In this document: one piece after another, positions 1-60,943 of the stretch
How positions within the stretch are numbered: position 1 is the stretch's first letter
How the letters are laid out: each line of letters opens with the position of its first letter
From: a virus
Direction: 5' to 3' (one strand)
Virus record (IMG/VR): IMGVR_UViG_3300045988_155865
Span: 1-60,943 of that record
Length of the DNA: 60,943 nt
Notes under the pieces: generated by a model
Database searches by the model: none
Told to the model about the DNA's origin: nothing
What the model saw: only the letters and a program-made list of their open reading frames with translations
Made by a program: the position numbers and the translations under genes

Positions 1-230
<230 letters not shown>

Positions 231-295
231 TGCAATTATCTAGCCTACTGGAAGAGAATAGCGTATTTTAAAGAAGGGTTTTTTTAAAATATGAA

Positions 296-560
296 TATTA
301 TACGTAATACATTATCCTTTGTTGTCCAAAGGCACTCTAAAATGCGGTTTCGGGAAGCCCTATGATAGTCTCGCTACTGGAGAATTGGACTGAATAATAC
401 GATCGGCAACTTTGGTTTTCGGGAGCGGAGAGAGCGCTAGAGAAGGCCAGAATGTCGCAAAATTTTGCCCTATGAGGTATGCGGTCGGGAAAACGGGCGC
501 TGGCTATGGTCAGCGACCCGATGAAATTAGCTTGGGTTAGCGGTCACTAACTCAAAATAA
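296..560. other. GC-rich island with repeated CGGGAA/AAACGGG motifs; possible structured RNA or foreign DNA at the contig edge
   Basis: Local GC is far above the surrounding ~30%. No ORF of 60 aa or more. Recurring gcggtttcgggaagccc, ggttttcgggagcgg and gcggtcgggaaaacgggcgc motifs. No tRNA cloverleaf could be folded. Confidence 0.3.
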
Positions 561-592
561 AAAAATAAGGTACTCGCCGGCTTGAGTACCTT
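552..592 (-). terminator. Rho-independent terminator (leftward transcript)
   Basis: Hairpin aaggtactc-gccggct-tgagtacctt preceded on plus by an A-run, which is a U-run after the hairpin on the minus strand. Confidence 0.6.
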
Positions 593-966
593 ATTAGTTA
601 AGACCGCACTTGCAACTGCGGAATACACTTATTCTTAGTCAAATAGAATATTTTTTAAAACCTTTCTATTAGTATATCCATTTTAATAAAGAAAATATGC
701 AAAAAGAATTTTTTTATAAGGTTTAGATAGTTTTATTTTAGAAACTTATCTATAAAACTAACCTCATTTCTACACTACTTTTTATTTTTTGAGGTATAGG
801 ATCAAAAAGTTAAAGTTTTTTATTGAGTAATCAGTTTTGCCCTGTAAGTAGCGCTTATTCTATTAGGGCAACAAGTATTAAACCTAACATAAAACACCTA
901 TTTTGATTTATTCCTACGGTGGAATTCCAAACTGAAACATTTTTATCAACTCCTTTTTACATACTT

Positions 967-995
967 ATTATATCACATTTCTAAGTATTTGTCAA
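967..995 (-). promoter_or_regulatory. Consensus sigma-A promoter (minus strand TTGACA-17-TGATATAAT) driving a largely non-coding transcript toward the terminator at 552-592
   Basis: Reverse complement reads agtattgacaaatacttagaaatgtgatataat. Only an 11-codon ORF (MFQFGIPP-TAG-E) follows the RBS. Confidence 0.5.
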
Positions 996-1017
996 TACTT
1001 TTTTTTAAAAAATTTTT

Positions 1018-1659
1018 TTAGTCATAAAACCCTGCATAGTCTATTAAAACAGGTTTATTATTTCTAAAACCATAATTATCTCTATGTAAATCATTTACTT
1101 TTTGTTTTCTTGTCCATCTACAAAATCTTTTTAAAAATTTTTTGCCATATAATTGCATAACTCTTGATAAAAAATAAATAGAAACTTGAGAATCATACAA
1201 GTGTCTTTTCGCATGGCAAAGAATATTATAACTCTTTGAGTCTTCTGGATAAATCCTTCTTGTATCATCATTTAATTTTTGCAAAAGATTACGATCAGCA
1301 CCCCTCCATGAATAACTATATTTTGGTTGTTTGTAAATAGGATATTTTGACTTGCCTAAAACAGCAATTTTTTCTATTGGCAATAAAATTTGTTCAATGC
1401 CCATTTTACAAGCTTGATGATAATTAGCTAACTCTATGGCGCAATAATCTGTATCAGTACTCTCAAAACGAGGCATTTTTAAAACATAATCATATTTTTT
1501 AAATAAAATACACCACCTTGTTGCACCATAATTAATTAATATTTCCTCATGATAATTTCCGCAGAGGGTATCTAAAAATTCTCCTGATAAACAGTCATAA
1601 CCGCCTTCATCAAGATACGTTTCAATATCAGTTAAAATTTGAGCAATTATTTTTTCCAT
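1018..1659 (-). CDS. Hypothetical early protein (213 aa)
   Basis: Complete ORF with TAA stop. Upstream consensus promoter at 1694-1721 and GGGGAAAT-type RBS. Confidence 0.6.
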   Translation of the reverse strand: MEKIIAQILTDIETYLDEGGYDCLSGEFLDTLCGNYHEEILINYGATRWCILFKKYDYVLKMPRFESTDTDYCAIELANYHQACKMGIEQILLPIEKIAVLGKSKYPIYKQPKYSYSWRGADRNLLQKLNDDTRRIYPEDSKSYNILCHAKRHLYDSQVSIYFLSRVMQLYGKKFLKRFCRWTRKQKVNDLHRDNYGFRNNKPVLIDYAGFYD

Positions 1660-1693
1660 TTTTATTTCCCCTTTCCCTTAACTTCTATAACTA

Positions 1694-1721
1694 TTATAGC
1701 ATAATTCGGGATATTTGTAAA
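1694..1721 (-). promoter_or_regulatory. Early promoter, minus strand (TTTACA-17-TGCTATAAT)
   Basis: Reverse complement tttacaaatatcccgaattatgctataat. This is a member of the repeated promoter family. Confidence 0.6.
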
Positions 1722-1868
1722 TAGTCAAATTGCACAAAAAATCGTTGAGATTTTTATTGAAAATGCGAATTGACAGAAATTCCGAGCGTGCGGATGGTGC
1801 ACGCTCGGCTCAAGGTTTTAGTATCTCTAACTAAAAGGGACACTAAAATAAATTTAGTGTCCCTTTCT

Positions 1869-2108
1869 TTATTTCAATTTTATTTTTCCACTTAAATTTT
1901 TATAAATGGGGTGATAACCGCCTTCAAGCTCAGGTGTAACAATGAGAATACAGTGTCTTGTACAAAACTCTTCTAAATCTTCAAGTTTTTTATTTGCAAT
2001 TTTAAGCACTTGTTTTCTCGACACTCTTGCTCGTTCAGCTTTAATCGCTTCAATGGCAATATTTAATTCTGCTTCTGATACATCTTTTAAAATTCCTATT
2101 GAGTTCAT
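1869..2108 (-). CDS. Hypothetical small protein (79 aa)
   Basis: ORF with TAA stop, sitting 14 nt upstream of the next gene as an operon pair. Confidence 0.5.
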   Translation of the reverse strand: MNSIGILKDVSEAELNIAIEAIKAERARVSRKQVLKIANKKLEDLEEFCTRHCILIVTPELEGGYHPIYKNLSGKIKLK

Positions 2109-2122
2109 AAAAACATCTCCTT

Positions 2123-2461
2123 TTATAAAATTATTTCATATTCACGTTTGATTTTAACTACTATTTTCTTAGGTTTTTGCTTACAACAAAATCTGTCATT
2201 CCGTACATACACACCAATTTGCTCTTGTCTAAATTTTTCTTTGTTTTTATCCTCGTATCTAAAAGTATTATACTTAGATAAAGGTAAAGACCAATCATAT
2301 TCAAATTCACTGTCCTGTGGCATTGTATATTGCTTAGCTCTGCGATAATTTATTGTATGTTGTGATTTTCTGCGTTTTAAATCGCTTGTAGTACCAATTT
2401 TTAAAATATAGTTACCTTTTGTATCAGTGTAATGTCCGATGTATAAAAATTCTTTTCCCAT
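2123..2461 (-). CDS. GIY-YIG domain protein (112 aa)
   Basis: N-terminus FLYIGHYTDTKGNYILKIGTTSDLKRRKSQH matches the GIY...YIG...R...H nuclease motif. Confidence 0.6.
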   Translation of the reverse strand: MGKEFLYIGHYTDTKGNYILKIGTTSDLKRRKSQHTINYRRAKQYTMPQDSEFEYDWSLPLSKYNTFRYEDKNKEKFRQEQIGVYVRNDRFCCKQKPKKIVVKIKREYEIIL

Positions 2462-2511
2462 ATAAATTCCTCACTTTTTGAGGAATTTTGGGCGATTTCT
2501 CGCCCTTTTCC

Positions 2512-2901
2512 TCATTTTTTTGGTTTTCTTTTCTGCACAAGAGTTAATTCAAATAAATTTTCGCCTATTTTAAAAGCAATTTGACGCTCTTTATTCGTAA
2601 TTTCGCAATTTTCTATGGCATTTTTACTATTTTTTTGCAAAAAATTAGCAATTTCTGCAATTAAATTTGCTTTTATTGGATTTTCTTTGCGTTCTCTTGT
2701 TACTTTTTTACCATAAGCATTGACCGCACGAACACCGCCTTTTGCCTTTTTTATTGCCTTTTTTTGTTCCTCTGTTAAATCATTATTGACTTGTCGCATA
2801 CCCATTTTATCGACTTGCTCATCTTCTTTTATTAATTCGATAGCTTCATCTCTTGTCAAGTCAAGCGTTTTCATCAATTCGGATATTTTATTTTCATTCA
2901 T
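2512..2901 (-). CDS. Hypothetical protein, paralog A1 of duplicated cassette (129 aa)
   Basis: About 45% identical to the 4192-4572 product (MxExxIxELMxTLDLTRxEAIELxxEDExVDKM...AIKKAKGG). TGA stop. Confidence 0.6.
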   Translation of the reverse strand: MNENKISELMKTLDLTRDEAIELIKEDEQVDKMGMRQVNNDLTEEQKKAIKKAKGGVRAVNAYGKKVTRERKENPIKANLIAEIANFLQKNSKNAIENCEITNKERQIAFKIGENLFELTLVQKRKPKK

Positions 2902-2961
2902 AATATCACCTCTGTTGAATTAATGATTGAGGAGGAGGGGAGATTATTCCCTCCTCCCATA

Positions 2962-3352
2962 TCAGGCAAGTTGGAAGTATGTTACTCTCTTGTCAACAAT
3001 TCTTTTAACCTCACCTGTTCCATCTTCTTCCTTCATTGAGCGAAGAATAGCCGATACTCGTTGATTTGAGAGTGGACTGATATGAACAATCGGCTCTGCG
3101 ATTTTCGCAAGTTGAGTTGCGGTGTAGAGTTTGTTCGGATTAGCCTTCATTTCCTCAAGAATAACTGTTTTAATCTCTCTATTTTTAACTTGATTAGCCG
3201 TAGGTTTATGATTTCCACCATTCTTGCGTTCAAGCAGTTCAATTTCGTGGGTAATGAACTTAACAAAATCTTCCCTATCCGAAACTTTTCCGTCATATGC
3301 AAGCATAGCTTTGAACATATCCTTTTTTGTTACCTTCTTGTTTGTCTTTGTC
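2962..3352 (-). CDS. Hypothetical protein, paralog B1 (about 130 aa, possible winged-helix)
   Basis: Paralog of 4604-4990 (shared FIxHEIELLERKNGGNxKPTA...TATQ...DGTGEVxR...KRVTYF). Start chosen at the ATG with GAAGGAG RBS. TGA stop. Confidence 0.6.
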
Positions 3353-3402
3353 ATATAAAACAACTCCTTCAAAAAATTTTTTTGTTTTGTAATCTCTCTT
3401 GA

Positions 3403-3441
3403 TTACATATTCATTATACCATACTTTGAACAGTTTGTCAA
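3403..3441 (-). promoter_or_regulatory. Early promoter, minus strand (TTGACA-17-TGGTATAAT)
   Basis: Reverse complement ggcttgacaaactgttcaaagtatggtataat. Confidence 0.65.
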
Positions 3442-3597
3442 GCCTTTTTTAAAACTTTTTTTATTTTTTTATTATCTTGCGTCTGTTCTCTATCTCTTTG
3501 GTACATTTATATTATAGCAAATTCTTAATCATTTGTCTATTGGCATTTTGCACAAATTTCGGGACAATATTTTTTTAATCTTTGGACAACTTTTCTC

Positions 3598-3626
3598 TTG
3601 ACAAAAAGTGTGAAGTGTGATATAAT
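3598..3626 (+). promoter_or_regulatory. Perfect consensus promoter on plus strand (TTGACA-17-TATAAT), convergent with the early genes
   Basis: cttgacaaaaagtgtgaagtgtgatataat. The predicted start falls at the conserved GAAATTCCGG hairpin element. Confidence 0.55.
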
Positions 3627-3632
3627 AGAAAT

Positions 3633-3684
3633 TCCGGTTTTTGCGCGTGAAAACCGGCGGGCAAGATTTAAAATCAAGCCCGCC
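3633..3684 (+). ncRNA. Candidate small RNA: GAAATTCCGG element plus two GC hairpins
   Basis: ccggtttt-tgcgcgtg-aaaaccgg and ggcgggc-N15-gcccgcc hairpins immediately downstream of the promoter at 3598-3626. The same element family recurs 8 or more times. Confidence 0.3.
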
Positions 3685-3691
3685 GCACTCT

Positions 3692-3928
3692 TTAATCGCT
3701 AAAATGATATTCCATTATATCATTTAACTCCTCAATGTATCCTTCAATGATTTCTTCTGAGGTGGCCAAACGCACATTTTTATATTCTTCTTTGTTTCTT
3801 AGAATTTTAAGGTCTGTTTTTAGCATGCCCATAAATTCTGTTAAACTGTCCTTAATATCATTTTTAACATTTTTTATAAGTTGATTAGTGTCTTGAGCCT
3901 CATTAAGATTTGCATTATAATCTTTCAT
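3692..3928 (-). CDS. Hypothetical protein (about 78 aa)
   Basis: ORF with TAA stop. Start set at MKDYNANL with AAAGGAG RBS. Confidence 0.5.
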   Translation of the reverse strand: MKDYNANLNEAQDTNQLIKNVKNDIKDSLTEFMGMLKTDLKILRNKEEYKNVRLATSEEIIEGYIEELNDIMEYHFSD

Positions 3929-4191
3929 TTTAATTACTCCTTTTCTTTTTTCTGTAATTACATTATAGCACATTATAGGAAAAATATCAATATACAAATT
4001 GCACAAAAATTACAACAAAAATTTATATAACCTGTCTATTGGTAAAATTCCGGGCGCTACGTATGTGCGCGCCCGGCTGACCGCATTTTCCTTTGCTAAT
4101 TAAAAATACAAAATGAGGGACACTAAAAATGCTTTAGTGTCCCTCATAATAGTCTTACCCATTGGAAACTTTTAACGTCCCCTTTTGGTGC

Positions 4192-4572
4192 TTATTTACG
4201 CGGTGCAGATAATACAATACGAAATCGTCTGCCATTCATATTGAAATCAATTTGCCTTTCAGGGTTTGTAATTTCAATATTCTCACAAGCAGGATCATCT
4301 CCACGGTGTAAAGTACTATATAACAAATTGATTAAGGTTCTTTTATCTTCATCTACCTTCCGCTCAACAACTCTCTTTTTTCCGAATGCGTCAACCGCCT
4401 TAGCTCCACCTTTAGCTTTCTTTATTGCTTGTTTCTGCTCTGCGGTCAAGTCGCTTTCAGTTTCTTTTACTGTCATTTTATCAACTTTCTCATCCTCTTG
4501 GACTAATTCAATAGCTTCTTCCCTTGTAAGGTCTAATGTTTGCATTAATTCAGTAATTCTTTTTTCGTCCAT
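4192..4572 (-). CDS. Hypothetical protein, paralog A2 (126 aa)
   Basis: Paralog of 2512-2901. TAA stop. Confidence 0.6.
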   Translation of the reverse strand: MDEKRITELMQTLDLTREEAIELVQEDEKVDKMTVKETESDLTAEQKQAIKKAKGGAKAVDAFGKKRVVERKVDEDKRTLINLLYSTLHRGDDPACENIEITNPERQIDFNMNGRRFRIVLSAPRK

Positions 4573-4603
4573 TACTCAACCTCCTTGCGGAAGAGTTGAG
4601 GGA

Positions 4604-4990
4604 TTAACCCTCAACTTCAACTCCCACTTTTTTGAAATACGTTACACGCTTTTCAGTGTATCTCTCAACTTCACCTGTTCCGTCTTTGCCCAAACCACGC
4701 AATAGAGCTGAAATACGTTGAGGTGTAAGTACGATTTCAGGAAAATCAGGTTCAATAGCCTTCATAATTTGAGTTGCAGTCATAGGCTTAACAAGAGCTT
4801 TAAGAATTTTTTCTTTAATCTTCTCATTTGCCATCTGTTGAGCGGTCGGTTTACGATTACCGCCATTCTTACGCTCAAGCAACTCAATCTCATGTTCAAT
4901 GAACTTCACTAAGTCAGCACGCTCTTTTACGCAATCCATAGCAAGCAACACCTGAAACATTTCCTTCTTTGTCATTTTCTTTTCTGTCAT
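4604..4990 (-). CDS. Hypothetical protein, paralog B2 (about 128 aa)
   Basis: Paralog of 2962-3352. AAAGGAG RBS and TAA stop. Confidence 0.6.
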   Translation of the reverse strand: MTEKKMTKKEMFQVLLAMDCVKERADLVKFIEHEIELLERKNGGNRKPTAQQMANEKIKEKILKALVKPMTATQIMKAIEPDFPEIVLTPQRISALLRGLGKDGTGEVERYTEKRVTYFKKVGVEVEG

Positions 4991-5108
4991 ATTGACCAAC
5001 TCCTTTAAAAAATTTTTTATTTATTTGTAAAAGGGTTTTGGTTGATAACCCCTCAACCCTTATTACTCTTATATTATATCATTCTTTTATTTATTTGTCA
5101 AGCCTTTT

Positions 5109-5576
5109 TTAAGAATTTTTAATTAAATCTTCAAGAAAATTTATTATATCTATCTCTGTTGGATTGACCGCAATTCTGCCCTTGTCATAATCATAAAAGC
5201 TCTCTCTTACATCAGCCGAATCGTCAAACAAGATTTGAATATCGCCTTCAGTGCATTTTTGTTTTGGTGTTCCATACTGAACGAGATGTATTTCCTCAAT
5301 CGGCAGCCCTGTTTTAGCAAGCCACTCTCTTTTTGCTTTGCGTACCGCATTTTTATAAGCCTGTGTGCTATTCATAGATAACCAACTTGTAATAGCAATC
5401 GTCCAACCTAACACCGCCAACTCATTTAATACAGTAGAGAGTTTATTCATATCGACCATAGGCTCTGCTATTTCATAAGGCATTGGATTTTCGGCTCTTA
5501 ACATTTCAAGCCAACCATCAACCCCATACAAATCTGCTATTGTACCGTCCATATCAAATATCAAAACTTTTCTCAT
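5109..5576 (-). CDS. HAD-superfamily 5'(3')-deoxyribonucleotidase-like phosphatase (155 aa)
   Basis: N-terminal LIFDMDGTIAD is HAD motif I (DxDGT). Size and fold are typical of NT5C-type nucleotidases. Confidence 0.65.
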   Translation of the reverse strand: MRKVLIFDMDGTIADLYGVDGWLEMLRAENPMPYEIAEPMVDMNKLSTVLNELAVLGWTIAITSWLSMNSTQAYKNAVRKAKREWLAKTGLPIEEIHLVQYGTPKQKCTEGDIQILFDDSADVRESFYDYDKGRIAVNPTEIDIINFLEDLIKNS

Positions 5577-5610
5577 TTTTAATTACCCCTTTTCTTTATT
5601 TTCTATAATA

Positions 5611-5638
5611 ATTATACCATAATTATTATTATTTGTCA
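5611..5638 (-). promoter_or_regulatory. Early promoter, minus strand (TTGACA-17-TGGTATAAT)
   Basis: Reverse complement cttgacaaataataataattatggtataat. Confidence 0.65.
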
Positions 5639-5648
5639 AGTATTTTTT

Positions 5649-6386
5649 TTAAATTTTTAAATTTTCTTTTAATTCCAAAAGACGCTTATTAATATATTCT
5701 TTATGGTGCTCTGTTGGAATGCGCCAACACGTTTTATTAATTGACTTATTAACTTTTTTGTGTTGAGCATAACACTTTGCCATTATCTGACATTCAATCA
5801 AGACATCCTGTAAGCCTTGATGTTCTTCTGTAAACTGTGTTTCATTTGTTAAGTAGCGGAAGCCGATTTCCGCAGACGTCCGCAGATTTCCAGAAGGTGA
5901 AAAATAATCATATTGAATAGCAAATTCCGCAAATCTTTTTTGTGTGTAGAGTAGTTGACAAGCCATATTCCAAATACAATTTATTTCCATCCCATAAGGA
6001 AAAAACCAACGATACTTTGACTTAGTAACATATCGCAAAGTAGTATTCAATGCGTTTATATCAAAGAATGCATTATAGGCGCAGATAGTCTTAATGTTAT
6101 ATTTTTCTATTGTATCTTTTATTATCCATCTTGCAAGTAATAAATCAACAACTTGCGATTGATGAGTTGATATTCTCTCAAGGTACTTTGGAATTTTTTT
6201 TGAATAATATGCGGTCTTCATAAGCTCTTTTTCAAAACAAAATATATCTCTTATAATAAGGCTTTTCTGTTCATATACATTTCCTTCCTTATCTACCACG
6301 GCATAACCTATATCATATACAAGTGGATACAAGGTATCATTCGCCGTTTCAACGTCAATAACTAAAAATTTCTTTTTTCTATTCAT
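5649..6386 (-). CDS. DEDDh-family 3'-5' exonuclease (DnaQ-like fold, 245 aa)
   Basis: LVIDVETAN (Exo I, DxE), AYNAFFDINAL (Exo II) and HQGLQDVLIECQI (Exo III, H-x4-D). Confidence 0.65.
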   Translation of the reverse strand: MNRKKKFLVIDVETANDTLYPLVYDIGYAVVDKEGNVYEQKSLIIRDIFCFEKELMKTAYYSKKIPKYLERISTHQSQVVDLLLARWIIKDTIEKYNIKTICAYNAFFDINALNTTLRYVTKSKYRWFFPYGMEINCIWNMACQLLYTQKRFAEFAIQYDYFSPSGNLRTSAEIGFRYLTNETQFTEEHQGLQDVLIECQIMAKCYAQHKKVNKSINKTCWRIPTEHHKEYINKRLLELKENLKI

Positions 6387-6525
6387 TTTTAAGCTCCTCT
6401 CCTTAACTTCTATAACTATTATAGCATACCTTTAATTATTTGTCAATGCTTTTTTAAAAAAATTTTTTCATCAAGTTGTACAAAATCGGGATTTCGCATA
6501 ATTAATATTTTGTTAAAATTGTCTA

Positions 6526-6554
6526 TTGACATTTTTTGTTGGATATGTTATAAT
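6526..6554 (+). promoter_or_regulatory. Perfect consensus promoter on plus strand (TTGACA-17-TATAAT)
   Basis: tattgacattttttgttggatatgttataat. Confidence 0.55.
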
Positions 6555-6560
6555 AGAAAT

Positions 6561-6650
6561 TCGGCGCGTGACACCCCATCACGCGCCGCTCAAGCTGACT
6601 AATTAATTTCAGCAAAAGGAAAGGAGGGGCAACTGCCCCTCGCTTATTTT
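6561..6650 (+). ncRNA. Candidate small RNA (about 90 nt): GAAATTCGGC hairpin plus intrinsic terminator
   Basis: cggcgcgtga-cacccca-tcacgcgccg, then gaggggcaactgcccctc and a U-run, all downstream of the promoter at 6526-6554. Confidence 0.4.
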
Positions 6651-6653
6651 AAC

Positions 6654-7727
6654 TTAGTTATTTGCAATTTCAAGTAGTCTTGCAATCTCTTTATCAATAA
6701 TTGAAAATAGTGTTGGTGATACATTTTTTACAGGTGTATTATTTATTTCTCTTGTTTCAACTGAACACTTAAACTCAATATTGTATCTACAAGTAATATA
6801 ACTCTTAGCTGGGTTTTTCTTTTTTCTTACAAAGTAAATAAGATTTTCCCCTTTTGCTATACTATCATGGTAAAAGCTACCTACGCAGTTATTTTGTTGT
6901 ATTCCCTCATCAGCAAAAGCTTCTAAAGTATGTGGTACAACAACCTGTAAATCATCAAGGTCAAGTTTTTCAAGGTCAAATATTTTTTCTTCTTGTATAA
7001 AAATAGATTTTTCCCTTTCACGGTCTTTTATTTTGTTTAGTTGTTTAACATTATAATCAAGTCCTCTATTATCATCATAATACAGTTCAAGTGTTGGACA
7101 AGCTCTTAAAAGATAACGCAAATCATAATAATCTCTTGGTATATTATAATTTTTTAAATCTACTTTTAAACTTTTTATCAATTTTTTTTGCATTAAAGTT
7201 GTTAATTCCCAAAAGTCCTCATGAAAACAGAAATAGTTGCAAAGAAGATGTATAAGTTTTTCATTTTCCTCTTTATTGCCAGATAAGGATAAGGCTGTCT
7301 TATACTCTTTATAAAATTGAAAAGTTTTATAAGAAATTTTATAGCCATTTTCTTTTAAATATTTAATATAACCCTTATCCATTTTTATATCATAAAGACT
7401 ATTGACATAATCACCTGCTTGCCGACCTGTCAAAGCCTCTGTATCAAGTAAATCAGTGTATGAAAACCATTGTTCTAATCTTGTTAAAAGTATTTTATCA
7501 CTCATCATATAACAAAGATCTTTTGCACCCATAATCAATCCATATGCAACCTCTTTATATAAATTTATATCTGCATTTTCGGCATATCTCAAAAAATTTT
7601 TTACAAGAATTTCTTTTCCACTTACGCCAATAGCTTTTTTTGCATTAAAATCATATATTGCAGTTTTATTGTTATCAAAACCGAATATCAATAAATTCTT
7701 TTCCTTACTAATACTTGTCAACATCAT
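6654..7727 (-). CDS. PcfJ-like domain protein (357 aa)
   Basis: C-terminal EGIQQNNCVGSFYHDSIAKGENLIYFVRKK resembles the PcfJ-like signature. The family assignment is from memory. Confidence 0.4.
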   Translation of the reverse strand: MMLTSISKEKNLLIFGFDNNKTAIYDFNAKKAIGVSGKEILVKNFLRYAENADINLYKEVAYGLIMGAKDLCYMMSDKILLTRLEQWFSYTDLLDTEALTGRQAGDYVNSLYDIKMDKGYIKYLKENGYKISYKTFQFYKEYKTALSLSGNKEENEKLIHLLCNYFCFHEDFWELTTLMQKKLIKSLKVDLKNYNIPRDYYDLRYLLRACPTLELYYDDNRGLDYNVKQLNKIKDREREKSIFIQEEKIFDLEKLDLDDLQVVVPHTLEAFADEGIQQNNCVGSFYHDSIAKGENLIYFVRKKKNPAKSYITCRYNIEFKCSVETREINNTPVKNVSPTLFSIIDKEIARLLEIANN

Positions 7728-8167
7728 TTTAATTACTTCCTTTCCTCTTCCTTTGATATATCTATTATATCATACTTTGTTTTGTTTGTCAAGAGATTTT
7801 TAAAACTTTTTTTATTTTTTATAACCTATCTCTTATCCCTCTCTCATTTTCTATAATTATTATAACGCAAATAGAGAAAAAAGTCAAGAGTTTTGGGAAA
7901 TATTTTTATTGTTATTTTGCACAAGTTTTCGCTTAGATTTTTATGTAGTTTGCCTATTGACGTAAATTCGGCTCGCAGCGCCCAAGTGCGAGCCGCTGAG
8001 ATTTTATCAATTAATAATTTCGTATAAAAAAATAAGGGTAAAACCCTTATTTTTAAAAAAGTGATACAATTCTTTCTGCTATTAATGCGAGCGTATCAAT
8101 CATCATAGGCATATTTAAAATTTTTACCATAGCCATTGCCATTTTCCGCATTTTAATCACTTCCTTT

Positions 8168-8353
8168 TTAATTAAATATTATTCTTAGTAAGAAGATAAT
8201 TCCATAAATTATTAAGACCAATTTCCAAGAGAATATTGCTATTGGAATGATTAACAATACCAACCAAACCACTAAAGCAATAATACCAAATATAATTGCT
8301 TCCACGAATAACATATCCAATATTACTTTTAAAAATACTAAAAATTCAAACAT
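8168..8353 (-). CDS. Small membrane protein (about 61 aa, two predicted TM helices)
   Basis: MFEFLVFLKVILDMLFVEAIIFGIIALVVWLVLLIIPIAIFSW. AGAGG RBS. Confidence 0.5.
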   Translation of the reverse strand: MFEFLVFLKVILDMLFVEAIIFGIIALVVWLVLLIIPIAIFSWKLVLIIYGIIFLLRIIFN

Positions 8354-8423
8354 TTTAATTACCTCTTTCTTAATTTCTATATTTATTATAGCATAATTAT
8401 TATCATTTGTCAAGTGTTTTTTA

Positions 8424-8573
8424 TTAAATTGCCCAATATTTTTTTATATTATATTTATAAGTATCATCATTTTTTTCTGCCATTTGATTAATCCACTCTT
8501 GTGCTTTTTTACAGGTGGTATAAACCCCTTTAATTTCATCAGTATATACATCTATTACTATAAATACATCCAT
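8424..8573 (-). CDS. Hypothetical small protein (about 49 aa)
   Basis: ORF with GAGGAAAG RBS and upstream promoter. Confidence 0.4.
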   Translation of the reverse strand: MDVFIVIDVYTDEIKGVYTTCKKAQEWINQMAEKNDDTYKYNIKKYWAI

Positions 8574-8613
8574 TGTTCTTTCCTCACTTTCTATAATTAT
8601 TATAACATAGTTG

Positions 8614-8892
8614 TTATGATTTGTCAAGACTTTTTTTACGATTTTTCATCATATTCTCAACAAAAGCCTTTTTCCTATCTTCTGCCCCATATGGTCGATA
8701 TTTATATGAGGTATAACCTTCCGCATATAAGTCGTCTGGTGTTTTATAACGTTGTTGAGCTATCTTTGTAATTGCCTTTTTAACATATGCGGCTTGATTG
8801 GCTTTAAAATCTGCCATATTAGCAACCTCTATAACAGTAGCTACTGGACGAAACTTTTTTCCCTCGTGAAACATTGTTACTTGAATTTTCAT
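8614..8892 (-). CDS. Hypothetical protein (about 92 aa)
   Basis: ORF with AAGGAGTGG RBS and TGA stop. Confidence 0.5.
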   Translation of the reverse strand: MKIQVTMFHEGKKFRPVATVIEVANMADFKANQAAYVKKAITKIAQQRYKTPDDLYAEGYTSYKYRPYGAEDRKKAFVENMMKNRKKSLDKS

Positions 8893-9035
8893 AAAGACCA
8901 CTCCTTAAACTCTATATTGACTATTTTATTTTTTTTAACATATTTCTTTTTATAAGGTGCGCAAGGGGTTTTGCTCTCCTCATAATACTCTGCCTTTATG
9001 TTACATATTTTTGTTTCCTTATACTCTGTTTTCAT
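8889..9035 (-). CDS. Hypothetical small protein (about 48 aa)
   Basis: AAGGAGGAA RBS. Start overlaps the stop of the downstream gene (ATGA). Confidence 0.4.
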   Translation of the reverse strand: MKTEYKETKICNIKAEYYEESKTPCAPYKKKYVKKNKIVNIEFKEWSL

Positions 9036-9332
9036 TTTTAATTCCTCCTTTACTGTACTTATAGTATACCATATTTCAGGAAAACTGTCTATTGGCATTT
9101 TGCACAAATTTTGCTTTCAATTTTTATGCAATCTGCTACTTGCCAAAAGTCCGGCGCTAGCGTTGGATTTACATTACCGCTAGCGCCGGACGAACGCAAA
9201 TTAGACATAGCTGCCTATGTCTAATCTACGAATTAAGAAAGATATATTATTATAAAGGAATGAATTACCATATATAACCTACCTTATAGGATAAGGAGGG
9301 CGGGGCAGACAGATTTTTCTGCCCCATTTGTT

Positions 9333-9431
9333 AGTTATTAGCTTTCTCAAGTTCTCTGCCAGCTTTTATTGCTTGCTTGCTTTCAAGTCCATATTTATTG
9401 CAAATTTTAATAAATTTTTCATATGTCATTT
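9333..9431 (-). CDS. Tiny ORF (32 aa) behind a consensus promoter
   Basis: Promoter ttgacaaataataaaagatatgttataat, then AAGGAAAGGAAG RBS. GC hairpin at the 3' end. Confidence 0.3.
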
Positions 9432-9511
9432 TTATTACTTCCTTTCCTTAACTTCTATATATATTATAACATATCTTTTATTATTTGTCAATAGTTTTTT
9501 AAAAAATATTT

Positions 9512-9913
9512 TTATTTTAAAAATTCAACTATTTCATAATCTGTAACAATATTTTTAAAAAGTGGAGTTTCTTTGATAATTTTTTCTATTTTTACTTTTG
9601 AGTTTGCTTTTGCCTTCGCATAAGTTAATTGGTCTACTGTAAAATAATGGACATTTCCATCCGCAAATTCAACATATATATTAAATTCTTCTGAATGGTA
9701 AGTGCTTCCTATCGTTTTGCCAGGTATCCCTCTGCGATGGTTAATTGCTTTAGTATGTTCTACGTTTGTAATTTCACAAACTTCATAAGTTGTTTCTATT
9801 GGTTTACTGCATAATTTTTCAATTTGTAGAGTTGCAGATAAACATATAGTTAAAATAATTATTCCTATGAATGTATTTATAATAATATCAATAGCATTAA
9901 TTTTTCTTTTCAT
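9512..9913 (-). CDS. Secreted or membrane-anchored protein (133 aa, N-terminal signal/TM)
   Basis: MKRKINAIDIIINTFIGIIILTICLSATLQ hydrophobic N-terminus. TAA stop. Confidence 0.55.
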   Translation of the reverse strand: MKRKINAIDIIINTFIGIIILTICLSATLQIEKLCSKPIETTYEVCEITNVEHTKAINHRRGIPGKTIGSTYHSEEFNIYVEFADGNVHYFTVDQLTYAKAKANSKVKIEKIIKETPLFKNIVTDYEIVEFLK

Positions 9914-9942
9914 TTTTCATTACCTCTCTATCTTTTTTCTTA

Positions 9943-10260
9943 TTAGCAATATATTAAACCCATGTTTCTCCAACTTAATATTGAGATTTGAGCATTTGCC
10001 CTGCCAATAATAAGAGCCTGTTTCTTGGTACTCTCTCTATGTGACTTGTCTATATAGTAAATACCATTAGCAAACCAAACACCGCAATTACCATTATATG
10101 CTTTAATCGCCTTCATTGCTTTCTGTTGGTCTGTTGTTTCTATGCCTTCTGTTGCTACTTGATAACCTGTTTTATAAGTTATGATTTTACCATTCTTTAA
10201 AGTTAAACCATCATTATCTTGTAGTTTTCTTAGAGTTCTAATATTAATCATTTTTTTCAA
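9943..10260 (-). CDS. Hypothetical protein (105 aa)
   Basis: Complete ORF with upstream promoter-like element. Confidence 0.5.
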   Translation of the reverse strand: MKKMINIRTLRKLQDNDGLTLKNGKIITYKTGYQVATEGIETTDQQKAMKAIKAYNGNCGVWFANGIYYIDKSHRESTKKQALIIGRANAQISILSWRNMGLIYC

Positions 10261-10381
10261 TCCCTTCTCTTATCTTGATCACATTATATCATCTATTGCG
10301 ATATTTGTCAATAGTTTTTTAGAAAAAAAGTTGCACAAATTGGGATGCAGATTTTTGTGTAATATTTGTATAAATTTTCTC

Positions 10382-10410
10382 TTGACTTTTATGGCAAGGT
10401 GTGATATAAT
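10382..10410 (+). promoter_or_regulatory. Perfect consensus promoter on plus strand (TTGACT-17-TATAAT)
   Basis: ttgacttttatggcaaggtgtgatataat. Confidence 0.55.
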
Positions 10411-10416
10411 ATTTCG

Positions 10417-10473
10417 AGCTGTCTCGATTCTTGCGGGCGCAAGAAAAAAAAGAGTGCTTTTACACTCTTTTTT
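10417..10473 (+). ncRNA. Candidate small RNA (about 60 nt) ending in an intrinsic terminator
   Basis: atttcgagctgtctcg..gcgggcgcaag, then aaaagagtgcttttacactctttttt (hairpin plus U-run). Confidence 0.4.
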
Positions 10474-10696
10474 CCCTCCATAAAGTACGAATTAAAGCTT
10501 CAATCTCTTCGATTATTGACTTAGCTTCTTCTTCTATCATCCTTTTACTCTCTATTGAAATATTGTTAACGTATTCAAAAATGATAACACAATCTTTTTC
10601 ATCATTATAAAAATCTAACTTATTATAATAAACTCTTATTAACTGTTCATTTATTATAAACAAATCATTTTTAATTTTTATAGGATAAATTTCCAT
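10460..10696 (-). CDS. Hypothetical protein (about 78 aa)
   Basis: ORF with GGAAAGAGG RBS. Bidirectional terminator at its 3' end. Confidence 0.45.
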   Translation of the reverse strand: MEIYPIKIKNDLFIINEQLIRVYYNKLDFYNDEKDCVIIFEYVNNISIESKRMIEEEAKSIIEEIEALIRTLWREKRV

Positions 10697-10715
10697 TTTT
10701 ATCAACCTCTTTCCT

Positions 10716-10831
10716 TAAAATGGGCAAGTAACAATTCTCATTGTAATTTCCTCACCAAGCATTTCCCAAACCTCGGCAATAAGTTTATGAAATGTAAATT
10801 CACCTGTGTTTTTATTGATATACATAATCAT
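10716..10831 (-). CDS. Tiny ORF (about 38 aa)
   Basis: AAGGAGGAAT RBS with ATG. Low confidence because of its small size. Confidence 0.25.
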
Positions 10832-10871
10832 TTTAATTCCTCCTTTATTTGTTGTTATTCTTATATCCCTG

Positions 10872-11033
10872 TTAAGCAGGGATATAAGAAACTAACTTAC
10901 CACGTTTTTGTTCTTCTCTTTTTAGCTCTGCGGCACTCAATCCATAAACCCAGCCTTGTGAGCCGTCCGCATATTCATAATAAAAACCTCTACCTTTGTT
11001 ATTTCCTTTAGTCCATACCTTCATTTTAATTAC
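10872..11033 (-). CDS. Small protein (about 53 aa)
   Basis: Promoter ttgacaaaacgcagagagtatgctataat, then AAGAGGTAAT RBS. Confidence 0.35.
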   Translation of the reverse strand, partial: VIKMKVWTKGNNKGRGFYYEYADGSQGWVYGLSAAELKREEQKRGKLVSYIPA

Positions 11034-11104
11034 CTCTTTTCTTAATTTCTATATTTATTATAGCATACTCTCTGCGTTTTGTCAAGCCTTTTTTTAAAAT
11101 TTTT

Positions 11105-11347
11105 TTAAAAAACTTTTAAAATTATTAAGGCAAGTGTTATTGCAAAGAATGTAATATCTTTTGTTTTATCTGCGATAGGTCTTTTTAAAACAAATTGTCT
11201 TGCAACTCCGATTCCATTTGCTACAAGATATAAACACTGAGCAAAGATATAAAAATAACCGACAGTAATTTGACCAATAATGCACAACACAAGATTGATA
11301 TATCCTATCCATTCCCAAGCTTTTGTATTATTCATAATAATCCCCAA
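11105..11347 (-). CDS. Small membrane protein (80 aa)
   Basis: Multiple hydrophobic segments (WEWIGYINLVLCIIGQITVGYFYIFAQCLYLVANGIGV...). Confidence 0.5.
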   Translation of the reverse strand: MGIIMNNTKAWEWIGYINLVLCIIGQITVGYFYIFAQCLYLVANGIGVARQFVLKRPIADKTKDITFFAITLALIILKVF

Positions 11348-11489
11348 ACCCTTCTGTAATAAATTCTTTTCCTTTATCTTGATTACATTATATCATAACT
11401 ACTACACTTTGTCAATGACAGAATAGTAACAATTACATTACAGCTGTGTTACAAATTGTTATTTTTTTAACAATCTTTCTACCACAATC

Positions 11490-11521
11490 TTACAAAAAGA
11501 ACAGGCTTTTAAGCCTGTTCT
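11490..11521 (-). terminator. Rho-independent terminator
   Basis: agaacaggc-tttta-agcctgttct, with a T-run following on the minus strand. Confidence 0.55.
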
Positions 11522-11542
11522 TAGATAAGAAGGAAAAAACAA

Positions 11543-11701
11543 TTATTTTGTTATTAGCTTAGTCATTAAATTAAAATTAGAATACTGTGGATTCTCATGA
11601 GTGTTCTTTGCAAGTATTTCACCATAGCAACACACAAGATATACAATAATTAACAGTACTGCAATATTAGACAACCCTTTTCTTACGTTCCACTTAGCCA
11701 T
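11543..11701 (-). CDS. Small membrane protein (52 aa)
   Basis: MAKWNVRKGLSNIAVLLIIVYLVCCYGEIL... Preceded by the promoter at 11736-11764 and an AGAGG RBS. Confidence 0.45.
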   Translation of the reverse strand: MAKWNVRKGLSNIAVLLIIVYLVCCYGEILAKNTHENPQYSNFNLMTKLITK

Positions 11702-11735
11702 TCCTCTGCACCTCTTTCCTCTTGACTACATACTC

Positions 11736-11764
11736 ATTATACCATAGATTAGCATTGCTGTCAA
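11736..11764 (-). promoter_or_regulatory. Early promoter, minus strand (TTGACA-17-TGGTATAAT)
   Basis: Reverse complement ttgacagcaatgctaatctatggtataat. Confidence 0.6.
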
Positions 11765-11835
11765 TGACAGATTGGTTACAGTTATATTACAATTGTGTTA
11801 CATTACTCTTTGTGCATGTTGCACAAACGACTAGA

Positions 11836-11961
11836 GTTAGCCTTAGCTAACTAGAGTCAGTATAGTTAGCTTAGACTAACAGGTGTCAGATATTGGGAAT
11901 AGCAGTTAGTATAGGCTAACCCGAGTTGCCGGTGTAAAATTTTGGTTAGACCCTACTAACC
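11836..11961. promoter_or_regulatory. Array of four inverted repeats GTTAG(C)-N4-7-(G)CTAAC (candidate operator or origin iterons)
   Basis: gttagccttagctaac (11836-11851), gttagcttagactaac (11865-11880), gttagtataggctaac (11905-11920), ggttagaccctactaacc (11944-11961). Confidence 0.5.
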
Positions 11962-12140
11962 AAAAATTCGGTGCGCTACAGTCGCAACCGCACCGCTGAA
12001 TCGAAATATATATTTTGGGATTGCTTGTCTTATGAAACGTGCCGATTAAGTACAAAGATTTTTTGTGTTAGAGCATACGGTCGGAAATTCGGAGCACTAC
12101 GCTGATAACTATAATTATCGGTAGTAACTCTTTTAGCGCA

Positions 12141-12302
12141 TTAGTTCACTTTATTATCTTTCTCTGATGATAATAAATCTAATGGCTTAGTACACTTACA
12201 TAGATCCTTTGCTTCACATTCTGCACAATTGCAGCCTTCGTGATAAGCGCATACGTCTATCAGTGTGTCGATGGCTTCCTTTACCTGCTCTGCATAAGTC
12301 AC
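12141..12302 (-). CDS. Cys-rich small protein (53 aa, GTG start)
   Basis: MTYAEQVKEAIDTLIDVCAYHEGCNCAECEAKDLCKCTKPL. AGGAGG RBS. Confidence 0.4.
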   Translation of the reverse strand: MTYAEQVKEAIDTLIDVCAYHEGCNCAECEAKDLCKCTKPLDLLSSEKDNKVN

Positions 12303-12848
12303 AAGACAAGCCTCCTCTCTTCTTTATTTTTATTAGAAAGGATAATACAATATTCAATTGTTTATCTTATGTATATATAATATCAAAAATTTTTATAAAA
12401 ATCAATTAAGAGATTGCCAAGCTAATACAATGTGTTATCCAGTAGTGAGTATGTAAATAGTGGACTGCGGTTGGTCGCTTAGTGTTTGCGTGTATGTTAA
12501 GGTATAAACTACATTGTATGTGTATGTAGATTACTTGCACTAGGTGAACCGATCGGCGCGCACTTCTTCTTTTATCTATTCGTATAAGTATACATTCATG
12601 CTCATTACTACACGCACTCTTTGCTACTGGATTATAATGCGCTTGTTTATTATTACATTAGTTTGTCGCCCGTACCATCAGCTTTACTACTGGGGCTGTT
12701 TTACCCCGCGTCATTAGGTGGAGCGATATTTGCTCAGCTAAAAGTGCGACAATAGGTAGTTAATATTTTACTCAACTGAAAGACCGGGGGGGGTGTTTTC
12801 GGGAGAAAATTTTTTTTGACTTTATGTTTTTTATTTGGCTGACAAAAA

Positions 12849-12907
12849 AAATTTCTAAAAGCATTTTCATTCCTAAATACGGTGGAGAAATTTCTAAAAG
12901 CACTTTC
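12849..12907 (+). repeat. Two 20-25-bp direct repeats (AAATTTCTAAAAGCAYTTTC) 39 bp apart, upstream of the late operon
   Basis: aaatttctaaaagcattttc at 12849 and aaatttctaaaagcactttc at 12888. A TGTATAAT -10-like element with a poor -35 follows at about 12932-12939. Confidence 0.5.
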
Positions 12908-12993
12908 GTTTTAATAATAGTTGGGTAAATATGTATAATTTCAATAGTCTTTTTTTTATATATTATATAAAGTAGTGTAAAGGAGGCTATATA

Positions 12994-13341
12994 ATGGCAA
13001 ATGCGATTTTATTAAATCAATCAACTAATTTAACGAAAGACAATATACTTGACACTTTAAATAAGAGCGTGATTTCAGACATAATGTTTGAAAGTAATAA
13101 ACTAATTATAAAATATGTAAATGACAATGCTGAAGATAAAGAAATAATTCTTCCATTAGATACTATCCAAACAGACATCAGAAATTTAACCAATAATAAA
13201 ATAAATAAAGTGACTAGAGCCGAGGGGCAAATTCCGCAATTAAATTCTGCTGGACAATTAAGTGCTACTGGCTTATTCGCTTCTCGAATAGTTGCTGTTG
13301 GAGATGATACTGATTTAAATTATGAGCCAATAAAAAGTTGA
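12994..13341 (+). CDS. Hypothetical protein (115 aa), first gene of the rightward module
   Basis: AAGGAGG RBS, TGA stop, no internal TAG. Confidence 0.55.
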   Translation: MANAILLNQSTNLTKDNILDTLNKSVISDIMFESNKLIIKYVNDNAEDKEIILPLDTIQTDIRNLTNNKINKVTRAEGQIPQLNSAGQLSATGLFASRIVAVGDDTDLNYEPIKS

Positions 13342-13352
13342 GGTGAAGAATA

Positions 13353-14825
13353 ATGTCTTAGGTACAATTTTTAAGAGGTAAAAACGAAGAAGCTTTAGGT
13401 AAAGTGCCTTTAACGCCAGGAGCAATATTCTTCACAGAAGAAACTAATCATCTCTATATAGATACAGATACTGCAAGACTACCAGTAAAGAGTGATTTTA
13501 TATGCGGTCGAGTCTTTTGGGTTAGATTATCAGTTGCGGACTGGGGAGCCGATAATAAACAAACTGTTTATAAATATTATAATAAATCCAATAGCGCAAA
13601 CGTAGAAGGTAGAGATATTTCTAATGTTTTAACAGATGACTCAATTTTATTTATAGGTAAATCTATTTATGGAACAGCTGATGCGGATGGCACAATGCCT
13701 GCTATCGTAGCAGATTCTTCTACCGCAGATTCTATTACTTTTAGGCTTTTAGATATTGGTGGTAATATTACTATACCAACAGTAGACATATGGATACAAT
13801 TATATTGCCCAAATCCAAATCCGCAATCAGAAAATTATGTTCCAGCAGATGTTCTAAAGACAGCATTTACAACAAGAGTTAGAATTGTTGGAAATTCATG
13901 GGAAGCAAGAGACGGTGAATTTGTACAAACAATCTCTATTCCAAATATAGATTTTACTACACAACCATTCTTTATAAACTTAAGTGATGATTCTCTTGAA
14001 AATAGAATTGAATTTTAGTCAATGCGGATGGAGGTAGTAGATGGAAATATTAAATTCTCATCTGATTTAGAAATTGTCTTTAATATTGAGGTTGATATTT
14101 GTATCATACTTGCGCTTGGTGGTAATGCGAGTTTTACAATAACTGATTTAAATGGTCCGGACAATCCAGACCGTGAATGGGTTAGTCTAAATGTCACCAA
14201 TACTTCTAATATTATTAATGGTGCTAGCTTATCAAATGTTGCGCCGGGGGAAGAACGAGAACTATTAGTTTTTTGCACAAATGATTTATAGGTTAATAAA
14301 AATGATTTTGCTAAAATAATAGATGTAAATTATGCAACGTCTAGTACAAACAATGAGGAAGGTACTTATACATTTGTTCTTGCGGATGGCGAAACAATAG
14401 AAAATGGGTTTAATTGCGTAATTATTTAGTTAAATAATATTGCTAATATAAATACAGGAATTCTTAAAGGTGATGCGGTAGAAGATATGTCAGAAGAAGA
14501 AAAACAAGAAAAATATGTAAATGGTTGGCGACAGGTAACTTCTAAGTTGAATTATACTGGGGAAATGCCAAAAGCAGCTTAGATAGATAAAGGCGCTCAA
14601 TATCGTTATTAGTATTGGCCTACCGCGGTAGAAGATTCAAATTTATTAATAGGAAAACATATGCCTTTAGTAATGCCAAAGAATAATAATGATGCAGTTC
14701 GTTTTAGTAAAATTTGCGAAACAAAAATATATTCCAATAGAATACAGTTTGTCGTTAAAGAAGAAGATTATCAATAGTATTTTAAAGGAAAAGATTTAGA
14801 AATTAAAGTGATTGATTTTATTTAA
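13353..14825 (+). CDS. Tail-fiber-like protein (about 490 aa) with a phage fiber/Mtd-type N-terminus; amber-recoded
   Basis: GAGGTGA RBS. MS-TAG-VQFLRGKNEEALGKVPLTPGAIFFTEETNHLYIDTD resembles the conserved QFRRGT...GE.GF.TDT fiber N-terminal motif. Single frame, at least 7 in-frame TAG, TAA stop, terminator following. Confidence 0.55.
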
Positions 14826-14832
14826 TATAAAA

Positions 14833-14870
14833 GGGTATGAGATTTTTATCTCATACCCTTATTTTATTTT
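14833..14870. terminator. Bidirectional intrinsic terminator
   Basis: gggtatgagat-tttt-atctcataccc flanked by an A-run and a T-run. Confidence 0.65.
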
Positions 14871-15119
14871 GTCAATAAGTGCTTGCGGAAGGTCGACTCC
14901 AAGTTCTTCAAGGACTGCTTTTGCGGTTTCATAACGAGGATCTACAAAATCGCTTTTACTTATTCCTATACATTTAAAGTCTTCACCCTCAATGAAATAG
15001 AAGTCCATCTCATCACCTTCCATAATTTTTAATCTATCACGTAAGCCTTTTGGAATTATTATTCTTCCAGATTTATCTATTTTTCTAATTGCGTTTTCTT
15101 TCTAACAATTAAGATTCAT
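14859..15119 (-). CDS. AbrB/SpoVT (swapped-hairpin) family regulator with in-frame TAG at codon 6
   Basis: GGAGGAAAATAAAAATG start. MNLNC-TAG-KENAIRKIDKSGRIIIPKGLRDRLKI matches the AbrB/MazE DNA-binding motif. Confidence 0.55.
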
Positions 15120-15555
15120 TTTTATTTTCCTCCTTATCACAATGCCCAAAACAAAAACACTCAAATGAACATTGCTTATTTATATCGTCACAAGGTCTAA
15201 TATCTTTAATTAAATCAAAAGGTAAATTGAAATCTTCTTGATATTTTATAATATCTTGATACTGACCATGTTTTATAAAATAATTAAGTATAAAATTATT
15301 TTTTTGTTTATTATAAGTTTTTTCATATTCTTTGATTTGCTTTAATTTTTCTTTATCTTCTTCGCTGTAATCTTCTGCCATAATAATTGGCATCCTCCAA
15401 CGCTCTCCAGAGCCATTCTTTATCCATTTATTATATTTTCTCCAAATTTCATTCTCTAAGACAAGTGGACTTGTTATATTATTTTCTGCGCAATAGTCAT
15501 CAAATGCGGCATTAGCGCAAAATATCAAAGCATTATAGTTATTTAACTCAATCAT
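15109..15555 (-). CDS. Hypothetical protein (about 148 aa), upstream in the same leftward operon as the AbrB-like gene
   Basis: ORF with AAAGAAAGAG RBS. Its stop overlaps the AbrB-like start region. Confidence 0.45.
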   Translation of the reverse strand: MIELNNYNALIFCANAAFDDYCAENNITSPLVLENEIWRKYNKWIKNGSGERWRMPIIMAEDYSEEDKEKLKQIKEYEKTYNKQKNNFILNYFIKHGQYQDIIKYQEDFNLPFDLIKDIRPCDDINKQCSFECFCFGHCDKEENKNES

Positions 15556-15623
15556 CTTTTTTATCAACTCTTTCTTTATTTTATATAATAATAATATCAA
15601 AAATTTTAAAAAAAGTCAAAAAT

Positions 15624-15652
15624 TTGACAAAAGAAAAATTTTCTGGTATAAT
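15624..15652 (+). promoter_or_regulatory. Consensus promoter on plus strand (TTGACA-17-TGGTATAAT)
   Basis: tttgacaaaagaaaaattttctggtataat, followed by GGAGGG RBS and ATG at 15683. A divergent minus-strand promoter is adjacent. Confidence 0.6.
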
Positions 15653-15682
15653 ATAACTATAGACTGGAGGGATTATAAAATA

Positions 15683-16744
15683 ATGATTAAACTTGATTAT
15701 TCTTTAGAAACTCCAGAAGAACGTAAATTGTTAGTAGAATAGATATTAGAAGAAGTAGAAAATCCTTCTCCTCAATACTTAGAAATTTTAGCTAACTATT
15801 TAATTCTTTGCATGGAGAAACAAGAAAGAAAAGAGAACAAAATTATTACAGAAAATCATTTAGTGACAGTAAATAAAAGAGAAACTTCTTTCGAAGGTCT
15901 TGTTTCCCAATTTGAAAATGGCGAAGATGGAATTTATAATTTGATGACAAAAAATAAAAATATAATATTTCAACCAAAAAAATCAATTACAAAATAGGAT
16001 TTAGAAGAAATACAACCGTTAAGACAATTAAAAGAAGCTATTGATTTGTGGGAAGCAAAATTAAAAACAGTTAAAGGAAAAGACGCCTTTATAATCAAGT
16101 CAGCTTTAATAGAAATGCGAAAAGATTAGTATGTAATAAAAAATGCTTATAGACAACCTATTGTGACAACTAAATTAACAAGAACTAAATATTTTCCAAA
16201 ATTAGATGAAAATATTACTTTTGATAAAGATGGATATTGCGTTCCGACCGGTGTAACGTGTATAGATCCTCGTATATGCGAAACTGCATTATGTAATTAC
16301 GCAAAATTAAAACAAGTATCAGAAGGCAACTTTGAATCTGATTTATGGTATTTTATGTTTGATTTTGATCAATTATTAGAAAAAGCATTAAAAGATGAAC
16401 CTTTGTATAGGCGAATTGTTCAATATAAGATTGAAGGTTTGCAGAATGAAGAAATTTAGAAAGCTCTTTAGGAAGAATTTAATATGACGCATACTGTTGA
16501 ATATATCTCAAGCTTATGGAGAAATAAAATTCCTAAAATGATTGCGTCAGTAGCAGAAGATGAGTATTTGCAATGGTATTATCTTAATGAAAAAAAAGGC
16601 AAGTATAAAAGATGCAGTAGATGTGGGCAAATTAAATTAGCTCATAGCAAGTATTTTTCAAAAAATAAAACAAGCAAAGATGGATTCTATTCTTTATGTA
16701 AATGTTGCAGAAATGCAAGAGCAAAGTTAAAAAAGAAAGGATGA
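15683..16744 (+). CDS. Hypothetical protein with C-terminal zinc ribbon (about 354 aa); amber-recoded
   Basis: Single frame through four sub-ORFs of the track, TAG-only interruptions, TGA stop. C-terminal CSRCGQ...CKCCRNARAKLKKKG. Confidence 0.5.
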
Positions 16745-16750
16745 TAAAAA

Positions 16751-17962
16751 ATGCCTTCAGAAAAAAGTTATTATTGTGAAAAATGCAATAGAACTATGGG
16801 CAGAGAATAGTTCTACTCATCAAATAATTTAGAAAAATATCCCAATGAAGGAGTTTTTCCTCAATGTAAGAAATGTATGACTATGCATGTGGATAACTGG
16901 GACCCAGATACTTACATATGGATTTTACAAGAAGCAGATGTTCCATATATTCCAGAAGAATGGAATAAATTAATGGCTACCTATGCAAAAGACCGCAGCA
17001 AAGTAACTGGAATGTCAATTATTGGTAGATATTTATCTAAAATGAAATTAAAACAATGGAAGTAGTATCGTTGGAAAGATACTGAATTTTTACAGGAGTT
17101 AGCTAATAATAAAATTGAACAAACTATGAAACGCCAAGGATACGATGCAGCGCAAATAGCAACTGCTATAAATAAAGCAACTTTTGAGCTGCCTCCTGGC
17201 GAAATAGCTATTCCTGAATACGAAGAAGGGCAAGAAGATACATTTGTACAAAGTCCCGCCTAGACAACCGAAGAAGAAGCTTTTGATTTAGGCTTAACAG
17301 AAGAGGATATTAGATATTTAAGACTTAAATGGGGAAAAATGTATCGCCCTGAAGAATGGGTTACGCTTGAATAGTTATATGTTGATATGATGAATTCGTA
17401 TGATATATAGGCTGCTGGAGATATAAATACATTAAAACTTGCTTGCAAAAGTTCTCTTAAAGCTAATCAACTATTAGATTTAGGAGATATAGATGGAGCA
17501 TAGAAAGCTTCTAAGATGTATGAAGCTCAGATGAAAGCAGGAAAATGGACAGCTGCGCAAAATAAAACAGATGAAAATGAATTAGTTGATTCTATTGGGG
17601 AGTTAGTTGCTATTTGTGAAAAGGATGGTTTTATACCAGCTTATTATGTTGATGGACCAAAAGATAAAGTTGATAGAGTTATTCAAGATATGTAGATTTA
17701 TACACGAGAATTGGTTACTAATGAACTTGGTCTTGGTAATATGATTGAAAATGCTCTAAAAGCTATTGAAGACGAGAAGGAGCATATTAAAGAAGCTGGA
17801 AATTATGCGGAAGCACTACAAAATAGTAATGAAGAAGATAATTTATTTAATTATGAAAAACCAATCTTAGAAGATGAAGATTTTGATGATTTTAATAATT
17901 TACAAGAGGCAATGAGTGATGAAGATACCCTATCTTATCAACTTCAAGAAGAAGGTGAATAA
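16751..17962 (+). CDS. Zinc-ribbon protein with acidic C-terminus (about 403 aa); amber-recoded. Its position is consistent with a small terminase subunit
   Basis: N-terminal YYCEKCN...CKKC. Frame continuous with TAG only. TAA stop immediately before the large terminase. Confidence 0.4.
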
Positions 17963-17964
17963 AT

Positions 17965-19752
17965 ATGGCTTTAAATGATTTATTAAAAATTGCAAATAAC
18001 AATAAAAAAATAGGTATTTCAGAAGAGCGTATCAATGAAATAAAAGAACCTCTTAGAAAATATTTTGCTTTTTGGAGAATGTATCCAGATTTATTTGTTG
18101 ATTTTATGTAGACAGGTGGTAAAGCGGTATATTTAAATGATAAAGGATAGAGATGCTATTAGAATGATAGTGGTCAAGAGATTAAACTTACTTTTTCATT
18201 ATTCTTTTATCAAAGAGTGTTTTTGCGCATTGGAATGCGCTTTAAATATGTGTATGCAGTTTTCCCTCGTGCGTATTCTAAGTCATTTTTATCAGTATTG
18301 ATTATGATGATAAGATGTATTTTATACCCAGGAGCGCATTTGTTCAGTGCAGCCGGAGGTAAGGAACAGTCTAGTTAGATTCTGTAGGAAAAAACATTAG
18401 ACATATGCAATAAAATTCCAGCATTTAAAAGAGAAATAGATTGGAGTCGTGGTGCGACATCAATGGGAAAAGACCATTGTAAAGTTATTTTTAAAAATAA
18501 CTCTGATTATGAAAACCTTGCTGCGAGAGAGAGTACAAGAGGTTTGCGTAAACACTCAGGACTGTTGGAAGAGTGTGTTGGTATTGACCAAAAAATGTTA
18601 TAGGAAATTCTTATTCCTTTGATGAACGTATCTCGTCAATGTATGGATGGTACAACTCATGAGGAAGAAGTATTAAATCAATCACAATTATATATTACTA
18701 CAGCTGGATATAAAAATACTTATAGCTATGACAAACTTATTTAGACGTTGGTATAGATGTTAACAGAGCCTGATAAGGCATTTGTTATGGGTGGTACCTG
18801 GAGAATTCCAGTAGCTATTGGATTGCAACCAAAGAATTTCATAAATGACTTAAAAAAAGACTCAACATTTAATGAAGCTTCTTTTGGACGTGAATATGAA
18901 AGTAAATGGTCTGGTACTGTAGAAGATGCTTTCTTTGATGGAGAAAAGTTTGATAGAAATAGAATTTTACAAAAACCAGAGAATGAATGGTCTGGACGTT
19001 CTTCTTCTCAAGCTTATTATATATTAAGTGTCGACGTAGGTAGAAAAGGTTGTCAATCAGTTATTTGCGTTTTTAAGGTAACGCCGCAACCGCAAGGCAC
19101 TTCTATTAAAAATCTAGTAAATATATATACAATTGAAGATGGACATTTTGAAGATTAGGCTATAAAAATTAAAAAATTATTTTATAAATATAAAGCTCGT
19201 AGAGTTGTAATTGATGGTAATGGTCTTGGTATTGGTTTGCTTGATTACATGATAAAATCTCAAGTAGATGGGTCTGGAGATTATTATCCACCTTTTGGAA
19301 TCTATAATGATGATGAAAATTTCTATAAGAAATTTAGAACCAATGATACAGAAGATGAAGCTATTTATATTATAAAGGCGAATGCGCCAATTAATACAGA
19401 AGCTTATTCTACTGTTCAAAGTTAGATTGAAAGTGGAAAAGTAAAATTCTTAATTGAAGAAAAAATAGCTAAAAATAAATTGCTTGGCACAAAAGTTGGA
19501 TAGGCTATGAATCCAGAACAAAGAAATGAATATTTAATTCCTTATAAGCTTACTTCTATATTAAAAGAAGAAATGCTAAATCTTAGAGAGGAAAATGAGG
19601 GTATAAATATTATTTTAAGACAAGCTAATAAGAGTGTTAAAAAAGATAAATTTTCTGCTTTATGTTATGGTTTATATTATATCAAATAGGAAGAAGATAA
19701 TAAGCGTAAAAAGAAAAGATTTAATGCAAAAGACTGGAAATTATTTAATTAA
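17965..19752 (+). CDS. terL: Terminase large subunit (about 595 aa); amber-recoded (about 11 TAG)
   Basis: Deviant Walker A (FPRAYSKSF...PGAHLFSAAGGKEQS). YITTAGYKNT. Nuclease motif YYILSVDVGRKG. One frame across all four track ORFs. Confidence 0.65.
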
Positions 19753-19818
19753 AGTGGGGTTTTTTTAAATAATTTAATATAAATAATTTTTAAGAAACAT
19801 ATGAGAGGAGGTTACTTT

Positions 19819-20175
19819 ATGAGAGCATCTCGTGCGGAAATAAAAATAGAAGATATATTAAAAGAAGCTAATTTAAATTTTCAAATGGAATATAGTTTCG
19901 CTGGACTTAATAGTCCAAATGGCCGACCGTTACGCTTTGATTTTGTAATCTTTGATGATGATGGAAATATAGATTTTATAATAGAATATCAAGGCAAATA
20001 GCATTATGAAGCTAGTTAGAAATTTGGAGGAAAAAGAGGTTTGTATTAGCAATAGTTTAATGATAATAAAAAGCGACGTTTTTGCGCTTTACATGATTTA
20101 AACCTTATTGAAATTCCTTATACAGAAGAAAATTTAATTAACTATGATTATATAATGCATAGGGCTGGATATTAA
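19819..20175 (+). CDS. PD-(D/E)xK-like small nuclease-fold protein (about 118 aa); amber-recoded
   Basis: GRPLRFDFVIFDDDGNIDFIIEYQGK-TAG-HYEAS-TAG-KFGGKRG (D...E-x-K pattern). GAGAGGAGG RBS. Confidence 0.4.
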
Positions 20176-20188
20176 GGAGGTGTAATAT

Positions 20189-21769
20189 TTGGCTATAGAA
20201 CAAGAGGCAATCCATGCGAAAGGCTTTAATATGGGCAAATTAGCTCCTTAGGTAGATTATAGTAAAATTAGAGTTGGAGTAAAATCTTTAGATGATGCAG
20301 TTTTAAATCTTGGGTCTTTGAAAACAGTAGAAAGAAATCTTGGAGACAAAACCACAGTTTTAAGAGCGCTAGCAGATAGAGATTATGAAACTTTAAGAGA
20401 GATTTCAAGATATTTTTATGCAACAAATGGTATATATCACAGAGTATGCGATTATGCGGCTTTTATGTATAGATATGACTGGTATTTAGAGCCAGAAATA
20501 TTTGATACTGAAGTTCCAAGTAAAACTGTATTGTCTGATTTTAGTAAGATATTAGATTATATAGATAAATCTCATATTAAAAAAGTATGTGGAGATATTG
20601 CAAAAAGAATTATTATAGATGGAGCATATTATGGATATGCTATTTAGAATTCTGATAAAATAGTAATTTAGGAATTACCTATTAATTACTGTCGATCTCG
20701 TTATTCCGTAGGAGATATGCCAGCAATAGAATTTAATATGCGATTTTTCGATGAACAATTTAGAGATATAAATTACAGATAGCGTGTTTTAAACTTGTTT
20801 CCTGATGAGTTTAAAAAAGGTTATCTTTTATACAAAAAGGGAAAATTATAGCCTGATTACATTGGAGATACATATGGTAGTTGGTATTTATTAGAGCCAG
20901 GTAATACAATAAAATTTAGTTTTGGTCCAGACGATATTCCAATATTTGTGAACTCTATACCATAGATACTTGATCTTGATGCTGCATAGGATCTAGATCG
21001 CCGCAAACAAATGCAGAAATTATTAAAGATTTTAATTCAAAAATTACCTTTAGATAAAAATGGTGACTTAATATTTGATATTGATGAAGCGAGAGATCTT
21101 CACAACAATGCAATTGAAATGTTAAGGCGTGCTATTGGAGTAGATGTATTAACGACTTTTGCTGATATCAAGGTCGAAGATATGTCTGATAATAATACCA
21201 CAACAACGACAGATGATTTAAAGAAAGTTGAAAGAACTGTATTTAACTCTCTTGGTATCTCATAGAATTTATTTAATACTGATGGAAATCTATCTTTGGA
21301 GAAATCTATTTTAAATGATGAAGCAACATTAAGATAGTTAATACTACAATTTGAAATCTTTTTTGATAGAATGGTTTAGAAAAAGAATCCTCATAAAAAG
21401 AAATATAACTTTAAATTAAGATTCTTAGAAACTACTTAGTATAATTATAAAGAAATGGCAAAGATGTATAAAGAATAGGTATAGTTAGGTTATTCTAAAA
21501 TGTTACCTTAGATTGCGCTTGGCCATGCTCAAAGTTCAATATTAAATACTGCTTACTTTGAAAATGAAGTATTGAACTTGAGTGAAATTATGGTTCCACC
21601 TATGAGTTCTAATACTTTGAATGCAGATGGATTAATAAGTTTAAATGATAGAAAATAGGAGAAGAAAGCTGCGACTTAGACCATAAAGGATGGAACTCCT
21701 GGAAGAAAAGAGCTTCCAGATGATTAGAAAACAGAAAAAACAATTCAAAATAGAGAAAGTATGAGTTAA
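20189..21769 (+). CDS. Portal protein (about 526 aa); amber-recoded (about 19 TAG)
   Basis: AAGGAGGTG RBS with a TTG start (ATG alternative at 20231). A single frame was verified codon by codon to the TAA at 21767-21769. Position between terminase and scaffold/capsid. Confidence 0.55.
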
Positions 21770-21782
21770 GGAGGTTTAGTGT

Positions 21783-23117
21783 ATGAGACATTCAAGTATA
21801 AAAATGAATACTCCATGTGAGTTTATTAATATAGTTCCCCTTAACCCATTAATCTCTAAATGTTAGATTAAGGTTTGTTATGTAGGGGACACTGAAAATA
21901 GAAATAAAAGTGTTATTACAAAAGAAACTGCAAAAAAATTAGCAAATTCTCTTCCTGGAAGTCCTATAGTGGGATATTACAATGAAGATATTCAAGATTT
22001 TGATGAGCATACTAAAGAATTAGTTATAAAAAATGGTGAATTAGTCCTTAAAGAAAAAACAAAACCATATGGATTTGTTGATTTAAATGCTCGTTGTTGG
22101 TTTTAGAAGTATATAGATGATGGAACTAATGAACGAGAATATTTAATGACAGAAGGATACTTATGGACTGGTTAGTTTCCAGAGTGTAAACGTATTATAG
22201 AGCAAGGCAATAATCAATCTATGGAGTTGGATACAGATAGTTTAAATGCCTATTGGACAAAAGATGTTAATGGAAATTATGAATTTTTTATAATTAATGA
22301 TGGACTTATATCAAAATTATGTATTTTAGGAGACGAACAAGAACCTTGTTTTGAAGGTTCTACAATTACAAAACCTAAAATAGAATTTACATTTGACAAT
22401 GATTTCAAAGATGCAATGCAATTAATGATTTGTCAATTACAAGAAATTTTAACCAAAGGAGGCTCAGCCAATATGGAAAATAAAGACAAGAACATGATTC
22501 CAGATGAATATAAGAAAAAAGACGACGACAAACAAGAAAAAAAGGACGAAACTAAACAAGAAGAATCAAATAAAACTGATAATAATACAGAGGAAGAAGA
22601 TAAAAAGAAAAAGAAAGAGTTTTCAGAAGAGGTATGTCCGAAATGTGGAAAACCTGTATCTGAATGTACTTGTAAGAAAGAATATTCATTAGAAGAAATT
22701 CCTGAATATATTCAATTAAAAACTGAATTTTCAGCACTTCAAGGAAAATATGATGATTTAATTGGACAAATGAATACTTTAACACAGTCATTAACAAGTT
22801 TACAGGAATTTAAAACTGTAGCTGATAAAAAAGAAAAATTAGCTATGATTGATCAATTTTATATGTTATCAGATAAGGATAAGGAAGATGTTGTAAAGAA
22901 TATTGATACTTATTCTTTAGAAGATATAGAAAATAAGTTGTCTGTTATTTGCTTCCGCAATAAAGTTAATTTTAATGCAGAAGAAAATAATGCTGAAGAT
23001 AAAGATAATGCTCAAGAAGAAAAGAAAGATCCTACAACTTATAACTTAAATGGTCTTGAGAATAATTCAGTTCCTGCTTGGGTGCGTGCTGTAGCCGCAA
23101 CTCAAGGAAATATGTAA
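21783..23117 (+). CDS. Head scaffolding protein (444 aa), possibly with N-terminal prohead protease-like region; amber-recoded
   Basis: Acidic/Lys-rich linker, CPKCGKPVSECTC, then coiled-coil LKTEFSALQGKYDDLIGQMNTLTQSLTSLQEF. Directly upstream of the capsid gene. Confidence 0.45.
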
Positions 23118-23142
23118 TTAAATCAAAGGAGGAAATAAATAG

Positions 23143-23811
23143 ATGGCAAAAACAAAGCTTAGTAAAGCAGCCTATGTAACTCGTGGTTATGGTCAGGTAG
23201 AGCCAAATCATTTATCGGCACAAAGAACTGGTCAAATTTATGCACAGTTACCAGCAGCTGATACGATTGACGTTTTAGAAAATGGTCAATTTGTTAAATA
23301 TGACTATCCTTCTGGCCTTGTTAATTTTACAGGTAAAGGCGAATGGATGCTTGTTTTTAATGAGGTAAAAATATACAGAGATGGTCTTGATTATAATGAT
23401 TTTGCAATGAAAAAAGAAGATTATGTTGCAAGAGTTTATAGTCCAATAGATGGAGAAGGTTCAAAAACTGCAAAATCAAGAGATTATAGCAAAGTTGTTA
23501 CTCCAGCAGATCCTTATGAACCAGATTCAACAAATGATCCATTTATTCTTGAATAGTTTAAGAGACCTAAAATGATGCCAGAAGGCACAACTATGGTTCC
23601 AAGAGTATTTAAAACAAATATCGGTGATATTTTCACAACAAATACAGTAAATGAAACAGAGCTTGCGGTTGGAGATATTTTACACGTAGGCGACGATGGT
23701 TACTTAACAAAGACAGCTGGTACTAATGCAGGTGATATGCAGTGGCAAGTTGCTAAAGTTTATACATTAGCAGATAGACAAAAGGCTGTTAAGATTATGA
23801 GAATTGCGTAA
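23143..23811 (+). CDS. Head structural protein (222 aa, one in-frame TAG)
   Basis: Track ORFs 23143-23556 and 23572-23811 are in the same frame, separated by TAG. Lies between scaffold and capsid. Confidence 0.45.
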
Positions 23812-23831
23812 TAGAAAGGAGAAATAGAATA

Positions 23832-24923
23832 ATGGCTTTAGATAAGAACAATCTTTTATCACTTATGAAAACTGTAGCTAAGGCTGACCCGACTTCTCCT
23901 ACAGCTTATAGTTATGATGGACAGTCTTTTTCATACGAAGCATTAAATAAAACACTTCGTGATGAATTAAATATGTATGCTGGCACTTATCCTCTTTATA
24001 GAGAAAATAAAAACTTAATTTTCTCTTTAATCGAAGAAACTATGGATGATATTCTTCCAAAGAAAGTGCAAGATTCATATGGTCAGTTTGCTGAAGTAAA
24101 AACTTTTAAGCAAGGAGATAAACCAGTTTTCCGTAGAAAAGTTAATGCAAAGATGCGTGCTAAACAATTCATTACAAGAGTAGGCTTAGCAGGTATTTAT
24201 GAAGTATTCAAGCTAGGAGGACGCGAAAGCTTCGAAGTTCCTACAAGTGCTGTAGGTGGAGCTGCTCAAATCGGACTTGAAGAATTCTTAGATGGTATGG
24301 TTAATTTCGCAGAAGTAACTCAGATAGTTATGGAGGGTATTGACGAAATTATTTATAGAGAAGCAGCTAAGGCACTTCAAGATTCAATTAATCAGTTACC
24401 AGCTGCAAATAGAACAGCTGCTGCTGGTTTCGACGAAGAGGCTTTTGACCAGTTGGTTAATGTTGCAGCTGCATATGGTGAGCCAACAATTTATTGTACT
24501 TACGAATTTGCAGTAAAAATGGTTCCTTCAGACGCTTGGAGATATACTGAAGCTATGAAGAATGAATTATGGACAACTGGAAGACTTGCTTCATACAAAG
24601 GTCATAGAGTAATTATATTGCCACAAACTTTTATGGATGAAACAAATTCTACAAAGGTTATTGACCCTGGTTATTGTTGGATTATCCCATCTGGCGGAGA
24701 TACAAAACCAGTAAAAATTGCTTTTGAAGGTCAAACAATTGTAGATGAATATACAAACAAAGACAGATCAAGAGAAATTCAAGTATATAAGAAGGTTGGA
24801 GTAGTTGCATTAATGACTAACAACATTTGTTCTTATATTGATACTTCACTACAAAATAAGATGGATACTTGGGCTTTGAACAACACTTCTATCAAGAATA
24901 CAGTTGTAGTGAAAAACGCATAA
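23832..24923 (+). CDS. Major capsid protein (363 aa)
   Basis: Size, position and composition are typical of an HK97-fold MCP. A strong terminator follows. Confidence 0.6.
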   Translation: MALDKNNLLSLMKTVAKADPTSPTAYSYDGQSFSYEALNKTLRDELNMYAGTYPLYRENKNLIFSLIEETMDDILPKKVQDSYGQFAEVKTFKQGDKPVFRRKVNAKMRAKQFITRVGLAGIYEVFKLGGRESFEVPTSAVGGAAQIGLEEFLDGMVNFAEVTQIVMEGIDEIIYREAAKALQDSINQLPAANRTAAAGFDEEAFDQLVNVAAAYGEPTIYCTYEFAVKMVPSDAWRYTEAMKNELWTTGRLASYKGHRVIILPQTFMDETNSTKVIDPGYCWIIPSGGDTKPVKIAFEGQTIVDEYTNKDRSREIQVYKKVGVVALMTNNICSYIDTSLQNKMDTWALNNTSIKNTVVVKNA

Positions 24924-24948
24924 TAAAACCCAATAATAGATAAAAACA

Positions 24949-24986
24949 GGGGAGGAGAAGATTACTCTCCTCCCCTATTTTGTTTT
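24949..24986 (+). terminator. Intrinsic terminator after the capsid gene
   Basis: ggggaggagaag-attac-tctcctcccc, then tattttgtttt. Confidence 0.75.
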
Positions 24987-25014
24987 ATGAAAAGAGAAAA
25001 AGGAGAATAAAAAA

Positions 25015-25581
25015 ATGGAAAAAACACAACTTATAAAAGTTAAAAATAGAAGTGCCGGACAGGTAGTTTACAGCATTCCGGAAGATAATATTAGAAGAAT
25101 ATTTGCGTCTGGCGAAGAGAAAAACATTCAGTTAGGCGAATTAGAAAAGTTGACTTATCAGGGGGGCGGTAAAGAATTAATAGCTAATTATTTGCAATTA
25201 ACAGACCCAAGAGCAACTGAAGAATTAAACGTTCATACTGAACCTGAGTATTGGATGAATGAAGAACAGATTTTAGATTTGTTACAGAGTGGTTCCCAAG
25301 AACAGTTTTTAGATGCTTTAGATTTTGCCCCTCAAGGAGTAATAGATTTAATTAAAGATTTAGCAGTTAAAATTCGTTTAAATGATTTTAATAAAAGAGA
25401 AGCTATAAAAGCAAAAACTGGTTTTGATGTATCTGCAGCTTTAGCTCATATAGAAGAAGAAAAAGCAGAAGATAATACTTCAGAAGTACAACAAGCAAAG
25501 CGCAGAGTTCAACCAGCAGAAGATACAGCAGAAACAGCACGTAGAACTACACCAAAGACTTATAATGTAGTAACAAAATAA
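25015..25581 (+). CDS. Hypothetical head/neck protein (188 aa)
   Basis: Complete ORF with GGAGAA RBS and no TAG. Confidence 0.5.
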   Translation: MEKTQLIKVKNRSAGQVVYSIPEDNIRRIFASGEEKNIQLGELEKLTYQGGGKELIANYLQLTDPRATEELNVHTEPEYWMNEEQILDLLQSGSQEQFLDALDFAPQGVIDLIKDLAVKIRLNDFNKREAIKAKTGFDVSAALAHIEEEKAEDNTSEVQQAKRRVQPAEDTAETARRTTPKTYNVVTK

Positions 25582-25603
25582 TCAAGAAAGGAGGCAGATT
25601 GCA

Positions 25604-26158
25604 ATGACTAAATTTGCAACTGTTTATAATCGTTTTCTTGGTAAAGTTACCGATGATATGTATGTAGAATTAACCCCAGAAGATACATTAAGAGATTTAT
25701 AGAATTTATTAATAGATTCAATACCTTGTTTTGAATTTCCTCGTAAAAATCTTTACGATTATACAATTTCTAAAGATACACTTCTTCCTGATAAAATTAC
25801 AGATGAGGATTTTGTAATTGAAAAGAATGAGATAGAAGTTATTGTTGATACTTCTAATTTTACGGAGGACTTAACTTCAGAGGAAATTAACATATTAGCT
25901 TACTTAATGTTAGATAGGTGGCTATAGAGATAGATTACTTCAATAGAAAATACTCGTATGAAATACAGTGGTTCTGATTTTAAATTTACCTCTCAAGCAA
26001 ATCATCTTCAAAAGCTTGTTACCGAACAAGAGAAAAATTATCAACGAGCTTTTCATCTACAAAGGTTATATAAACGTAGAAAACAAGATGATAAAGATGG
26101 AGGAAAATACAAATCTACTTGGCGCGTTTTTGAAAAGAGTGTATTTGATGAATAGTAA
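25604..26158 (+). CDS. Head-tail connector/adaptor (gp6-like, about 184 aa); amber-recoded
   Basis: AAAGGAGG RBS. AYLMLDRWL-TAG-R-TAG-ITSIEN. Typical position after the capsid. Confidence 0.45.
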
Positions 26159-26450
26159 ATATGAATTTAGCTTTACATCTGAAGCGCAATTAGATAATTT
26201 TAATAGGCTAACAAATTAGATTTGGAAACTTCTTCCAATGAGAGAGAATAATGAAAATTGGAAAAAACAATTAAGTGTAGTAATCATTGAAATTGCGGGG
26301 TTAGGAGAAATTTTTTCTCATAACCCTATTCTTTTATAGTTATTATCTAAACTTGAGGGGTTGAACATAATAGATACAAGTTTTGAAGTTTTTAGACGAA
26401 CTATATTTGAATCTATTAGCTTAGTTCAAGAGGTAAAAAATAATGAATAA
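26148..26450 (+). CDS. Hypothetical neck protein (about 100 aa); one TAG
   Basis: Overlaps the upstream stop. MNSKYEFSFTSEAQLDNFNRLTN-TAG-IWKLL... Confidence 0.35.
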
Positions 26451-27438
26451 ATCTTAGATCTTATTGGCAGCGAGAATGGGGTTATATCAGTCTGGTACTA
26501 CTGATGCCGGAGAACTACCAGAAATTTTACAACACTAGGGCGGTTTTCCGCAACAAGATAGAATGATAAAAGATAAATATCGTTCTTTTAAAAGAGCTTT
26601 AACTTATTCTTATCAAGGGGCCTTCATTTAGCCTATTGGACAAGAAGAATAGTATAGAGCATTAATAAATCCAAATAAAGTAAAACAAGATTATGATGAT
26701 AAGATTATTTCTGTTGATTTTTAGTATGGGTTAAAGCCTGGAGATATTTTTAATTGGGTTAATACCAATACTTATTGGTTAATTTATCTACAAGAATTAA
26801 CAGAATTAGCTTATTTTAGAGGGGACATCCGCAGATGTAATTATACGATAGACTGGCTGAACAAGGATGGAGAAAGACAATCTATATATGCGGCAGTAAG
26901 AGGCCCAGTTGAAACAAAAATAGATTATATTCAAAAAGAAGGAATTAGTGTAGATAATCCTAATCATTCTTTAAATATATTAATTCCAAAAAATGAAGAA
27001 ACATTGGCTTATTTTAAACGATATTCAAAATTTTATTTACAAGAAGATACAAATACCTGTTGGAGAATTGAAGGAGTAGATTCTATTAGTATGCCTGGGG
27101 TTATAGAAATTAATGCGGTTGAATATTATATCAATGATTTCTATGATGAAGATGGTATAGTTGATAAATTAAATGTAAAACAAATTCCAGAAGATGCTGC
27201 TACTACTGAAATCGAGGGTCCAACTTTTATAAAACCAAAAACTACATATGCTTATGCTTATATGGGCGAAGAAAGCACTGTTGGAGAATGGTCTGTAAAA
27301 GAAAAAGATATGCCAGTTGAAATTAATAAAGCTAGTGATACTATTATTTCATTAAAATGGAATAAAAACTATAGTGGATAGTTTACATTATAGTGCGGAG
27401 ATGCAACTAAAACAATAGTTGTTGAGTCATTGTTTTAA
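26443..27438 (+). CDS. Hypothetical structural protein (about 331 aa); amber-recoded
   Basis: AGAGGT RBS, ATGA-type overlap with the upstream gene, frame continuous with TAG only, TAA stop. Confidence 0.4.
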
Positions 27439-27460
27439 TGACTAAGGAGGAAAAGGTGCT

Positions 27461-28030
27461 ATGAAAATAGAAAATTATTAGTTCAATAAATCAAGTTTTT
27501 TGTCCGTTGAAAAAGATATGTCTATTATTGTAGATAAAATGCTTTCAAATGAAAGACTAAAAAAATTATTATTTTATACAACCAAAGACGCTTACAAGAA
27601 GCCTAATTTATCAGAGGAAGAGACTTTATCACTTTTTGGGAAATAGATTAAAATTGTTCCAAAATTATATGTTGATCCTAATATATAGGCTTATATAAAT
27701 ATTATATTTGATAATTTTGTTCCAAATGGTACTAACCCAGAATTTAGAGATAATATTATTTCTTTTGATATTGTTTGTCACCATGATTAGTGGCAATTAC
27801 AGGATTTTTAGCTAAGACCTTATCGTATTGCTGCAGAAATAGATTAGATGCTTGATAAAAAGCATTTAACAGGAATAGGAAAATTATATTTCTTAGGAGG
27901 AAAGAGACTTATTATTAACGATGAGTTTTCTGGATTCTCTATAGATTATGCAGCTATACATGGAAATGAAGATAAAATAAATGCACTAAGCCCAGAAGAA
28001 GAAAAAATTTTATTTGGGGAAAATGAATAA
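27461..28030 (+). CDS. Hypothetical tail-completion-region protein (about 189 aa); amber-recoded
   Basis: GGAGGAAAAGG RBS. Several in-frame TAG. TAA stop. Confidence 0.4.
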
Positions 28031-28755
28031 TGAAAGATATTTCTCTTGCTTTAATTGCTGGAGTTGATATACCAGTAGAAGAATGTCATTTGGTGTTACA
28101 TCAACCAAAATTAAGAGAAATAGCTTTAATAGGAGAAAAAGATTTCTTGAATGGAGTTTAGTGTTTAAATATAAATAAAAGTCTTTGTGGAGACAAGGAC
28201 GAAAGTCTTTTATAGAATACTACAAATTTTTAGATATTTATGACAGCAATGTTAGATAAAAGAGTGCAAGAAAAAAAGGCAAATGTTGAATAGGTATTAT
28301 CTTTATTATTGCCTAATTATAAAGTTACTTTTATTCCTTAGTCTTTAATTTTAATGAAAGAGGGATAGTAGCCAGTTTCAATTGATAATAGTAATTTTGA
28401 CACCTTTCAAGATATTATTGCTTCAATTTTTTGCATAAAACCTGGAATGGGAGATTCTTTTAATCCCGGCACTGAAAAAGCAAATGAGATTGCGGAAAAG
28501 TTAATGAAAGCTCGATAGAGAGTTGCTCAAGAAAAAGGTGAAAGTGAAATAAGCTCTTTTAGCACTTATATTTCTTCTTTAGCAATCGCGCAATAGCAAA
28601 CCATAACAGAAATTTCAGAGTATACTATTTATTAGTTATATGATGCATTAGAAAGATATTAGTTATGGTTGACTTGGGATATAGATATGAAATCTCGTTT
28701 GGCTGGTGGGAAACCAGACAATAAACCAGAAAATTGGATGAAAAACATTCATTAA
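28030..28755 (+). CDS. Hypothetical protein (about 241 aa); amber-recoded
   Basis: taATG overlap. About 10 in-frame TAG. TAA stop. Confidence 0.35.
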
Positions 28756-28778
28756 TAAATAAAGGAGGAAAATAACTC

Positions 28779-29756
28779 ATGAAATATGGTATTCGTGAAA
28801 TATGCGATGTCGTTTTAAGAGCAAAAACTACTCAAAAAATTGGCAAGATGGAATTCCAAAAAGATATGCCAGTTCTTTATTTTGATAGCTTAAAAACTTC
28901 AAGCTTAGAGGGTGCTGCTACGTCAGTTTATGCTACTGGTGGTAGAGGTAACACGAGATTAATTGCATGGGAAGGTGAAAGAACTATTACTTTCACGATG
29001 GAAGATGCTTTAATTTCACCAATTAGTTTAGCTGTATTATCTGGAGCTGGAGTTCTTGAAGGCTCAGAAGATAATGAAATGTCTCAGGTTAAACATGCAA
29101 CAGAGACTGCAGCAGTGGTAACTTCAAATACTGTTAAATATTGTGAAATTACTAAAGCGCCTTATGTGGAAACAGGTAAAGAATTTTATTTATATATAAT
29201 TCCACTTGATGCGCATGGTGATATGGCAGGTCAGCCAATAAGAGTAGACGCATTTAAACAATTTACTGGAGTTACTGTTTCAGAAGGTATGATTGGTTTA
29301 GACTTATCTGAAATTTATGGTAAAGCATTAAAGCAATGCGATTTAGTAATGGTTGATTATTATTATAAAGATACAAAATCACTTGCTACAATGATTGATA
29401 TTGATGCATCACACTTTGCTGGTAACTATTACTTAGAGGCTTCAACATTATGGAGAAATAAATCTGGTATTGATGTAGACGCTGAATTTATAATTCCTAA
29501 TTGTAAGATTCAATCGAATTTCACATTCACATTAGCAGCTACTGGTGATCCAAGTACATTTACATTTACTATGGATGCTTTCCCAGATTATACAAAGTAT
29601 AATAAATCAAAGAAAGTGCTATGTGCGATAAGAGTAGTAGAAGAAGACAATAAGACAACATCTACTTTCAAAGGTGAAACGATAGGAAATACTGCTCACA
29701 CAGGAGATGCAGCTGGAAGAGCATCTTGGAGAAATACAGTAACAGATAACGAATAA
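28779..29756 (+). CDS. Major tail protein (325 aa)
   Basis: AAGGAGGAAAA RBS, abundant Gly/Thr/Ser beta-rich composition, strong terminator after. Sits upstream of the chaperone and tape measure. Confidence 0.55.
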   Translation: MKYGIREICDVVLRAKTTQKIGKMEFQKDMPVLYFDSLKTSSLEGAATSVYATGGRGNTRLIAWEGERTITFTMEDALISPISLAVLSGAGVLEGSEDNEMSQVKHATETAAVVTSNTVKYCEITKAPYVETGKEFYLYIIPLDAHGDMAGQPIRVDAFKQFTGVTVSEGMIGLDLSEIYGKALKQCDLVMVDYYYKDTKSLATMIDIDASHFAGNYYLEASTLWRNKSGIDVDAEFIIPNCKIQSNFTFTLAATGDPSTFTFTMDAFPDYTKYNKSKKVLCAIRVVEEDNKTTSTFKGETIGNTAHTGDAAGRASWRNTVTDNE

Positions 29757-29762
29757 TTTTAA

Positions 29763-29800
29763 GGGAGAGGTTAAACCTCTCCCCTTATTTTTTTTATTTG
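29763..29800 (+). terminator. Intrinsic terminator after the major tail gene
   Basis: gggagagg-ttaaa-cctctccc plus a T10 run. Confidence 0.75.
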
Positions 29801-29813
29801 AGGGTGAAGTGCA

Positions 29814-31166
29814 ATGGGTAAAGAATTATTTAATTATGTAACCAGTAAAATGTCTGCTTATCCTAATGTTCTAAAAAATAGATAGTACTTCTGGAATCCT
29901 CCAGAAGGCAGTGGAGAGCCTAAATATGCTGAGCTAAATAATATACCTGATATTTCTACTTAGAATATTCATGATAAACAAATGAATACTTTGCAAGGAA
30001 TTGCCAATTAGATTGGAAATAAATATAAAGTTTTAAATGAGCAATTATTTGGAACAGACTTAACTAATATTTATAATCCTAATGGAACATTGCAAGAAAT
30101 ATCTCAAGGAATTTTAGACAATATATTTAATTTAAGAGAAGCTGTTAATAGAAAAGGAATAGATTATTAGAAAGATATTGCAGAAATAGAACGTCAAAAT
30201 TATGATGTTGGTACAAGTTTGTTAAATTTAAGAAATATTTTATCTACTATTAAAATTAATGCGCCAATAGTAGATTCTACTTTAGCGCAATTAAATCATA
30301 TCTTAGATGGATTAAATACCCGAGGAAAAAGATATGGTCGATACGAAGGTAATAAATATCGAATAAATTCAATGAATTCTAAAGCTTTAAATGATTTTTT
30401 AAGCAATATAAATTAGACTCAAGGATATTTATTAGAAGCTTTAGGTACTTAGTGGTTTAATGAAAGGATTCCTTCTAATATAAATATAAAAGCTATAAAT
30501 ACTGGTAAATTAAATGTTAAAGCAAAATAGGTAATTCAAGATATTATGATGATTGATATGACAGATACAAATCTTATGAATGATGTTATAATTCAATTTA
30601 CAATAAAAGGAGAAAAATAGGAACTACCTTTGGGAGAATTTTTAAATAAGTTAGATACTTGGACTGGCCCTGGTTAGATAAGTGTTGATGATTAGACAAT
30701 GGAATTAATAGAATCATTAAGCTTTTTAAATATTTAGGCCAAGTCTGGTAAAGCATAGTTGCCATGGAATAGAAACGTAAAGAACTCTTTTAGAATAGGA
30801 GATTTAGATGAAAGCATGCCTGAATGGAATGGTCTTTCTGGTGCGGTTATATTTTAGATTTTATAGCAATTAGCAGAAGTAAGTATAAATAAAGGAATTC
30901 CTTATATTGAAACTACTGGTGGTGCTCCTTATCAAAAGATTGTAAATTATGCTTTTTCAGCCAAATTAGGTTAGTTAATGAATTATTCTACAACGTCATC
31001 AAATAACCAATATCTATTAACATCAAAAGGTTTTATTTCTTTTGCTGATAGAATGAAAGAGATATTAGGAGAAGTAGGATATATTAGACTTATTGGTGAT
31101 ATGAATATAGATAGAAATGTATTAACACAAGTTCATAGTGTTGGATATACCACAAAAGGATTTTGA
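29814..31166 (+). CDS. Hypothetical tail-associated protein (about 450 aa); amber-recoded
   Basis: Frame shared by three track ORFs. About 20 in-frame TAG. TGA stop. Confidence 0.4.
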
Positions 31167-31220
31167 CAAATGAAAAATTTTTTGATATAATTATATAAAG
31201 AGATAAAGGAGGCTATTAAA

Positions 31221-31751
31221 ATGGCAAAGGTAAGTTTTAATAAACTTGGTTTAAAAAAAATAGAAGAGGTTGCAACTACAGAATATAATGAACAAATTAT
31301 AGAAATAAAACAGTATTTACCTGTTCAACAAAAGCTAGAATTATTATCTAAAGTAATAACTCAAGCAGCGGATTCAAGCAAATTTTATAATCCTGGATAG
31401 TTGCAAGTGTTTTTTGTTTTGGAATTAATACAAGCATATACAAATATTTCTTTTACAGAAAAACAAAAAGAAGATTTCTGTAAAACTTTTGATTTGCTTG
31501 CAGAAAATGGTATAATAAGTGCTATTATTCATTATATTCCAGAGTATGAAATTGAGACTCTTCGAGGTTGGTTAAAAGAAAGTATAAAAGCTATTTATGA
31601 ATATAATAATTCTGCGAGAGCTATATTAGAAAGTTTATAGACAAATTATGATAATTTAAATTTTGATCTTGATACTATTCAAGATAAGGTAAGAGATCCT
31701 GAAACATTATCTTTATTAAAAGAAATTGCGCCTTTACTTAATTTGGCCTAA
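31221..31751 (+). CDS. Tail assembly chaperone (gpG-like, about 176 aa); two in-frame TAG
   Basis: AAGGAGG RBS. Acidic small protein immediately upstream of the tape measure. Confidence 0.45.
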
Positions 31752-31804
31752 TTTCGATTATTTATTATTTAAAATTCTTAAAAATATTAGAGAGAATTTT
31801 AATT

Positions 31805-31847
31805 AAGCCATATGAGAATAAATTTTCTCATATGGCTTATTTTTTTA
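31805..31847 (+). terminator. Intrinsic terminator or attenuator between chaperone and tape measure
   Basis: aagccatatgagaa-taaatttt-ctcatatggctt plus a T-run. Confidence 0.6.
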
Positions 31848-31875
31848 TATATAAAGAGAGAAAGGAGTAAAAAGT

Positions 31876-34800
31876 ATGGCACAATAGCTTTAGGTAAATT
31901 TATCATTTACTGCGGATTCTGAAAAAGCAAAAGCGCAAATATAGGATTTACAAAATTCATTAAATAATCTAATGAAGAATAATCCAACTGGAAAAGCTAA
32001 TTTACCAGTTACTAAAGAGTTATTAAAAGCGCAATAGGCAGCCGCGCAATTATCTATATCTTTAAAAAATGCTACTAATGTAAATACTGGAAAATTAAAT
32101 TTAACTCAATTTTCAAGCGAATTACAAAAGAGTGGTATGACATTAGAAAAATATAGAATACAATTAAGTGCTCTTGGTCCAGAAGGCGAAAAAACATTTT
32201 TAAATTTAGCTAAGTCTGTGATGACTGCAGATTCAGCTATTAAAAATTCAAATAAATTAGTTAATGATTTATGGATTTCATTAAAAAATACAGCGAAATG
32301 GCAGTTATCATCTTCTATGATTAAAGGTTTTATGGGGGCTGTATCCACAGCTTTTAATTATGCGGAAGATTTAAATAAATCATTAAATCAAATATAGATT
32401 GTTACAGGTCATAGTGCAGAATAGATGGCGAGATTTGCTAAATAGGCTAATATTGCTGCAAAAGAACTTAGTACTACCACAACTGCTTATACAGATGCTT
32501 CATTAATTTATTATCAACAGGGTCTTGATGACGCAAACGTGAAAGCAAGAACAGATATTACAGTTAAAGCTGCGAATGCTGCTGGTACAAATGCAGAAGA
32601 AATGGCTGATTATTTAACTGCGGTTTGGAATTCATATAAAGTTGGTTCTGATGAATTAGAGCGTTATGTTGATATTATGGCAGCATTAGGTGCTGGAACC
32701 GCGACTAGTTTGGAAGAAATATCAACAGCTATGGAAAAAGTTGCGTCAGTTGGTGAAGCTACTGGAGTAAAATTTGAACAGATGTCATCAATTATTGCGA
32801 CTGTATCATCAGTAACAAGACAATCAGCGGAGACGGTAGGTACTGCATTTAAAACTATTTTTGCTCGTATGGCTGACTTAAAGCTAGATGGTAGCGTAGA
32901 AGAAGATGGAGTTACTACTACTCTTGGAACTGTGTCAAAGCAGTTAGCTTAGGTTGGTGTAAATATTTTAGATGCCAATGGTGAACTTCGTGATATGGGT
33001 GATGTCACTGAAGAACTAATGGGTAAATGGAATACTATGAATGAAGCTACTCAATAGGCAGTGGCTATTGCAGTAGCTGGTAAACGTCAATATACCCAAT
33101 TATTAGCATTAATGAATAACTAGGATATGTATAAAGATGCTATGAATATGGCTACTGGGGCAGAGGGAACTCTACAAGAACAAGCAGATACATATGCTGA
33201 ATCTTGGGAAGCAGCTCAAAAGCGTGTCAAAGCAGCTGCACAAGGGATATATGATTCATTGATCAATGATGATTTCTTTATTGGATTAAATGATAGTATA
33301 GCTGGCGTACTAGGATTGATAGAAAAACTTATTGACTCTATGGGCGGATTTAGCGGAGTCTTAAGTGGATTAGGCATGCTTGCTTTTAAAGTATTTGATA
33401 AACAGATAAATGAAAGTTTACAAAAAAGTATTCAAAGCATGTACTCTATGAGTGCAGCTGGAAAACATCAGAATGATTTATTAAGACAATAGGCTGTAAA
33501 TTAGGTTAAAGCTGTATATGCAGATCGTTCTAGTGGTAATTTAAACACGTATGAATAGACAGATTTAGATATTTAGCAAAAGAGATTTGATTTATAGACT
33601 TAGCTAATGAACAATGCTAAAATGATGTCAGAAGATGAGATTAAATTAGCTTAGGCAGCTTTAGACACAAATAAAGCTTACGCAGAAAGGGCTACTGCTT
33701 TAGCACAGATATAGACTGAATTAGAGGAACAATTTAATTCTGCAAAGGAAGAAGCTTCTTTAGATATAGTTGATAATACTAAATTTGGTTCTGAAGATGC
33801 AGTTTTAGAAAGCTTTGATATCATTATTGAAGATTATAAAAAAGGAGTTTCTACTATAGGAAATGTTTTTCAAGAGGGTTTTGCTAATTTTGATTTAAAA
33901 AATAGTAGTTTAGAATAGTTAGAAAAGTAGTTAGTAGAACTCCCTAATGTATCAGAAGAAGCAACTTCTTATATTGGAGATTTATTAGTGTCTTTAGACA
34001 ATTTAGATTCAGAATTTAAAGATGGCACTATTTCTCAAGAAGAATATGAAAGATAGTTAAGTAGAATAAAGAGAGAGATACGAGATGCTTCCTCTGGAAA
34101 TAGTGCTGCAAGAGTAGAATTTATTCGATTAGCAGAATCTTTAGGAGTTTCTGTAGAATAGGCTGAACAATTAGCAAATATTATTCCATAGCTAAAAGAA
34201 GCTGAAGATAATACTGCTGTTGCAACCGAAAACTTTAATCAATCTTGTTAGAATTTAATGCAAGGGCTAGAAAGAACTAAAACTACAACCGCTATTTTCG
34301 CAGAAGGATTACTGGGTACTATGAGGGCTGTTTCCTCTTTAGGTATGGCTATTAGTACTTTAAGAGGCGCTTGGAATACTTTAAATGATCCAGATATGTC
34401 GGGATTTGAAAAAGTTTTATCTATAATGACTTCCTTAGGAATGGGAATTCCAGCATTAGTTTCTAGTATAAGTTTGTTTAGAGAAAGCTGGGATGGTGTA
34501 GCAGAAAGTATCGGTAAAGCAGCAGCAGCAACAGCTGGAGCTATTGTAGCACAAACTGCGCAAAAGGCTGTTACAGACGCCTCTACCGCTTCTACAACAG
34601 CTTAGATGACTGCCGAAGAATTGGCTATTGCAGTAAAAAAAGAACAAGAAATTGCTGAGGGTTTATCTTTAAAATAGAAATTATTATATATAGCAGCTTA
34701 GAAATTAGAAGTACAAGTTACTGCACAAGAAGTTGCAGAAAACTCAGCAGCTGTTGTTGCAAAAATTGCAGATACTGCAGCCACTGGAGGTTTAACTGTA

Positions 34801-37800
34801 GGTCAAACATTATTAGCAGCTGCAACAGCATTAGTTAATGGTTAGTTTATGATATTCTTAACTTTAATAGGTCCAATTGTAGTTCCAATATTAGCTCTTG
34901 TAGGTGCTGTCACATTATTAGTTGGCGTGTTTAAAGCGGTGTCTGAAAATACTCCAGAGGCTAAATTAGCAGCAGCTACAGAAGAAGCGAAAAAGGCAAA
35001 AACTGCTTTTGAAGAAACCTCTTAGGCCGTTGAAGATTTAAAAGATAATATTTCAAAATTAGAAAGTGGTTATGAAACCTTAGATAAATTAGATAAAAAA
35101 ACTAATGACTGGAAAAAAACCTTAGTAGATGTAAATAATTAGGCTTTAGAGTTAATTAATAAATATAAAGATTTAGATTATACTTTTGATGAAGACGGAG
35201 TAATTAGGATTGATCAAAATAGTTTAAATGATATTTATTCTTAGAAAGTTGCTGATTCAGTTGGAAATTCTATTACACAATAGAAAGCTTAGGCTGAATA
35301 GTATAAGGAAGAAGCTAATGTTGAAACTGTTAAGTTAGCTGGAATTTTAGAACAAGCAGCAAAAGAATCTTTTCCAATGGGTACAGATTTAAGTTATTTA
35401 AAAAATATGTCAGAGTATGCTGCAAAATTTTTAGCAGAGCAGTTAAATGCAACAAACGGTATTTTTGATATAGATAAGGAATTACAAAAATTATCAGATT
35501 TAACGCTCCAATATCCTACTGGGGTTAATGCAAGAGGAGAAACTACTTATACCAACTTGGGAAGTCCTTTTTAGGATATTGAAGCTTTAAAGAAATATTC
35601 TGCAGATATATTAAATTAGGTAGAAGAAATAAATAAACTAGAAAATTTAGCAAATGATTTATTAGAACAAGGAAACATTAATTTATTAAAAAATGCTGCA
35701 AATACTTTAGGTAGTAATAGATCTGCTGAAGATTTATCTAATCTTGATGTTGAAAAAATTAAGCAAAATAAAATTAAAGATATAAAAGATGATGACCGAT
35801 ATCATTGGCAATCTTTTAATGATTACGATGTTATGTCAGATGCTACAGAAGCCTATATGAAAAATTTGGTAGATCAATTTGCTACAAGAGTTTTAGGAGA
35901 TAAATATGAATATGTAAGCTAGGATGGCGGGAATGCTACTTTTAAAACTAAAAATGGTGAATAGGAAATCTCTTATTCTCAAGAAGATATACTAGAAGGG
36001 TTAGCTAATATATTATCTGCAGAAGATATTCAAAATGAAATTATATCTCAAGCAAAAAATAATTTGTCTAACTTAGGAGAATTAGTTAATAAAGTCAGCG
36101 ATGATACTGTTATTAGTTTAGATAATTTTAAAGTTAGTTTAACAGAAAGTTTAAATGATTTACGAGATGGTGAGTTATACGGAGGAGTATTAAATACAGA
36201 CGATTTTAGTGACGCAAAACAAATTTTTGAAGGAATGATTCCTGAGGATATTACAGAGCCTAAACAATTAGAAAAATACGTGTCTTTATTAAATGAAGTA
36301 GATTGGTCTTAGGCCGATGCTGTAGAACATTTCACTTAGAAGGTTAAAGAGTAGGAAATTGCTTGCGAAGTAAATACAGATGCTCTATCTAAATATCAAA
36401 CAGTATAGCAAAGAACGTCTAATTTAGTGGAATCTGCGCTTTGGGTACAAGAAAATGAAAATAAGACAATAAAAGAGAAAGCAGAAGAGGTTGGATTAAC
36501 CACTGATATTCTGGAGGATTATAGTGATAAATTACAAGAAGAGAACAAAGGCTTAAAAGATAATCGAGAATTGGCGGAGCAAACCACTATTGCTTAGAAA
36601 CAATTATCTAGTAGTTTAGATTCTTTAAGTAAAGACTGGAACGATATTTATAATAATTTGTCTGGTGCGGACATGATGTCTAAAGAATATGCAGAATCTT
36701 TAGAAAAATTATAGTCTGCTATGAAAAATATTTTAGGAACAGACTTATCTCATGCTTTTTTAACGAATGAGAAAAATCTTCTTGATATCGAAAGAGCAAT
36801 AAATGGAGATGAAAAAGCTCTAGAAAGATTAAGACAGGCTGCAGTAATAGATATTATAGTAAATATAGATGGGTTAAATAAAGAAGATTAGAATTGGTTA
36901 AAAAATTAGATCGCAACAGTCTAGAACGATCTAGATAACATAAAAATTGGAGCTGAAATTGATACTGAAGGTTTCGACGAATTAGCAACAAAATTAAATG
37001 AAATGGTTTATAATGGAGAAATTACTGCAGAAGAATTTCGCAGTATTTTTTCTAACTTAGGAATCTATCCTGTCACAGATAATGTTGATTCTCCAATTGC
37101 CGCAAAAGCTTTAGCTGCTGCGAGAGATGATAGTGATCAAGAGTTAACAATTACGGAAACTACGTAGGCTGCAAGCTCTCCTCTTGGCTCAGGAACTTTT
37201 GGTTCAACTCCAACCACAGTAACAAAACATGTTACAGTTCATAATGCAAGTGGAGCCGATACTACTTCAAATGTAGATGGCGTAATGAGTGTTCCACAAG
37301 TAACTTTTTCAACAGATAAAAATGGTCAGTCTCATGCAAAAGGATATAAAGCTCCTAGTTTAAAAGCTAGCGCGGGGGCAAAATCAAGAAGTAAAGCGAA
37401 TGCAGGTGGTACTTAGAAATCTCCAAAAAAAGGTTCTTCCTCAAAAGGTTCTAGCGCACCTCAGAAATCTAAGCCTCAAAAAACTGATACAAAAGATTTA
37501 GATGAAGCAGTTACAAGATATAAAAATACAGATAATTTATTAGAATCTATTGAACGAAAATTAAATAAGATTCAATCTGAAAAAGATTAGGTTTGGGGTA
37601 AAAAATACATAACAGCGATAGATAAAGAAAATGAAGTATTAAAAGATTAGCTTAATATTATTGATTAGTAGATAAAAGAGGCAAAATCTTATCAAGATAT
37701 GGACTTAGGTTTTTTAACCAATGCGGGGATTGCTGTAGAATTAGATGAAAATGGCTTTGTTAAAAACTTTGAATAGATTGAAGTTATATTAAATAATATG

Positions 37801-40527
37801 GAGAAAAGTGCTGCGGCAACCTATGATAATACTGTTAATTCTGTCAATGCTTCTTATGATACTAGTGTCAACGCACTTGGAAAAGATTCAAATGATTAGA
37901 AAAATGCATTAAAAGAAGCTAATCAATCCGCCACAGATTCTGCAAAAGACCTATATGAAACATAGAAAAATAATATAGAAAAAATAAAAAATAAATTAAA
38001 TTCTTATGAAGATGCAGTTAAAAAATATTATGATGATACTGAAAAAAGAGAAGAAATTTTGCAAAAGATTCGAGAAAATAATTATGATAAATTAAATCAT
38101 AAACTTGAAATTCAGTTAGAATTAACTGATCTTGAAAGAAAATAGATGGATACTATGAGTAAACGTTTCCGAGAAGGTTTATTTGGTATTGCTGATAATA
38201 ATAATATGGACAATACAAAGATAGGAACTTATTTAAATGATTTTAAGCATTTAGAAGAATAGTTGGCAGAAACTAATTAGTTATATGCCCAAGGTGGTTT
38301 GTCTGAATAGCAATATTATGAAAAAATGAAAGATTTAAATGATAAGTTAGTAGATACTACTGGAAACATATATGATTTATCTGATGCTATTGGAGATAGA
38401 TTTATAGAAGCTTTAAATGATGCTGATGATATTATGGATAAATCTATTTCTAAATTTGGACATTTAAGAACTATTATGAGTAGTGTTGAAAATCTTATTA
38501 AATTAACCTATGGAGAAGAAGACTTTGATGCTCTTGGAGATGTTTATGAAAATATTGCTTATGCGTCTGAGAAAGAATTAAAATATAATCGAGCAATGTT
38601 CGAAGAACGCAAAAAAACCATGGATGAAACAAGAAAAACATATAATGAAGCTGTAGCTGGCAATATACCAGAAGGTAAAACATTAGATTAGTTAAAAGAA
38701 GATTTAGACGAATCAGAAAATTCAGTAAGAGAATGGCAAGAAAAAATGTATTCATCTGCAGAGGCATTCGCTGAAGATATTACAAATGTTTATCAAAATA
38801 AAATCAATAAAGCTATGAAACAGTTAGAGAATGATTTAACAGGAGGCAAAGGCTTTGATGAACTATAGGAGCAAATGGATAGATTATAGACGCATGATGA
38901 TGAATACTTAACTGGTGTAAATCAATAGTATGAAACTCAAAAAATGATAAGAACAGCTACCAATGCTTTAGAGAATACTTCTAATAAAATTGCAAAAAAT
39001 AAATTAGAATTATTTATTAAAGAAACGCAAGAATTATAGAAGCAAGGTAAATTAAGCGAATATGAATTAGGTATCCAATAGAAGAAATATGAAATAGCAC
39101 TTGCGGAAATAGCGCTTCAAGAAGCTTAGGACAATAAATCTCAAGTTCGTTTACAAAGAGATAGTGAAGGAAACTTTAATTATGTTTATACCGCAGATGA
39201 AGATAAGGTAAATGAAGCGCAATAGAAATATGAAGATGCGCAAAATGATTTATATAATTATATAAGGGAACAAGAAGCTGAAATTCAATAGAAACGTTTA
39301 GAAAACTGGATGAATTATCATGATGCTGTAAAAGAAATTAATGAAGATACAACCTTAAATGATGCTGAAAGAGCGGAAAAACTAACTGAGTTATATGAAT
39401 ATCATTCCCAAAGAGATTTAGAATTAACTGAATAGTCAAATGCTGGACGTGAAGCTTCTAATCAAGCTTACTTAGATTCATATACAATTACAGTATAGGA
39501 TGATATTGCTACGACTACAGAAATGCGAAATGCGCATATAGAAATGGCTGAGACAGTAGATAAAGCCACTAATGAGCTACAAGAAAATATGAAAACTTAT
39601 ACAGATTTAATGGATAAGGATCTTATAGGTGTAAAAGACAATGCAGATAATTATGCTATTAACATAGAAAAAGATATGGCAAAAACAGGAAGCGTTTTAG
39701 AAGTAGTTCAAGGCCAAACTTCTGACTGGGCAAATTCTATGACTACACTTTTGAATAACGTAGCTGAAAGGTACAATTATTTATCAAATTGTTGTCAAAA
39801 TGCTATGGAAACCATATCTGGCTTTTTTGCTGACACTGATTATGCGTAGATGTTTGCAAATACAACAGATTTTACAACAATGCTGTATGCTGGAAATGCA
39901 AGGCAATATATGACCGAACATAATATTGCTGACAAAGGAAAATGGGTTGAAAATGCTAAGGGTGGTTTAGACTTATACGATAATGAAAATTATGCTGATA
40001 CCATAATGAATTCAACTGATTTGGCAACGATTGCTAATGCAGCTGTACATAGAATAGCAAAAATGAGAACTTCCAAAAATTATTATGATGGCTTTGATGA
40101 TACAGAACAATTATTAAAAACTTTGTTTTCTAAAGAAGATTTTGATAAAATTGTAAAACTCATGTATGAAAATCATAAATTTACAGGTTTTGATACTGGT
40201 GGATATACTGGTGAATTTGGTCCAGAAGGTAAATTTGCCATATTACATGAAAAAGAATTAGTGTTAAATCAATAGGATACTTAGAATTTATTAGATACAG
40301 TAGATATAGTAGATAAATTATTAAATAGTTTAGAATATTAGAATTTATTATAGGATTTTAATATTTCGAATGTCGGAAATGGAATTAATAAAGGTAAAGA
40401 TACATTAGAACAAGATGTTACAATACACGCAGAATTTCCTAATGTGTAGGATCATAATGAAATTGAGATGGCATTATCTAATTTGGTTAATACAGCATCT
40501 CAATATGCTAACAGGAAGAAGAGTTAA
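31876..40527 (+). CDS. Tail tape measure protein, giant (about 2,883 aa); amber-recoded (on the order of 100 in-frame TAG)
   Basis: AAAGGAG RBS. All nine track ORFs from 32137 to 40275 share frame 1. Motif IVTGHSAE-TAG-MARFAK-TAG-ANIAAKELSTTTTAYTDASLIYYQQG. Central hydrophobic segment FMIFLTLIGPIVVPILALVGAVTLLVGVF. TAA stop plus terminator. Confidence 0.7.
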
Positions 40528-40550
40528 TACTCTTCTTCCTTTTTTTATTT
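40513..40550 (+). terminator. Intrinsic terminator after the tape measure
   Basis: aggaagaagag-ttaata-ctcttcttcct plus a T-run. Confidence 0.7.
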
Positions 40551-40622
40551 GGTCTAATTAAAATAATTAAAAAGAAATAATTTTTAAAAAAAATATAGAA
40601 TGAGAAAAAGGAGGTTATTATT

Positions 40623-43600
40623 GTGGCTGAACAAAATTATTCTGAAAATATATGCTCTGCTATTGATATTATAACTTAGTCAGTAGTAGATGGCATGGCT
40701 TTCGATAAAACAATTACTTGCACAATAGTAGATGATTCAGATAAGGACAATGGTCGCTATAGAGTTACAGATGGTTCAAGTAAATTTATAGCATATTCAG
40801 AAACAAAGACCTTTAGAAATAAAGATATAGTATATGTAACTGTTCCGAAAGGAGATTTTGGAGAATAGAAAGTTATCATAGGCAAAAAAACAGAAGTAGA
40901 AGAAGAGCCTTTTAACTATGTTCGACCTTTTGATAATTTTTTACCTTGTACGAATAATATATGGGAAAATATAGATTTTGATGGTTTAACCGCGGCCGGA
41001 CGAGATGAAAATGCAACACCGCAAGCGAGTGAGTTAAAGAAAAGTTTTGAAGACTTTGAAAATCATTATAAAGGATTTACTCATTTAGGGATAAAAGCAA
41101 ATTTTAAATCATTATTAGCTGCTGAATAGATCGCTTCTGGAAACTATGGTATTAGATTAGAAATGAAGTGCGTAGTTAAAGATGTTCATCCTACAGGCGA
41201 ATATCAATATATTCTAGTAACATCTACTGAAGAAGAAAAGGTAGAGCAATATTATATTTGGAATGAAACTGATAAACGATATGAAGCCACCACCGCGACT
41301 CCTGATAATAATGAGAATAATTTAACATTATATAAATAGAGTGAACATAAAACAATAAAAAAAATATTTGATTTATCTTGTTAGGATATGTTAGGTAATC
41401 CATTTGCTTTTGAAATTTTTTCTAATCAAGAAAAAGTGTTTGATATTAGCGATATTGAAGATATACTTGCTTTAGATATATATTTTTATTAGAATGGAGA
41501 ATTTAAAACTAAAATTGGAAAAGATTTGCCCATTGCTAAAATTGCGAACTTATTTGTCTCTGATATAAATATTTTATTTGGTTATAGCTTATAGGATATT
41601 GACGATGAATTTGTATAGTTATTTACAACAGATTCGTTAAATTATTAGCATACAAATGATATAGAAGAAAATAGAAAAAATATTGATTTACGATGGGCGC
41701 ATAAAGTTGGAGATAAATTATAGGTATTTACCAAAGATAATCTTGAAGCTTAGTATGATGAAATTTTTGATCAAAATGAGCAAGATAATACTCCTTATGA
41801 GTTATTAATAGATTCTTCGCCACAACAGATCGAAAATAGACATTATTATACTCCTAAACCAGAGACAGATTTTAATAGATTTTATATTTGGCATGGGCAA
41901 GAAAACATCGAAAATTATAAAAATGGAGTTATTTATTCACTAACCTCTTTTGTGCCAGTGACAGATATAAAAAAAGGCGAATAGTATTTTAAAAAATAGA
42001 TGTTTTTAATTTCAGATTTTATTAAAAATAATTATTTTTTTAGTGGTTCAGAGGATAAGAGACAATTAGATGATAATTTATTAAATTATGACGCTAAAGT
42101 TTATGAAAAATAGAAAGATTTTGTCACAAAAACTTTTATTAAAGACGTAAAAAATAAAAAAAGAAAATTATCTGATTATATATTTTATTTATATGGACAA
42201 GACAATTCAATTAGCTCTGTTGGTATTAATACAGTAGAAGAATTTTTACCAAATAAAAGATATTGTTTTGATACTTATGAAGAAAAAGAAAATTTTAATT
42301 TTGAAAATATTTTAAAGGAAAATCAAAATTATTATATTTCTTTATATTGCCCTATAGATTTTAATAAAATAGAAAATGAAGATAAAATAAATAATCGCAT
42401 TGTAAAACCTTTATTTTCATAGAGAATACTTAATGGACAAGAAACTAGTATAGAGAATTTTTATACTATAAATACAAATATATTTAAAGAAGTAGATTTT
42501 GATACAATTGAATATGAACCTAATAAATATTATTATAGAAAATATAAATTGGACGAAATGTTTGAGATAAGATGGTATAGATATAATTTAGGAGTTCCAG
42601 CAGCGGATGAATTTTGTGGCTTATACTGGGAAAGAATTCCAGAATGTTCTGAAGGTAGTAATAAAACTTATACAGACCCTGGAGAAACTCCATTTCATTG
42701 TAGTTTATTACCAGATTTTTTATATAATAAAACGGAATAGATAAAAGCAGTTTTAATAGTAAAATAGGGAGACGAACAAACTCCTTATTACAGCAATGTA
42801 ATTACATTTGAAAATAAAAATGAAGTTGTTAATATCCCTACTACAGAACAAGAATTAGCGTTAAAATTACGTATTAATGATGGTACTTTTGGAAATTATT
42901 ATTTATACGACGAAAGCAATAGCTTAATTGATAAAAGTTAGTCATCAATTAGAAGAAGTTTAACAGCATTATTTAATAAAACAGATTTTACTTCTAACTC
43001 TGTACTGCAAGATGCTACAAAAGTAACTTGGGTATTTCCAATAGAAAATACAATGCTAAATATTAATATTGCCGAAACAGGTGGAACATATATCAAGCCA
43101 GAGCCAGGTTCCGCGTATGGAAAGATTGTAATAGAAGAAAAACGCAATTCTTATTAGTTAATATATAATATTGAAAATGCTTTTAGTTTTAATAAAAATA
43201 ATAATAGTATTACTTGTACAATAGAAAAAGATGGAGAAATTTTTTCTACTACACAAGAATTCTCTTTTGGAAATAGTGGCAGTAATGGCTCTGATTATAC
43301 TCTTGTTCTTGATTTATTGACAGCTGATAACATGGTAACTTTGGATCCAATCTCAAACATTTATAGCTTTAGAGAGGTTCAATAGTCAGCACAAGTTGAC
43401 TTTGAGAATTATTTTGTGTATGATGAGAATACAGGATATTTACGAAAACCAACAGGGGAATACAATAAAGATATTAAATATTATATTTGCACTAGTAAAA
43501 ATTCTGATGGCAATAATGCTGTTCTGGCTAAAGAATATTTAACTTTAGAAGAAGCTTATAAAAACTCTGATATAGAGATTTTTAATGAAGATGGAACTAT

Positions 43601-46600
43601 AAAAGATTTAGCTATTACCATTTTTAAATTAGAAGACAATGTATATACTCCAATTACTAATTTTTCAGAAATTACAAACAAGAATAATAATTGGAAGAAG
43701 AACTATTTTATCGCAAATAATTTAGAGATGCTGTATGGCTATTATTATTCTAAGGATTCTGATGGGAAAAAAGAAGAAGCTTTTAAAATTTTAAAAACTT
43801 CTACTCCAGTAGAAGAAATTAAAGTGCGAGCAACTTTATATGACTAGTCTAATAATAAAGTAAATTTAAATTTAAACGATTACACTTTTGAATGGAGTTT
43901 TAATAATGATAAAATTACTCAAGGAGAGTATGAATAGAAATTATTTAATATAAATAAAACAGAAAATAAAAATGAAATTATTTTATTAAAACGACAAAAT
44001 ATAGATAATGCTATAAATTCATTATGTATTTTAACTGCAACTCTATCAGGCTTTGGAAGTTATAATTTAGAAGCTTATCTACCAATCCCATTAAGAGCCA
44101 ATTATGGAGTAATAAGATATCAAGGACCAGATAAAATAATCTATTCTACCACTGGAGTTCCCAATTATTATAAAGATGAAATTAATTTATTTTATAATGA
44201 TATAGATGGTAATAATATAAATTACCCCATTTTTAATAATAACACCAAATGTTTTTCTATATTAGACAATGAAGAAGGAAAAGATCTCGTACCTACATTA
44301 GAAGTTAAAGAAGAAACAAATGGGATTTCATATATTAAATTAATCCCTAAAAGTACATATATTCAAGGGTTAAAACCTTTTGGTATTTAGTATACAGATA
44401 CTCAACAAACAAAAATATTTACTTAGCCAATATTAAATATTCAAAACAGATATTTTTCATCAACATTAAATAAATGGGATGGAGAGTTATCTGTTGATGG
44501 AAACAAAAATACTATTCTTGCTAAAATGATTGGGGCCGGCCGCAAGAATAAGGATAATACTTTTTCAGGAGTAATGCTTGGTGATTGGACTGGCTCTGTA
44601 GATGCAAATGATGGAGGTAAATTAAGCCTTAAAGAACACATAGGTCTTTATGGTATTCATAAGGGAGAAACAAGTTTTGGCTTTACAGAACAAGGAATCG
44701 GATTTATTGGAAAAGCTGGAAAAGGTAGAATTTTATTAGATGGAGATAATAGTGTTATTACTTCTTCAAACTGGACTTTAGATGGCAAATATAATACCCA
44801 TGAAGGCCTATATATGAAAATAGATGATGGTTTTATTTTAATGAGAGATAAGAAATCTCATTATATAAAATTAGATGTTTTAGCTCCTGGAAATATAAAT
44901 AAAGATGACGGTAGAATAAGCTCACCTATACCATCTCCAACACCAGGAGGAAAAGACTCTGAATTTCCTTTTGTTATATATGGAGATAAAGACAATTTTA
45001 CACAAATAGGTTGGAATGGTAATTTATTTATGAGAGGCAAAAAACCTTCTGAAAAAAGCTCTTCGGAGGGAAGTCCTTCTGGATATATCTATTTAAATGC
45101 TTCTGCGAGTAAATATCCATTAGATATAAATAGTCATTTTGCTGTTGCTTGGAATGGTGCTTTAACAATTAGCAAATAGAATATTATATCAGAATTTGGC
45201 AAAGGGGAAGAAGGAAAAGATGAATATATTGCACCAGAATCTTCTAAGAATTTTATATTTGAAGATGATACTAGAGGATATGAAGAATCAAACTCAAACC
45301 CTGAAATAGGATTTGAATATAGTAAAATAGAAAGAGTAAATAATGATTCAAATAAACTACAAGTTAAAGAAGGAGAAACGAAATTAGCTTCAAAATCAGA
45401 TAATCCTTATGATTATTCTAGTTTAAATAAACTTTTTCATGGCTTGCATGCAACGCCAGATGGAGATATGTATTTATCTCGTAAACTTGTTATAGGCTCT
45501 AAATTTAGCGCTACTGCTGATGGATACTTAAGAGCTAAGGCTGGATTATTTGATGATTGTAATGCAAATGTATTTTAGGTTAGAGCTTTAGAAGCAAATG
45601 GTAGTTCAGCTACTATTGATTTAAATACTCCCATAGAAGATAGATTAAAGAAAACAACAGACATTTTTGATAAAGAGGGCCATTTATAGCCAGATTTTAA
45701 AGGTGCTAAAATAGGAGATATGGGATGGTTACAAGGAAGCCTTGGAGAAGAAGTTGTCGATATCAGCGCAAAAGAATATGACGCTTTATCAGAGGATGAG
45801 TAGAAAGATTATCAAGGATATACTAAGCCAGATGGAGAACAACGATATTAGAAGACAATACAAAAATATACTATGAACTTAGGTATCTCTAGCCAAGAAG
45901 GCTGTGGTATTGTATTAAATAGTCAATCAAATGTTAGAATAGATTCTGCATCAGATAGAGGAACTTATTTTAATGGTGGAGTTTTTACTGCAAAAATGAA
46001 TAAAGGAATTGACTTGTATCAAATAAATTCTGAAGATGCTAATTATGGTATTCGAATACATTCTATGAAAGATTTAAATCAAAGAAGTGCTGATAGAATA
46101 AAATTATCAGTTGAGTCTAATAGGCCATTTTCTGCTGATTGGTCAGACACTGAAAAAATAACCGATATACACGGTAATGAAAATTGGGTATATAGATATA
46201 ATACAGCAATAATTTTGGAAAAAAATTATTTAAGATTACATAAATATACAACAGATGGCACTGCTGGACAAATATCTATTGGAGAAAATAAGTCTGTGAT
46301 AGAATTAGTAAGTAATATAAACTCTGCATTATAGTCTATAACAATTGGAAAAAATAATAATAACAGTATATCTTTTAATGGATATGGTCAATATTTGCTT
46401 GAAGGATAGAATATTGGTAAAAATACTCAAAATAATTAGTCATTTAATATTATTTTATATAATAATGATGGGACCGAAGTGAAACCCACAGGATAGTTTT
46501 TATTACGAGGAAGTGTTGGTGAAGAATCTTACTTTAAAAGTGCGGGGCCTTTAAGTTTAAATAGTTATGGAGCTACTGGAGCTTCAATTAAAATAGGTAT

Positions 46601-46724
46601 AGATAAAGATAATCCTAATATATTAAATATAAAAAGCAATAATTTTAATTTAACTAAAACAAGTCTAATAGTTGAAAATATTCCAGCAAAAAATCAAAAG
46701 GGTATATATGCACGTTTTGCATAA
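40623..46724 (+). CDS. Giant tail-tip or baseplate-associated structural protein (about 2,033 aa); amber-recoded
   Basis: AAAGGAGG RBS with a GTG start. All four track ORFs (42549, 43416, 44526, 45873) are in frame 0. Hand translation found only TAG interruptions. TAA stop. Confidence 0.5.
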
Positions 46725-46750
46725 TCATAGGAGAGAAAGGAGAAAACATT

Positions 46751-46915
46751 ATGGAACAAAAAGATTTACAAATTCTAGCAGATATTCATAATGCTTTACT
46801 TAATGTTGAGACAAAAGGAGAAAACACAATCATTATAGCGCAATGCTTAATGAGATTAAAGAATTTTGTTGAAAATAAAAGTAAAGAATTAAATAATAAA
46901 TAGGAGGAAGAATAA
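46751..46915 (+). CDS. Small protein (54 aa)
   Basis: AGAAAGGAGAAAA RBS. One internal TAG. TAA overlapping the next ATG. Confidence 0.35.
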
Positions 46916-49900
46916 TGAGTACTAGTAAATTATATCCTCCTGTATTAGAAAAAACTTTACCAGCGTTTTATGGAGACAGTATTGCTGTCTCCTATACTCT
47001 CAATAGGGCAACTGGATTTAATGATTTTGATGCTATTAAGCTAATAGTAAAATCAACAATTACAAATGAAGTTATTATAAACAAAGAGACCACTAGATAC
47101 ACCTCTAATTCAGCAAGCTTTTATTTTACGGAAGATGATTTAAAAGAGGTGTTCCCTGGAGGGTTCTATAAAATATAGTTGGCTTTTGTTAATAGAAATA
47201 ACAAAGGAGAAAAACAAATTGGATTTTATTCTAATGTAAGTATAGCGAAATATATTGGGGATATCCCAAATGTAGACGTAGAAGATGCTCTTGCAGATAA
47301 TGATATGTTCATTGGTACCTATGAGTGTAAAGATGATATAACTGAAAAATTATACTCCTATTCTTTTACTTTGTTAGATAATGATAATTAGGTAATTGAA
47401 GAGACTGGTGAAAAGTTACATAATTCAACTGGAGATGTTAGTACAAAACAAAGAGAATATTGGACTCCTACAGTTGCTTTAAATAGTGGGCTTGATTACA
47501 CAATATTATTTCATATTACTACTATTAATGGATATGAGTTTACACGCAAAAAATAGATTACTGCCAAAAAAGATGATTCTGGTTATATACCTCGTAATAT
47601 TGAATTATCTGCGGAAATGAATGAAGAAAATGGATATGTTAATATAAAAATAAGAAGTACAATTTCTGCAATTACAAAAACTCTTATTTATGGTAAATTT
47701 CGTATTTATAGAGCGTGTTCAAAAGATAATTATAAACAACGAACTAAAGTTGCCTATTTTTCTTTAGAGAATCAAGATATATTTGCGAAAGAATTTAAAG
47801 ATTTTACCGTTGAAGCTGGATATAAATATAGATATATTTTACAACAAGTAAATGATCATGGTATTCACTCTGAAGAAGTATGGTCTACAAATACTGTAGA
47901 GGCAAATTATGAGCATATTTTCTTATTTGATGGGCATAGACAATTAAAAATAAAATATAATCCAAAAGTTTCTAGTTTTAAAAACACAGTATTAGAGACA
48001 AAAACTGATACCATTGGAGGAAAATATCCTTTTATTTTTAGAAATCAAAATGTTAAATATAAAGAGTTAAATTTGTCAGGTCTTATTTCTTATAAGATGG
48101 ATGAATAGAATCTATTTTTAGATGATGCTGATATATGGCCGAATTTATAGCCGGGTTTAAGTGGTAAAGAAAAATGGACACATAATTTGACATATGATAA
48201 TATAACTGCGGAAAGAGTATTTAAATTAAAAGTATTGGATTGGTTAAACAATGGAGAAATTAAATTATTTAAATCTCCAACAGAAGGTAATTATATTGTG
48301 CGGTTGCTTAATGTCTCTTTGAGCCCAACCGATACGGTCGGCCGCATGCTCCATACATTTACTGCTACTGGATATGAAGTAGATGATATTAAAAATTATC
48401 AATTTACTCAAGAGCTTATTATTGATAAAACAAATAGATATATCGGATATAAAACAACTCCTTTATATGATTTTCCAAAAGCAAGATTATTAGCTAATTC
48501 TTCTGTTGTTATTGACAATAGAGAATATGAAATTATAGGCAATCCTAATCTTGAATTTGTTACAGGAGTGCATTTTGAAGATGTAAAACCATTAACTCCA
48601 TTTACAGTAACATTAGAGCGAAATGGAAAAATTTTCATTCATTCTTTCCGCATTGGTGCTACTGGGTTTTATGCGATACCATCTGAATTAGGTTATCATA
48701 TAAAACAAATTCGTTTGAAAAAAGAAAAATGGGAAGAAGGAGACTATGCTAAAGATATTATTAATAATAGAGGACAAGTAACTTATGAATATGAACGTCA
48801 AGCAAAGCATAATAATTTTAATGATATAACTGATATTTCTAGTAATATCGCTGTTGGCGCGCCTTTATATTCAACGGTAATTGAAGCAAATGTGGAAGAG
48901 GCTTTAGCGACTATTGATAATAATCCATTGTATGAGTATAATATAGCTGCAACAGATGAAGCATTAATTGAGATTGGATATTTTGATATTGACAATAAAC
49001 CTACTCTTTTATTAAAAGACATTGGATATATATAGGATGGAGCAGATAAAGATGGAAATCCTATATATAAAACTCCAGATGGCACATCTATATTAACACC
49101 TTCGAAAAATGCTGGTTATCATTACTCAAAAGGTGAAGCAATTCCTGTTTTTGAAACTGCTAAGAATCCTACTTTAACAATAAATGATAAAACTTAGAAA
49201 ATAACTTTTAATAATGAATTTACAGAAATATATTTTTTAGATTCTAACAATAATCCAAAGTCAATTTCTGCGACTTCTGGTTCAACGCCTTTATTTTTAC
49301 CAGTTTATGATTCAAAAGGGGTTTAGAGAATAAAACGAATAGTGGAAAAAAATGAGGGAGAATGGCAAAACCCTTATTGCTCATATTGCGCAAAAGATAA
49401 AGATTGTCCTAATGGGGTTTTTACAAACCCGATAAATGTTAATATATATAAAACTTTCCCAGTTACTTCTGTTGGTGATGGAGAGAAAACTATTATCAAT
49501 AATCAAAAAATATATCAAAATCTCGTAGCAAATAAGTATTATGACGCAACAAATATAGATGGAGAATATTATATTAAAGAAGAAATTTAGAATATTTATA
49601 ACTTAGATTTTGAATTAATTCAAGTCTTTTATGAAGAAGATTTGTCAAAAGAAGGTAGTAAATAGAATATAGCAATTGAAAATGCTACTGTTTCTTATGA
49701 AGATATAATAGAAAATAATGGATATGCTTATACTATTAGAAAAATAGGAAATATAAATAGGAAAATATCAAAAAAAGATGTCTTACGGACGTCTAAAGAA
49801 TTAATATATGATTATATTAGTCTTACAGAAAAAAATCCTAATTTTGCAAATAGCATAGCGGAATATACTTATATACCAATTTAGAATTTAGCTGATTAGT

Positions 49901-50415
49901 CTACTTTTTAGACTATATAGGGCATTTATAATTTACCTCCTTTGTCTACTGCAGAAACAATAACAGACTGGATAAAAAACAATCATCATTTATTGACATT
50001 TTTTGAAAAAAAAGAAACATCAATTAAAGGGGTTTTTCGCTATGAAGAAGTTTCTTTTCCTAATCCTAAAGATTTTAATTTTGATACTTCATAGTTATTA
50101 TTGCATCCTCGTTTACAAGGATATAATAACTATATAAAAGAAACTACCCCTCATGCAAATGAGGTAATAATAGTATTCACAGATACTCCAGATAGTATCT
50201 CACATATAGACTTAACGAATAGATTTTCTTATAGTATTAGCGCAGAAGCTTTAGGGCAAGATGACTTATAGAATATAGCTGCAGTTTATATGGGCAGCAA
50301 TGTAAGAGGATTTATGACTTATAAGAGAAAATAGTATTCTTATGAAGCTGTTTTAGACAATGGATTGACTATTAGTTTAGTGCCAGAAGAAAAATTAGAG
50401 GAGGGTGAGTCATAA
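46915..50415 (+). CDS. Large tail structural protein (about 1,166 aa); amber-recoded
   Basis: Track ORFs 46915, 47179, 47617, 48187 and 49342 are all in frame 1, separated by TAG. TAA stop overlapping the next ATG. Confidence 0.5.
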
Positions 50416-52940
50416 TGTTTTATGATACAAATTTTTTAAGACAATTAGACAAATATAGACATAGAGATATTTATGCTCGTATTACTCTTTTAACTTTTGA
50501 TGAATAGCCAGTTGAATACATAGAGGGGAAAATTACTGGAGGTTCCATTAATATTGATGGAACCTCTGCCCTTAGACGGACTTGTAGTTTAACTATGGTA
50601 TCTACAGATTTAAATGTTAATATTTTTGTATTAGGGTTAGAAAGAAAATTTATTTTAGAGATAGGATTAAAAAACAAGATAGATAATAATTATCCTGAAA
50701 TAATTTGGTTTAAACAAGGAATATTTGTTACCACTGGCTGTAACACAGCAAGACAAACAAGTAACTATTAGATTTCTTTAAGCGGAAAAGATAAAATGTG
50801 TCTTTTAAACGGAGATGTTGGAGGAACAATGCCTTATTCTGTTGACTTTGCAACACTAGAAGAAATAAGTGCTGATGGAACTACAACAACTTACACAAAA
50901 GTAAAAATTAAAGACATTATAAGAAATGCGGTTGAAGAATTTGGCAATGAATTTCCTTATAACATTTAGATAAACGATTTAGATGAAAGTGGTTTAGATT
51001 TAATGTCTTATCAAGGAGACGCTACTATGTATGCTTATAGAAACCATCCAGAGACAAATGATGCAACTTTTATTAATATGACATTTGATAATACTACTAC
51101 AGTATATAAAATAGAAAATGTCGAAGGTGTATATACAACTAGCCCAATACAAATAAAAGAAATTGAAGAATCTTGTTTTGATACTTTAACAGAATTAAAT
51201 AATATAACGCCTAAGTGTTATTTTAGTGCAACTAGCACTCCTTGGCTACCTGGTAAAAAAAATGTTGTAGATATTACGCAATTATTTTCAATAGTTAAAC
51301 TTACAAAAGGATAGGCCGTAGGATATCGACAAACAGATATTATATATCCTGGAGAACTTATTGCTAATGTAGGGGATTCTTTAACCTCTATTCTTGACAA
51401 AATTGTTTAGATGCTGGTAAATTATGAATATTTTTATGATATAGATGGACACTTTGTTTTCCAAAAGAAAAAAGCTTATATAACTTGGGGAGAATAGTTA
51501 AAATCTGAAGGAGAAACTAATTTAGAAAAATATTTTGGAAATAGTAAAATTGAATCAAGTATATTTTATAACTTTGAGGATAATGATTTAGTTATCTCTT
51601 TTAACAATGCTCCTGATTTAAGCAACGTAAAAAATGATTTTTCTATTTGGGGAACAAGAAAAGGGGTGTCGGGCTCAGAAATACCAGTTCATTTGCGGTT
51701 TGCTCTAGATCGAAAACCGCAATCATATACTACATTTAAACCAAGTAGAGTAAAAGCTAAATTAATAAATGAAGATAAAGACAATGATAATATAATTATT
51801 TATTATTAGTTAAACAAAAGCGATTATAATCAATATCCTTAGTACACTTATATAGCTGCAGAAGATGGCTCTTGGAAGATGACGCAAAAGCCTGATTCGA
51901 TAAATGGTTATAAAGGTATTATTTATTGCGATTGGCGAGAGATAATTTATTAGATGGCTCTTGATTATCATAAGTTTAGAGATACTCATAAAGATTTTTA
52001 TAAATAGGTTATTTAGAATAATCTTAATGAAAATGGTATGCCACTTTATCCGACCGGCCGCACTAACTATGAACAATACTATACAGATATTTTAGGTTTT
52101 TGGAGAGAAATATTTTCTCCTATTGAAATAACAAATGAACAGGATAAAAAAGGATTTTTCCGTTAGGTATTACTATCTCCAAGTACTTATAAAAGAAATA
52201 CTTATTATTTAAAACAAGACATAGGAAAGGAAATTGAAATAAAGGAGAAAAAAGCATTAGTGCCTTTTGATGCTGTTGATAGATTTCCTAAATATGTATT
52301 AGATTCATCTCGTTCTTTTAATGAAAATAAAATTTATTATGAATGTTATGAAGAAATAAAAGATGAAAATAAATATTTTATAAAAACAGTAGAAGAAGAG
52401 CCATATAATTTAAACTTTTGGTTTGATTTTCTTGACACTACTGGAGATTTAGGTAAGTATTCAGTGCGCGCTATTGGACAAAGGCCGAAAAATGTTAATA
52501 ATTCCAATGTTAAATCTATATATTATAGAGAAGTACCTAATTTTATTTTCGTAGATAATGCTAAAATAAAATTAGAACAAACATATGATTCTAGTGGATT
52601 AATAGAAGATAAAAAAATTACAGATGTATTAAATACTAATACAGCATATACATATATTTCTTCAACAACGGCTTTAGAAAATTGTTTAACAATTAGTACA
52701 CAAGGAGTTAGTGCTATGGATGAATTATAGAATTGTTTAAATGAATACACTTTTTGTAAAGAAAATACTACATTAACTACAATACCAATATACTATATAG
52801 AGCCTAATGTAAGAGTTTCTATAAAAGATGAACAGTCTAAGGTAGATGGAGAATATCTAGTAAATAAAATCACTTTGCCTTTAGCATATAATGGTACAAT
52901 GTCATTAAATGTAGTAAAGATTGTTGATGATATATATTAA
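50415..52940 (+). CDS. Tail-associated protein, possibly endopeptidase/Tal-like (about 841 aa); amber-recoded
   Basis: Frame 0 through track ORFs 51003 and 52260. N-terminus MFYDTNFLRQLDKYRHRDIYARITLLTFDE. Downstream of tape measure and distal proteins. Confidence 0.4.
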
Positions 52941-52966
52941 TGAGAAAAAGGAGGTTGTAATTAGCT

Positions 52967-53409
52967 ATGATAGATACTTTAAAAATAGCATAGTGTTTTA
53001 TCTATTATGGTAAAAAAGAACAAAAAGATGATAAAGGAAATGTAACAATATCTAATGGCTGGAATTATGAGGGGACATTAGATGGTATATTTTCCAATAT
53101 AAGCACAAAAGAGCATTCTTTTTCTGGAGAAAACTATAGTATTTATTAGCTTGGCATTTAGTCTGCGCCAGGCTTACGAGTTAATTTAGGATAGAACAAT
53201 GGAGAGATTAGGATTGGGCAAACAGGAATATTTGAATTAAATTTATCAAATTTGTCTCCTTTAAAAGGAACTGTTGTCTTATCGAATTTAGAGAGTGCAT
53301 TAGCAAATACCTATAATGATACTTTAGGAACTTTTTCTGGTAATTGTAATTACTGTTTAATAGATGTCATTTATGCGCAAAATGATGGGAAGGAAGGTGG
53401 TGCTGCGTG
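52967..53409 (+). CDS. Hypothetical tail protein (about 147 aa); amber-recoded
   Basis: AAAAGGAGG RBS. Four in-frame TAG. TGA stop overlapping the next GTG start. Confidence 0.4.
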
Positions 53410-55854
53410 AGAAGCATATATGGAACACGATCTATAATTCCTAACAATTATTATTTTACTTTTGATAAAATTTATGATAATGAAGCGACTGTAAAAAACT
53501 CTTTTGGAGATACTGTCTTAATAGGTAGAACAGTATTAGCTTATAGAGAGCATACTGTTTGGCTAAAAACAAATGCTGGTTATCTAAAAGTTGCAAAATT
53601 AGATAATGAAGGTAGATTTGTTTATTCTGAAGGATGTGTTTTATAGGATAATGAAGATATAGATAAGTTATTTTCTAAAGGCAATACAGAAAATGATGAT
53701 GGTATTTATATTGTAGATACTAAAAAACATACTATAAAAGGAACTTTCCCATAGCCTTATGGTGTTAAAAATGATACTTATAAAAATGACACTATATTTT
53801 TATTATAGTAGTATTCTACTGAGGCAGAAATCACTGAATGGAAAGAATTTATTAAAGATTAGGCAGCAGCTGAAGAGGCGCAAAGAGCAGGAGCTGTTTT
53901 ATATGAAGAAAATGAAAATAAAGTATTTGTTCCTGCGGTTGAATTAAGCCTAAGCACTAAAGTATATGCCATTCCGAAAAAAGCAACTGTAACATCGTTT
54001 TAGATTTTAACACACATAGGTGACGTAGCAGCAATAAAAGAAGATAATATAACTAATAGTGTAGATAAAAAATTATTAGAACATTCTAATAAGATTTTTA
54101 TAAGAAGAATAACCACAACTTTTAAACTATTTACAAAGGAAGATACTGCAGATTATACTTATAATTACAGCGATAAAACTAAAAAGTTTATTGCTACTGG
54201 AAAAAGTAAAGCTGAATCTATGAATTCTTATGTCGATTATATAAAAGCGGAGATAGCTTTAGAATAGTGGTAGGATTTATCAGAAAAATATACTGGTTAT
54301 TTAGGAGCTTTAAATGCAACAGGTTTTAATCATACAGGGGAAAAATATAACGATGCTTCTGGAAAATATTTAACTCTTGTAGATGCGATTAATTAGCTTG
54401 ATAAAGTAATTGGTTCAACTTTAACAAGATTTGAATCAAAAGCTTCAATTGCCGATGCTGCAGATGAGAAAGGTTAGTCTAATCTTGCTGGCGATAAAAG
54501 ACCTATTAATATTAGAGAAGCTGCTTTAGCAGATGCCATAGTTAGACATGATGCAGATATAGGCTAGATAGAAACTTTAGCTACTAGCTTAAATAATATA
54601 GATTTTACTAATGCAGATTCTGATACTAGTGAAAATAGTCTTGGAAATACTAAATTTACTGCTTAGTCATTAACCAATATGATTAAAATTCTTGATAAAA
54701 TTATTGGTACACATCGTAACATTAACGATTCTTATGATAATAGACCAGTTACATTAAAAGATACAGAGACTTTAGTCCAAAATATATAGCATAATAACGC
54801 TGATATTGGTAATATTGAAAGCGTTGATGGAGATAACCTTAAATTTGATAAAAACGTTGCTCCTAGCGATGATGCTACTACTGGTAAAGCCACTATAGAA
54901 TCTGCTACAGATGCAATAAAAGCATTAGATAATATTATAGGAGCTTTAACTATAATAACAAATTTAGATGAGGTTGGAAATAATAATAAGCTTGGAAGAG
55001 ATAATGCAACTGATTTAGTTAATGCGATTTCTATTTTAAAAGGATATATTGGTACTATAAATGATTTAAATGATGAGGTAAATGGTGTTGATTAGAATAA
55101 TTTAGTAGATGCTATTGAAGCATTAAACAAAATTATCGGAGATACTGCTGGAATACACGACATAGATAATGGAAATGATAAAAATAATATTGATGATACA
55201 ATAAATCCAAATTTAGTTTTATCAATTAATAAATTAGATAATCTAATAGGTAGTTTATCAAAAATTCATGCTGTAGATAGTACGAATGAAACAAATAGAC
55301 AAAACAACATTAAAAATAAAGACATCGTTTTAACAATAAATAAATTAGATTCTTTAATTGGAGCAATACAAGCACTACATAATATAAATGATAATGACAG
55401 AAACGACATTAGATTAGACAGTTTGACAGAAACAATAAATAAATTAGATAGTTTAATAGGAGGCTTAAACAAATTAAATAATACTCCTAATAATTTATCT
55501 GAATAGAATGATCGCAAAAATCTTACAACCGCGATTAATAAATTAGATCATATAATAGGTTTATGGTCTTCAGAAGGTTGGCATCAAAGTTTAAAAGGTT
55601 CTGATTCGATTGATGAATCATCTTTTAATGATATAGTATTATACCTAAGAAATGTTGATTAGTGGTTACAAAAACTTTAGGAAAGTAAAGTAAATATAGG
55701 AACATTTAACACCTGGATAGAATTAATAAATAATCTTGGTGAAAATATGGATATCCTAGATGCAAATGTTACTACTTTATATGAATGGATAAACAATTCT
55801 GATAACACAAATTCGGGATGCAATTCTATTAATCTTACTTGGGGAACATTTTAA
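53407..55854 (+). CDS. Tail fiber protein (about 815 aa) with internal NKLD-x-LIG repeats; amber-recoded
   Basis: Frame verified codon by codon over 53644-53823 (includes a TAG-TAG pair). Repeated INKLDNLIGSL / INKLDSLIGAI / INKLDSLIGGL / INKLDHIIGL modules. TAA stop plus terminator. Confidence 0.5.
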
Positions 55855-55865
55855 TATTTTATTTT

Positions 55866-55908
55866 TAAGGGAACTAAAATTTTTATTTTAGTTCCCTTAA
55901 TTTTTTTT
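55866..55908 (+). terminator. Intrinsic terminator after the tail fiber
   Basis: aagggaactaaaat-tttt-attttagttccctt plus a T-run. Confidence 0.75.
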
Positions 55909-56018
55909 GTCCTTAAAAAGTGGTAATTTTTTGGGTTTTTTACGGTAAAAAATTACCGTGAATTTTCATATATATACGGAAGGGTAAAGATAAAAAAATA
56001 GAAAAGGAGAGATATAAT

Positions 56019-56426
56019 ATGTATCCACAACAAACACCTCAAATGAATTATGGTAATTATTACCAGTAGCAAGCTGTTCGTCCTACTCCAATAGTTCCTC
56101 AAGGATTAAAAGGAAGACCTGTTAGCTCATTAGATGAAGTGCGTGCGGCAGCAGTTGATTTTGATGGTTCAATTTTCTATTTTCCTAATTTAGCCAATGA
56201 TACAATTTATACTAAACAAATTAATTTAGATGGAACTTCTTCAGTACGAGTTTATGAATTAGTAGAAGCACCTCCTACTACGCCACCAGTTCCAGTAGTA
56301 GATAATTTAGTAACAAAAGATGAATTTACTAAAACCATAAATAGTTTATTAGAAGAAATTTCTGCCCTAAAAGGTAAGTCAGCGCCGGCCGCATAGACGG
56401 CCCCACCGCAAGAGTTTAATTTTTAA
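56019..56426 (+). CDS. Hypothetical protein (about 135 aa), Pro/Thr-rich linker plus coiled tail; two TAG
   Basis: AAAAGGAGAG RBS. MYPQQTPQMNYGNYYQ-TAG-QAVRP... Confidence 0.4.
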
Positions 56427-56444
56427 TAAAAAGGAGAGATTATT

Positions 56445-56678
56445 ATGAATCCAATGCAAATAATTCAAATGTTAAAAAATGGCGGAAATCCACAACAAAT
56501 CGTTATAGGTATGTTAGAACAAAATTCACAAGATAATCCTGTCCTTGATAATTTGTTATCTTTAGCAAAAGAAGGAAATACATAGGAGATAGAAAATTTT
56601 GCTCGAAACATGCTAAAGGAACAAGGAAAGGATTTTGATAAAGAATTTAATTCCTTTAAGCAAAGCTTAGGGTTTTAA
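56445..56678 (+). CDS. Small protein (77 aa); one TAG
   Basis: AAAGGAGAG RBS. Confidence 0.35.
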
Positions 56679-56712
56679 ATAAATAAAAAATTTTTATAAG
56701 GAGGAAAAACAT

Positions 56713-57579
56713 ATGTTTAATGGAACAAATGGTTATAGCCTATCAGATATCGCAGCTGTAACAGAGAGTGGTAATCGTAGTAACAGTGGAAACGGTATGT
56801 GGGGAGATGGCGGTGCTTGGTGGATCATCATCTTATTCCTATTCGTATTCTGCGGCTGGGGCAACGGAGGCTGGGGAGGCTTCGGAGGAGGCAATGGCAC
56901 CGGACTTCAAGGAGCTTTAACTCGTGCCGATCTTTGTCAAGATATGAACTTCCAAGGCTTAGAAAATGGAGTTCGTGGAATTCAGCAAGGACTATGTGAT
57001 GGTTTCTATGCTTAGAACACTAATATTTTAAATGGCTTTGCTGGAGTACAGAATTCATTGGCTACTGGCTTTGCCGGTGTTGATAATGCTGTATGCACAT
57101 TAGGTTATAATACGCAGCAAGGATTCAACACAATGAATGTTGCAAACTTACAAAGCACAAACGCGATTCAATCTGATATTAATGCTAATACTGTTGCTGG
57201 TATGCAGAATACTAATTCGCTTCAGGCTCAAATCGCACAATGCTGCTGCGAAAACAAAGCGGGCCAAGCTGACATAAAATATCAGATGGCAACAGATACT
57301 TGCGCAGTTCAGAATACGATCTAGAGCACAACAAGAGATATAATTGACAATAATAATGCTAATACAAGAAGCATTTTAGATTTCTTAGTACAAGATAAGA
57401 TTTCTTCATTAGAGTCAGAAAATCAAAGCTTAAGACTTGCAGCGTCACAGTCTGCTCAAAATCAATATTTAGTTAATGAACTAAGACCTTGTCCAGTTCC
57501 GGCTTATGTAACATGCAACCCTTGGGCTGCTTCATATGGCTTCAACAACTATAATGGATGCGGTTGTGGTTGCAACTAA
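56713..57579 (+). CDS. Gly/Asn-rich single-pass membrane protein with Cys-rich C-terminus (about 288 aa); amber-recoded
   Basis: GDGGAWWIIILFLFVFCGWGNGGWGGFGGGNG TM/Gly segment. C-terminal NPWAASYGFNNYNGCGCGCN. Track ORFs 56713 and 57058 share a frame. Confidence 0.45.
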
Positions 57580-57615
57580 TTAACGAAAACTCACTATATT
57601 GGAGGTTGAAAGAAA

Positions 57616-58038
57616 ATGGCTGAATATACAGCAAACGCCTTACAAACAGTTGGCGTAAATCAAAATGTTTTACTTACAGACGAACCTGTAAAAGGAAATT
57701 GCTCCATAATCCATAGAGATGGTAGTGGTCTTGTTACTCTGCGCGGCATTACTAATCAATGTCGCGCGAGATTCCGAGTTTATTTCAATGGTAATATCGC
57801 TATTCCTACTGGCGGAACTGTTGAATCTATTTCTCTTGCGATTTCAATAAATGGAGAACCAGTAGCGTCTTCAACAATGATTGTAACTCCTGCTGCAGTT
57901 GGAGAGTTTTTTAATGCCGGTGGTAGTATATTTATCAATGTACCTGCTGGATGTTGCGCTTAGATTAGCGTAGAAAATACGAGTACTCAATCAATTAGTG
58001 TTTAGAATGCTAATTTAATTGTAGAAAGAGTTGCGTAA
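57616..58038 (+). CDS. BclA C-terminal/C1q-TNF-like jelly-roll domain protein (about 140 aa); one TAG near the end
   Basis: LRGITNQCRARFRVYFNGNIAIPTGGTVESISLAISINGEPVASSTMIVTPAAVGEFFNAGGSIFINV is characteristic of the exosporium BclA-C-type domain. Confidence 0.4.
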
Positions 58039-58052
58039 GGAGGTAAACAGAG

Positions 58053-58613
58053 ATGGAAAAATTAAAATCTATGAAAGAATGCTTAATGTCTTGCGCACAG
58101 ACCTAGATGGGTAATCTACAAGGAGTAGATACGAAAGAACTTGGAGAAGTAATTGATATGATAAAAGATCTAGAGGAAGCTATCTATTATTGTACAATTA
58201 CTAAAGCTATGGAAGAAGATAACGAGCATAAAAATAAAGAAAGTCATCATTATTATACGGAAAGAGTAATCTACCCAAAAGATGAATATAATAGAGATAT
58301 AGATAGAGAATATGGTAAAATGTATTACACACCAAGCAATGGAGGTAACAGTACTACTACCACAAGTTCTCCTCGTTATTATACAGAAATAACAAGAGAT
58401 GAAAAAGAAGGCAGAAGTCCTATATAGAGAAAAATGTATATAGAAGCCAAAGAAAAGCATCAGGATAAAGCTACTCAATTAAAAGAACTTGAAAAATATA
58501 TGAATGAGTTAGCTAATGATATGACAGAAATGATCGCTGATGCCTCTCCAGAAGAACGTCAATTCTTTGAAAGAAAATTATCTTAGCTAGCAACTAAAAT
58601 AAGTCATGTTTAA
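58053..58613 (+). CDS. Hypothetical protein (about 186 aa); amber-recoded
   Basis: AAGGAGGTAAA RBS. Three TAG. TAA stop. Confidence 0.4.
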
Positions 58614-58929
58614 TATGAATGGATATAGGTGGGAAGTAATAATTACTTCCCCATCTCATCCATGTCTTAGACGTTCTAATGGCTCATATGCACTTGGCTC
58701 TTGTGACAATAATTGCAAAACAATATATTTAAATGAATTTATTCCTACTGATAAATTACTAAAAGTTTTATGCCATGAGATTACACATGCGGCAATGTTT
58801 AGTTATAATGTAAATTTAAACTTAGATTAGGAAGAACTAATTGCAGATTTAATAGCTACGTATGGAAAAGAAATAACATCGACCGCAGATAAAATTTTTA
58901 AAAAAATATCAAAAAAATGGGGTGCTTAA
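58606..58929 (+). CDS. Small HExxH zinc-metallopeptidase-motif protein (about 107 aa); one TAG
   Basis: VLCHEITHAAMF (HExxH). Overlaps the upstream stop. TAA inside the terminator stem. Confidence 0.35.
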
Positions 58930-58946
58930 TGCACCCCGATTTTTTT
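58919..58946. terminator. Bidirectional intrinsic terminator
   Basis: ggggtgc-ttaa-tgcacccc flanked by A7 and T7 runs. Confidence 0.7.
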
Positions 58947-59403
58947 ATAGGTTATTATGGTATTTTATTTGAACATCTTCATATAATCTATCTCCATCGT
59001 GATTTCCTCCCAATGAATTATATGTGTCATGCTCTGAACTAATCATATCCCATTCTTTTGAAGTAATTTCATGATCTTCTTTTAATAACTTATGACAATC
59101 AGTCTTAAAACTTTTTCCTTGAATACAAAGGATACCATCTCTTAAAATGTCTAAATCAGTTTCTAAACAATTTATTTGTTTCTGAAGATGTTCATTTCTT
59201 CGCTAAGATTGTTGCTTATGGTCTTGAATTATATCTAAAACTTCTTGATTAATAGAATCTTTTAGAGTATCATCTTCTTCTTGTCTAATATGTTCCTATT
59301 CTTTTTTATATAAGCTATAAAATTTTTTTGCTAAAAAGCCAGTTCCAGTAGCAATTAAACCAAAGATAATTTCAAGCCAGTATTGAACGATAAAAGTTAT
59401 CAT
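58945..59403 (-). CDS. Membrane protein with N-terminal TM helix and coiled-coil (about 152 aa); two in-frame TAG
   Basis: GGGAGGTTGAAT RBS. MITFIVQYWLEIIFGLIATGTGFLA, then K-rich coiled coil. Could be a lysis or regulatory membrane protein. Confidence 0.4.
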
Positions 59404-59475
59404 AATTCAACCTCCCAACTTATACTGTCAATATCTTTAATTTTAGAGAGGTTAATATTATTTAAAATCGCCCAG

Positions 59476-59952
59476 TTAATCCCAGTTAAAATCTTCTTGT
59501 AATTGAGATTTATAAGTACCTATACAAATAGCATCACTTTCATCTTGAGAAACTTTTAAACCATATTTGTTTTCAACAAATTTTTGCGCGTTTCGTTTTT
59601 GTTCCTCTCGACGAGCTCCTTTTATACTAAGCTTTGATTTCCATACTGCCGCAAGCACTGCAGAATTTGGTATATTACGCTCTTCTAATACTTCATTTAA
59701 TACCCCAAAAACTTCTGCTAAAGCTTTAAAAGTAGTTACATTACCACCTTGCATTTGGATATCTTCAAAAATAACTTCATCTATATTGTAGTCTTCAATT
59801 AATTGTAGAACTTTATTTCTTATTTTTACTAATCGTTGTCCTATGTTAGAATCTGTAAAAGTAAAAATTCCACTTTCTACAAGACCCCCATCTTCAAAGA
59901 CAGCCCAACCTGAAGTCCTTGAACTCTAGTCTAATGCCAGAAGATTAGCCAT
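59476..59952 (-). CDS. RuvC-like Holliday-junction resolvase (about 158 aa); one in-frame TAG
   Basis: MANLLALD-TAG-SSRTSGWAVF (RuvC motif I-like) and C-terminal DESDAICIGTY (catalytic Asp motif). Confidence 0.55.
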
Positions 59953-60793
59953 TTTGTATCAATTCCTCCCATCTTTCTTTTGAAATCTTATTATTTGTTA
60001 TTATTAAGTCTAGTCTTTCGACCCAGTGAAGAGGAATTTGTGTTTCAGGATGCTTTCCAGCACTTTTTGCTTTTCCTCTAATACAAGCTCTTATATTGTT
60101 TGGACTTAAATTGCAATACTATCCAGCTTCTTTAGAAGAAGAAAATAGTTTATCTAATTCAATGCAATATACAGGAATTTTTATACCTTTTAAAATTTCC
60201 TTTTTATTTCTTAGTTTTAATATTTCTTCATTATTTTTATCTTCAACATATAACCAATGTAAAGGCTATCCTAATGGAGAAAAACCTGAATAATTTAATT
60301 GTTTTTTACAAGCTTTTTGAATAGAACTATTGTCGATACCAGTTAATCTCTAAGCTTCAAGAGCACTTTCAAAATCTTTATTTAATTCAACGCAATAAAC
60401 AGGTGTATTTATAACTTCTTTAAAAATACCATTCTCCCACATTTCATAGTTAAGCTATTTTCGAAGTTCTTTCTATTCTTTTGTTAAAGTATTAGAATTA
60501 CCACCTTCTGTCATATTATATCCAAAATCTTGATTATTTGAATTATATAACATGATTAATTCTTTTTCTTTTTTATTAGCCTATTCTCTTGTTAAATTTG
60601 TAAATAAAATTTCATGAGTAAAATTATCCCAACCATATTTTAGAATAGCTTTTTTAAAATGGTCATTCCCTTTTCTTAAATATTCACTACCATTTTTACC
60701 CCATCTTCTAGAAATTGACTATTTTGTTTGACCAATATATTTTTTATTATTGATTTTATTAGTATGACAATAAATAATATACTCATTATCCAT
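59945..60793 (-). CDS. GIY-YIG homing-endonuclease-like protein with NUMOD-type repeats (about 282 aa); amber-recoded
   Basis: YIIYCHTNKINNKKYIGQTK-TAG-SISRRWGKNG (GIY-YIG). Repeated IPVYCxELxKxFxSxxEA modules. Stop overlaps the RuvC start. Hand-translated, so an internal frameshift cannot be excluded. Confidence 0.45.
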
Positions 60794-60943
60794 ATAATAA
60801 CATTCCTTTCTTTTATTTTTCTCTATTGTATATAAAAATACAATTAATAAAATAAAAGAAAAATGTCCTTACTACCAAAAATTTTTTATTTGGAAGTACT
60901 ACCGAGTCCGCCTTCTCTAACAGCTGTAGATTCATCTCCATCT

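Follow-up and report, generated by a model that had tools for sequence, protein, structure and literature searches.

Partial stop-codon recoding biased towards late genes has been reported in gut phages (Ivanova et al. 2014, as cited in PMC7886860), and in the published model early genes are written in the host code and a suppressor then enables the late genes (Yutin et al. 2021, PMC7886860; Borges et al. 2021/22, bioRxiv 10.1101/2021.08.26.457843; Mgcod, bioRxiv 10.1101/2022.06.29.495998). The phage analysed here resembles these recoded gut phages in that TAG is read as Gln, the suppressor tRNA is phage-encoded, recoding is confined to structural, lysis and late blocks while other genes can still be read in the standard code, homing endonucleases show heavy recoding, and related genomes are a mix of recoded and standard-code members. 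It differs from them in its SPbeta-like lineage (not crAss-like, Lak, Garnet etc.), in the coincidence of its code-neutral block with an array of perfect sigma-A promoters, and in the lack of TAG in the late arm's capsid and major-tail genes. The words 'capsid', 'sigma' and 'promoter' did not turn up in a term search of the Borges preprint text.

The closest annotated relative is phAss-1 (OQ749652), assigned to the proposed genus Phassvirus and to the NCBI 'Caudoviricetes code 15 clade' (Babkin et al. 2023, PMC10607447); the capsid proteins of the two phages are 50% identical. Like phAss-1, our phage reads TAG as Gln, has a tape measure of about 3,000 aa and carries a recoded rightward structural arm facing a long leftward arm with consensus promoters. 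The phAss-1 leftward arm contains 23 perfect promoters and suppressor tRNAs, its large tRNA set includes tRNA-Sup-CTA genes, one of them 88 nt long and sharing the extended variable region of the suppressor described below, and its capsid region is TAG-poor. Our phage belongs to the SPbeta-like "code 15 clade" of phAss-1 (Babkin 2023). Given the lack of nucleotide-level similarity to phAss-1 and the differences in GC content (30% here vs 44.5%) and genome size (about 156 kb here vs 136 kb), it is not a member of the genus Phassvirus. Babkin et al. 2023 (PMC10607447) list interrupted ORFs, and the results and discussion of that paper do not analyse promoters, TAG-free capsid genes or a division of the code between early and late genes. 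In SPbeta, which unlike our phage uses the standard code, the phage RNA polymerase YonO transcribes a late operon running from yonK onwards (Forrest et al. 2017, PMC5467207), and the yon operon was experimentally shown to be late (PMC5467207).

The window, a stretch of 60,943 nucleotides (IMG/VR record IMGVR_UViG_3300045988_155865), represents about 61 kb of the ~156-kb genome of an SPbeta-like siphophage, probably one of Bacillota. The longest open frame grows from 377 to 2,891 aa once TAG is read as sense, and TAG terminates none of the genes in the window. In alignments with ten relatives, the residues found at TAG positions were Q (132), TAG (80), S (54) and K (47), with Gln enriched ~5-fold. 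These alignments indicate that TAG is read as Gln in late genes and that the code is not uniform across the phage, as the initial annotation had argued. ARAGORN and Rfam detected no tRNA within the window, and no 'code-change module' of release factor or aminoacyl-tRNA synthetase was seen in the examined part of the genome.

The early leftward module (1018..11764, minus strand) comprises 23 small genes arranged in short operons, from 1018-1659 up to 11543-11701, with a coding fraction of 0.73 (about 73%). Their 2,578 codons (1018-11701) contain no in-frame TAG, and the genes end in 20 TAA, 3 TGA and 0 TAG; the initial annotation, which had described about 25 TAG-free genes of roughly 2,400 codons with TAA or TGA at the 15 stops it checked, was right in this. 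By comparison, the 30 genes of the rightward late module (12931..58929, plus strand; 14,249 codons), all of which stop at TAA or TGA, carry 267 in-frame TAG. This corresponds to 1.87% of codons (0–4.6% per gene) and to 39% of CAA+CAG+TAG. TAG density is thus far from uniform: the probability of zero TAG among the 82 early Gln codons is about 2e-18 (Fisher test 1e-19). The trinucleotide itself is not missing, since 78 out-of-frame TAGs occur in the 23 early genes. Defining ORFs with only TAA and TGA as stops still gave no TAG in any tiled minus-strand frame of the block, so the absence is not an artefact of using TAG as a stop, and an independent gene caller reproduced the early gene set on near-identical contigs. 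Synonymous codon usage correlates between early and late genes (r=0.97) and GC is equal (30.7% vs 30.3%), which argues that the early block is not foreign DNA.

The only TAG-terminated ORFs inside the block are a mini-ORF (940-917) and three ORFs without a Shine-Dalgarno sequence (3537-3677, 6523-6615 and 9089-9208) located in promoter/terminator spacers. All look non-genic, and no credible TAG-terminated gene was found. Early genes with some assignment are a PcfJ-like gene (6654-7727), a phrog_20187 gene (5649-6386) and a weak T5orf172 match (2123-2461), all on the minus strand; the remaining ones have no family assigned, and no relatives of the early proteins were detected outside near-identical genomes. 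A 96%-identical strain lacks 1018-1659, so the early block is evolutionarily fluid.

Each short operon of the module is headed by a consensus sigma-A promoter. Thirteen perfect extended -10 promoters (TTGACA, 17 nt, TG, TATAAT) lie on the minus strand within 967..11764, with first hexamers starting at 995, 3441, 5101, 5639, 6446, 7792, 8413, 8627, 9491, 10311, 11085, 11415 and 11764. An A/T-rich tract precedes each of them, and a ribosome-binding site and ATG follow, mostly after about 25–35 nt (about 50 nt at 3441 and 11415, and about 75 nt at 5101). The window holds 17 perfect TG-extended sigma-A matches vs 0.08 expected, a number reached in 0/100 shuffles, and no minus-strand promoter with at least 11/12 matches lies to the right of 11764. 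With this array, the TAG-free block looks like an early region served by the host RNA polymerase.

The block is real, yet the limits of 560-12302 first given for it are better placed at about 564/1018 to 11764. At the left edge, a minus-strand unit (564..995) consists of a promoter (995-967), a ribosome-binding site, the mini-ORF MFQFGIPP (8 codons, 940-917) and a strong terminator (595-564), with about 320 nt devoid of ORFs between the mini-ORF and the terminator. The mini-ORF, the sole site in the block where TAG follows a promoter- and RBS-backed start codon, ends at TAG (916-914), and readthrough would add one codon before TAA at 910-908. The unit has a fold z-score of -2.96 and matches no Rfam family; it is possibly a non-coding RNA or a leader. 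On the right, the spacer from which the two arms diverge (11765..12930) contains no supported genes, and neither a promoter nor a ribosome-binding site backs the ORFs at 11906-12302 that the initial annotation had included. A 44-nt repeat, present at 11410-11453 and 11759-11802 with 84% identity, sits immediately 5' of the two rightmost early promoters and may act as an operator.

The rightward arm includes, on the plus strand, a terminase-like gene (17965-19752), a portal gene (20231-21769), the tape-measure protein (31876-40527; 2,883 aa, 77 TAG) and large tail/baseplate proteins (40695-55854). Its gene order and families, with orthologues in relatives matching Pfam YonG_N, YonD_N and YonB, followed by a giant tape measure, are those of the SPbeta late operon, and we call the arm 'late' because of this homology to the yon operon; the 'early' and 'late' labels rest on promoters and homology. 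Unlike the SPbeta operon, the arm contains two host-type consensus promoters. One (15624-15652, plus strand) stands directly 5' of gene 15683-16744 (plus strand; 353 aa, 5 TAG, the first at codon 20), which lies where yonH would be, 5' of the YonG-like gene and the terminase, and bears the PHROG label putative 'sigma factor'; here, a host-type promoter precedes a recoded gene. The other (31163-31191, plus strand) lies 5' of 31221-31751 (2 TAG) and the tape-measure gene. Thus, the transcription classes are not cleanly separated. Within the arm, a small leftward unit (14859..15555, minus strand), ending at a bidirectional terminator (14831-14860), encodes 15109-15555 (148 aa, 0 TAG) and 14859-15119 (86 aa, 1 TAG), the latter with an AbrB/MazE-type DNA-binding domain and, at this position in relatives, a weak MazE_antitoxin match. 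Convergent with the late arm is the distal end of the long leftward arm (58945..60793, minus strand), comprising 58945-59403 (2 TAG), a RuvC-like gene (59476-59952; 1 TAG, at codon 9) and a GIY-YIG homing endonuclease (59945-60793; 7 TAG). Strand alone, therefore, does not set TAG use.

The initial annotation regarded the rest of the genome as amber-dense, which fits most of the late arm but not three of its genes (23832-24923, 25015-25581 and 28779-29756), which lack TAG. The first (23832..24923, plus strand; 0 TAG among 14 Gln codons) is YonB-like (phrog_4088; its orthologue matches PF27364 YonB) and probably encodes the major capsid protein. Its neighbours 23143-23811 (1 TAG) and 25015-25581 (0 TAG) are also TAG-depleted. 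Capsid orthologues have 0 TAG in 10 IMG/VR relatives, and across 17 recoded relatives the counts are 2 TAG in 214 vs 1,152 in 3,580. The third gene (28779..29756, plus strand; phrog_2729) encodes a virion structural protein, probably the major tail protein, and its orthologues are TAG-free in 6/7 relatives. For the head-core and tail-tube group together, TAG makes up 4/63 Gln-type codons vs 263/620 elsewhere (Fisher 1e-9). The orthologues of all three genes lack TAG in nearly every recoded relative. Judging by these assignments, the most abundant virion proteins are also TAG-free, a trait that relatives share. Lack of TAG is not confined to early genes and is not by itself an early marker.

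The amber-dense description also does not extend to the leftward arm outside the window, where ~22 kb more is nearly TAG-free, mostly without strong promoters, and replication and nucleotide-metabolism genes have sparse TAG (0.2–1.6% for replication genes). TAG use across the genome is a gradient, not a two-state partition. In the 96.4%-identical genome (155.7 kb), from which the suppressor was located, an amber-suppressor tRNA(CUA) gene is found on the leftward strand (L068 10818-10905), about 35 kb down the same arm and outside the window, as the last member of a tRNA cluster. It scores 57.7 bits with the Rfam tRNA model, has an unusual 15-nt variable-region insertion, and is preceded about 70 nt upstream by its own near-consensus sigma-A promoter (11/12, TG-extended). 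Its 5' UGGGG and 3' CCCCA-G ends match those of the phage's own tRNA-Gln(UUG). The phage thus supplies a predicted amber suppressor with a Gln-like acceptor end, which agrees with the phage-driven suppression proposed in the initial annotation. Nearly all of the leftward genes upstream of this tRNA gene (about 34 kb) lack TAG, except a 469-aa gene (1 TAG) and an HNH endonuclease (10 TAG), whereas those downstream, encoding a collagen-like tail fibre, a peptidase and a radical SAM protein, carry it; the switch coincides with the suppressor tRNA gene. The same layout recurs in a relative at 70% identity: its small leftward ORFs are TAG-free, its rightward genes are recoded, its YonB lacks TAG, and perfect promoters number 18–20 per 10 kb. 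Since its early genes are different, the TAG-free state is maintained during gene-content turnover. The TAG partition, the reading of TAG as Gln, the promoters and the suppressor tRNA gene are shown by the sequence data, and all four recur in relatives.

We consider it likely that these data reflect a dual-code layout, with a TAG-free early module, late genes in which TAG means Gln, and a suppressor delivered by the leftward arm. TAG avoidance could instead serve translation efficiency rather than timing: if suppression is slow and always competes with release factor 1, TAG would be purged from genes that need fast or abundant translation and would drift into other genes with no regulatory role. 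The absence of TAG from the capsid-like gene, its head neighbours and the major-tail-like gene, seen again in 10 and 17 relatives, fits this idea, as do the maximal-strength consensus promoters in front of all the TAG-free early genes and the graded TAG density across gene classes. It accounts less well for the complete absence of TAG from 23/23 early genes irrespective of size, for the TAG-free state of the additional leftward genes, few of which have strong promoters, and for the switch at the suppressor gene; in addition, the first Gln-type codon is TAG in 16/29 genes vs 10.9 expected (P about 0.03; post hoc and weak), a hint of selection for an early block. As a substitute for timing, efficiency is rather unlikely; efficiency and timing do not exclude each other, and both are probably at work.

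It is far less probable that the partition separates lysogeny from lytic growth, the TAG-free genes working from a prophage in immunity, exclusion or as morons. SPbeta is temperate, many early genes are small and without known function, and TAG-free integrases in recoded Garnet and Topaz prophages gave rise to a prophage-function proposal (Borges et al., bioRxiv 10.1101/2021.08.26.457843). However, the roughly 105 kb examined yielded no integrase, repressor or attachment site, related 124–176 kb contigs, none of which showed flanking bacterial genes, resemble free phage genomes that were binned into MAGs, and thirteen unregulated consensus promoters suit an early lytic burst better than prophage expression. 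A recent mosaic acquisition of the block from a standard-code phage might be suspected from the isolation of the early proteins and from the strain-variable gene 1018-1659, but the shared codon usage and GC, the same promoter type in the block and at 15624 and 31163, and the TAG-free state of the 70%-identity relative with its different early genes speak against it; with 78 out-of-frame TAGs, the probability of 0 in frame by compositional chance is about 1e-18. Given the composition and the TAG-free state conserved across different gene contents, we reject acquisition and chance, both of which are extremely improbable.

Under the dual-code layout, the consensus sigma-A promoters would have the immediate-early module (1018-11764) transcribed at the start of infection, and its TAG-free messages would be read correctly by an unmodified host with active RF1 and no suppressor. 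The same leftward arm would then deliver the tRNA cluster and the suppressor about 35 kb downstream, and the genes needed later (terminase, portal, tape measure, tail/fibre and homing endonucleases and, more sparsely, replication enzymes) would yield full-length proteins only after the suppressor had accumulated, its level being rate-limiting. Continued suppression would not extend early proteins because no early gene stops at TAG. The highest-copy proteins, the probable capsid and major tail proteins, are kept TAG-free inside the late arm, likely because suppression competes with termination and would cost yield. Promoters, suppressor and yon homology all agree with the initially proposed division between genes translated by the unmodified host and genes dependent on suppression. 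The idea is not new; this phage is a clear new example of the already published dual-code model.

The 23 leftward genes of the early block (1018–11701; 2,578 codons) contain no in-frame TAG and 78 out-of-frame ones, and they end in 20 TAA and 3 TGA stops. The 30 rightward genes (12931–58929; 14,249 codons) carry 267 TAGs, corresponding to 1.87% of their codons and 39% of CAA+CAG+TAG, and none of them is terminated by TAG. The probability of finding no TAG among the 82 Gln codons of the early genes is 2e-18 (Fisher 1e-19). Gene starts were supported by an independent gene caller and by the positions of promoters and ribosome-binding sites, and the partition is not circular, since tiled minus-strand frames are still TAG-free when only TAA and TGA are taken as stops. 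These counts confirm the initial annotation, which had described an early leftward module (560–12302) free of TAG, with all 15 examined stops being TAA or TGA. TAG-terminated or TAG-containing genes inside the block, which would contradict that description, were also searched for; what was found were the 8-codon mini-ORF at 940–917 (TAG 916–914) and three other TAG-terminated ORFs that lack a Shine-Dalgarno sequence and span terminators or promoters, and these look non-genic. Foreign DNA or a deviating composition was rejected as the cause of the partition, given the agreement between early and late genes in synonymous codon usage (r=0.97) and GC content (30.7% vs 30.3%). The block holds strain-variable cargo, as one early gene (1018–1659, 213 aa) has no counterpart in the IMG/VR strain of 96.4% identity. 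The block also contains a tandemly duplicated two-gene cassette on the minus strand (2512–3354 and 4192–4990), whose copies share 53% (2512–2901 vs 4192–4572) and 55% (2962–3354 vs 4604–4990) amino-acid identity.

Treating TAG as a sense codon extends the longest open frame from 377 to 2,891 aa and more than doubles total open-frame length; reading TGA as sense has little effect. Genes for the portal, the terminase-like protein and the tape measure are complete solely with TAG as a sense codon. Across ten related contigs (40–75% protein identity), the position opposite a TAG of the window is most often Q (132), followed by TAG itself (80), S (54) and K (47), a roughly 5-fold enrichment of Gln over background, with Leu and Tyr depleted. 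No tRNA gene was found in the window by tRNA and Rfam searches of it, and the suppressor was sought by a three-step walk along ~35 kb of the leftward strand on the 96%-identical IMG/VR contig. This contig carries 16 clustered tRNA genes; the final one has the anticodon CUA and scores 57.7 bits with the Rfam tRNA model. It lies on the leftward strand at 10818–10905 of L068, a stretch of the contig's leftward arm (contig position ~144,887), ~35 kb downstream of the divergent region and outside the window. The suppressor tRNA is 88 nt long and its variable region bears a 15-nt insertion, conserved in the suppressor of a relative (20648–20735 of the related stretch L064) and in the phAss-1 tRNA-Sup-CTA (62445–62532, 88 nt). 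Its 5' UGGGG and 3' CCCCA-G ends are common to the phage's own tRNA-Gln(UUG), and we infer a putative Gln identity from this Gln-like acceptor end alone. A TG-extended sigma-A-type promoter matching the consensus at 11/12 positions lies ~70 nt upstream. Two further tRNA-like genes of the cluster (L068 4968–5040 and 7013–7087) have odd anticodon loops, given by ARAGORN as 4-base 'gatt' and 2-base 'aa'.

The genes flanking the suppressor encode an HNH endonuclease, tail-fibre-like proteins, a peptidase and a radical SAM protein. Neither a release factor nor an aminoacyl-tRNA synthetase is among these flanking genes, in an analysis that covered roughly 105 kb of the genome; in a Jade-type 'code-change module', suppressor tRNA, tRNA synthetase and release factor sit together beside lysis genes. 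The 810-aa gene directly downstream of the suppressor was considered as a YonO-like late RNA polymerase, a reading left without support because the gene has no PHROG match and its neighbours are collagen-like tail-fibre and peptidase genes.

The initial annotation had also called the remaining genome amber-dense. This stands for the rightward arm as a whole, with its 1.87% TAG, but not for every part of it, as the genome is graded rather than two-state: replication genes contain 0.2–1.6% TAG and structural genes 1.5–4.6%, and some late genes have none. Sparse TAG (0.2–1.6%) is found right of the window in the genes for DNA polymerase III alpha, guanylate kinase, NrdD and dUTPase. The leftward arm beyond the window's left end is almost TAG-free as far as the suppressor tRNA; a 469-aa gene (1 TAG) and an HNH homing endonuclease gene (10 TAGs) are the exceptions. 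The leftward genes past the suppressor (collagen-like tail fibre, peptidase, radical SAM) are TAG-bearing. Strand alone does not set TAG use, since the minus-strand genes of the window at 58945–60793 contain 10 TAGs. Homing endonuclease genes rank among the richest in TAG, and first among small genes, with 4 TAGs in 124 codons in the HNH-type gene between terminase and portal (19801–20175), 7 in 282 in the minus-strand GIY-YIG gene (59945–60793) and 10 in 320 in the HNH gene beside the suppressor tRNA (19740–20711 of the related stretch L061). The same tendency has been reported for an intron endonuclease by Borges et al. (bioRxiv 10.1101/2021.08.26.457843). As a separate observation, nrdD (3609–6852 of L021, a related stretch right of the window) is apparently split by an HNH endonuclease gene, which suggests an intron or intein. 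In phAss-1 a suppressor tRNA lies beside nrdD, whereas the window phage has none there.

TAG is absent from three late genes: the capsid-like gene (23832–24923), the gene at 25015–25581 and the major-tail-like gene (28779–29756). Together with two neighbouring head genes, they contain 4 TAGs among 63 Gln-type codons, compared with 263 of 620 in the remaining late genes (Fisher 1e-9). Among ten IMG/VR relatives, orthologues of the TAG-free head and tail genes lack TAG in every genome or almost every one. The capsid gene of 17 recoded relatives from MAG bins uses TAG for 2 of 214 Gln-type codons, and its neighbours do so for 1,152 of 3,580. Over ~27 recoded relatives, the YonB-like capsid, the adjacent head genes (23143–25581) and the major-tail-like genes have no TAG or almost none, with neighbours at 1–4%. 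The absence of TAG does not mark a gene as early, and this pattern suggests that suppression is costly for the proteins made in the largest amounts. The TAG-free capsid, head and tail genes go unmentioned in the available passages of the recoding papers.

Perfect TTGACA-17-TATAAT sites number 17 in the window, against 0.08 expected; all are TG-extended and most are preceded by an A/T-rich tract. The minus strand between 967 and 11764 bears thirteen of them, each following an A/T-rich tract and leading to the ribosome-binding site and ATG of a TAG-free gene. The distance from promoter to these signals is mostly ~25–35 nt, with ~50 nt at 3441 and 11415 and ~75 nt at 5101. No strong minus-strand promoter was found in the window to the right of 11764. 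The rightward arm has only two perfect promoters, one at 15624–15652 ahead of the gene at the yonH position (15683–16744) and one at 31163–31191 ahead of the tape-measure unit (31221). Within the early block, two perfect plus-strand promoters (3598–3626 and 6526–6554, the latter followed by a terminator at 6624–6641) and a consensus or near-consensus one (10382–10410) are directed against the early genes and could possibly give antisense transcripts or very short RNAs. The array is a very strong, conserved signature of what would be early transcription by host RNA polymerase in this clade. The rightward arm is presumed late by homology to the SPbeta late operon (yon genes), which is transcribed by YonO (PMC5467207).

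Two other features of the early block concern its possible regulation. A 44-nt direct repeat (11410–11453 and 11759–11802, 84% identical), rich in TGTAAC/TGTAAT, lies directly 5' of the -35 hexamers of the two rightmost early promoters, beside the divergent region, and could be an operator through which early transcription is regulated. At the other end, the minus-strand unit 564–995 has a perfect promoter and a ribosome-binding site followed only by the mini-ORF MFQFGIPP, which gains one further codon before a TAA (910–908) if its TAG is read through. After it come ~320 nt without an ORF and a strong terminator. The unit has a fold z-score of -2.96 and could be a non-coding RNA, with no Rfam match for this candidate; that it acts as a Pro-Pro-TAG leader peptide sensing termination or suppression at TAG is pure speculation.

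The window (GC 30%) represents ~61 kb of a ~156-kb phage genome, since its capsid-like protein is 100% identical to the copy on IMGVR_UViG_3300045988_163776 (155,695 bp; 96.4% nucleotide identity to the window over 14.3 kb) and an ENA contig (156,767 bp) also carries one of its early proteins. PHROG profiles identified portal, terminase-like and virion structural proteins and a 2,883-aa tape measure. The capsid shares 50% identity with phAss-1, 37% with Enterococcus phage EF1 and 23–27% with SPbeta-like Staphylococcus phages and Bacillus phage Kirov, and YonG_N, YonD_N and YonB Pfam domains match the rightward-gene orthologues of a 70%-identity relative. As in the phAss-1-like/SPbeta-like group, the head, portal and terminase genes are homologous to, and in the order of, the SPbeta yon genes, and the phage has a genome within 130–160 kb, a large tRNA cluster (16 tRNAs) and a tape measure of ~3,000 aa. 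When the two blocks, early and late, were compared by megablast with 50,697 phage records (INPHARED), no near-identity match was obtained. Membership of Phassvirus was rejected: its three proposed members are reported to share 80–86% nucleotide identity (PMC10607447), while the window phage has no nucleotide similarity to phAss-1 and a GC content of 30% vs 44.5%.

A first scan of GTDB genomes for the host gave no match, and a second gave 56 MAG-binned contigs from incompatible taxa without clear integration. The bins of the relatives are mainly Bacillota, but also include Bacteroidales, Treponema and Methanobrevibacter, incompatible assignments that make MAG binning unreliable here. The lineage comprises SPbeta-like phages, probably of Bacillota. 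Related contigs number in the hundreds, with 6,411 homologues of the yonH-position gene. The clade (L070–L125, stretches of related contigs) is mixed, with recoded members at 0.9–2.7% TAG in late ORFs and others at 0.05–0.4% at similar capsid identity; the code state thus shifts over short distances, as is likewise reported for other recoded phage clades. At its left end (1–270), the window is a TA-rich simple repeat, and three independent assemblies (related stretches L012, L013 and L014) break off 3–3.4 kb beyond it; the region may be rich in repeats, or the genome may physically end there. This 3–3.4 kb stretch contains a 235-aa gene with 8 TAGs on the opposite strand.

To examine conservation of the early block, the region next to the yonH-position gene was analysed in the 70%-identity relative, where 18–20 perfect leftward promoters in 10 kb accompany 15 TAG-free small leftward genes; its rightward genes are recoded and its YonB is TAG-free. 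A search of IMG/VR for relatives of one early protein gave only the same genome. On sequence grounds, the layout is conserved while the early gene content turns over. In phAss-1, reported as TAG-to-Gln recoded (PMC10607447) and classified by NCBI within a 'Caudoviricetes code 15 clade', all 23 perfect promoters are on the leftward arm, which also bears its three suppressor tRNAs. The window phage shows the characteristics of partial recoding with code 15: TAG in essential genes, TAG as Gln, a CUA tRNA (in the 96.4%-identical genome) and a standard-compatible gene subset, here biased to early and non-structural functions.

The best-supported reading is the known mechanism, in which host promoters act first and suppressor-gated TAG genes follow. 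Host RNA polymerase would transcribe from the consensus promoters, and the early proteins would be translatable under either code because their genes have TAG neither as codon nor as stop. The suppressor tRNA would be expressed from its own host-type promoter, and full-length protein from TAG-bearing genes would arise only as it accumulates. The sequences show the partition, the reading of TAG as Gln, the promoters and the tRNA gene, as well as the conservation of these features; this order of events and a rate-limiting role of the suppressor are what we infer. The proposal in the initial annotation of host-readable early genes and amber-suppressed late genes is thus supported, yet it is already the standard model, and for this phage the result is of moderate to low surprise. 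Late-biased, block-wise recoding with phage suppressor tRNAs has been published for crAss-like and other gut phages (PMC7886860; bioRxiv 10.1101/2021.08.26.457843; bioRxiv 10.1101/2022.06.29.495998, Mgcod), and the same papers contain the model of a standard code first and an alternative code later. Compared with the available parts of those papers, three points appear new: the coincidence of the perfect-promoter array with the code-neutral block, the position of the suppressor tRNA at the TAG-free/TAG-bearing boundary of the leftward arm, and the clade-wide avoidance of TAG in capsid and major-tail genes. The words 'capsid', 'sigma' and 'promoter' are absent from the available text of the Borges preprint (bioRxiv 10.1101/2021.08.26.457843).

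If TAG were avoided for reasons of efficiency only, the TAG-free capsid would be accounted for, but this explains less well that 23 of 23 early genes lack TAG, that ~22 kb more of weakly promoted genes are TAG-free as well, and that the TAG boundary falls at the suppressor tRNA; timing and efficiency probably act jointly. A stronger form of the timing explanation would make amber codons the primary timer instead of a back-up to transcription, with decoding capacity quantitatively setting timing and stoichiometry. The units at 15683 and 31221 lie behind perfect host sigma-A promoters, so their mRNAs could exist from the start of infection; their proteins would then be withheld by TAG alone until the separately promoted suppressor tRNA accumulates, and yields would be tuned by keeping the highest-copy virion proteins TAG-free clade-wide. 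In an exploratory count, 16 of 29 recoded genes use TAG for their first Gln-type codon, where 10.9 would be expected (P ~0.03, post hoc; 11 for the last-Gln-codon control), which lends weak support to selection for an early block. TAG enrichment in the first 10 or 25 codons of recoded genes was not significant (P = 0.28 and 0.08). TAG occurs within codons 3–9 of several genes, including those at 13353, 20231, 26443, 27461, 52967 and 59476. We regard amber codons as the primary timer as rather unlikely; if true, decoding capacity would be a quantitative regulator of timing and stoichiometry in this phage.

Returning to the best-supported reading, suppressor-gated translation after host-driven early transcription, this is a clean, statistically unambiguous two-code phage genome from an SPbeta-like lineage whose early/late code partition appears not to have been analysed in the available parts of the literature. 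Standard-code annotation of such contigs recovers the early genes and the capsid and shreds nearly everything else. The phage makes a good experimental test case for the hypothesis that a code switch acts as a timer, because its code-neutral block is independently marked by a perfect host promoter array, its suppressor tRNA has its own host-type promoter at the change from TAG-free to TAG-bearing genes, and its conserved TAG-free capsid and major-tail genes point to a cost of suppression.

Follow-up and report, generated by a model that had tools for sequence, protein, structure and literature searches.

The promoter-early stem-loop (PeSL) cassettes of T4-type phages, whose stem-loops serve in termination or attenuation (Arbiol et al., 2010, PMC2839356; PMC4122927), are by analogy the closest counterpart of the elements described here. 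In both cases an intergenic cassette of about 100 bp, composed of a consensus host-type early promoter and a stable GC-rich stem-loop, is repeated, flanks small early genes of mostly unknown function in a variable region, and coincides with mosaic breakpoints between related phages. The elements here differ in belonging to another lineage with another host (a Firmicute phage with TAG as sense codon), in lacking sequence homology to PeSLs, and in having a fixed length of 27 nt, an invariant AAATT flank, a conserved skeleton and an operator-like palindrome in the cassette. In many copies, moreover, opposite-strand or two-sided promoters are placed to start exactly at the hairpin, which is undescribed for PeSLs.

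Other systems share single traits with these elements. Bidirectional intrinsic (Rho-independent) terminators are likewise GC-rich stem-loops between convergent transcription units, with A in the 5' and U in the 3' flank, and four of the hairpins here are picked out by a terminator consensus scan; however, the length and flanks are fixed here, and the tail is GAAUUU with conserved A residues rather than a U-run, that of the plus strand (CYNA) not being U-rich in the window. REP/BIME elements, to which protection of mRNA 3' ends and termination are attributed, are also GC-rich palindromes that recur in extragenic DNA downstream of genes and carry a short conserved flank on the 5' side. Unlike these, the present elements belong to a phage and not to a chromosome, have AAATT instead of GTAG as flank and are tied to promoters, and no RAYT-type transposase turned up when the early proteins were searched. 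Firmicute mRNAs are reportedly stabilised by a stem-loop a few nucleotides from the 5' end (ermC, aprE and SP82 studies). Promoter-bearing copies resemble such leaders, including that of ompA, in that transcription would start 0–2 nt before a stem of −10 to −21 kcal/mol, but each of those is the leader of one particular mRNA, whereas here a two-strand palindrome is repeated, often without a promoter. Finally, 3'-overlapping antisense RNAs (the type I toxin-antitoxin systems yonT/SR6 and bsrG/SR4 of SPbeta, lambda oop RNA) are short RNAs driven by a strong promoter that converges on a phage gene, and they end, as the RNAs predicted here would, at a terminator beside the stop codon of that gene; according to PMC5848175, SR6 is a 100-nt antisense RNA of the related SPbeta prophage. 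The genes faced here are not small hydrophobic toxins, the overlap with the mRNA may comprise terminator sequence only, and there are many copies per genome, most without a promoter.

The stretch of DNA analysed (the window, 60,943 nt) is the early region, transcribed by the host RNA polymerase, of a large uncultured gut phage of a Firmicute, with phAss-1 and SPbeta-like phages as kin and with TAG used as a sense codon in its late genes. Its relevant features are given below, bits referring to a covariance model trained on 34 members of the family and T1 to the terminator between a gene and the hairpin.

1777–1812, plus: e1771, AAATT, 27-nt hairpin 1782–1808 (10-bp stem) and CTCA; 47.6 bits; no strong promoter adjoins, and TTGCACAA lies 47 nt upstream (1730).
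1834–1866, both strands: bidirectional terminator T1 of gene 1869–2108, 26 nt right of e1771.
3598–3626, plus: rightward promoter TTGACA-17-TGaTATAAT, ending 7 nt before the hairpin at 3634.
3629–3657, plus: e3633, AAATT and 24-nt hairpin 3634–3657 (CCGGTTTT/AAAACCGG); 19.4 bits, outside the training set; minus strand scored terminator-like, with tail AATTTCTATT.
3655–3685, unstranded: hairpin T1, adjoining the stop codon of gene 3692–3928 and overlapping the foot of e3633.
4045–4080, plus: e4049, TGgTAAAAT-T, 27-nt hairpin 4050–4076 and CTGA; 45.7 bits; stem kept in relatives L006 and L007 and in 11 IMG/VR contigs.
4113–4147, minus: terminator T1 of gene 4192–4572, competent on the minus strand only.
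6526–6554, plus: rightward promoter TTGACA-17-TGtTATAAT, ending 7 nt before the hairpin at 6562.
6557–6592, plus: e6561, AAATT, 27-nt hairpin 6562–6588 and CTCA; 50.2 bits; minus strand terminator-like.
6624–6641, both strands: bidirectional terminator T1 after gene 6654–7727 (PcfJ-like).
7964–7999, plus: e7967, AAATT, 27-nt hairpin 7969–7995 and CTGA; 48.6 bits.
8001–8028, minus: weak leftward promoter-like site TTTATA-16-TGaTAAAAT, ending 5 nt from hairpin 7969–7995; the only site in the window that corresponds to the type C promoters found in relatives.
8025–8056, both strands: bidirectional terminator T1 (A-run, AAGGG/CCCTT stem, T-run).
9146–9191, plus: e9150, AAAGT and 43-nt hairpin 9149–9191, followed on the minus strand by TTTTGG; covariation in the stem and a conserved loop across L001, L006 and L007.
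9302–9325, plus: terminator 110 nt to the right of e9150, competent on this strand only.
10382–10410, plus: rightward promoter TTGACT-17-TGaTATAAT, ending 3 nt before the hairpin.
10411–10473, plus: doubtful member (site 10417), ATT, 5-bp hairpin 10414–10427, second hairpin 10428–10445 and bidirectional terminator 10446–10473.
11964–11999, plus: e11975, AAATT, 27-nt hairpin 11969–11995 (7-bp stem) and CTGA; 38.6 bits; four GTTAG-N6-CTAAC palindromes ahead.
12085–12131, plus: variant e12090, AAATTCGG and a long imperfect AT-rich hairpin (z −1.8), 10 nt past the stop codon of gene 12141–12302; near-identical in L006.
1730–10361, unstranded: operator-like motif TTGCACAA(A)-N13/14-TTTRTG(CA/TA), present once in each cassette (1730, 3548, 3999, 6476, 7917, 9100, 10331).

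A preliminary description of this DNA had listed nine intergenic sites with a conserved motif and a GC-rich stem of 8–13 bp differing in sequence at each. Seven of these (1771, 3633, 4049, 6561, 7967, 9150 and 11975) indeed carry AAATT(C) or AAAGT and such a stem; site 10417 is not a motif member because it has ATTTCGAG and a 5-bp stem, and 12090 has the motif but an imperfect, AT-rich stem. When the DNA was scanned without bias for perfect stems rich in GC, five hairpins of exactly 27 nt (1782–1808, 4050–4076, 6562–6588, 7969–7995, 11969–11995) and two of other lengths (3634–3657, 24 nt; 9149–9191, 43 nt, with AAAGT instead of AAATT) were found, and all seven come straight after the motif. 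Their stems are 7–14 bp, a wider range than described, and the loops 7–15 nt; the stem sequences do vary by site, yet have the skeleton C-S-G-N-N-C-G in common, and the total of 27 nt is constant regardless of how it is split between stem and loop. The string AAATTCSG occurs 11 times in the window versus 4.2 ± 2.0 expected (0 of 100 shuffles reach 11), eight copies lying on the plus strand within 1.7–12.1 kb, whereas a looser 9-mer with one mismatch allowed is not enriched in the window (16 versus 11.7). The covariance model gives 38–50 bits for the five 27-nt window sites, which were in its training set, and 19 bits (E 0.04) for 3620–3671, which was not; no other site in the rest of the 61 kb is under E 0.8. 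The hairpin element has no match in Rfam.

The elements have a fixed position and orientation relative to genes and promoters, being constantly downstream of leftward gene ends. Read leftward, the order at a junction is gene end, T1, stem-loop with GAAUUU (invariant on the coding, minus strand after AAATT-flank hairpins), operator-like palindrome TTGCACAAA..TTTGTGCAA, consensus early promoter and next gene. The start of the operator-like motif precedes AAATT by 46–47 nt in the short form and by 81 nt in the promoter-bearing form; in L006 and phAss-1 the motif is a perfect palindrome. Promoter cassettes of about 90 bp recur, genes and cassettes are duplicated within the early region, and mosaic breakpoints coincide with cassettes, one exactly at 3636. 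Of the three rightward promoters described earlier as perfect, those at 3598 and 6526 match the consensus at 12 of 12 positions, with TGn, and that at 10382 at 11 of 12. They do lie directly ahead of the hairpins, as had been stated, and are the only strong plus-strand promoters in 12.6 kb, versus about 17 on the minus strand. The terminators said to follow were found as hairpins with T-runs 0–37 nt past each GC-rich hairpin, with 9150 (110 nt) as the exception, and the predicted plus-strand RNAs are 64–105 nt long. Predicted folds of the units show a 5' hairpin, a linker and the terminator (z −2.6 to −8.4).

The family recurs in many IMG/VR phage contigs of 100–400 kb with 32–47% GC, extends to phages whose proteins are only about 60% identical, and was not found in any cultured relative. 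Hairpins are retained with compensatory stem changes; for example, a 96.5%-identical relative shows two fully compensatory double changes, and orthologous sites carry different stems. Among 34 members 86.8% of cells are paired, versus 66.0 ± 1.7% after shuffling and 27–42% in slid controls, and 68 cells hold double changes versus 29 ± 3.6 (0 of 500 shuffles). The base pairing of the hairpin is under selection. When members are chosen by their flanks alone, the pairing distribution is bimodal, and 21 of 32 flank-bearing hairpins are 27 nt long against a flat background. In IMG/VR contigs two consensus promoters that face each other often bracket the 27-nt palindrome: of 44 distinct hairpins, 17 have one on the AAATT side, 10 of them with another on the opposite side, and four have one on the gene-direction side only, at gaps of only 7 or 8 nt (AAATT side) and 2–4 nt (other side), and 23 have no adjacent strong promoter. 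Promoter-less copies in relatives have the minus-strand tail AAUUU[U/G] and a plus-strand tail that is not U-rich.

The GC-rich hairpins, mostly of 27 bases with a fixed AAATT flank, that border the early genes are most likely transcription stop or insulator signals. The fuller model, which we favour although we rate it at slightly less than an even chance, is that they form the stem-loop component of a repeated junction cassette in the early region, which host sigma-A RNA polymerase transcribes. On the coding strand, stem-loop and U-containing tail would act as second terminator, insulator and 3'-end protector, and the conserved AAATTC would be the complement of that tail. Four hairpins were scored terminator-like on the minus strand (6588–6562, 1808–1782, 3657–3634, 10427–10414), and at 9150 and 12090, where it is the first and only minus-strand candidate after the gene, the stem-loop may be the sole terminator. 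In a subset (three of nine window sites, 17 of 44 in the wider family) an opposite-strand consensus promoter 7–8 nt from the stem (3 nt at 10382) would lengthen the U-rich tail, its −10 box read in reverse being AUUAUA, and would give a convergent RNA that begins at the hairpin foot, carries a protective 5'-terminal stem-loop, ends at T1, and may act by antisense pairing or transcriptional interference. The idea that the elements belong to the leftward mRNAs, mentioned earlier as an alternative, is at least as well supported for the whole family, judging from the position after genes, GAAUUU and the four terminator-like hairpins. It should be noted that several points speak against a terminator role. 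A competent T1 already lies between gene and hairpin at seven of nine sites, mismatch types carry no strand signal (17 G.T versus 18 A.C), and in 24 of the 34 members the plus strand folds with slightly greater stability. Stem and U-run are separated by two near-invariant A residues, which is less than ideal for intrinsic termination and suggests a sequence-specific constraint, and in relatives a leftward type C promoter lies between T1 and hairpin, so that the hairpin would start rather than end the leftward transcript.

The small or antisense plus-strand RNAs first proposed fit the three promoter-start copies and the same 7–8 nt spacing in distant relatives, but leave the majority (six of nine window sites and 23 of the 44 distinct family members) unexplained. 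As a reading of the whole family, namely RNAs running from AAAUU and the hairpin to T1, with the hairpin as 5' stabiliser or recognition feature, it is possible but unlikely. Such RNAs could act in cis on the 3' ends of convergent early mRNAs or in trans, and promoter-less copies could use weak or activator-dependent promoters, AAATT/TAAAAT resembling a −10 box with an operator half-site near −35; indeed, TGgTAAAAT of e4049 sits 1 nt from the stem. Plus-competent terminators also lie past promoter-less units (1834–1866, 8025–8056, 9302–9325), the steadier plus-strand fold points the same way, and SR6 is a precedent in a related lineage. Against this, a recognisable plus-strand promoter is missing from most copies and is evolutionarily labile where the hairpin persists (the 6561 orthologues in L006 and L007 have lost it and kept hairpin and AAATT), linkers are poorly conserved among orthologues, Rfam has no match, the genes faced do not encode small hydrophobic toxins, and if mRNAs end at T1 the overlap would shrink to terminator sequence.

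It is less probable still that the palindrome is a device located where flanking promoters, whichever way they point, begin transcription, by which plus-side RNAs starting at the hairpin foot would keep the full hairpin and be stable, and gene-direction RNAs starting 3–5 nt inside the stem would lack it and therefore escape a terminator that halts read-through from upstream. The two-sided and gene-direction promoters of relatives with their unequal gaps, the 5' stabilisation described above and the weak site 8001–8028 are in its favour; however, only four of nine window sites have any adjacent promoter, compensatory change maintains the hairpin at promoter-less sites such as 9150, and the start sites are deduced from spacing. 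A role in DNA, with the GC palindrome between AT-rich flanks extruding as cruciform or single-strand hairpin to serve as protein-binding or recombination site, module-shuffling hot spot or N4-like promoter for a phage RNA polymerase, seems improbable. Mismatches without strand bias, the constant 27 bp, the invariant skeleton positions, the breakpoints at cassettes and the RuvC-like and GIY-YIG proteins encoded at 59.5–60.8 kb would agree with it. N4 promoters, however, have a 5–7 bp stem and 3-nt loop, unlike those here, and the window yielded no identifiable phage RNA polymerase; short GC-rich palindromes extrude poorly, strict complementarity at variable stem positions favours pairing over dimer binding, and the asymmetric flanks (AAATT versus CYNA) with fixed gene-relative orientation indicate transcription. 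That these are ordinary intrinsic terminators alike through recent duplication is very improbable: AAATT-CCGG...CCGG-AATTT hairpins are generic terminators in many unrelated bacteria, and gene and cassette are duplicated here, but the conservation across distant contigs, the 27-nt length and the exact promoter spacing argue against it.

The arrangement elaborates on a type of regulatory cassette already familiar from phages. If the boundary model with its coding-strand insulator is right, the outcome would be that separately promoted, operator-controlled early units of the phage stay independent of each other.

The hairpin feature of the early region is genuine and reaches far beyond the window. 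The motif AAATTCSG is present in 11 copies against 4.2 expected (0 of 100 shuffles reach 11), and eight of these copies lie on the plus strand in the first 12.1 kb. Only this 8-mer is enriched; the 9-mer AAATTCCGG with one mismatch allowed is not. A scan for GC-rich perfect stems, independent of the motif, finds seven hairpins immediately 3' of it.

Hairpins in the window found by the perfect-stem scan
1782-1808, plus strand, 27-nt hairpin
3634-3657, plus strand, 24-nt hairpin
4050-4076, plus strand, 27-nt hairpin
6562-6588, plus strand, 27-nt hairpin
7969-7995, plus strand, 27-nt hairpin
9149-9191, plus strand, 43-nt hairpin with flank AAAGT
11969-11995, plus strand, 27-nt hairpin

The preliminary description had counted at least nine sites of AAATTC(C)GG plus a GC-rich stem of 8-13 bp that differs at each site. 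Seven of them hold as hairpins directly after the motif, but site 10417 (ATTTCGAG and a 5-bp stem) is outside the motif family, and at site 12090, the first hairpin past gene 12141-12302, the motif is present with an imperfect, AT-rich stem. The stem sequences do vary, on a shared skeleton, but the stems measure 7-14 bp; the loops are variable and of 7-15 nt. A covariance model of the family recovers from the 61 kb the five 27-nt sites, all of which were in its training set, and 3620-3671, which was not (19 bits), with no further match. Rfam gives 0 matches at gathering score over the whole window.

The G+C content of the window is 30%. In the first 12.3 kb about 25 small genes run leftward and use the standard code; nearly all have a consensus TTGACA-17-TGnTATAAT promoter ahead of them, and few of the early proteins match Pfam or PHROGs families of known function. 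From 13 kb on, the rightward genes make sense only if TAG does not stop translation: with the standard code, ORFs of 150 aa or more span 7.5 kb, and with TAG as a sense codon 42 kb. Late genes that need TAG as sense occupy 12,900-59,000 (plus strand) and 58,900-60,800 (minus strand), an example being MS*VQFLRG at 13353; TAG in them is probably read as Gln. In-frame TAG is absent from the 12-kb early region. No tRNA genes were found in the window, which therefore has no suppressor tRNA; an unannotated tRNA-like sequence with the 3' end GGTTCGACTCCCGTACACTCCACCA is seen on the minus strand of phAss-1 (129,230-129,330), adjoining an operator cluster.

A portal and a capsid protein are encoded among the TAG-reading rightward genes, and the closest capsid relatives are from phAss-1 (50%), Enterococcus EF1-like and SPbeta-like phages. 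The 136-kb phAss-1, a gut phage, belongs to the "code 15 clade" and is presumed to infect Clostridia (PMC10607447). The strong AGGAGG-type ribosome sites and the sigma-A promoters are consistent with a Firmicute host, and the elements therefore lie in an early region that the host polymerase transcribes, in a large uncultured phage. One relative, L001, is 96.5% identical and is on a 155.7-kb IMG/VR contig (sample IMG 3300045988, from which many of the relatives come). The window also has large ORFs of 2883 and 2033 aa, and Pfam searches with six other late ORFs gave GIY-YIG and RuvC only. The genes for the RuvC-like resolvase (59476-59952, minus strand) and the GIY-YIG/NUMOD endonuclease (59945-60793, minus strand) are at the right end and contain in-frame TAG codons. 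At the other end (1-200) there are long low-complexity tracts, (AT)n and (CA)n/(TACA)n, probably where the assembly stops; in L001 the sequence goes on beyond this point. Positions 300-600 are non-coding and higher in G+C than their surroundings, with a strong minus-strand terminator (595-564); a consensus leftward promoter (967-995) lies upstream, and no sizeable ORF separates it from them. This stretch, conserved at 90% in L001 and in the more distant L007 and matching nothing in Rfam, may be a structured non-coding RNA.

The hairpin belongs to a larger repeated cassette, in which an operator-like sequence stands at a fixed distance from the AAATT flank.

Operator-like TTGCACAA in the window
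1730, 3999, 7917 and 9100, short promoter-less forms, starting 46-47 nt upstream of AAATT
3548, 6476 and 10331, long promoter-bearing forms, starting 81 nt upstream of AAATT

Together with a downstream TTTRTG(CA), TTGCACAA forms an inverted repeat, whose perfect version TTGCACAAA-N12-14-TTTGTGCAA is found in the relative L006 and in phAss-1. The repeat resembles an operator, placed between the promoter of the leftward gene and the hairpin unit. It often has a central TTCGGGA and is located directly upstream of the -35 box of leftward early promoters; in phAss-1 several such repeats are clustered in one intergenic region (L005 28905-28945). In the short forms CTATTGAC, the extended -35 consensus of the window's phage promoters, immediately precedes AAATT. 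After the hairpin comes C-Y-N-A, and further right T1, the ordinary terminator of the upstream leftward gene. The leftward promoters themselves (e.g., 1693-1721, 6418-6446, 8385-8413, 11057-11085) consist of an A-run, CTATTGACA, 17 nt, TGnTATAAT, AGTTATAGAAGTTAAGG and the start codon, and the leftward promoter cassette of about 90 bp is present in at least five copies in L006 and L007 (blastn).

A second type of palindrome, GTTAG-N6-CTAAC, is found four times in tandem between the early and late regions, directly upstream of e11975, the hairpin unit at site 11975 (11836-11851, 11865-11880, 11905-11920, 11945-11960), and also at 536-551. The orthologues of e6561 in L006 and L007 have such palindromes in place of the plus-strand promoter. 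They resemble operators for a second regulator that binds DNA. Gene-replacement breakpoints between the window and L001 or L006 fall at the cassettes (window 1683, 3636, and ~6465). A two-gene module is duplicated (2512-3354 versus 4192-4990), with a hairpin cassette beside each copy and an amino-acid identity of 53-55% in both gene pairs.

Within the window about 17 leftward and three rightward promoters match the consensus at 11-12 of 12 positions, most with TGn. On the plus strand strong promoters are found, over 12.6 kb, only at 3598, 6526 and 10382, ending 7 nt (3598, 6526) or 3 nt (10382) before the hairpin. They had been described as perfect promoters with a family element exactly downstream; they are strong and near the stems, but their match is 11-12 of 12 and site 10417 behind 10382 is not a motif member. 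The intrinsic terminators reported to follow them, hairpins with a T-run, are present at all three, giving predicted plus-strand RNAs of 64-105 nt. Fold predictions, proposed earlier as a check, yield a 5' hairpin, a linker and a terminator (z -2.6 to -8.4). At these three sites a convergent promoter with its own terminator lies downstream of the gene that it faces.

In several relatives (L101, L097, L019, L020, L023, L066) the 27-nt palindrome is situated between two consensus promoters that face each other.

Promoters flanking the hairpin in relatives
Type A, on the AAATT side, TTGACA-17-TGnTATAAT, then 7-8 nt to the hairpin
Type C, on the gene-direction side, TTGACA-17-TGnTAAAAT, then 2-4 nt to the hairpin

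No strong promoter adjoins 23 of the 44 distinct family hairpins; seven have type A only, four type C only, and ten both. The type A gap is always 7 nt (12 cases) or 8 nt (five cases), and that of type C 2 nt (seven), 3 nt (five) or 4 nt (two). The window has three promoters of type A and a single weak type C-like site (8001-8028). Transcription usually starts about 7 nt past the -10 hexamer; by this rule type A RNAs would start 0-2 nt ahead of the stem and include the hairpin in full, and type C RNAs would start 3-5 nt within the stem. The e6561 orthologues in L006 and L007 keep the hairpin without the promoter, which indicates that promoter presence is labile and the hairpin is not.

Conservation in related genomes, whose lack was to refute the first proposal, and covariation, proposed earlier as a check, are borne out. 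In L001 the unit e9150 differs by two fully compensatory double substitutions, GGCGCTAGCG/CGCTAGCGCC to GGTGCTGGCG/CGCCAGCACC. Orthologous elements are present in L006 (Logan SRR15558221; 81% identity in a neighbouring protein) and L007 (61%); their stems differ, the AAATT flank is unchanged and the length is 26-29 nt (39 nt for the 9150 type). AAATT hairpins are absent from L009 (58% protein identity; Logan SRR29026055), which has a repeat of its own, a terminator followed by TTTACTTGTCTA, at most early-gene junctions. Scanning IMG/VR with the stem of e4049 gave 11 loci on contigs of 44-402 kb with 38-47% G+C, and a second scan more loci. Of 32 GC-rich hairpins with an AAATT-like flank in the fetched loci, 21 are exactly 27 nt long, and the lengths of unflanked hairpins are flat. 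When sequences are selected by the flanks only (A[AT]TT, 27 nt, CYNA), outer pairing is bimodal, with a background peak at 2/8 and a second peak at 8/8.

In an alignment of 34 distinct members, 86.8% of the cells are paired versus 66.0 ± 1.7 after shuffling; it should be noted that this percentage is inflated by a set partly chosen for having the hairpin, a bias absent from the flank-only selection and the orthologue comparisons. Changes on both sides are seen at 8 of 10 pairs, double-change cells number 68 versus 29.2 ± 3.6 (0 of 500 shuffles), and pairing falls to 27-42% when the partner is slid in the alignment. Three (nearly) invariant stem positions give the skeleton C-S-G-N-N-C-G and the remaining positions covary around it; selection therefore acts on base pairing, and not on a duplex palindrome as the recognition site of a dimer. 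That the palindrome is a DNA-level element is improbable.

Neither the region nor a relative's cassette had a relevant match among 50,697 deposited phages (megablast and blastn); the element is covered by no cultured phage, and hence by no published transcriptome. The hairpin family was not found in the whole phAss-1 genome, with which the TTGCACAAA..TTTGTGCAA palindrome is shared; promoters and repeats are not treated in the phAss-1 paper (PMC10607447). A protein-based search for IMG/VR loci found a single close relative, a metagenome scan four loci, three of them too distant, and a scan with the pattern TATAATNNAAATTCSGG mainly chance matches, about ten of the returned loci being family members. 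One genome-collection scan was dominated by generic AAATTCCGG...CCGGAATTT terminators of unrelated bacteria; family-like members were seen only on short contigs binned with Clostridia and Acutalibacteraceae MAGs, which point weakly to a host there.

The fold energies do not single out a strand: for the 34 members the mean is -17.2 kcal/mol on the plus and -16.9 on the minus strand, the plus strand being more stable in 24, and wobble-type mismatches on the plus strand number 17 G.T versus 18 A.C (an earlier count was noisier). The flanks differ between the two sides and keep a fixed orientation to the genes. On its coding strand, the minus strand in the window, every member has the stem followed by (G)AAUUU. 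With such a stable GC-rich stem-loop on either strand (mean -17 kcal/mol) the units resemble intrinsic terminators, but in place of the U-run the minus-strand tail in the window is GAAUUU(C/A/U) (TTTTGG after the e9150 stem, UUUUGG in RNA) and the plus-strand tail is CYNA, which is not U-rich; several relatives have CCAUUUUA. A simple terminator rule is passed on the minus strand at four sites, aided by the reversed -10 box, AAUUUCUAUUAUA. T1, read from its hairpin tail, is leftward-competent at 6 of 7 sites, three of which a consensus scan flags on the minus strand; near e9150 the hairpin 9302-9325 is plus-strand-competent only. That the family consists of ordinary look-alike terminators is highly improbable.

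[quoted passage not shown] The window elements are a variant of such promoter/stem-loop boundary cassettes, an analogue of PeSLs but not members of the PeSL family, to which they are unrelated in lineage and in sequence. Both have a repeated intergenic motif with a consensus sigma-70-type early promoter, a stable stem-loop in the same cassette (in the window 46-47 or 81 nt from the operator motif) and variable ORFan early genes, with gene gain and loss bounded by the cassettes; in the window gene replacements break at the cassettes and a two-gene module is duplicated. Unlike PeSLs, the window family has no T4-type context (the capsid relatives being phAss-1, EF1-like and SPbeta-like) and no DNA match to deposited phages; it has a fixed 27-nt palindrome, an invariant flank, an operator within the cassette, and promoters, opposite-strand or double, whose predicted starts lie at the hairpin. 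For the window hairpins termination is predicted from minus-strand flags of the consensus scan.

The three promoter-bearing units are similar in layout to yonT/SR6 of SPbeta, which is described in PMC5848175 as a type I toxin-antitoxin system with a 100-nt 3'-overlapping antisense RNA. However, the genes faced by 6526 (357 aa, PcfJ-like) and 10382 (78 aa) have no hydrophobic segment; on the strength of these two, neither of them a small hydrophobic toxin gene, a type I toxin-antitoxin system is rejected. The third gene faced is the following.

3692-3928, minus strand, 78-aa gene faced by the 3598 promoter

A membrane-like product is encoded, among the genes assessed, only by 8168-8353, near the promoter-less e7967. 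Other known elements each miss a defining feature. Hairpin promoters for the N4-type virion RNA polymerase have a 5-7 bp stem and a 3-nt loop with conserved purines, and are ruled out by stems of 7-14 bp and variable loops of 7-15 nt. REP/BIME elements have a conserved GTAG 5' flank and a cognate RAYT transposase; here the flank is AAATT and no RAYT transposase domain is found among 20 early proteins. A CRISPR-repeat mimic is ruled out by stems that differ among copies, and nut/put-type antitermination by unconserved loops.

We prefer, at somewhat less than even confidence, to regard the hairpin as a dual-use boundary stem-loop. On the coding strand it would be a second terminator, insulator and 3' protector, the sole one at two sites, halting read-through into the next operator-controlled early unit; AAATTC would be the complement of the coding-strand terminator tail. 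In type A copies the palindrome would at the same time be the 5'-terminal stem-loop of a short convergent RNA ending at T1, and the type A -10 box would lengthen the U-rich tail on the opposite strand. Three points count against a terminator role and support rival readings: a conserved AA, suboptimal for termination, stands between stem and U-run; most hairpins are already preceded by T1; and in relatives the type C promoter lies between T1 and hairpin. A genuine small-RNA family, as first proposed, is rather unlikely: it is a plausible reading of one copy in three but fails for the family taken together, 23 of 44 hairpins being without a strong promoter. A shared 5' stem-loop that is at the same time a terminator-bypass device would suit the type C placement and shares the difficulty of the promoter-less copies; we consider it quite unlikely.

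A bolder proposal, which we hold to be unlikely, is that the 27-nt palindrome between face-to-face promoters is a dedicated device of a large uncultured Firmicute phage clade (100-400 kb contigs), giving rise, on one strand or on both, to abundant hairpin-capped RNAs, tiny or short, and acting as a start-site-embedded terminator, obeyed by read-through polymerases and bypassed by the promoter inside the palindrome. If this is true, the operator-controlled unit would govern early-gene expression as a compact bidirectional switch or timer, or else be a source of decoy RNA; to our knowledge no such switch, timer or decoy-RNA source has been described before. A start-site-embedded terminator would also be a compact design principle for synthetic biology and give insight into how densely packed strong phage promoters are insulated.

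In large uncultured gut phages hardly anything of the early region is annotated, and for one such region the analysis gives a readable grammar of promoter, operator, hairpin and terminator. The searchable signature, AAATT + C-S-G-N-N-C-G...27 nt...+ CYNA, frequently preceded by TATAAT at 7-8 nt, recurs in many 100-400 kb IMG/VR contigs, and may serve to delimit early transcription units, predict small convergent RNAs and locate likely recombination joints in this phage clade.

Follow-up and report, generated by a model that had tools for sequence, protein, structure and literature searches.

Whether the long gap between the divergent gene blocks of a large phage serves transcription, replication, packaging or several of these at once is the question raised by a 1.2-kb stretch of the virus record IMGVR_UViG_3300045988_155865, analyzed here over 60,943 nucleotides (the window). 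The early genes, on the minus strand, extend up to 11701, and those of the plus strand begin at 12994; the stretch between them, termed the hub, is a mostly non-coding control region of a large gut phage. This phage (~155 kb) is of a Firmicutes type and related to SPbeta, Geobacillus E3 and Enterococcus H1, the link to SPbeta-like phages running via its YonG-like, terminase and portal genes. The original prediction, made from the letters of the window, had proposed a non-coding hub between early and late modules that acts as a replication origin, a repressor- or late-activator-binding region or a packaging site. Our best reading, to which we assign a probability of roughly 0.55, is a composite divergent transcription-control region that possibly also holds a c2-like origin. 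The hub is composite in that it contains more than one element and is not entirely non-coding; the kind of element is ordinary, an intergenic control region as expected for a large phage. Its backbone consists of a consensus early promoter at the left edge, a 53-amino-acid (aa) gene, served by a promoter of its own, in the middle and a uniquely conserved rightward promoter core at the right edge, with conserved repeat arrays in between (Table 1).

A divergent hub at the boundary between two genetic codes

The predicted placement between early and late modules proved right. Thirteen perfect TTGACA-17-TGnTATAAT promoters serve leftward genes, twelve of them, besides the one at 11764..11736, on the minus strand of the first 12 kb, and the rightward block carries sigma factor, YonG-like protein, large terminase, portal and capsid genes. 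Because the rightward genes form long open reading frames (ORFs) only with TAG read as sense, the hub is also the boundary between standard-code leftward early genes and TAG-recoded rightward genes. The structural genes are stop-codon-recoded, downstream of the first rightward gene come a 490-aa gene that contains seven in-frame TAG codons and a terminator at ~14830-14870, and the sigma-factor gene of the phage combines in-frame TAG codons with a host-type promoter in front.

The claim that the 1.2 kb are non-coding holds for most of the span. It fails at a minus-strand ORF of 53 aa (12141-12302), and at least 8 of the 15 related contigs carry, in addition, an inserted gene of 156-164 aa. An ORF or a tRNA occupying the region had been named as grounds for giving up the prediction; an ORF takes up ~13% of the span, and ARAGORN found no tRNA or suppressor tRNA in the whole window. 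Neither the 53-aa gene nor the TAG recoding of the rightward genes had been noticed at that stage.

The suggested comparison with related phages was carried out on the window and 15 related metagenomic contigs (16 fetched loci), and most hub motifs, including most of those originally listed, are kept in the 15 contigs. Neither scanning metagenome and viral contigs with protein profiles nor searching for the promoter core as an 18-mer yielded anything beyond chance matches and near-identical copies of the phage, BLAST of the region against a phage database found no relatives, and the Phass-1 annotation was too fragmentary for comparison. Paralogy of the hub with a GC-rich non-coding patch at 230-640 was rejected, the local alignment score being no better than that of shuffles. 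By position, a counterpart is found in the cultured Enterococcus phage H1 (OP534061, 90.6-91.5 kb), whose ~1-kb non-coding divergent hub occupies the same place relative to sigma-like, YonG-like, terminase and portal genes and is packed with several palindrome families, including sites of the TTGTGAAA-N-TTTCACAA type. Unlike the window, H1 has other repeat sequences, lacks the G-run and uses the standard code, and the first rightward proteins of the two are not detectably homologous. Geobacillus E3 displays a 0.66-kb gap at the corresponding place.

Table 1 Features of the hub, in window coordinates (aa, amino acids; RBS, ribosome-binding site)
Feature	Position	Strand	Remarks
Leftward early promoter	11736..11764	minus	TTGACA-17-TATAAT, 12/12 match, TG extension; kept in relatives
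Upstream promoter element	11765..11802		TGTAAC-like boxes, 11-bp period; conserved
Perfect 8-3-8 palindrome TTTGTGCA-TGT-TGCACAAA	11808..11826		In all relatives including L002
Array of four GTTAG-N6-CTAAC palindromes	11836..11960		Starts 11836, 11865, 11905, 11945
GC-rich hairpin	11969..11995		Two pairs changed on both sides between clades
Conserved 55-nt block	12051..12105		0.82 identity versus ~0.55-0.6 in flanks
Hairpin	12098..12126		Just downstream of the stop codon of the 53-aa gene
53-aa protein-coding gene	12141..12302	minus	GTG start; AGGAGG RBS at 12311-12316
AT-rich back-to-back promoter segment	12353..12405		Read directly from the letters; 0.95 identity; top ~0.2% least stable in window
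Promoter of 53-aa gene	12405..12377	minus	TTGATT-17-TATTAT with TG
Weak promoter	12353-12381	plus	TTCAAT-17-TATAAT
Conserved untranslated block	12410..12785		Identity 0.73-0.87 versus ~0.53-0.6 at neutral-like local sites
G-run element CTGAAAGACC-G8-TGTTTTCGGG-AGAAAA-T8	12776..12818	plus	G-run as hairpin loop, then A/T tract
Iteron array, AAATTTCTAAAAGCAYTTTC units	12849..12907		39-nt spacing; two copies in window
Cassette insertion point	12912..12919		0.57-0.62-kb cassette in L003, L004, L006-L011
Rightward promoter core GTTGGGTAAATATGTATAATTTCAATA	12920..12947	plus	-10 TATAAT at 12934-12939
RBS AAGGAGG and ATG of first rightward gene (115 aa)	12980..12996	plus	Gene begins at 12994

Promoters and candidate operators in the left third

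The leftward promoter drives a gene for a 52-aa hydrophobic peptide (11543-11701). The element upstream of it is duplicated at the promoter at 11415 (44-nt repeat, 84% identical) and overlaps a plus-strand promoter-like sequence, ATGACA-18-TACAAT (11764-11793). The box TTGCACAA (11819-11826) singled out by the original prediction is real and constitutes the right arm of the perfect 8-3-8 palindrome, whose half-site TTGYRCAA occurs 16 times versus 5.0 expected, nine times in the early 12 kb, and is enriched close to early promoters. The four inverted repeats had likewise been recognized correctly. They are exact GTTAG-N6-CTAAC palindromes (11836-11851, 11865-11880, 11905-11920 and 11945-11960), located 70-200 bp upstream of the 11764 promoter with start-to-start spacings of 29, 40 and 40 bp. 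The CTAGAG direct repeats did not hold up, with 11 matches versus 22 expected and no conservation in relatives.

A fifth exact GTTAG-N6-CTAAC copy lies at 536-551 of the window, and allowing for one mismatch at most there are seven matches versus 1.4 expected, a number reached in none of 100 shuffles. Identity of the relatives to the window is 0.82-1.0 in the arms of these sites and 0.25-0.79 in their spacers (0.25 being chance level), at a local neutral-like identity of ~0.55 for the same relatives, and no stem covariation was found in the sites across relatives. As in an operator array, the arms are conserved, the spacer is free to vary and the sites are tied to promoters. Two relatives (L011 and L012) harbor a second GTTAG pair, 40 bp apart, upstream of another early promoter with TGTAAC boxes, and it is for this reason that we read the sites as operators. 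In L002, six CTTTA-N6-TAAAG palindromes stand in place of the GTTAG array, which looks like a specificity swap.

We infer that the GTTAG-N6-CTAAC sites and the TTTGTGCA-N3-TGCACAAA palindrome are candidate operators for dimeric DNA-binding proteins, and the 40-bp spacing, recurring at two of three intervals in every GTTAG array, suggests that the predicted proteins would bind cooperatively. Such operators would likely serve to turn off, or to modulate in some other way, a single class of early promoters that are optimal as they stand; since a promoter of perfect consensus needs no activator, repression at the GTTAG sites is assumed. Repressor binding is thereby the best supported of the functions originally offered, but for the left third of the hub only. 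Large Bacillus phages contain repeated early-promoter or operator elements, such as SPBRE of SPbeta and the host-takeover promoters of SPO1. The window phage may be comparable in that its small early genes are preceded by many strong sigma-A promoters, nearly identical to one another and furnished with common upstream boxes; there is no sequence similarity to the elements of SPbeta and SPO1.

A small gene and conserved untranslated DNA

The 53-aa ORF is a genuine gene, as its codon-position identity pattern (0.82/0.88/0.53) and in-frame indels (9 nt and 3 nt) attest. The product is rich in Cys and His, with C18, H21, C24, C29, C35 and C37 invariant; homologues were found only within the lineage of the window phage, and neither this protein nor the 115-aa and neighboring early proteins obtained a Pfam or PHROG assignment. 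The conserved 55-nt block sits in the 3' untranslated part of its transcript. Both hairpins of the original prediction are substantiated by compensatory substitutions. Stem variants at 11969-11995 are GGTGCG/CGCACC, GGCTCGC/GCGAGCC and GGCGCGC/GCGCGCC; on the minus strand this hairpin folds at -15.8 kcal/mol (z -2.4) and is followed, in the clade of the window, by GAAUUUUU, and the two together are a possible terminator of the 53-aa gene transcript. In the hairpin at 12098-12126 (z -3.4 for the plus strand, -2.7 for the minus strand), the clades differ by covarying changes of the inner stem, GATAA/TTATC versus GACAT/ATGTC. Compensatory changes above the control, the mark of a structured RNA, are confined to these two hairpins.

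Further to the right, the duplex at 12342-12401 is one of the least stable in the window. The first promoter in early direction (12405..12377) transcribes a real ORF with an RBS. The block at 12410..12785 contains no conserved ORF, the indels of relatives not being multiples of three, and hidden ORFs with TAG as sense were rejected on the same grounds, none being conserved; the block may act in cis as DNA or else be transcribed into a plus-strand RNA. The G8 run (12786-12793), rightly noted as unusual before, is the sole run of seven or more G in 61 kb and is kept as G6-G9 in all relatives. Its hairpin is weak on the plus strand (-11.5 kcal/mol, z -0.4) and weaker still in relatives, and T8 begins 7 nt past the stem, so that an intrinsic terminator at this place was rejected; a scan of 11000-13500 identified no terminator-like site.

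CTACTGG is the most over-represented 7-mer (29 versus 2.5 expected). As a DNA signal in coding genes it was rejected: all 16 plus-strand occurrences share one frame (NCT-ACT-GGN), and the coding copies are therefore a codon-level effect. The 7-mer is also present in non-coding DNA, including three copies inside the hub, which the codon effect does not explain.

At the right edge, the two predicted direct repeats are present as 20-nt units (12849-12868 and 12888-12907) upstream of TTAATA-17-TATAAT at 12911-12939. Their period across relatives is 39-40 nt, with 3.5 copies in L010 and 4.1 in L012. All 16 loci are identical in the 20-nt centre of the promoter core, a sequence present a single time in the 155-kb contig; conservation does not extend to the -35 region. 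In at least eight relatives the iterons are separated from the promoter core by the cassette, whose minus-strand, P-loop-like gene (phrog_4182, 156-164 aa) has its own promoter. With 0.6 kb intervening in most relatives and no fixed spacing, the idea of late-activator sites at the direct repeats is weakened.

A possible origin, RNA or packaging signal

We infer that the right 0.6 kb, made up of the AT-rich melting segment, the 0.4-kb block, the G-run plus A/T tract and the 39-40-nt iterons, works in cis at the level of DNA. It could function as a transcription-activated origin of the Lactococcus c2 type. This is our leading guess for the right part; about as likely, it is an extended regulatory region upstream of the first rightward operon, or the leader of that operon. 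That replication is the main function of the entire hub is a tentative proposition and on balance rather doubtful. It could take two forms: the palindrome array may bind an initiator, as the four dyad-symmetric iterons of lambda ori, next to an AT-rich region, are bound by O protein, or the 39-40-nt iterons may bind a Rep-like protein beside the easily melted AT-rich segment. A transcript across the 0.4-kb block and the G-run would form an R-loop that primes synthesis, for which the c2 PE1 transcript, ColE1 RNA II and the mitochondrial CSBII G-run are analogues.

The hub shares with lambda ori four short, regularly spaced palindromic repeats beside AT-rich DNA. However, lambda ori lies inside the O gene with a spacing of ~20 bp, whereas the hub sites are intergenic, 40 bp apart, upstream of a promoter and, unlike those of lambda, have copies at other promoters; GTTAG sites at the second early promoter of L011 and L012 and at 536-551 are unexpected for a unique origin. 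An origin as the main function is favored by the variable copy number of the iterons (2 to 4.1), their independence of promoter spacing and the low stability of 12342-12401. This low-stability segment is located 450 bp away from the two to four repeats, and no initiator gene is recognized in the vicinity, the neighboring early genes matching no informative family.

According to PMC7150918 (citing Schiemann 2004 and Rakonjac 2003), the c2-type (Ceduovirus) origin is a non-coding gap between divergent early and late blocks; early promoters flank it, its function requires an untranslated transcript, and relatives exchange its sequence as a module. The hub similarly lies between divergent early and late blocks with flanking early promoters, all genes diverge from it, its conserved G-run is on the non-template strand for rightward transcription, and the palindrome array of L002 is swapped as a module, as between c2 ori types (PMC7150918). 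It differs from the c2 origin in that the gap is only partially non-coding, with a real 53-aa gene inside, and in that no strong promoter feeds the candidate untranslated block, the plus-strand candidate having a -35 of only 3/6; the RNA structure of the block is not above controls. The genome is ~7 times larger than those of c2 phages, and TAG recoding affects the genes to the right of the hub. Cumulative GC skew, initially proposed as a check, indeed has its minimum at ~12 kb, yet skew tracks the coding strand and not position, flipping at minus-strand genes at 15-16 kb and 59-60 kb, and is therefore uninformative for an origin.

An unlikely explanation of 12390-12820 is a novel plus-strand non-coding RNA gene of ~0.4 kb, or a leader ending at the G-run hairpin and T8, where read-through or the RNA itself controls the first TAG-containing operon; it would resemble lambda PR'/6S/tR'. 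The greater stability of the plus-strand consensus fold (-73 to -81 versus -52 kcal/mol on the minus strand), many substitutions that preserve plus-strand G-U or G-C pairs (98% of cells paired), an invariant long-range CCAGTAG/CTACTGG helix, a hairpin with T8 on the plus strand only, and the small RNA-like units that the same phage encodes on its plus strand behind perfect promoters (3598 and 6526) point in this direction. However, the strand asymmetry of the fold is expected from the G+T-rich composition, and covariation is not above controls, with three doubly-changed pairs versus 2.3 in shuffles for the RNAalifold structure of 12385-12835 and single-sequence z-scores of -1.2 and -0.9. The candidate promoter has a -35 of 3/6 versus the perfect promoters at the proven-style RNA units of the phage, T8 is 7 nt from a stem that is no better than shuffles, and no Rfam family matched the region, either at the gathering threshold or at E up to 10. 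A slim chance is given to a new cis-acting RNA of ~0.4 kb in 12390-12820 that primes replication via a G-run R-loop or gates read-through into the first TAG-containing operon, in which case replication or late expression would be tied to the switch from standard to TAG-recoded decoding.

The originally offered packaging site gained no positive support and is very improbable. The order of a G-rich site (the would-be cos or pac cleavage site), an A/T tract and direct repeats (the would-be small-terminase sites) resembles lambda cosN and the subsequent R sites of cosB, and the repeats need no fixed promoter spacing. On the other side, the large terminase (17959-19752, 5 kb off) and YonG-like genes are 4-5 kb distant, the stretch up to the terminase including a terminator, two minus-strand genes and the sigma gene, and the 15 independent contigs have no common end point within the region, every one of them reading through the G-run.

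If the annotation of the hub as a composite divergent control region holds, it would amount to a concrete map, with promoters, operators and iterons as well as a candidate origin, of the exact switch point from host-readable early genes to genes needing TAG suppression. Combined with the TAG-bearing sigma gene, this map would make the model of a "code change as a late-gene timer" testable in this phage lineage.

Early promoter and putative operator array

The hub, the gap between the divergent gene blocks, is a real, conserved and composite control region, whose promoter and operator part is well supported. Its left edge is formed by a TG-extended sigma-70-type promoter that matches the consensus at 12/12 positions. 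Across the first 12 kb (967-11764), 13 perfect TTGACA-17-TGnTATAAT promoters, this one included, lie on the minus strand upstream of small genes of unknown function, a module that resembles a host-takeover module. Most of these promoters have phased A/T-tract upstream elements, and a promoter repeat of the same type occurs many times in relatives, such as the related locus L002. The 11764 and 11415 promoters have a 44-nt upstream element in common, with TGTAAC-like boxes at an 11-bp period, and the half-site TTGYRCAA is three-fold enriched, mainly adjoining early promoters.

The four GTTAG/CTAAC inverted repeats named in the original prediction are exact GTTAG-N6-CTAAC palindromes and statistically unexpected, and its TTGCACAA box proved to form an arm of a perfect 8-3-8 palindrome; the CTAGAG direct repeats it also listed are neither enriched nor conserved in relatives. 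In every array, successive sites start 29 or 20 bp apart at the first interval and 40 bp apart at each of the next two. Among relatives, the GTTAG and CTAAC arms are 0.82-1.0 identical (the low value at site 2 is artefactual, caused by how a 9-nt deletion was aligned), the inter-site linkers ~0.55, and the 6-nt spacers down to 0.25, which is chance level. As the stems never covary and the centres are free, the pattern is that of a sequence-specific dimeric DNA-binding protein, unlike that of a structural RNA hairpin, and we conclude that the sites are putative promoter-associated operators. Because the early promoter is already optimal, they are likely to act by repression or shut-off. In two relatives (L011 and L012), a different early promoter with TGTAAC boxes also has a pair of these sites upstream of it, with the same 40-bp spacing. 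In L002, six CTTTA-N6-TAAAG palindromes take the place of the main array. The stretch 11827-11965 differs from its counterpart in the 96% identical relative L001 (4840-4977) by five substitutions, every one of them in the 24 spacer positions of the four palindromes; the remaining 115 positions are free of substitutions (hypergeometric estimate, P ~1e-4). Therefore, the palindrome centres mutate faster than their surroundings and look like mutational hot spots.

A fifth GTTAG-N6-CTAAC site lies, together with a strong minus-strand terminator, in a second non-coding GC-rich patch (up to 53% GC) that is not significantly similar to the hub and matches no Rfam family. A perfect promoter, a 52-aa peptide containing a single hydrophobic segment and a terminator with a perfect 12-bp stem make up a stand-alone unit, laid out like the gene of a type I toxin or of a small membrane peptide. 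Two perfect plus-strand promoters within the minus-strand early module each precede AGAAATTC, a GC-rich hairpin and then another hairpin that is terminator-like; these units lack an ORF and are candidate small RNAs of 70-95 nt. The 5' hairpin of one of them (at 6554) is similar to the one in the hub at 11963-12002 (AAATTCGG-stem-CCGCT).

Principal features of the hub and associated elements
Feature	Coordinates	Strand	Remarks
GC-rich patch	230-640		fifth palindrome 536-551; terminator 566-592
Small RNA candidates	3598-3700; 6526-6650	plus
Stand-alone unit	11497-11764	minus	peptide 11543-11701; terminator 11497-11522
Early promoter	11764..11736	minus
Palindrome array	11836, 11865, 11905, 11945
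Hairpins	11969-11995; 12098-12126
Conserved 55-nt block	12051-12105
53-aa ORF	12141-12302	minus	AGGAGG 8 nt before GTG start
AT-rich segment	12353-12405	both	overlapping back-to-back -10 elements (sequence reading)
Conserved block	12410-12785
Iterons	12849-12907
Rightward promoter core	12920-12947	plus
Cassette gene	L003 5404-5874; L006 1651-2145; equivalents in L004, L007-L011	minus	absent from window
Sigma-factor gene	15683-16744	plus	promoter 15624-15652

A small gene and two hairpins

The region had been described as non-coding; this stands for most of it, except that the 53-aa ORF is conserved and coding. It is kept in 10/10 relatives with fetched DNA covering it. Six Cys/His positions are invariant, indels of 9 nt and 3 nt stay in frame, and the codon-position identities are 0.82/0.88/0.53. 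This small gene is well supported. Downstream of it, on its transcript, are two hairpins whose pairing is preserved by compensatory changes. In the window's clade the distal hairpin (11969-11995) is followed by GAAUUUUU on the minus strand and may thus terminate the transcript, a reading that is tentative because the U-run is shorter in other clades.

Conserved right half: a possible origin or leader region

The AT-rich segment is among the ~0.2% least stable 60-bp duplex segments of the window. Its minus strand reads TTGATT-17-TATTAT with a TG, the promoter of the small gene, and its plus strand no more than TTCAAT-17-TATAAT, whose -35 is poor. Duplex stability reaches its minimum for the window in a long (AT)n/(ACAT)n-type microsatellite at 1-230, internal to a 155-kb related contig by coordinate estimate.

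The conserved block next to the AT-rich segment is 0.73-0.87 identical to a distant clade, compared with only 0.53-0.61 for the small gene's third codon positions and the palindrome-array region. Conserved to this degree yet with no conserved ORF, the block is therefore under constraint. RNAalifold favours its plus strand because of G+T-rich composition, covariation counts were no better than in shuffled controls, and single-sequence fold z-scores were unremarkable; a discrete non-coding RNA is improbable. The G8 run, present as predicted and unique in the window, is G6-G9 in relatives and forms the predicted loop of a weak plus-strand hairpin, followed by AGAAAA and T8, which does not qualify as a terminator. 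CTACTGG is the most over-represented 7-mer in the window (29 matches, 2.5 expected). All 16 plus-strand coding copies share the frame NCT-ACT-GGN, pointing to a codon-level effect, which does not account for the non-coding copies at 245 and 374 and, in the hub, at 12439, 12624 and 12687.

The two direct repeats (20 nt each) and the TATAAT promoter of the original prediction are present. The repeats form an iteron array with a 39-40-nt period (2 copies in the window, 3.5 in L010, 4.1 in L012). At least eight relatives (L003, L004, L006-L011) carry a 0.6-kb cassette between iterons and promoter core, which is missing in the window, L001, L002, L005, L012, L013 and L015; the iterons therefore cannot act as activator sites at a fixed distance. 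The P-loop-like cassette gene encodes 156-164 aa (N-terminal P-loop GYPCIGKST, phrog_4182, weak AAA_24 match) and has its own promoter. The promoter core TTGGGTAAATATGTATAATT is identical in 16/16 fetched loci and single-copy in the 155-kb contig; its -35 region is not conserved among these loci. It serves two genes, the first for a 115-aa protein and the second, which has 7 TAG codons in frame, for one of 490 aa, and the operon ends at a clear terminator (~14830-14870).

Among documented systems, the nearest is the origin of c2-type lactococcal phages. It lies between divergent early and late blocks, in a gap without coding sequence, needs a non-coding early transcript and comes in sequence types that can be swapped (PMC7150918). 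The hub matches this model in its position, module swapping, iterons and easily melted segment, but not in its internal gene, weak promoter and unsupported RNA structure, and there is no recognisable initiator gene nearby. Cumulative GC skew has its minimum at ~12 kb, but it reverses at every minus-strand gene patch (15-16 kb, 59-60 kb) and thus reflects the coding strand. That the right 0.6 kb is a replication origin is less likely than not, and an extended regulatory or leader region carries similar weight. The suggested packaging site is very unlikely, since the terminase is 5 kb away and all contigs read through the region.

Genetic-code boundary and lineage

In this phage (~30% GC), the minus-strand genes of 1018-11701 contain no in-frame TAG, whereas on the plus strand from 13353 to ~58900 long ORFs exist only with TAG as sense. 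The length covered by ORFs of 100 aa or more is 29 kb with the standard code versus 64 kb with TAG recoded; rightward ORFs of 2891, 2048 and 1172 aa contain 77, 34 and 17 in-frame TAG codons, respectively. TAG is the terminal stop in 0/26 genes checked (17 early, 9 rightward), and no suppressor tRNA was found within the 61-kb window. The hub therefore separates an early module compatible with the standard code from TAG-recoded genes. Products of the rightward block include a sigma factor (phrog_5767), a YonG-like protein, large terminase, portal and capsid-like protein. The sigma-factor gene has five in-frame TAG codons and its own perfect host-type promoter, TTGACA-17-TGGTATAAT; its transcription could thus be early, with translation needing TAG suppression.

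The large terminase shares 44% identity with its counterparts in Enterococcus phages H1 and VRE9_4, 43.5% with that of Geobacillus E3, 43% with that of the TAG-recoded Phass-1, and 33-34% with those of SPbeta-like Bacillus phages. Homologues of the first rightward protein led to 15 related contigs, fully syntenic and 76-96% identical across the region, including a 155.7-kb IMG/VR contig (represented twice, as loci L001 and L014) with a 96%-identical copy of the window. No further relatives emerged when viral, metagenome and genome collections were scanned with profiles and patterns; the phage family is small. Cultured, standard-code phage H1 (OP534061, L018 1912-2893) has an equivalent palindrome-rich, ~1-kb non-coding divergent gap at the same place, but with different palindrome families: AATAACA-N2-3-TGTTATT (~7 times), TGTAAGCGCTTACA (twice) and TTGTGAAA-N-TTTCACAA (twice). 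In Geobacillus E3 the gap measures 0.66 kb. The hub architecture is therefore shared across the lineage, and the hub is of moderate interest chiefly for its place at the genetic-code boundary.

Follow-up and report, generated by a model that had tools for sequence, protein, structure and literature searches.

TAG is very probably read as glutamine in an SPbeta/EF1/phAss-1-like siphovirus of the human gut

Background

Phages that read TAG as glutamine (genetic code 15) are well documented (10.1101/2021.08.26.457843; PMC9523058). They include crAss-like phages, Lak phages and the clades of Borges et al. (10.1101/2021.08.26.457843), and proteomic proof of glutamine at TAG has been given for other phages by Peters et al. 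(PMC9523058). Recoded members have already been described in the clade of phAss-1, EF1 and the SPβ-like siphoviruses (PMC10607447), among them phAss-1 (OQ749652), one of the large gut siphoviruses described by Babkin et al. 2023 (PMC10607447) and listed at NCBI as "Caudoviricetes code 15 clade".

The DNA analysed here, called the window throughout, is a stretch of 60,943 nucleotides that corresponds to positions ~2,993–63,935 of a 156,767-bp contig and to ~40% of a phage genome of ~155 kb. Its sequence indicates that the source is very probably an SPbeta/EF1/phAss-1-like siphovirus of the human gut that uses code 15. In this phage TAG appears to be read as glutamine in middle and late genes, with a suppressor tRNA of its own encoded outside the window.

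Results

For this analysis an ORF could contain neither TAA nor TGA, and 34 such ORFs, located at 12,931-60,793, were taken as late or accessory genes. These comprise 15,032 codons with 278 in-frame TAGs and not a single in-frame TAA or TGA, against 659 and 950 TAAs and 161 and 788 TGAs in the off-frames of the same DNA. The central claim of the initial annotation, that genes of this region are interrupted by TAG and never by another stop, is thereby upheld, although it does not extend to every long gene, as four ORFs of the region carry no TAG (Table 1). Thirty of the 34 ORFs end in TAA and four in TGA; TAG terminates none of them, nor any of 161 ORFs in a genome-wide set that includes TAG-free ones. 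The use of TAA and TGA at gene ends is thus consistent, as had been stated, whereas the terminators said to follow them are found after some genes only, as terminator-like hairpins (16 found versus 5.5 expected; gene-end examples in Table 1). With TAG as sense, the longest stop-to-stop ORF grows from 377 to 2,891 aa (382 aa with TGA as sense), and the coding density of 12,901-60,943 rises from 0.53 under table 11 to 0.97 (0.59 with TGA as sense). The gene caller of the public collection already translates the window genes through TAG.

The sequence contexts listed earlier are present: SAE-TAG-MARFAK-TAG-ANIAAKEL... (32,413), YIGQTK-TAG-SISRRW and LALD-TAG-SSRTSGWAV, the GIY-YIG and RuvC identities being borne out by Pfam matches, and MS-TAG-VQFLRG, which does open the protein at 13,353-14,825 but whose "fiber" label lacks family support. 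The nine ORFs noted for the tape measure are those of at least 100 aa among the 78 fragments into which 77 TAGs divide it, and the protein given as 2,033 aa is real but has 2,009 aa when counted from the first ATG. The start placed at 12,994 is also in order (Table 1); a TAG lies upstream of it at 12,973. The terminase homologue, which we infer to be TerL, additionally matches two short PHROGs (15503 and 24618) and no Pfam family, and the three distal-tail/baseplate proteins likewise match no Pfam family. TerL of phAss-1 has been reported as TAG-fragmented (PMC10607447), a report whose coordinates were not matched to the phAss-1 ORF aligned here. The presumed early block encodes a PcfJ-like product of 357 aa.

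Table 1. Features of the window; early, middle and late are presumed classes based on what the genes encode, their orientation and their TAG density.
Feature	Position	Strand	Remarks
Presumed early block	1018..10251	-	13 ORFs of at least 92 aa, 0 in-frame TAG; stops TAA/TGA
First gene, plus-strand late block	12994..13341	+	ATG 12,994 after Shine-Dalgarno AAAGGAGG
490-aa protein, 7 TAG	13353..14825	+	MS-TAG-VQFLRG N-terminus; no family match
ORF without TAG	15,109-15,555	-
Sigma-factor-like protein, C-terminal zinc-ribbon/HNH-like tail, 5 TAG	15683..16744	+	phrog_5767; 40% identity to EF1 ORF
YonG_N-family protein, 403 aa, 7 TAG	16751..17962	+
Large terminase homologue, 595 aa, 12 TAG	17965..19752	+	43% over 566 aa to phAss-1 ORF; 41-53% to three EF1 pieces
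Homing-endonuclease-like ORF, 124 aa, 4 TAG	19801..20175	+	Between terminase and portal; phrog_9084, phrog_559
Portal protein, 512 aa, 17 TAG	20231..21769	+	TAG at 71% of Gln positions; phrog_2739, E 1e-76
YonD_N-family protein, 444 aa, 3 TAG; head-module protein, 222 aa, 1 TAG	21783..23811	+	TAG-poor here and in relatives
Major capsid protein, YonB family, 363 aa, 0 TAG	23832..24923	+
Head-module protein, 188 aa, 0 TAG	25015..25581	+
Head-tail joining/tail-completion proteins, 184, 120, 331, 189 (YomW) and 241 (YomV) aa	25604..28755	+	TAG 4, 2, 7, 6 and 11
Tail tube protein, YomU_Tube, 325 aa, 0 TAG	28779..29756	+
450-aa protein, 15 TAG; YomO-like 176-aa protein, 2 TAG	29814..31751	+
Tape measure, PhageMin_Tail, 2,883 aa, 77 TAG	31876..40527	+	TAA within 12-bp terminator hairpin 40,513-40,540
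Three large distal-tail/baseplate proteins, 2,009, 1,166 and 841 aa	40695..52940	+	TAG 32, 17 and 13; weak similarity to phAss-1 ORFs
147-aa protein, 4 TAG; 544-aa repeat-containing protein, 11 TAG	52967..55854	+	Then terminator 55,865-55,900
Six to seven small genes closing the plus-strand block	56019..58929	+	1-3 TAG each
Gly/Cys-rich membrane-like protein, 288 aa	56,713-57,579	+	Among the small genes 56019..58929
Bidirectional terminator	58,918-58,938
Leftward replication/metabolism block, beginning	58945..60793	-	Includes 152-aa ORF, 2 TAG
RuvC, 1 TAG	59,476-59,952	-	Pfam
GIY-YIG endonuclease, 7 TAG	59,945-60,793	-	Pfam
3' end of 188-aa gene running off the window	60886..60943	-	Putative dUTPase-like by eye

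Codon-level evidence supports glutamine as the meaning of TAG. Residues opposite TAG were tabulated on DNA codons, so that the counts are independent of how databases translate it. In ten IMG/VR relatives (~60% aa identity), 18-23% of the codons opposite TAG are Gln codons (background 3.2%) and 12-15% are TAG itself (background 1.0%), a profile like that of the window's CAA/CAG codons, and glutamine is the maximum-likelihood assignment, ~300 log units above the next amino acid. The predicted enrichment of glutamine is also seen in MT836163, which has Gln codons at 27 of 59 (46%) window TAG positions and no in-frame TAG, and in the standard-code Enterococcus phage EF1, where Gln is the top residue opposite TAG (19/101 versus 5% background); phAss-1 has 24 Gln and 6 TAG opposite 112 window TAGs. 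Among strains, TAG<->CAG is the main TAG polymorphism (18 of 163 positions, 11%) and behaves as a synonymous change would: synonymous transitions occur at 4.8-8.9%, first-position T<->C changes that are non-synonymous number 7 of 1,264, and all codons one base away from TAG other than CAG together account for 2 of ~1,600. The phage also encodes a collagen-like protein, whose G-X-Q triplets are spelled with CAA/CAG eight times and with TAG three times, and a papain-family peptidase, in which a TAG stands opposite the Gln of the DQGxxGSC motif (PDB 3ois_A), six residues ahead of the aligned Cys. TAG is evolutionarily interchangeable with CAG/CAA.

No tRNA of any kind was detected in the window, in agreement with the earlier statement that it holds no suppressor. 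One tRNA(CUA) gene lies elsewhere in the genome, ~23 kb to the left of the window, its sequence being that of the 98%-identical strain IMGVR_UViG_3300045988_163776 and not of the window's own contig. It is 88 nt long (57.7 bits, Rfam tRNA), forms the final gene of a 16-tRNA array oriented like the TAG-free blocks, and has a predicted near-consensus sigma-70-type promoter of its own (TTGAAA-17-TGATATAAT). Its acceptor stem (U1-A72, G2-C71, G3-C70) and discriminator G73 are those of the phage tRNA-Gln(UUG), the only phage tRNA with which the stem agrees. The variable region carries an extra 15-nt hairpin, a long variable arm that, to our knowledge, canonical tRNA-Gln never has. Such an arm in combination with G73 resembles the features recognized by SerRS, and charging with glutamine cannot be taken for granted. 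In the 153 kb of genome read no release-factor GGQ-type motif was found and, beside the single suppressor gene, the genes identified include neither RF2, nor a candidate RF1 inhibitor, nor a glutaminyl-tRNA synthetase.

Reassignment to another amino acid, be it serine through SerRS (which ignores the anticodon), leucine, tyrosine or pyrrolysine, draws on this same tRNA, with its class II-like variable arm, its G73, the label "Pyl" that ARAGORN assigns from the anticodon, and a whole-sequence identity (73% to tRNA-Leu, 68% to tRNA-Gln) that is not discriminating. It is nevertheless very unlikely: Ser, Leu, Tyr, Lys and Trp are not enriched opposite TAG and score at least ~300 log units below Gln (Ser -374), TAG<->TCG, TTG, TAT and TAC polymorphisms occur once or not at all, the collagen and peptidase TAGs fall on Gln sites, and the acceptor stem points to tRNA-Gln alone. 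Moreover, pylT is unlike canonical tRNAs in its D and T loops, which are canonical in this tRNA, and nothing resembling a pyl gene was noticed.

TAG is used in a graded manner across the genome, rising from ~0.4 per 1000 codons in presumed early blocks to ~8 in those for replication, nucleotide metabolism and lysis. The virion block reaches 18.7, with TAG making up 39% of its Gln codons. The presumed early side of the window (1,018-11,755) contains 18 ORFs of at least 60 aa without any in-frame TAG; since the ORFs of the early block stop at TAA or TGA, they read identically under the standard code and code 15. Infection without any code switch, in a host with TAG as a sense codon of its own, would agree with the lack of TAG terminators even in TAG-free ORFs, and 185,579 species genomes yielded no relative and no matching tRNA. 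However, the three TAG-free blocks, ~11,000 codons in total, have only 5 TAGs at a Gln usage of 3.0-3.5%, which is unexpected for an ordinary sense codon; the phage brings its own tRNA and predicted promoter; in-frame TAG is missing from one close relative; and cultured relatives grow on standard-code Bacillota (EF1 on Enterococcus faecalis). We know of no bacterium in which TAG means glutamine and regard such a host as highly improbable.

The lack of any true reassignment, with leaky read-through, pseudogenes or sequencing and assembly errors in its place, would accommodate the 85 short ORFs into which table 11 divides the gene-dense late region, yet it is hardly credible and already contradicted by the present data, because the frame is kept through all 278 TAGs, 12 contigs of this phage, each assembled independently, have identical TAGs (1,434 TAG-TAG aligned cells at 180 positions), which are therefore not assembly errors, diverged relatives have them at 12-15% of positions, a 90% read-through per site over 77 TAGs would by arithmetic leave ~0.03% full-length product of the essential tape-measure gene, and a dedicated tRNA(CUA) is present.

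Throughout the clade, the genes for capsid and tail tube lack TAG. All 14 Gln codons of the major capsid gene are CAA or CAG (P=0.0011), and the 3,384 codons aligned to it from 10 relatives include 0 TAG; the tail tube gene (0 TAG, P=0.0023) likewise has 0 TAG among the 2,058 codons aligned from 7 relatives. The TAG-free 188-aa head-module gene is CAG-rich (6/13 Gln codons).

Discussion

Assuming that TAG is decoded as glutamine, an unmodified standard-code host would read the TAG-free genes first, while host RNA polymerase would transcribe the suppressor tRNA and host enzymes would charge it with glutamine. Full translation of TAG-containing genes would be possible only after the tRNA has built up, and recoding would thereby hold back homing endonucleases as well as virion and lysis functions. 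A gene with 77 TAGs would demand nearly complete decoding, for which host RF1 would have to be outcompeted or disabled. The most abundant virion proteins may avoid TAG because even a small per-codon loss would be costly for them.

The E. coli supE-type amber suppressors, derived from tRNA-Gln, have a CUA anticodon and insert glutamine at UAG; the phage tRNA is similar in having a tRNA-Gln-like body with that anticodon and differs in its extra variable-region hairpin. Whereas supE suppression is partial and proceeds alongside termination at UAG, in the window phage UAG would be a regular sense codon, with up to 77 per gene. EF1 (MF001358) and the faecal contig MT836163 have the virion gene order of the window, at 25-53% and 38-64% aa identity, and at window TAG sites most often CAA or CAG; the EF1 genes, however, are annotated as uninterrupted under table 11, and MT836163 has 0 in-frame TAG in 3,445 aligned codons.

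The window phage and phAss-1 have syntenic virion modules, with aa identities of 43% for the terminase, 39% for the portal and 50% for the capsid, a homologous tube and a ~3,000-aa tape measure. They also resemble each other in having TAG as glutamine in the virion genes and in part of the DNA-metabolism genes, in placing tRNA(CUA) genes on the other strand from the virion module and in the apparent lack of a dedicated aminoacyl-tRNA synthetase (PMC10607447). Of the phAss-1 suppressors, one shares the long variable arm and comes closest (78%) to the tRNA(CUA) described here. The window phage nonetheless represents a separate genus, with aa identity of only 31-50% and no nucleotide-level match to the window in the GenBank phage collection. 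Its genome is larger (~155 kb versus 136 kb) and yielded 16 tRNAs, one of them a suppressor, versus 36 with three; its suppressor, unlike those of phAss-1, does not adjoin nrdD.

The findings fit the published model of code-15 phages, with standard-code-compatible early genes, a phage-encoded suppressor tRNA, TAG never serving as terminator, recoded structural, lysis and homing-endonuclease genes and variably recoded replication genes. The window phage differs in belonging to another lineage with an SPbeta-like virion module and probably a Bacillota host, in having no RF2 gene in the 153 kb read, and in its TAG-free tail tube gene, whereas a preferentially recoded one is mentioned for crAss-like phages (Borges et al., 10.1101/2021.08.26.457843). 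It is a clear case of an already described phenomenon and not a novel one; two side observations, the TAG-free capsid and tail-tube genes across the clade and the long variable arm of the suppressor tRNA, look undescribed.

Amber codons as sense codons

Once TAG is taken as a sense codon, the longest stop-to-stop ORF of the window (60,943 bp, 30% GC) grows from 377 to 2,891 codons and the summed ORFs of at least 100 codons approximately double, an effect that is almost absent in the control with TGA as sense. Between 12,901 and 60,943, a greedy set of non-overlapping ORFs yields a coding density of 97% with TAG as sense, against 53% with table 11 and 59% with TGA as sense, which bears out the recoding proposed in the initial annotation. 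That annotation stated that TAG only, never TAA or TGA, interrupts the long genes. In the late and accessory gene set, defined as the 34 TAA/TGA-free ORFs at 12,931-60,793, the 15,032 codons include 278 in-frame TAG, 0 TAA and 0 TGA, whereas TAA and TGA abound in the two alternative frames of this DNA. These ORFs terminate in TAA (30) or TGA (4); the 13 minus-strand ORFs at 1,018-10,251 are without TAG altogether, and their stops are likewise TAA or TGA only. The window TAGs are real, not errors, since the same positions carry TAG in 12 contigs of the phage that were assembled independently (1,434 TAG-TAG cells at 180 positions). Because table 11 breaks the 48-kb late region into about 85 short ORFs, this genome needs gene calling with table 15.

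The start proposed at 12,994 is indeed an ATG behind AAAGGAGG, the count of nine large tape-measure fragments and all the quoted TAG-bearing motifs are correct, and Pfam confirms the GIY-YIG and RuvC labels. Genes had also been described as ending in TAA or TGA followed by terminators; the stop codons stand, but terminator-like hairpins follow only some genes. Neither the 490-aa 'fiber' candidate nor the 2,009-, 1,166-, 841- and 544-aa tail proteins have a match in Pfam or PHROGs.

Several genes of the late region are of separate interest (Table). The terminase homologue has two separate short PHROG matches, to families that may have been built from fragments of terminases that are TAG-recoded or, as in the Enterococcus phage EF1, intron-split, and thus may be an annotation artefact; the EF1 homologue is split into three, and the annotation has an HNH gene among the pieces. 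A cassette of two overlapping minus-strand genes interrupts the plus-strand late block, and a 288-aa protein without a family match lies in the highest-GC segment of the window.

Table. Features discussed in the text. Plain coordinates refer to the window; L034 and L114 are stretches of the near-identical IMG/VR strain, L027 is a stretch of phAss-1, and L025, L029 and L113 are other fetched DNA stretches.
Feature	Location	Description
TAG-poor tier	three blocks including 1-11.8 kb	0.4-0.5 TAG per 1000 codons (5 in ~11,000); ~1% of Gln codons
Middle tier	post-tRNA block, array region, and replication/nucleotide-metabolism/lysis block from 58.9 kb	7.8-8.8 TAG per 1000 codons; 21-26% of Gln codons
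Top tier	virion block, 12.9-58.9 kb	18.7 TAG per 1000 codons; 39% of Gln codons
Microsatellite-like repeats	1-110	(AT)n, (AC)n, (ATAC/ATGT)n, inside a ~2.4-kb stretch without called gene (L025:10643-13122)
Antitoxin-fold protein	14859-15119 (-)	86 aa, MazE/AbrB-like, PF04014, 1 TAG
Cassette partner	15109-15555 (-)	148-aa ORF, TAG-free
Sigma-factor-like protein	15683-16744	phrog_5767, 5 TAGs, head of virion block
Terminase homologue	17965-19752	PHROG 15503 (residues 76-242) and 24618 (residues 370-594)
Homing-endonuclease-like ORFs (HNH, GIY-YIG)	19801-20175; 59945-60793; L029:658-1305; L034:18350-19312; L113:1158-1901	TAG-dense, 4-10 TAG each
Head proteins	21783-23117; 23143-23811	near TAG-free
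Capsid	23,832-24,923	0 TAG, Poisson P 0.0011
188-aa head protein	25,015-25,581	0 TAG, Poisson P 0.03
Tail tube	28,779-29,756	0 TAG, Poisson P 0.0023
Terminator-like hairpins, most prominent	40,513-40,540; 55,865-55,900; 58,918-58,938
288-aa protein	56713-57579	Gly/Asn/Gln/Cys-rich, N-terminal hydrophobic segment, C-terminal GCGCGCN tail; 37% GC; CAG 8 of 22 CAA/CAG codons (unusually high); only 2 TAG
tRNA(CUA)	L034:20198-20285 = L114:10498-10585	~23 kb left of window, in the 98%-identical genome
phAss-1 long-arm suppressor	L027:15443-15533	78% identity to tRNA(CUA)
Odd or degenerate tRNA-like elements	L034:10620-10689; 13607-13678; 14348-14420; 16393-16467; 16493-16563; 16594-16664	in the tRNA array
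Collagen-repeat protein	L114:14549-15151	outside window
Peptidase_C1 + SLH-domain protein	L114:~16923-17852	outside window

Assignment of TAG to glutamine

The residues aligned to TAG were tabulated from codons on fetched DNA, with X placed at TAG during alignment; protein-database homologues were left out because that collection translates through TAG, which makes Q at TAG circular. Among near-identical strains, TAG and CAG are polymorphic at 18 of 163 positions (11%), to be compared with 4.8-8.9% for synonymous transitions, 7/1,264 for non-synonymous first-position T<->C changes and 2 in ~1,600 for all other one-base neighbours of TAG. On these counts, selection treats TAG and CAG as synonymous. 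Ten IMG/VR relatives at ~60% identity, all with in-frame TAG of their own, have Gln codons opposite the window TAGs in 18-23% of cells (background 3.2%) and TAG in 12-15% (background 1.0%), a profile like that of the window CAA/CAG codons used as control (Gln 30-36%, TAG 6-8%). Scored with substitution profiles derived from these alignments, Gln fits best, ahead of Asn, Lys, His, Glu and Ser by ~300 log-likelihood units. The faecal contig MT836163 is free of in-frame TAG over 3,445 aligned codons; where the window has TAG, this contig shows a Gln codon in 27 of 59 cases (46%; Q->Q control 36%), and in EF1, which is cultured and uses the standard code, Gln is the top residue, opposite 19 of 101 (19%; background 5%, Q->Q control 27%).

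Two proteins that the same phage encodes outside the window agree with this assignment. In the collagen-like protein, G-X-Q triplets are written with CAA/CAG eight times and with TAG three times, the three codons being interchangeable at the Y position of the G-X-Y triplets. In the Peptidase_C1-SLH protein, alignment to PDB 3ois_A places a TAG at the Gln of the DQGxxGSC motif, with the aligned Cys six residues further on; this Gln is the invariant oxyanion-hole residue of papain-like enzymes. When TAG is counted as Gln, the Gln content is 3.0-4.8% in all genome blocks.

Pyrrolysine decoding is rejected, as the residues aligned to TAG are Gln, not Lys, and the tRNA with the matching anticodon, described below, is canonical with normal D and T loops; nothing like the pyl genes was noticed either. 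Readings of TAG as Ser, Leu or Tyr fail on the codon-substitution data. The initial annotation, which had proposed glutamine, was therefore right in both observation and interpretation, and by every criterion that can be tested computationally the phage appears to be a code-15 phage.

Source genome and relatives

The exact capsid protein is present on 23 contigs read, up to 157 kb in length, and the index lists it in 37 blocks of the collection. The public records already call genes through TAG, with products (490, 353, 403, 595, 512 … 2,883 aa) that equal the recoded ORFs; public pipelines thus already translate the phage correctly. Window positions 1-11,659 are 100% identical to ENA ERZ28664023 scaffold_39 (156,767 bp), on which the window is placed at ~2,993-63,935. 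IMG/VR contains a near-identical strain (IMGVR_UViG_3300045988_163776), whose contig of 155,695 bp is permuted differently, is 96.8-98.4% identical in nucleotide sequence and encodes the same capsid protein (100% identity); an exact 48-mer from the right edge of the window has no match in IMG/VR, owing to strain differences. This contig was walked with chimeric two-protein edge queries, which recovered 1,964-154,668 of its 155,695 bp, and the walk with the window in the middle constitutes a 153-kb pseudo-genome. A number of independent assemblies stop 3-3.4 kb left of the repeats at the window start, a region that could correspond to a genome terminus or an origin region, or simply to a repeat that is hard to assemble.

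Precomputed Pfam matches describe an SPβ-like virion module (YonB capsid, YomU tube, YomV, YomW, YonG, YonD, YomO and a PhageMin_Tail tape measure). In GenBank, the portal protein has its nearest neighbours in MT836163, which is unannotated (57% identity), in phAss-1 (OQ749652; 39%), placed by NCBI in a "Caudoviricetes code 15 clade", and in ~140-kb standard-code Enterococcus siphoviruses such as EF1 (28%). In phAss-1, TAG codes for Gln and there are three tRNA-Sup(CTA) genes; together with EF1 and the Enterocloster phage PMBT10, phAss-1 forms a monophyletic group, several members of which have in-frame TAG (Babkin et al., PMC10607447). The window shares with this group homologous and syntenic terminase, portal, capsid, tube and very long tape measure genes, with 21 same-order HSPs to EF1 and 25 to phAss-1, and the genome scale of the group, roughly 130-160 kb, is that of the contigs found here (155.7 and 156.8 kb). 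By homology and synteny, the phage is assigned to the phAss-1/EF1/SPβ-like group of large siphoviruses. Membership in the proposed genus Phassvirus (phAss-1, BK046881 and BK025033, with a reported nucleotide identity among members of 80-86%) is rejected: 24 kb of the virion module gave no megablast match in the GenBank phage collection, and protein identity to phAss-1 is only 31-50%.

The SLH domain on the phage peptidase hints at an S-layer host among the Bacillota. Since, in addition, relatives have been cultured on Enterococcus and Enterocloster and the virion is SPβ-like, we infer that the phage probably infects an S-layer-bearing member of the Bacillota. Searches of 185,579 species genomes with the capsid protein and a 46-mer of the suppressor tRNA returned nothing, and so no host or prophage lead. 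The phage is a new, uncultured code-15 phage; the phenomenon, the model and the recoding tendency of the clade are already published.

A suppressor tRNA outside the window

As the initial annotation reported, the window has no suppressor tRNA; it is without any tRNA. In the IMG/VR strain, an array of 16 tRNAs lies ~13-23 kb left of the window; it is on the minus strand with respect to the window and runs in the direction of the TAG-free genes. The last gene of the array encodes the sole tRNA that has a CUA anticodon. The window's own contig presumably carries the same gene. The Rfam tRNA model matches this tRNA over its full length (57.7 bits). The acceptor stem and discriminator of tRNA(CUA) (U1-A72, G2-C71, G3-C70, G73) recur in the phage tRNA-Gln(UUG) but in none of the other array tRNAs; these elements alone discriminate, as overall sequence identity to the other tRNAs does not. 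The variable region contains a 15-nt insertion that folds as an extra 4-bp hairpin, in the manner of class II tRNAs. Its closest relative is a long-arm suppressor of phAss-1, whose first three acceptor pairs and G73 are common to the phAss-1 tRNA-Gln(UUG); these three pairs differ between the suppressors of the two phages, each matching its own tRNA-Gln. A promoter-like TTGAAA-17 nt-TATAAT with an extended −10 TG can be read ~85 nt upstream of the gene, and a hairpin follows it. The term "variable arm" has no occurrence in the recoding papers searched, and we regard the long-arm Gln-type suppressor as a lead, not a conclusion.

No second suppressor was found among the 31-41-bit tRNA hits of the array, those inspected (L034:17900-17984 left out) having UUU, GUG or CUC anticodons or degenerate loops. 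The array also holds odd tRNA-like elements, one of which has an 8-nt anticodon loop (ARAGORN 'gatt'), possibly a four-base anticodon; others score only 31-41 bits and show acceptor-stem mismatches or abnormal T loops. A motif search of six-frame translations of the 153 kb found no GGQxVN-type release-factor motif, and the genes adjoining tRNA(CUA) are fibre-like, collagen-like, peptidase and radical SAM genes, none of them synthetase-like.

Distribution of TAG along the genome

TAG usage follows a three-tier gradient over the whole genome (Table), with one promoter-equipped suppressor tRNA exactly between the TAG-free and TAG-containing stretches, on the same strand; none of 161 ORFs in the pseudo-genome ends in TAG. 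Outside the virion module, homing-endonuclease-like ORFs belong to the genes with the highest TAG density. By eye, a GIY-YIG ORF of L029 lies within the region of a DNA polymerase III alpha-like protein, and a 197-aa ORF of the same stretch lies between two ORFs resembling a split nrdD.

Inside the most TAG-dense block, the capsid, the 188-aa head protein and the tail tube have no TAG at all (joint Poisson P ~1e-7); 34 of their 34 Gln codons are CAA or CAG, with CAG used more than in neighbouring genes. Homologues of the capsid, the neighbouring 222-aa protein and the tube in 7-10 relatives likewise have no TAG in 7,628 aligned codons, next to flanking genes with 8-23 TAG per 1000 codons. The portal, terminase, tape measure and tail-completion proteins have 20-46 per 1000, and the 77 TAGs of the tape-measure gene imply, by simple arithmetic, near-complete decoding. 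This distribution suggests that a slightly costly codon is avoided in the highest-copy virion proteins, again a lead and not a conclusion; avoidance of TAG in capsid and tube is not mentioned in the recoding papers searched. A more speculative reading, which we hold to be rather improbable, is that the long-arm suppressor and a TAG density inverse to protein copy number belong to one mechanism, in which TAG acts as a graded translational throttle. If so, TAG would help to set virion stoichiometry, being more than an on/off timer, and the additional hairpin might suit the suppressor to reading UAG efficiently or to evading surveillance by the host.

Comparison with other recoded phages

Jade, Lak and Agate phages possess a code-change module with a release factor and/or a synthetase, whereas here the motif search of the 153 kb found no release factor and no gene next to the suppressor tRNA looks like a synthetase. 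In the model of Borges et al. (10.1101/2021.08.26.457843), early genes are readable in the standard code, a suppressor tRNA accumulates, and structural, lysis and selfish-element genes follow; in crAss-like phages, Gln at TAG has been identified by mass spectrometry (Peters et al., PMC9523058). The present phage has the same layout. Its early genes would be read by a standard-code host, its suppressor tRNA would then build up, and the structural, lysis and selfish-element genes would be translated after that accumulation. If late transcription is under the control of the sigma-factor-like protein, the suppressor would be required for making that protein, and the code switch would be coupled to a transcriptional switch. 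The phage adds a well-resolved, probably Bacillota-infecting SPβ-like case to the evidence for phage code switching during infection. Its TAG-free abundant proteins and long-arm suppressor offer small, testable leads on the efficiency and limits of natural amber decoding, limits that are relevant to engineered genetic-code expansion. A preferentially recoded tail tube gene has been reported in crAss-like phages (Borges et al., 10.1101/2021.08.26.457843), whereas in this phage the tail tube is TAG-free.

Follow-up and report, generated by a model that had tools for sequence, protein, structure and literature searches.

The locus described here raises the question of whether a stop codon placed almost at the start of a regulatory gene is a device controlling that gene or a codon like many others in its genome. 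It lies in a stretch of 60,943 nucleotides (IMG/VR virus record IMGVR_UViG_3300045988_155865, positions 1 to 60,943; hereafter the window) which, to judge from its sequence, comes from a TAG to Gln recoded (code 15), SPbeta/phAss-1-like, Firmicutes-type gut phage. A gene of the AbrB/SpoVT family carries an in-frame TAG at codon 6 and a preliminary description of the window had seen in this TAG a gate that could couple a transcriptional switch to the recoding state. We favour another reading, with a probability of about 0.8: the gene is an AbrB/SpoVT-family gene of a code-15 phage in which the codon-6 TAG is an ordinary sense codon, sharing a genome-wide dependence on suppression and not constituting a gene-specific device.

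The gene is located on the minus strand (14859..15119) and includes 86 codons when TAG is read as Gln, with a TAA stop codon at 14861-14859. A Shine-Dalgarno sequence, AAGGAGG (minus strand, 15135-15129), is separated by a 9-nt spacer from the ATG start codon (15119-15117) and is kept in the related loci L001, L003, L004, L005 and L017. The start is followed by AAT CTT AAT TGT and then by the TAG (15104-15102), which occupies a variable N-terminal tail, five residues ahead of the Pfam domain. The sequence after the TAG is KENAIRKIDKSGRIIIPKGLRDRLKI... (codons AAA GAA AAC GCA ATT AGA AAA ATA GAT ...). All the elements that had been described for this gene, a ribosome binding site, the ATG, the MNLNC peptide, the TAG and an AbrB-type domain, are therefore present at these coordinates.

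Residues 11-43 (14991..15089, minus strand) form a predicted SpoVT/AbrB DNA-binding domain of the looped-hinge helix or swapped-hairpin type. They match Pfam PF04014 with 31.6 bits (E=1.7e-7; cutoff 24.7) and the protein also matches NCBIfam TIGR01439, "transcriptional regulator, AbrB family", with 38.9 bits (E=5e-10; cutoff 28.3). Sequence matches of the 86-aa product in the PDB are the N-domains of SpoVT, AbrB and Abh (E 3e-5 to 5e-3). The alignment with SpoVT covers SpoVT residues 5-38 and places query residue 9 opposite SpoVT residue 5, so that the codon-6 TAG falls at residue 2 of AbrB/SpoVT. Arginines R8, R15 and R23/R24 of AbrB are conserved basic residues of its DNA-contacting loops. 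R12, R19 and R27 of the phage protein align with the corresponding SpoVT arginines, the equivalent of R24 being an Asp, and R12, R19, R27 and R29 are invariant among 12 homologues. The C-terminal half (DPRY...VLEELG) is family-specific and its region includes two confident helices in an AF2 monomer model (pLDDT 80). The top Foldseek matches of this model include AbrB (9a4b), pSSV C56/C68 and Sso7c4, all with E>0.1, in a comparison where a monomer cannot show the hairpin swap. The sequence matches and the conserved arginines identify the product as a genuine small member of the SpoVT/AbrB superfamily and a putative DNA-binding regulator.

Bacillus AbrB, Abh and SpoVT bind promoter DNA. The phage protein shares with them its small size, the N-terminal DNA-binding domain of about 45 residues and the conserved arginines. 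It differs in carrying four extra variable N-terminal residues, the TAG among them, and its own two-helix C-terminus of about 35 residues (DPRY..VLEELG..P..L) in place of an AbrB-type C-domain or a SpoVT GAF domain. It is also phage-encoded and forms part of a divergent-promoter module beside structural genes.

The DNA that was checked for the TAG comprised the sources of the closest protein matches together with one contig each from IMG/VR and the JGI metagenomes; searches for relatives with the AbrB protein or by alignment had given one contig in IMG/VR and one extra locus in the JGI metagenomes. Among the proteins returned by the homologue search were full-length ones of 86-94 aa, and there were two shortened calls, P0011 and P0014, of 54 and 49 aa. 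The codon-6 TAG occurs in six other independent assemblies (L001, L003, L004, L005, L017 and L053), seven in all, obtained from different samples and with 90-98% protein identity (L001/L053, L003, L004, L005, L017). Within this TAG-bearing clade, pN/pS is 0.05-0.19, with pS reaching 0.28, a sign of purifying selection downstream of the TAG, and the part of the gene 3′ to codon 6 is thus maintained as coding sequence. On the 5′ side, MN[LF]NC is kept as protein sequence in relatives which have a sense codon at this position, implying that the upstream ATG is the true start and that the frame is continuous. Downstream of the TAG, the first canonical start (ATG, GTG or TTG) is that of Met33, and initiation there would delete two thirds of the domain. 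A leader peptide followed by reinitiation was also considered and ruled out, since MN(L/F)NC-x-KEN is a single continuous conserved protein sequence in TAG-free relatives. The preliminary description had named a read error, or a downstream in-frame start leaving the domain intact, as observations that would tell against it; the recurrence of the TAG in seven independent assemblies and the position of the first start at Met33 exclude both. Its statement that a full-length product requires read-through of the TAG follows from the frame itself, with no downstream start to rescue it.

With TAG read as a sense codon throughout the window, ORFs of 100 aa or more add up to 63.9 kb instead of 29.4 kb and reach 2891 aa, while no comparable gain in ORF coverage is obtained with TGA as sense. 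The distribution of these TAGs is strongly partitioned. An early block on the minus strand (1018-11335; 17 ORFs) contains no TAG in 2309 codons against 42 expected at the late density. The 15,359 codons of the remaining ORFs include 283 in-frame TAGs (1.84% per codon), TAG represents 38% of Gln-type codons and 33 of the 38 non-early ORFs (12931 onward) include at least one. When the fibre-like, sigma-like and YonG-like proteins are aligned to those of relatives, the TAG columns are mostly opposite Gln. None of the 17 early genes is TAG-terminated; for the late genes the equivalent statement would be circular, as only TAA and TGA served as stops in ORF calling. Both properties sought in a code-15 gene set, many TAGs opposite Gln and a TAG-free early block, were found.

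The structural genes match SPbeta-type families (YonB, YonD_N and YonG_N) together with portal and terminase PHROGs. The major capsid protein shares 50% identity with its phAss-1 counterpart and 37% with that of Enterococcus phages of roughly 140 kb; the contigs of the relatives are about 155 kb. phAss-1 is classified in GenBank under "Caudoviricetes code 15 clade" and is a code-15 phage with an annotated tRNA-Sup-CTA (PMC10607447). ARAGORN detected no tRNA, suppressor or other, in the 60.9-kb window, and an Rfam search of the window gave no match. A degenerate tRNA-Sup pattern derived from phAss-1 matched 28 IMG/VR contigs, the related 155-kb contig not being among them. The 20-40 kb region of phAss-1 contains no homologue of the AbrB-type protein, of the 148-aa protein encoded with it or of the sigma-like protein (both described below). 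Strong Shine-Dalgarno sequences and promoters of this style are signs of a Firmicutes-type host.

Does codon 6 then differ from the other TAGs? At the background density, 1.6 TAGs are expected in 86 codons and one is observed (P of at least one, 0.79). An early position is also common: a TAG occurs within codons 2-10 in 10 of 39 ORFs, compared to 15% of ORFs (about 6) expected from TAG density. The codon-6 TAG is followed by A, which is the commonest context of in-frame TAGs (114/282).

Comparison with relatives is more informative. The preliminary description had suggested looking among homologues for Gln at this position and it is indeed encoded there, by CAA, in L006 and L007 (76% identical), which provides direct support for TAG as Gln. 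Codon 6 is TCT in L008-L012 and AGC in L013. In L018 and L019 the tail preceding KEN is shorter and different (MQITKEN and MNIIKEN, respectively). The codon-6 TAG is confined to a clade with at least 90% identity. Most of the relatives with a different codon 6 are themselves recoded, with 2-10 TAGs in neighbouring genes, yet their AbrB gene has no TAG. The exceptions are L010-L012, where TAG serves as a stop codon and no gene contains it in frame. Their AbrB homologue (ENA/Logan) is 62% identical, and L010 has a second gene of the MazE/AbrB type. The presence of an AbrB homologue in these TAG-stop relatives implies that the regulator family extends beyond recoded lineages.

A wider survey covered 80 IMG/VR loci carrying the neighbouring, divergently transcribed gene, which encodes a 353-aa protein, and considered the opposite strand within 2.5 kb upstream of it. 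A divergent AbrB-like gene was found in 48 of the 80, representing 27 distinct proteins. In-frame TAGs occur in these AbrB-like genes in at least five clades, at codons 6, 11, 16, 47+60 and 67/70. When 13 recoded clades are taken together, 6 of 31 Gln-type codons (19%) are TAG in the AbrB-like genes and 36 of 179 (20%) in the neighbouring gene. The extent of recoding is therefore the same in the AbrB-like gene as in this late-gene neighbour. That the close clade has kept its TAG is uninformative, since the TAGs of the adjacent fibre gene are equally retained: all five that can be compared are present in L005, which has gained two more.

Neither conservation of a TAG at the same position nor an excess over the TAG background, the two signs looked for in a stop-codon gate, was found. 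The claim that the codon-6 TAG is a particular gate is thus unsupported, in view both of the use of TAG as Gln across the late genes with CAA, TCT or AGC at codon 6 in relatives and of the occurrence of TAGs elsewhere in AbrB-like genes at the frequency of the neighbouring gene. The claimed coupling to the recoding state stands in part: the full-length product does need suppression, but this is a class property of recoded genes and is not position-specific.

The AbrB-type gene is the second cistron of a two-gene operon consisting of a sigmaA-like promoter, a 148-aa ORF, the AbrB-type gene and a terminator. The promoter (minus strand, 15619-15591; TTGACT-17-TATTAT with an upstream TG) is kept in L003, L006, L013, L018 and L019 and lies inside the region of about 15,556-15,660 where the preliminary description had correctly placed a divergent promoter. 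Facing the opposite direction, a perfect consensus promoter (plus strand, 15624..15652; TTGACA-17-TATAAT with TG) precedes the gene for the 353-aa protein. The -35 hexamers of these back-to-back promoters are 4 bp apart and the layout is kept in relatives whose AbrB proteins are just 62-76% identical. At its other end, the operon is closed by a bidirectional intrinsic terminator (14831..14860, both strands; 13-bp stem) situated between the convergent AbrB-type gene and a gene encoding a 490-aa tail-fibre-like protein. The arrangement resembles lambda PR/PRM (CI/Cro) in that a small regulator gene diverges from the promoter of the next block, here with the -35 elements 4 bp apart; it differs in the fold of the regulator and no evidence of lysogeny was seen.

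The divergent gene (15683..16744, plus strand) is the first of the terminase/portal/capsid block and carries five in-frame TAGs. Its 353-aa product belongs to PHROG 5767, "sigma factor" (E 2.6e-51), and the same annotation appears in Enterococcus phage records. Nothing was found for it in Pfam, NCBIfam, a PDB sequence search or Foldseek with the AF2 model (pLDDT 72.6), and the designation "sigma-like" used here is weakly supported. The PHROG 5767 family includes more than 6,400 metagenome proteins (E<1e-5), yet is without a Pfam or NCBIfam model. Its members share a conserved C-terminal Cys4 zinc-ribbon/HNH-like tail, and their structural similarity to sigma factors is weak. The sigma-like gene is also present in Enterococcus phage VRE9_1, with no adjoining AbrB gene. 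In L020-L022 (ENA), where it is 69% identical, the divergent slot is occupied by an unrelated acidic ORF of 86 or 97 aa which is not AbrB-like.

The upstream cistron of the operon (15109..15555, minus strand), encoding the 148-aa protein, is TAG-free and overlaps the start of the AbrB-type gene by 11 nt, its TAA stop codon (15111-15109) overlapping AbrB codons 3-5. A C-terminal PC-x6-QC-x3-C-x5-C motif, which could be a site for a metal or an Fe-S cluster, is invariant in its family. The family is very narrow (17 clusters among 1.8 billion representatives) and the protein has no match in Pfam, PHROGs, NCBIfam, PADLOC or the PDB. The cistron is TAG-poor across lineages, with one TAG in about 24 Gln-type codons, which would allow the two cistrons to be translated differently. 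L013 and L019 have no gene for the 148-aa partner, only the AbrB gene by itself.

In the reading that we prefer, the codon-6 TAG would be one of about 280 sense TAGs of the window, having arisen by drift of a Gln codon (CAA/CAG to TAG) in one sub-clade, at a codon that sits in what appears to be an unconstrained N-terminal tail. Full-length AbrB-type protein, like most late proteins, would be made only after the infected cell has become able to suppress amber codons, presumably through a tRNA-Sup(CUA) which the phage encodes beyond the window. TAG is not avoided in AbrB-like genes across this phage group, and the protein is thus evidently not needed before suppression becomes available. It might then bind the AT-rich divergent promoter region and modulate its own operon, the sigma-like gene or both after the code switch. 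A role as a transcriptional switch, as earlier suggested, is plausible.

An alternative of low probability is that the protein is a host-directed mimic of AbrB/SpoVT which acts on host transition-state or sporulation promoters and not on those of the phage. Bacillus SpoVT and AbrB are its best PDB matches, gut phages have been reported to carry spoVT and abrB homologues (PMC10294663) and both Shine-Dalgarno sequences and promoter style are those of a Firmicutes-type host. The similarity is, however, confined to the generic 35-residue N-domain, and the C-terminal half is family-specific and has no SpoVT GAF domain. Moreover, its divergent position next to the gene that opens the structural block, conserved in 48 of 80 loci, points to a function within the phage itself. 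A search of 185,579 GTDB genomes revealed no prophage copy of the AbrB-type gene, and no host was identified.

A dedicated amber gate, which we consider quite unlikely, would operate on an early bicistronic mRNA: the 148-aa protein would be made at once and the AbrB-type protein only after suppressor tRNA has accumulated, when it would feed back on the promoter of the sigma-like gene; selection for this delay would keep the TAG in place. The host-like sigmaA promoter means that the AbrB mRNA could be early, in which case the TAG would truly have a delaying effect in this clade. Conservation of this promoter is in keeping with such a gate, as are an upstream cistron which is TAG-free here and TAG-poor in relatives, and a TAG kept in all seven assemblies while synonymous sites diverged to a pS of 0.28. 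The neighbouring gene itself combines a perfect consensus promoter with five TAGs, and early-type transcripts may more generally be gated at translation here. Against this, equally recoded relatives have CAA or Ser at codon 6 and a TAG-free AbrB gene, TAGs of other clades occur at unrelated positions and at background frequency, and retention of a single TAG is expected without selection, as the fibre gene illustrates (5/5 in L005). In L008 it is the upstream cistron which bears the TAG. These relatives, without a TAG at codon 6 or with one in the other cistron, are the reason for our low rating of what remains of the gate. What remains is that, if the operon is in fact early, the TAG would in this clade hold back AbrB synthesis, or reduce it, compared with that of the first cistron. 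We would be similarly reserved about a fuller version in which the amber codon splits a host-transcribed mRNA in time, giving the Cys4 148-aa protein from the start of infection and the AbrB-type protein after the code switch, the latter then acting on the promoter of a sigma-like gene blocked by five TAGs.

That the gene encodes a type II antitoxin of the MazE/PemI type, with the 148-aa protein as its toxin, is very unlikely. The Pfam family bears the name MazE_antitoxin, PHROG 4681 is annotated "antitoxin" and the two genes overlap and are co-transcribed. The partner, however, has no toxin-family match in Pfam, PHROGs, NCBIfam or PADLOC and is missing in L013 and L019, the AbrB-type gene is the downstream cistron and its C-terminus is predicted as two confident helices and not as a disordered toxin-binding tail. 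Compared to MazE/PemI/VapB, the locus shares PF04014 and a small two-gene operon, but it shows no recognisable toxin, a partner that is dispensable in relatives and a reversed gene order. The toxin-antitoxin pair was rejected as a candidate, a cognate toxin that is always co-inherited not having been found.

Finally, it is scarcely credible that the gene is an artefact or dead, its TAG being a sequencing error or nonsense mutation or its real start lying downstream: the ORF is certainly broken under the standard code and some pipelines called just the 54-aa or 49-aa remnant (P0011, P0014), but the TAG is common to seven independent assemblies, pN/pS downstream of it is 0.05-0.19, the N-terminus 5′ to it is conserved at the protein level in TAG-free relatives and no ATG, GTG or TTG intervenes before Met33.

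In recoded phages, in-frame stops have been proposed to hold late and lytic proteins to the suppression-competent phase, and recoding as a translational regulator of late/lytic functions is already published (Borges et al., bioRxiv 10.1101/2021.08.26.457843); block-wise code use in phages has also been described (Mgcod, 10.1101/2022.06.29.495998). The window has in common with code-15 phages such as phAss-1 (PMC10607447) a TAG-free early block, a TAG-rich structural block and TAGs opposite Gln. It differs in that the TAG-bearing gene encodes a putative transcription factor and belongs to an operon with a host-type promoter, on the opposite strand within the late region and behind a TAG-free cistron; published work has stressed structural, lysis and integrase genes and not regulators. 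What the locus adds is a documented putative transcription factor among the recoded genes of a Firmicutes-type phage with code 15. The drift of TAG positions at background frequency argues against considering single early TAGs as purpose-built gates. The locus also offers a compact test bed for recoding as a timer, with a host-type promoter followed by a TAG-free and then a TAG-bearing cistron, and a divergent strong promoter followed by a TAG-rich gene, provided that a host or a heterologous suppressor system is at hand. If the reading in which the mRNA is split in time were true, a code switch would here be converted into a transcriptional feedback loop.

Several other features of the window concern its promoters. 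The minus strand of the early block (960-11770) includes 13 perfect TTGACA-17-TATAAT promoters with an upstream TG and A/T-rich UP-like tracts. Each of the 13, within about 11 kb, precedes a small TAG-free ORF, forming a very dense host-type array. In the TAG-rich region, perfect sigmaA promoters are found only at 15624-15652 and 31163-31191, both on the plus strand, and these have the near-identical spacer AA[AT]GAAAAATTTT[CT]TG; a search with this shared motif matched only those two promoters. The promoter at 31163 drives a 176-aa ORF and then an ORF of 2883 aa with 77 TAGs. The pair suggests either that transcripts of early type are made but blocked in translation by their TAGs, or that the two promoters share an operator. 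Plus-strand consensus promoters antisense to the early block are present at 3598-3700, 6526-6640 and 10382-10480, each leading directly into a short hairpin region rich in GC, against 30% GC for the genome, and a terminator-like T-run. These three units, which have no Rfam or ARAGORN match, are candidate small or antisense RNAs.

The late region also contains two giant plus-strand ORFs, at 31876-40527 (2883 aa, 77 TAGs) and 40695-46724 (2009 aa, 32 TAGs). Three ORFs inside the recoded block are TAG-free (23832-24923, 25015-25581 and 28779-29756), and include that of the major capsid protein (YonB-like) and two others; this may reflect TAG avoidance in the most highly expressed late genes.
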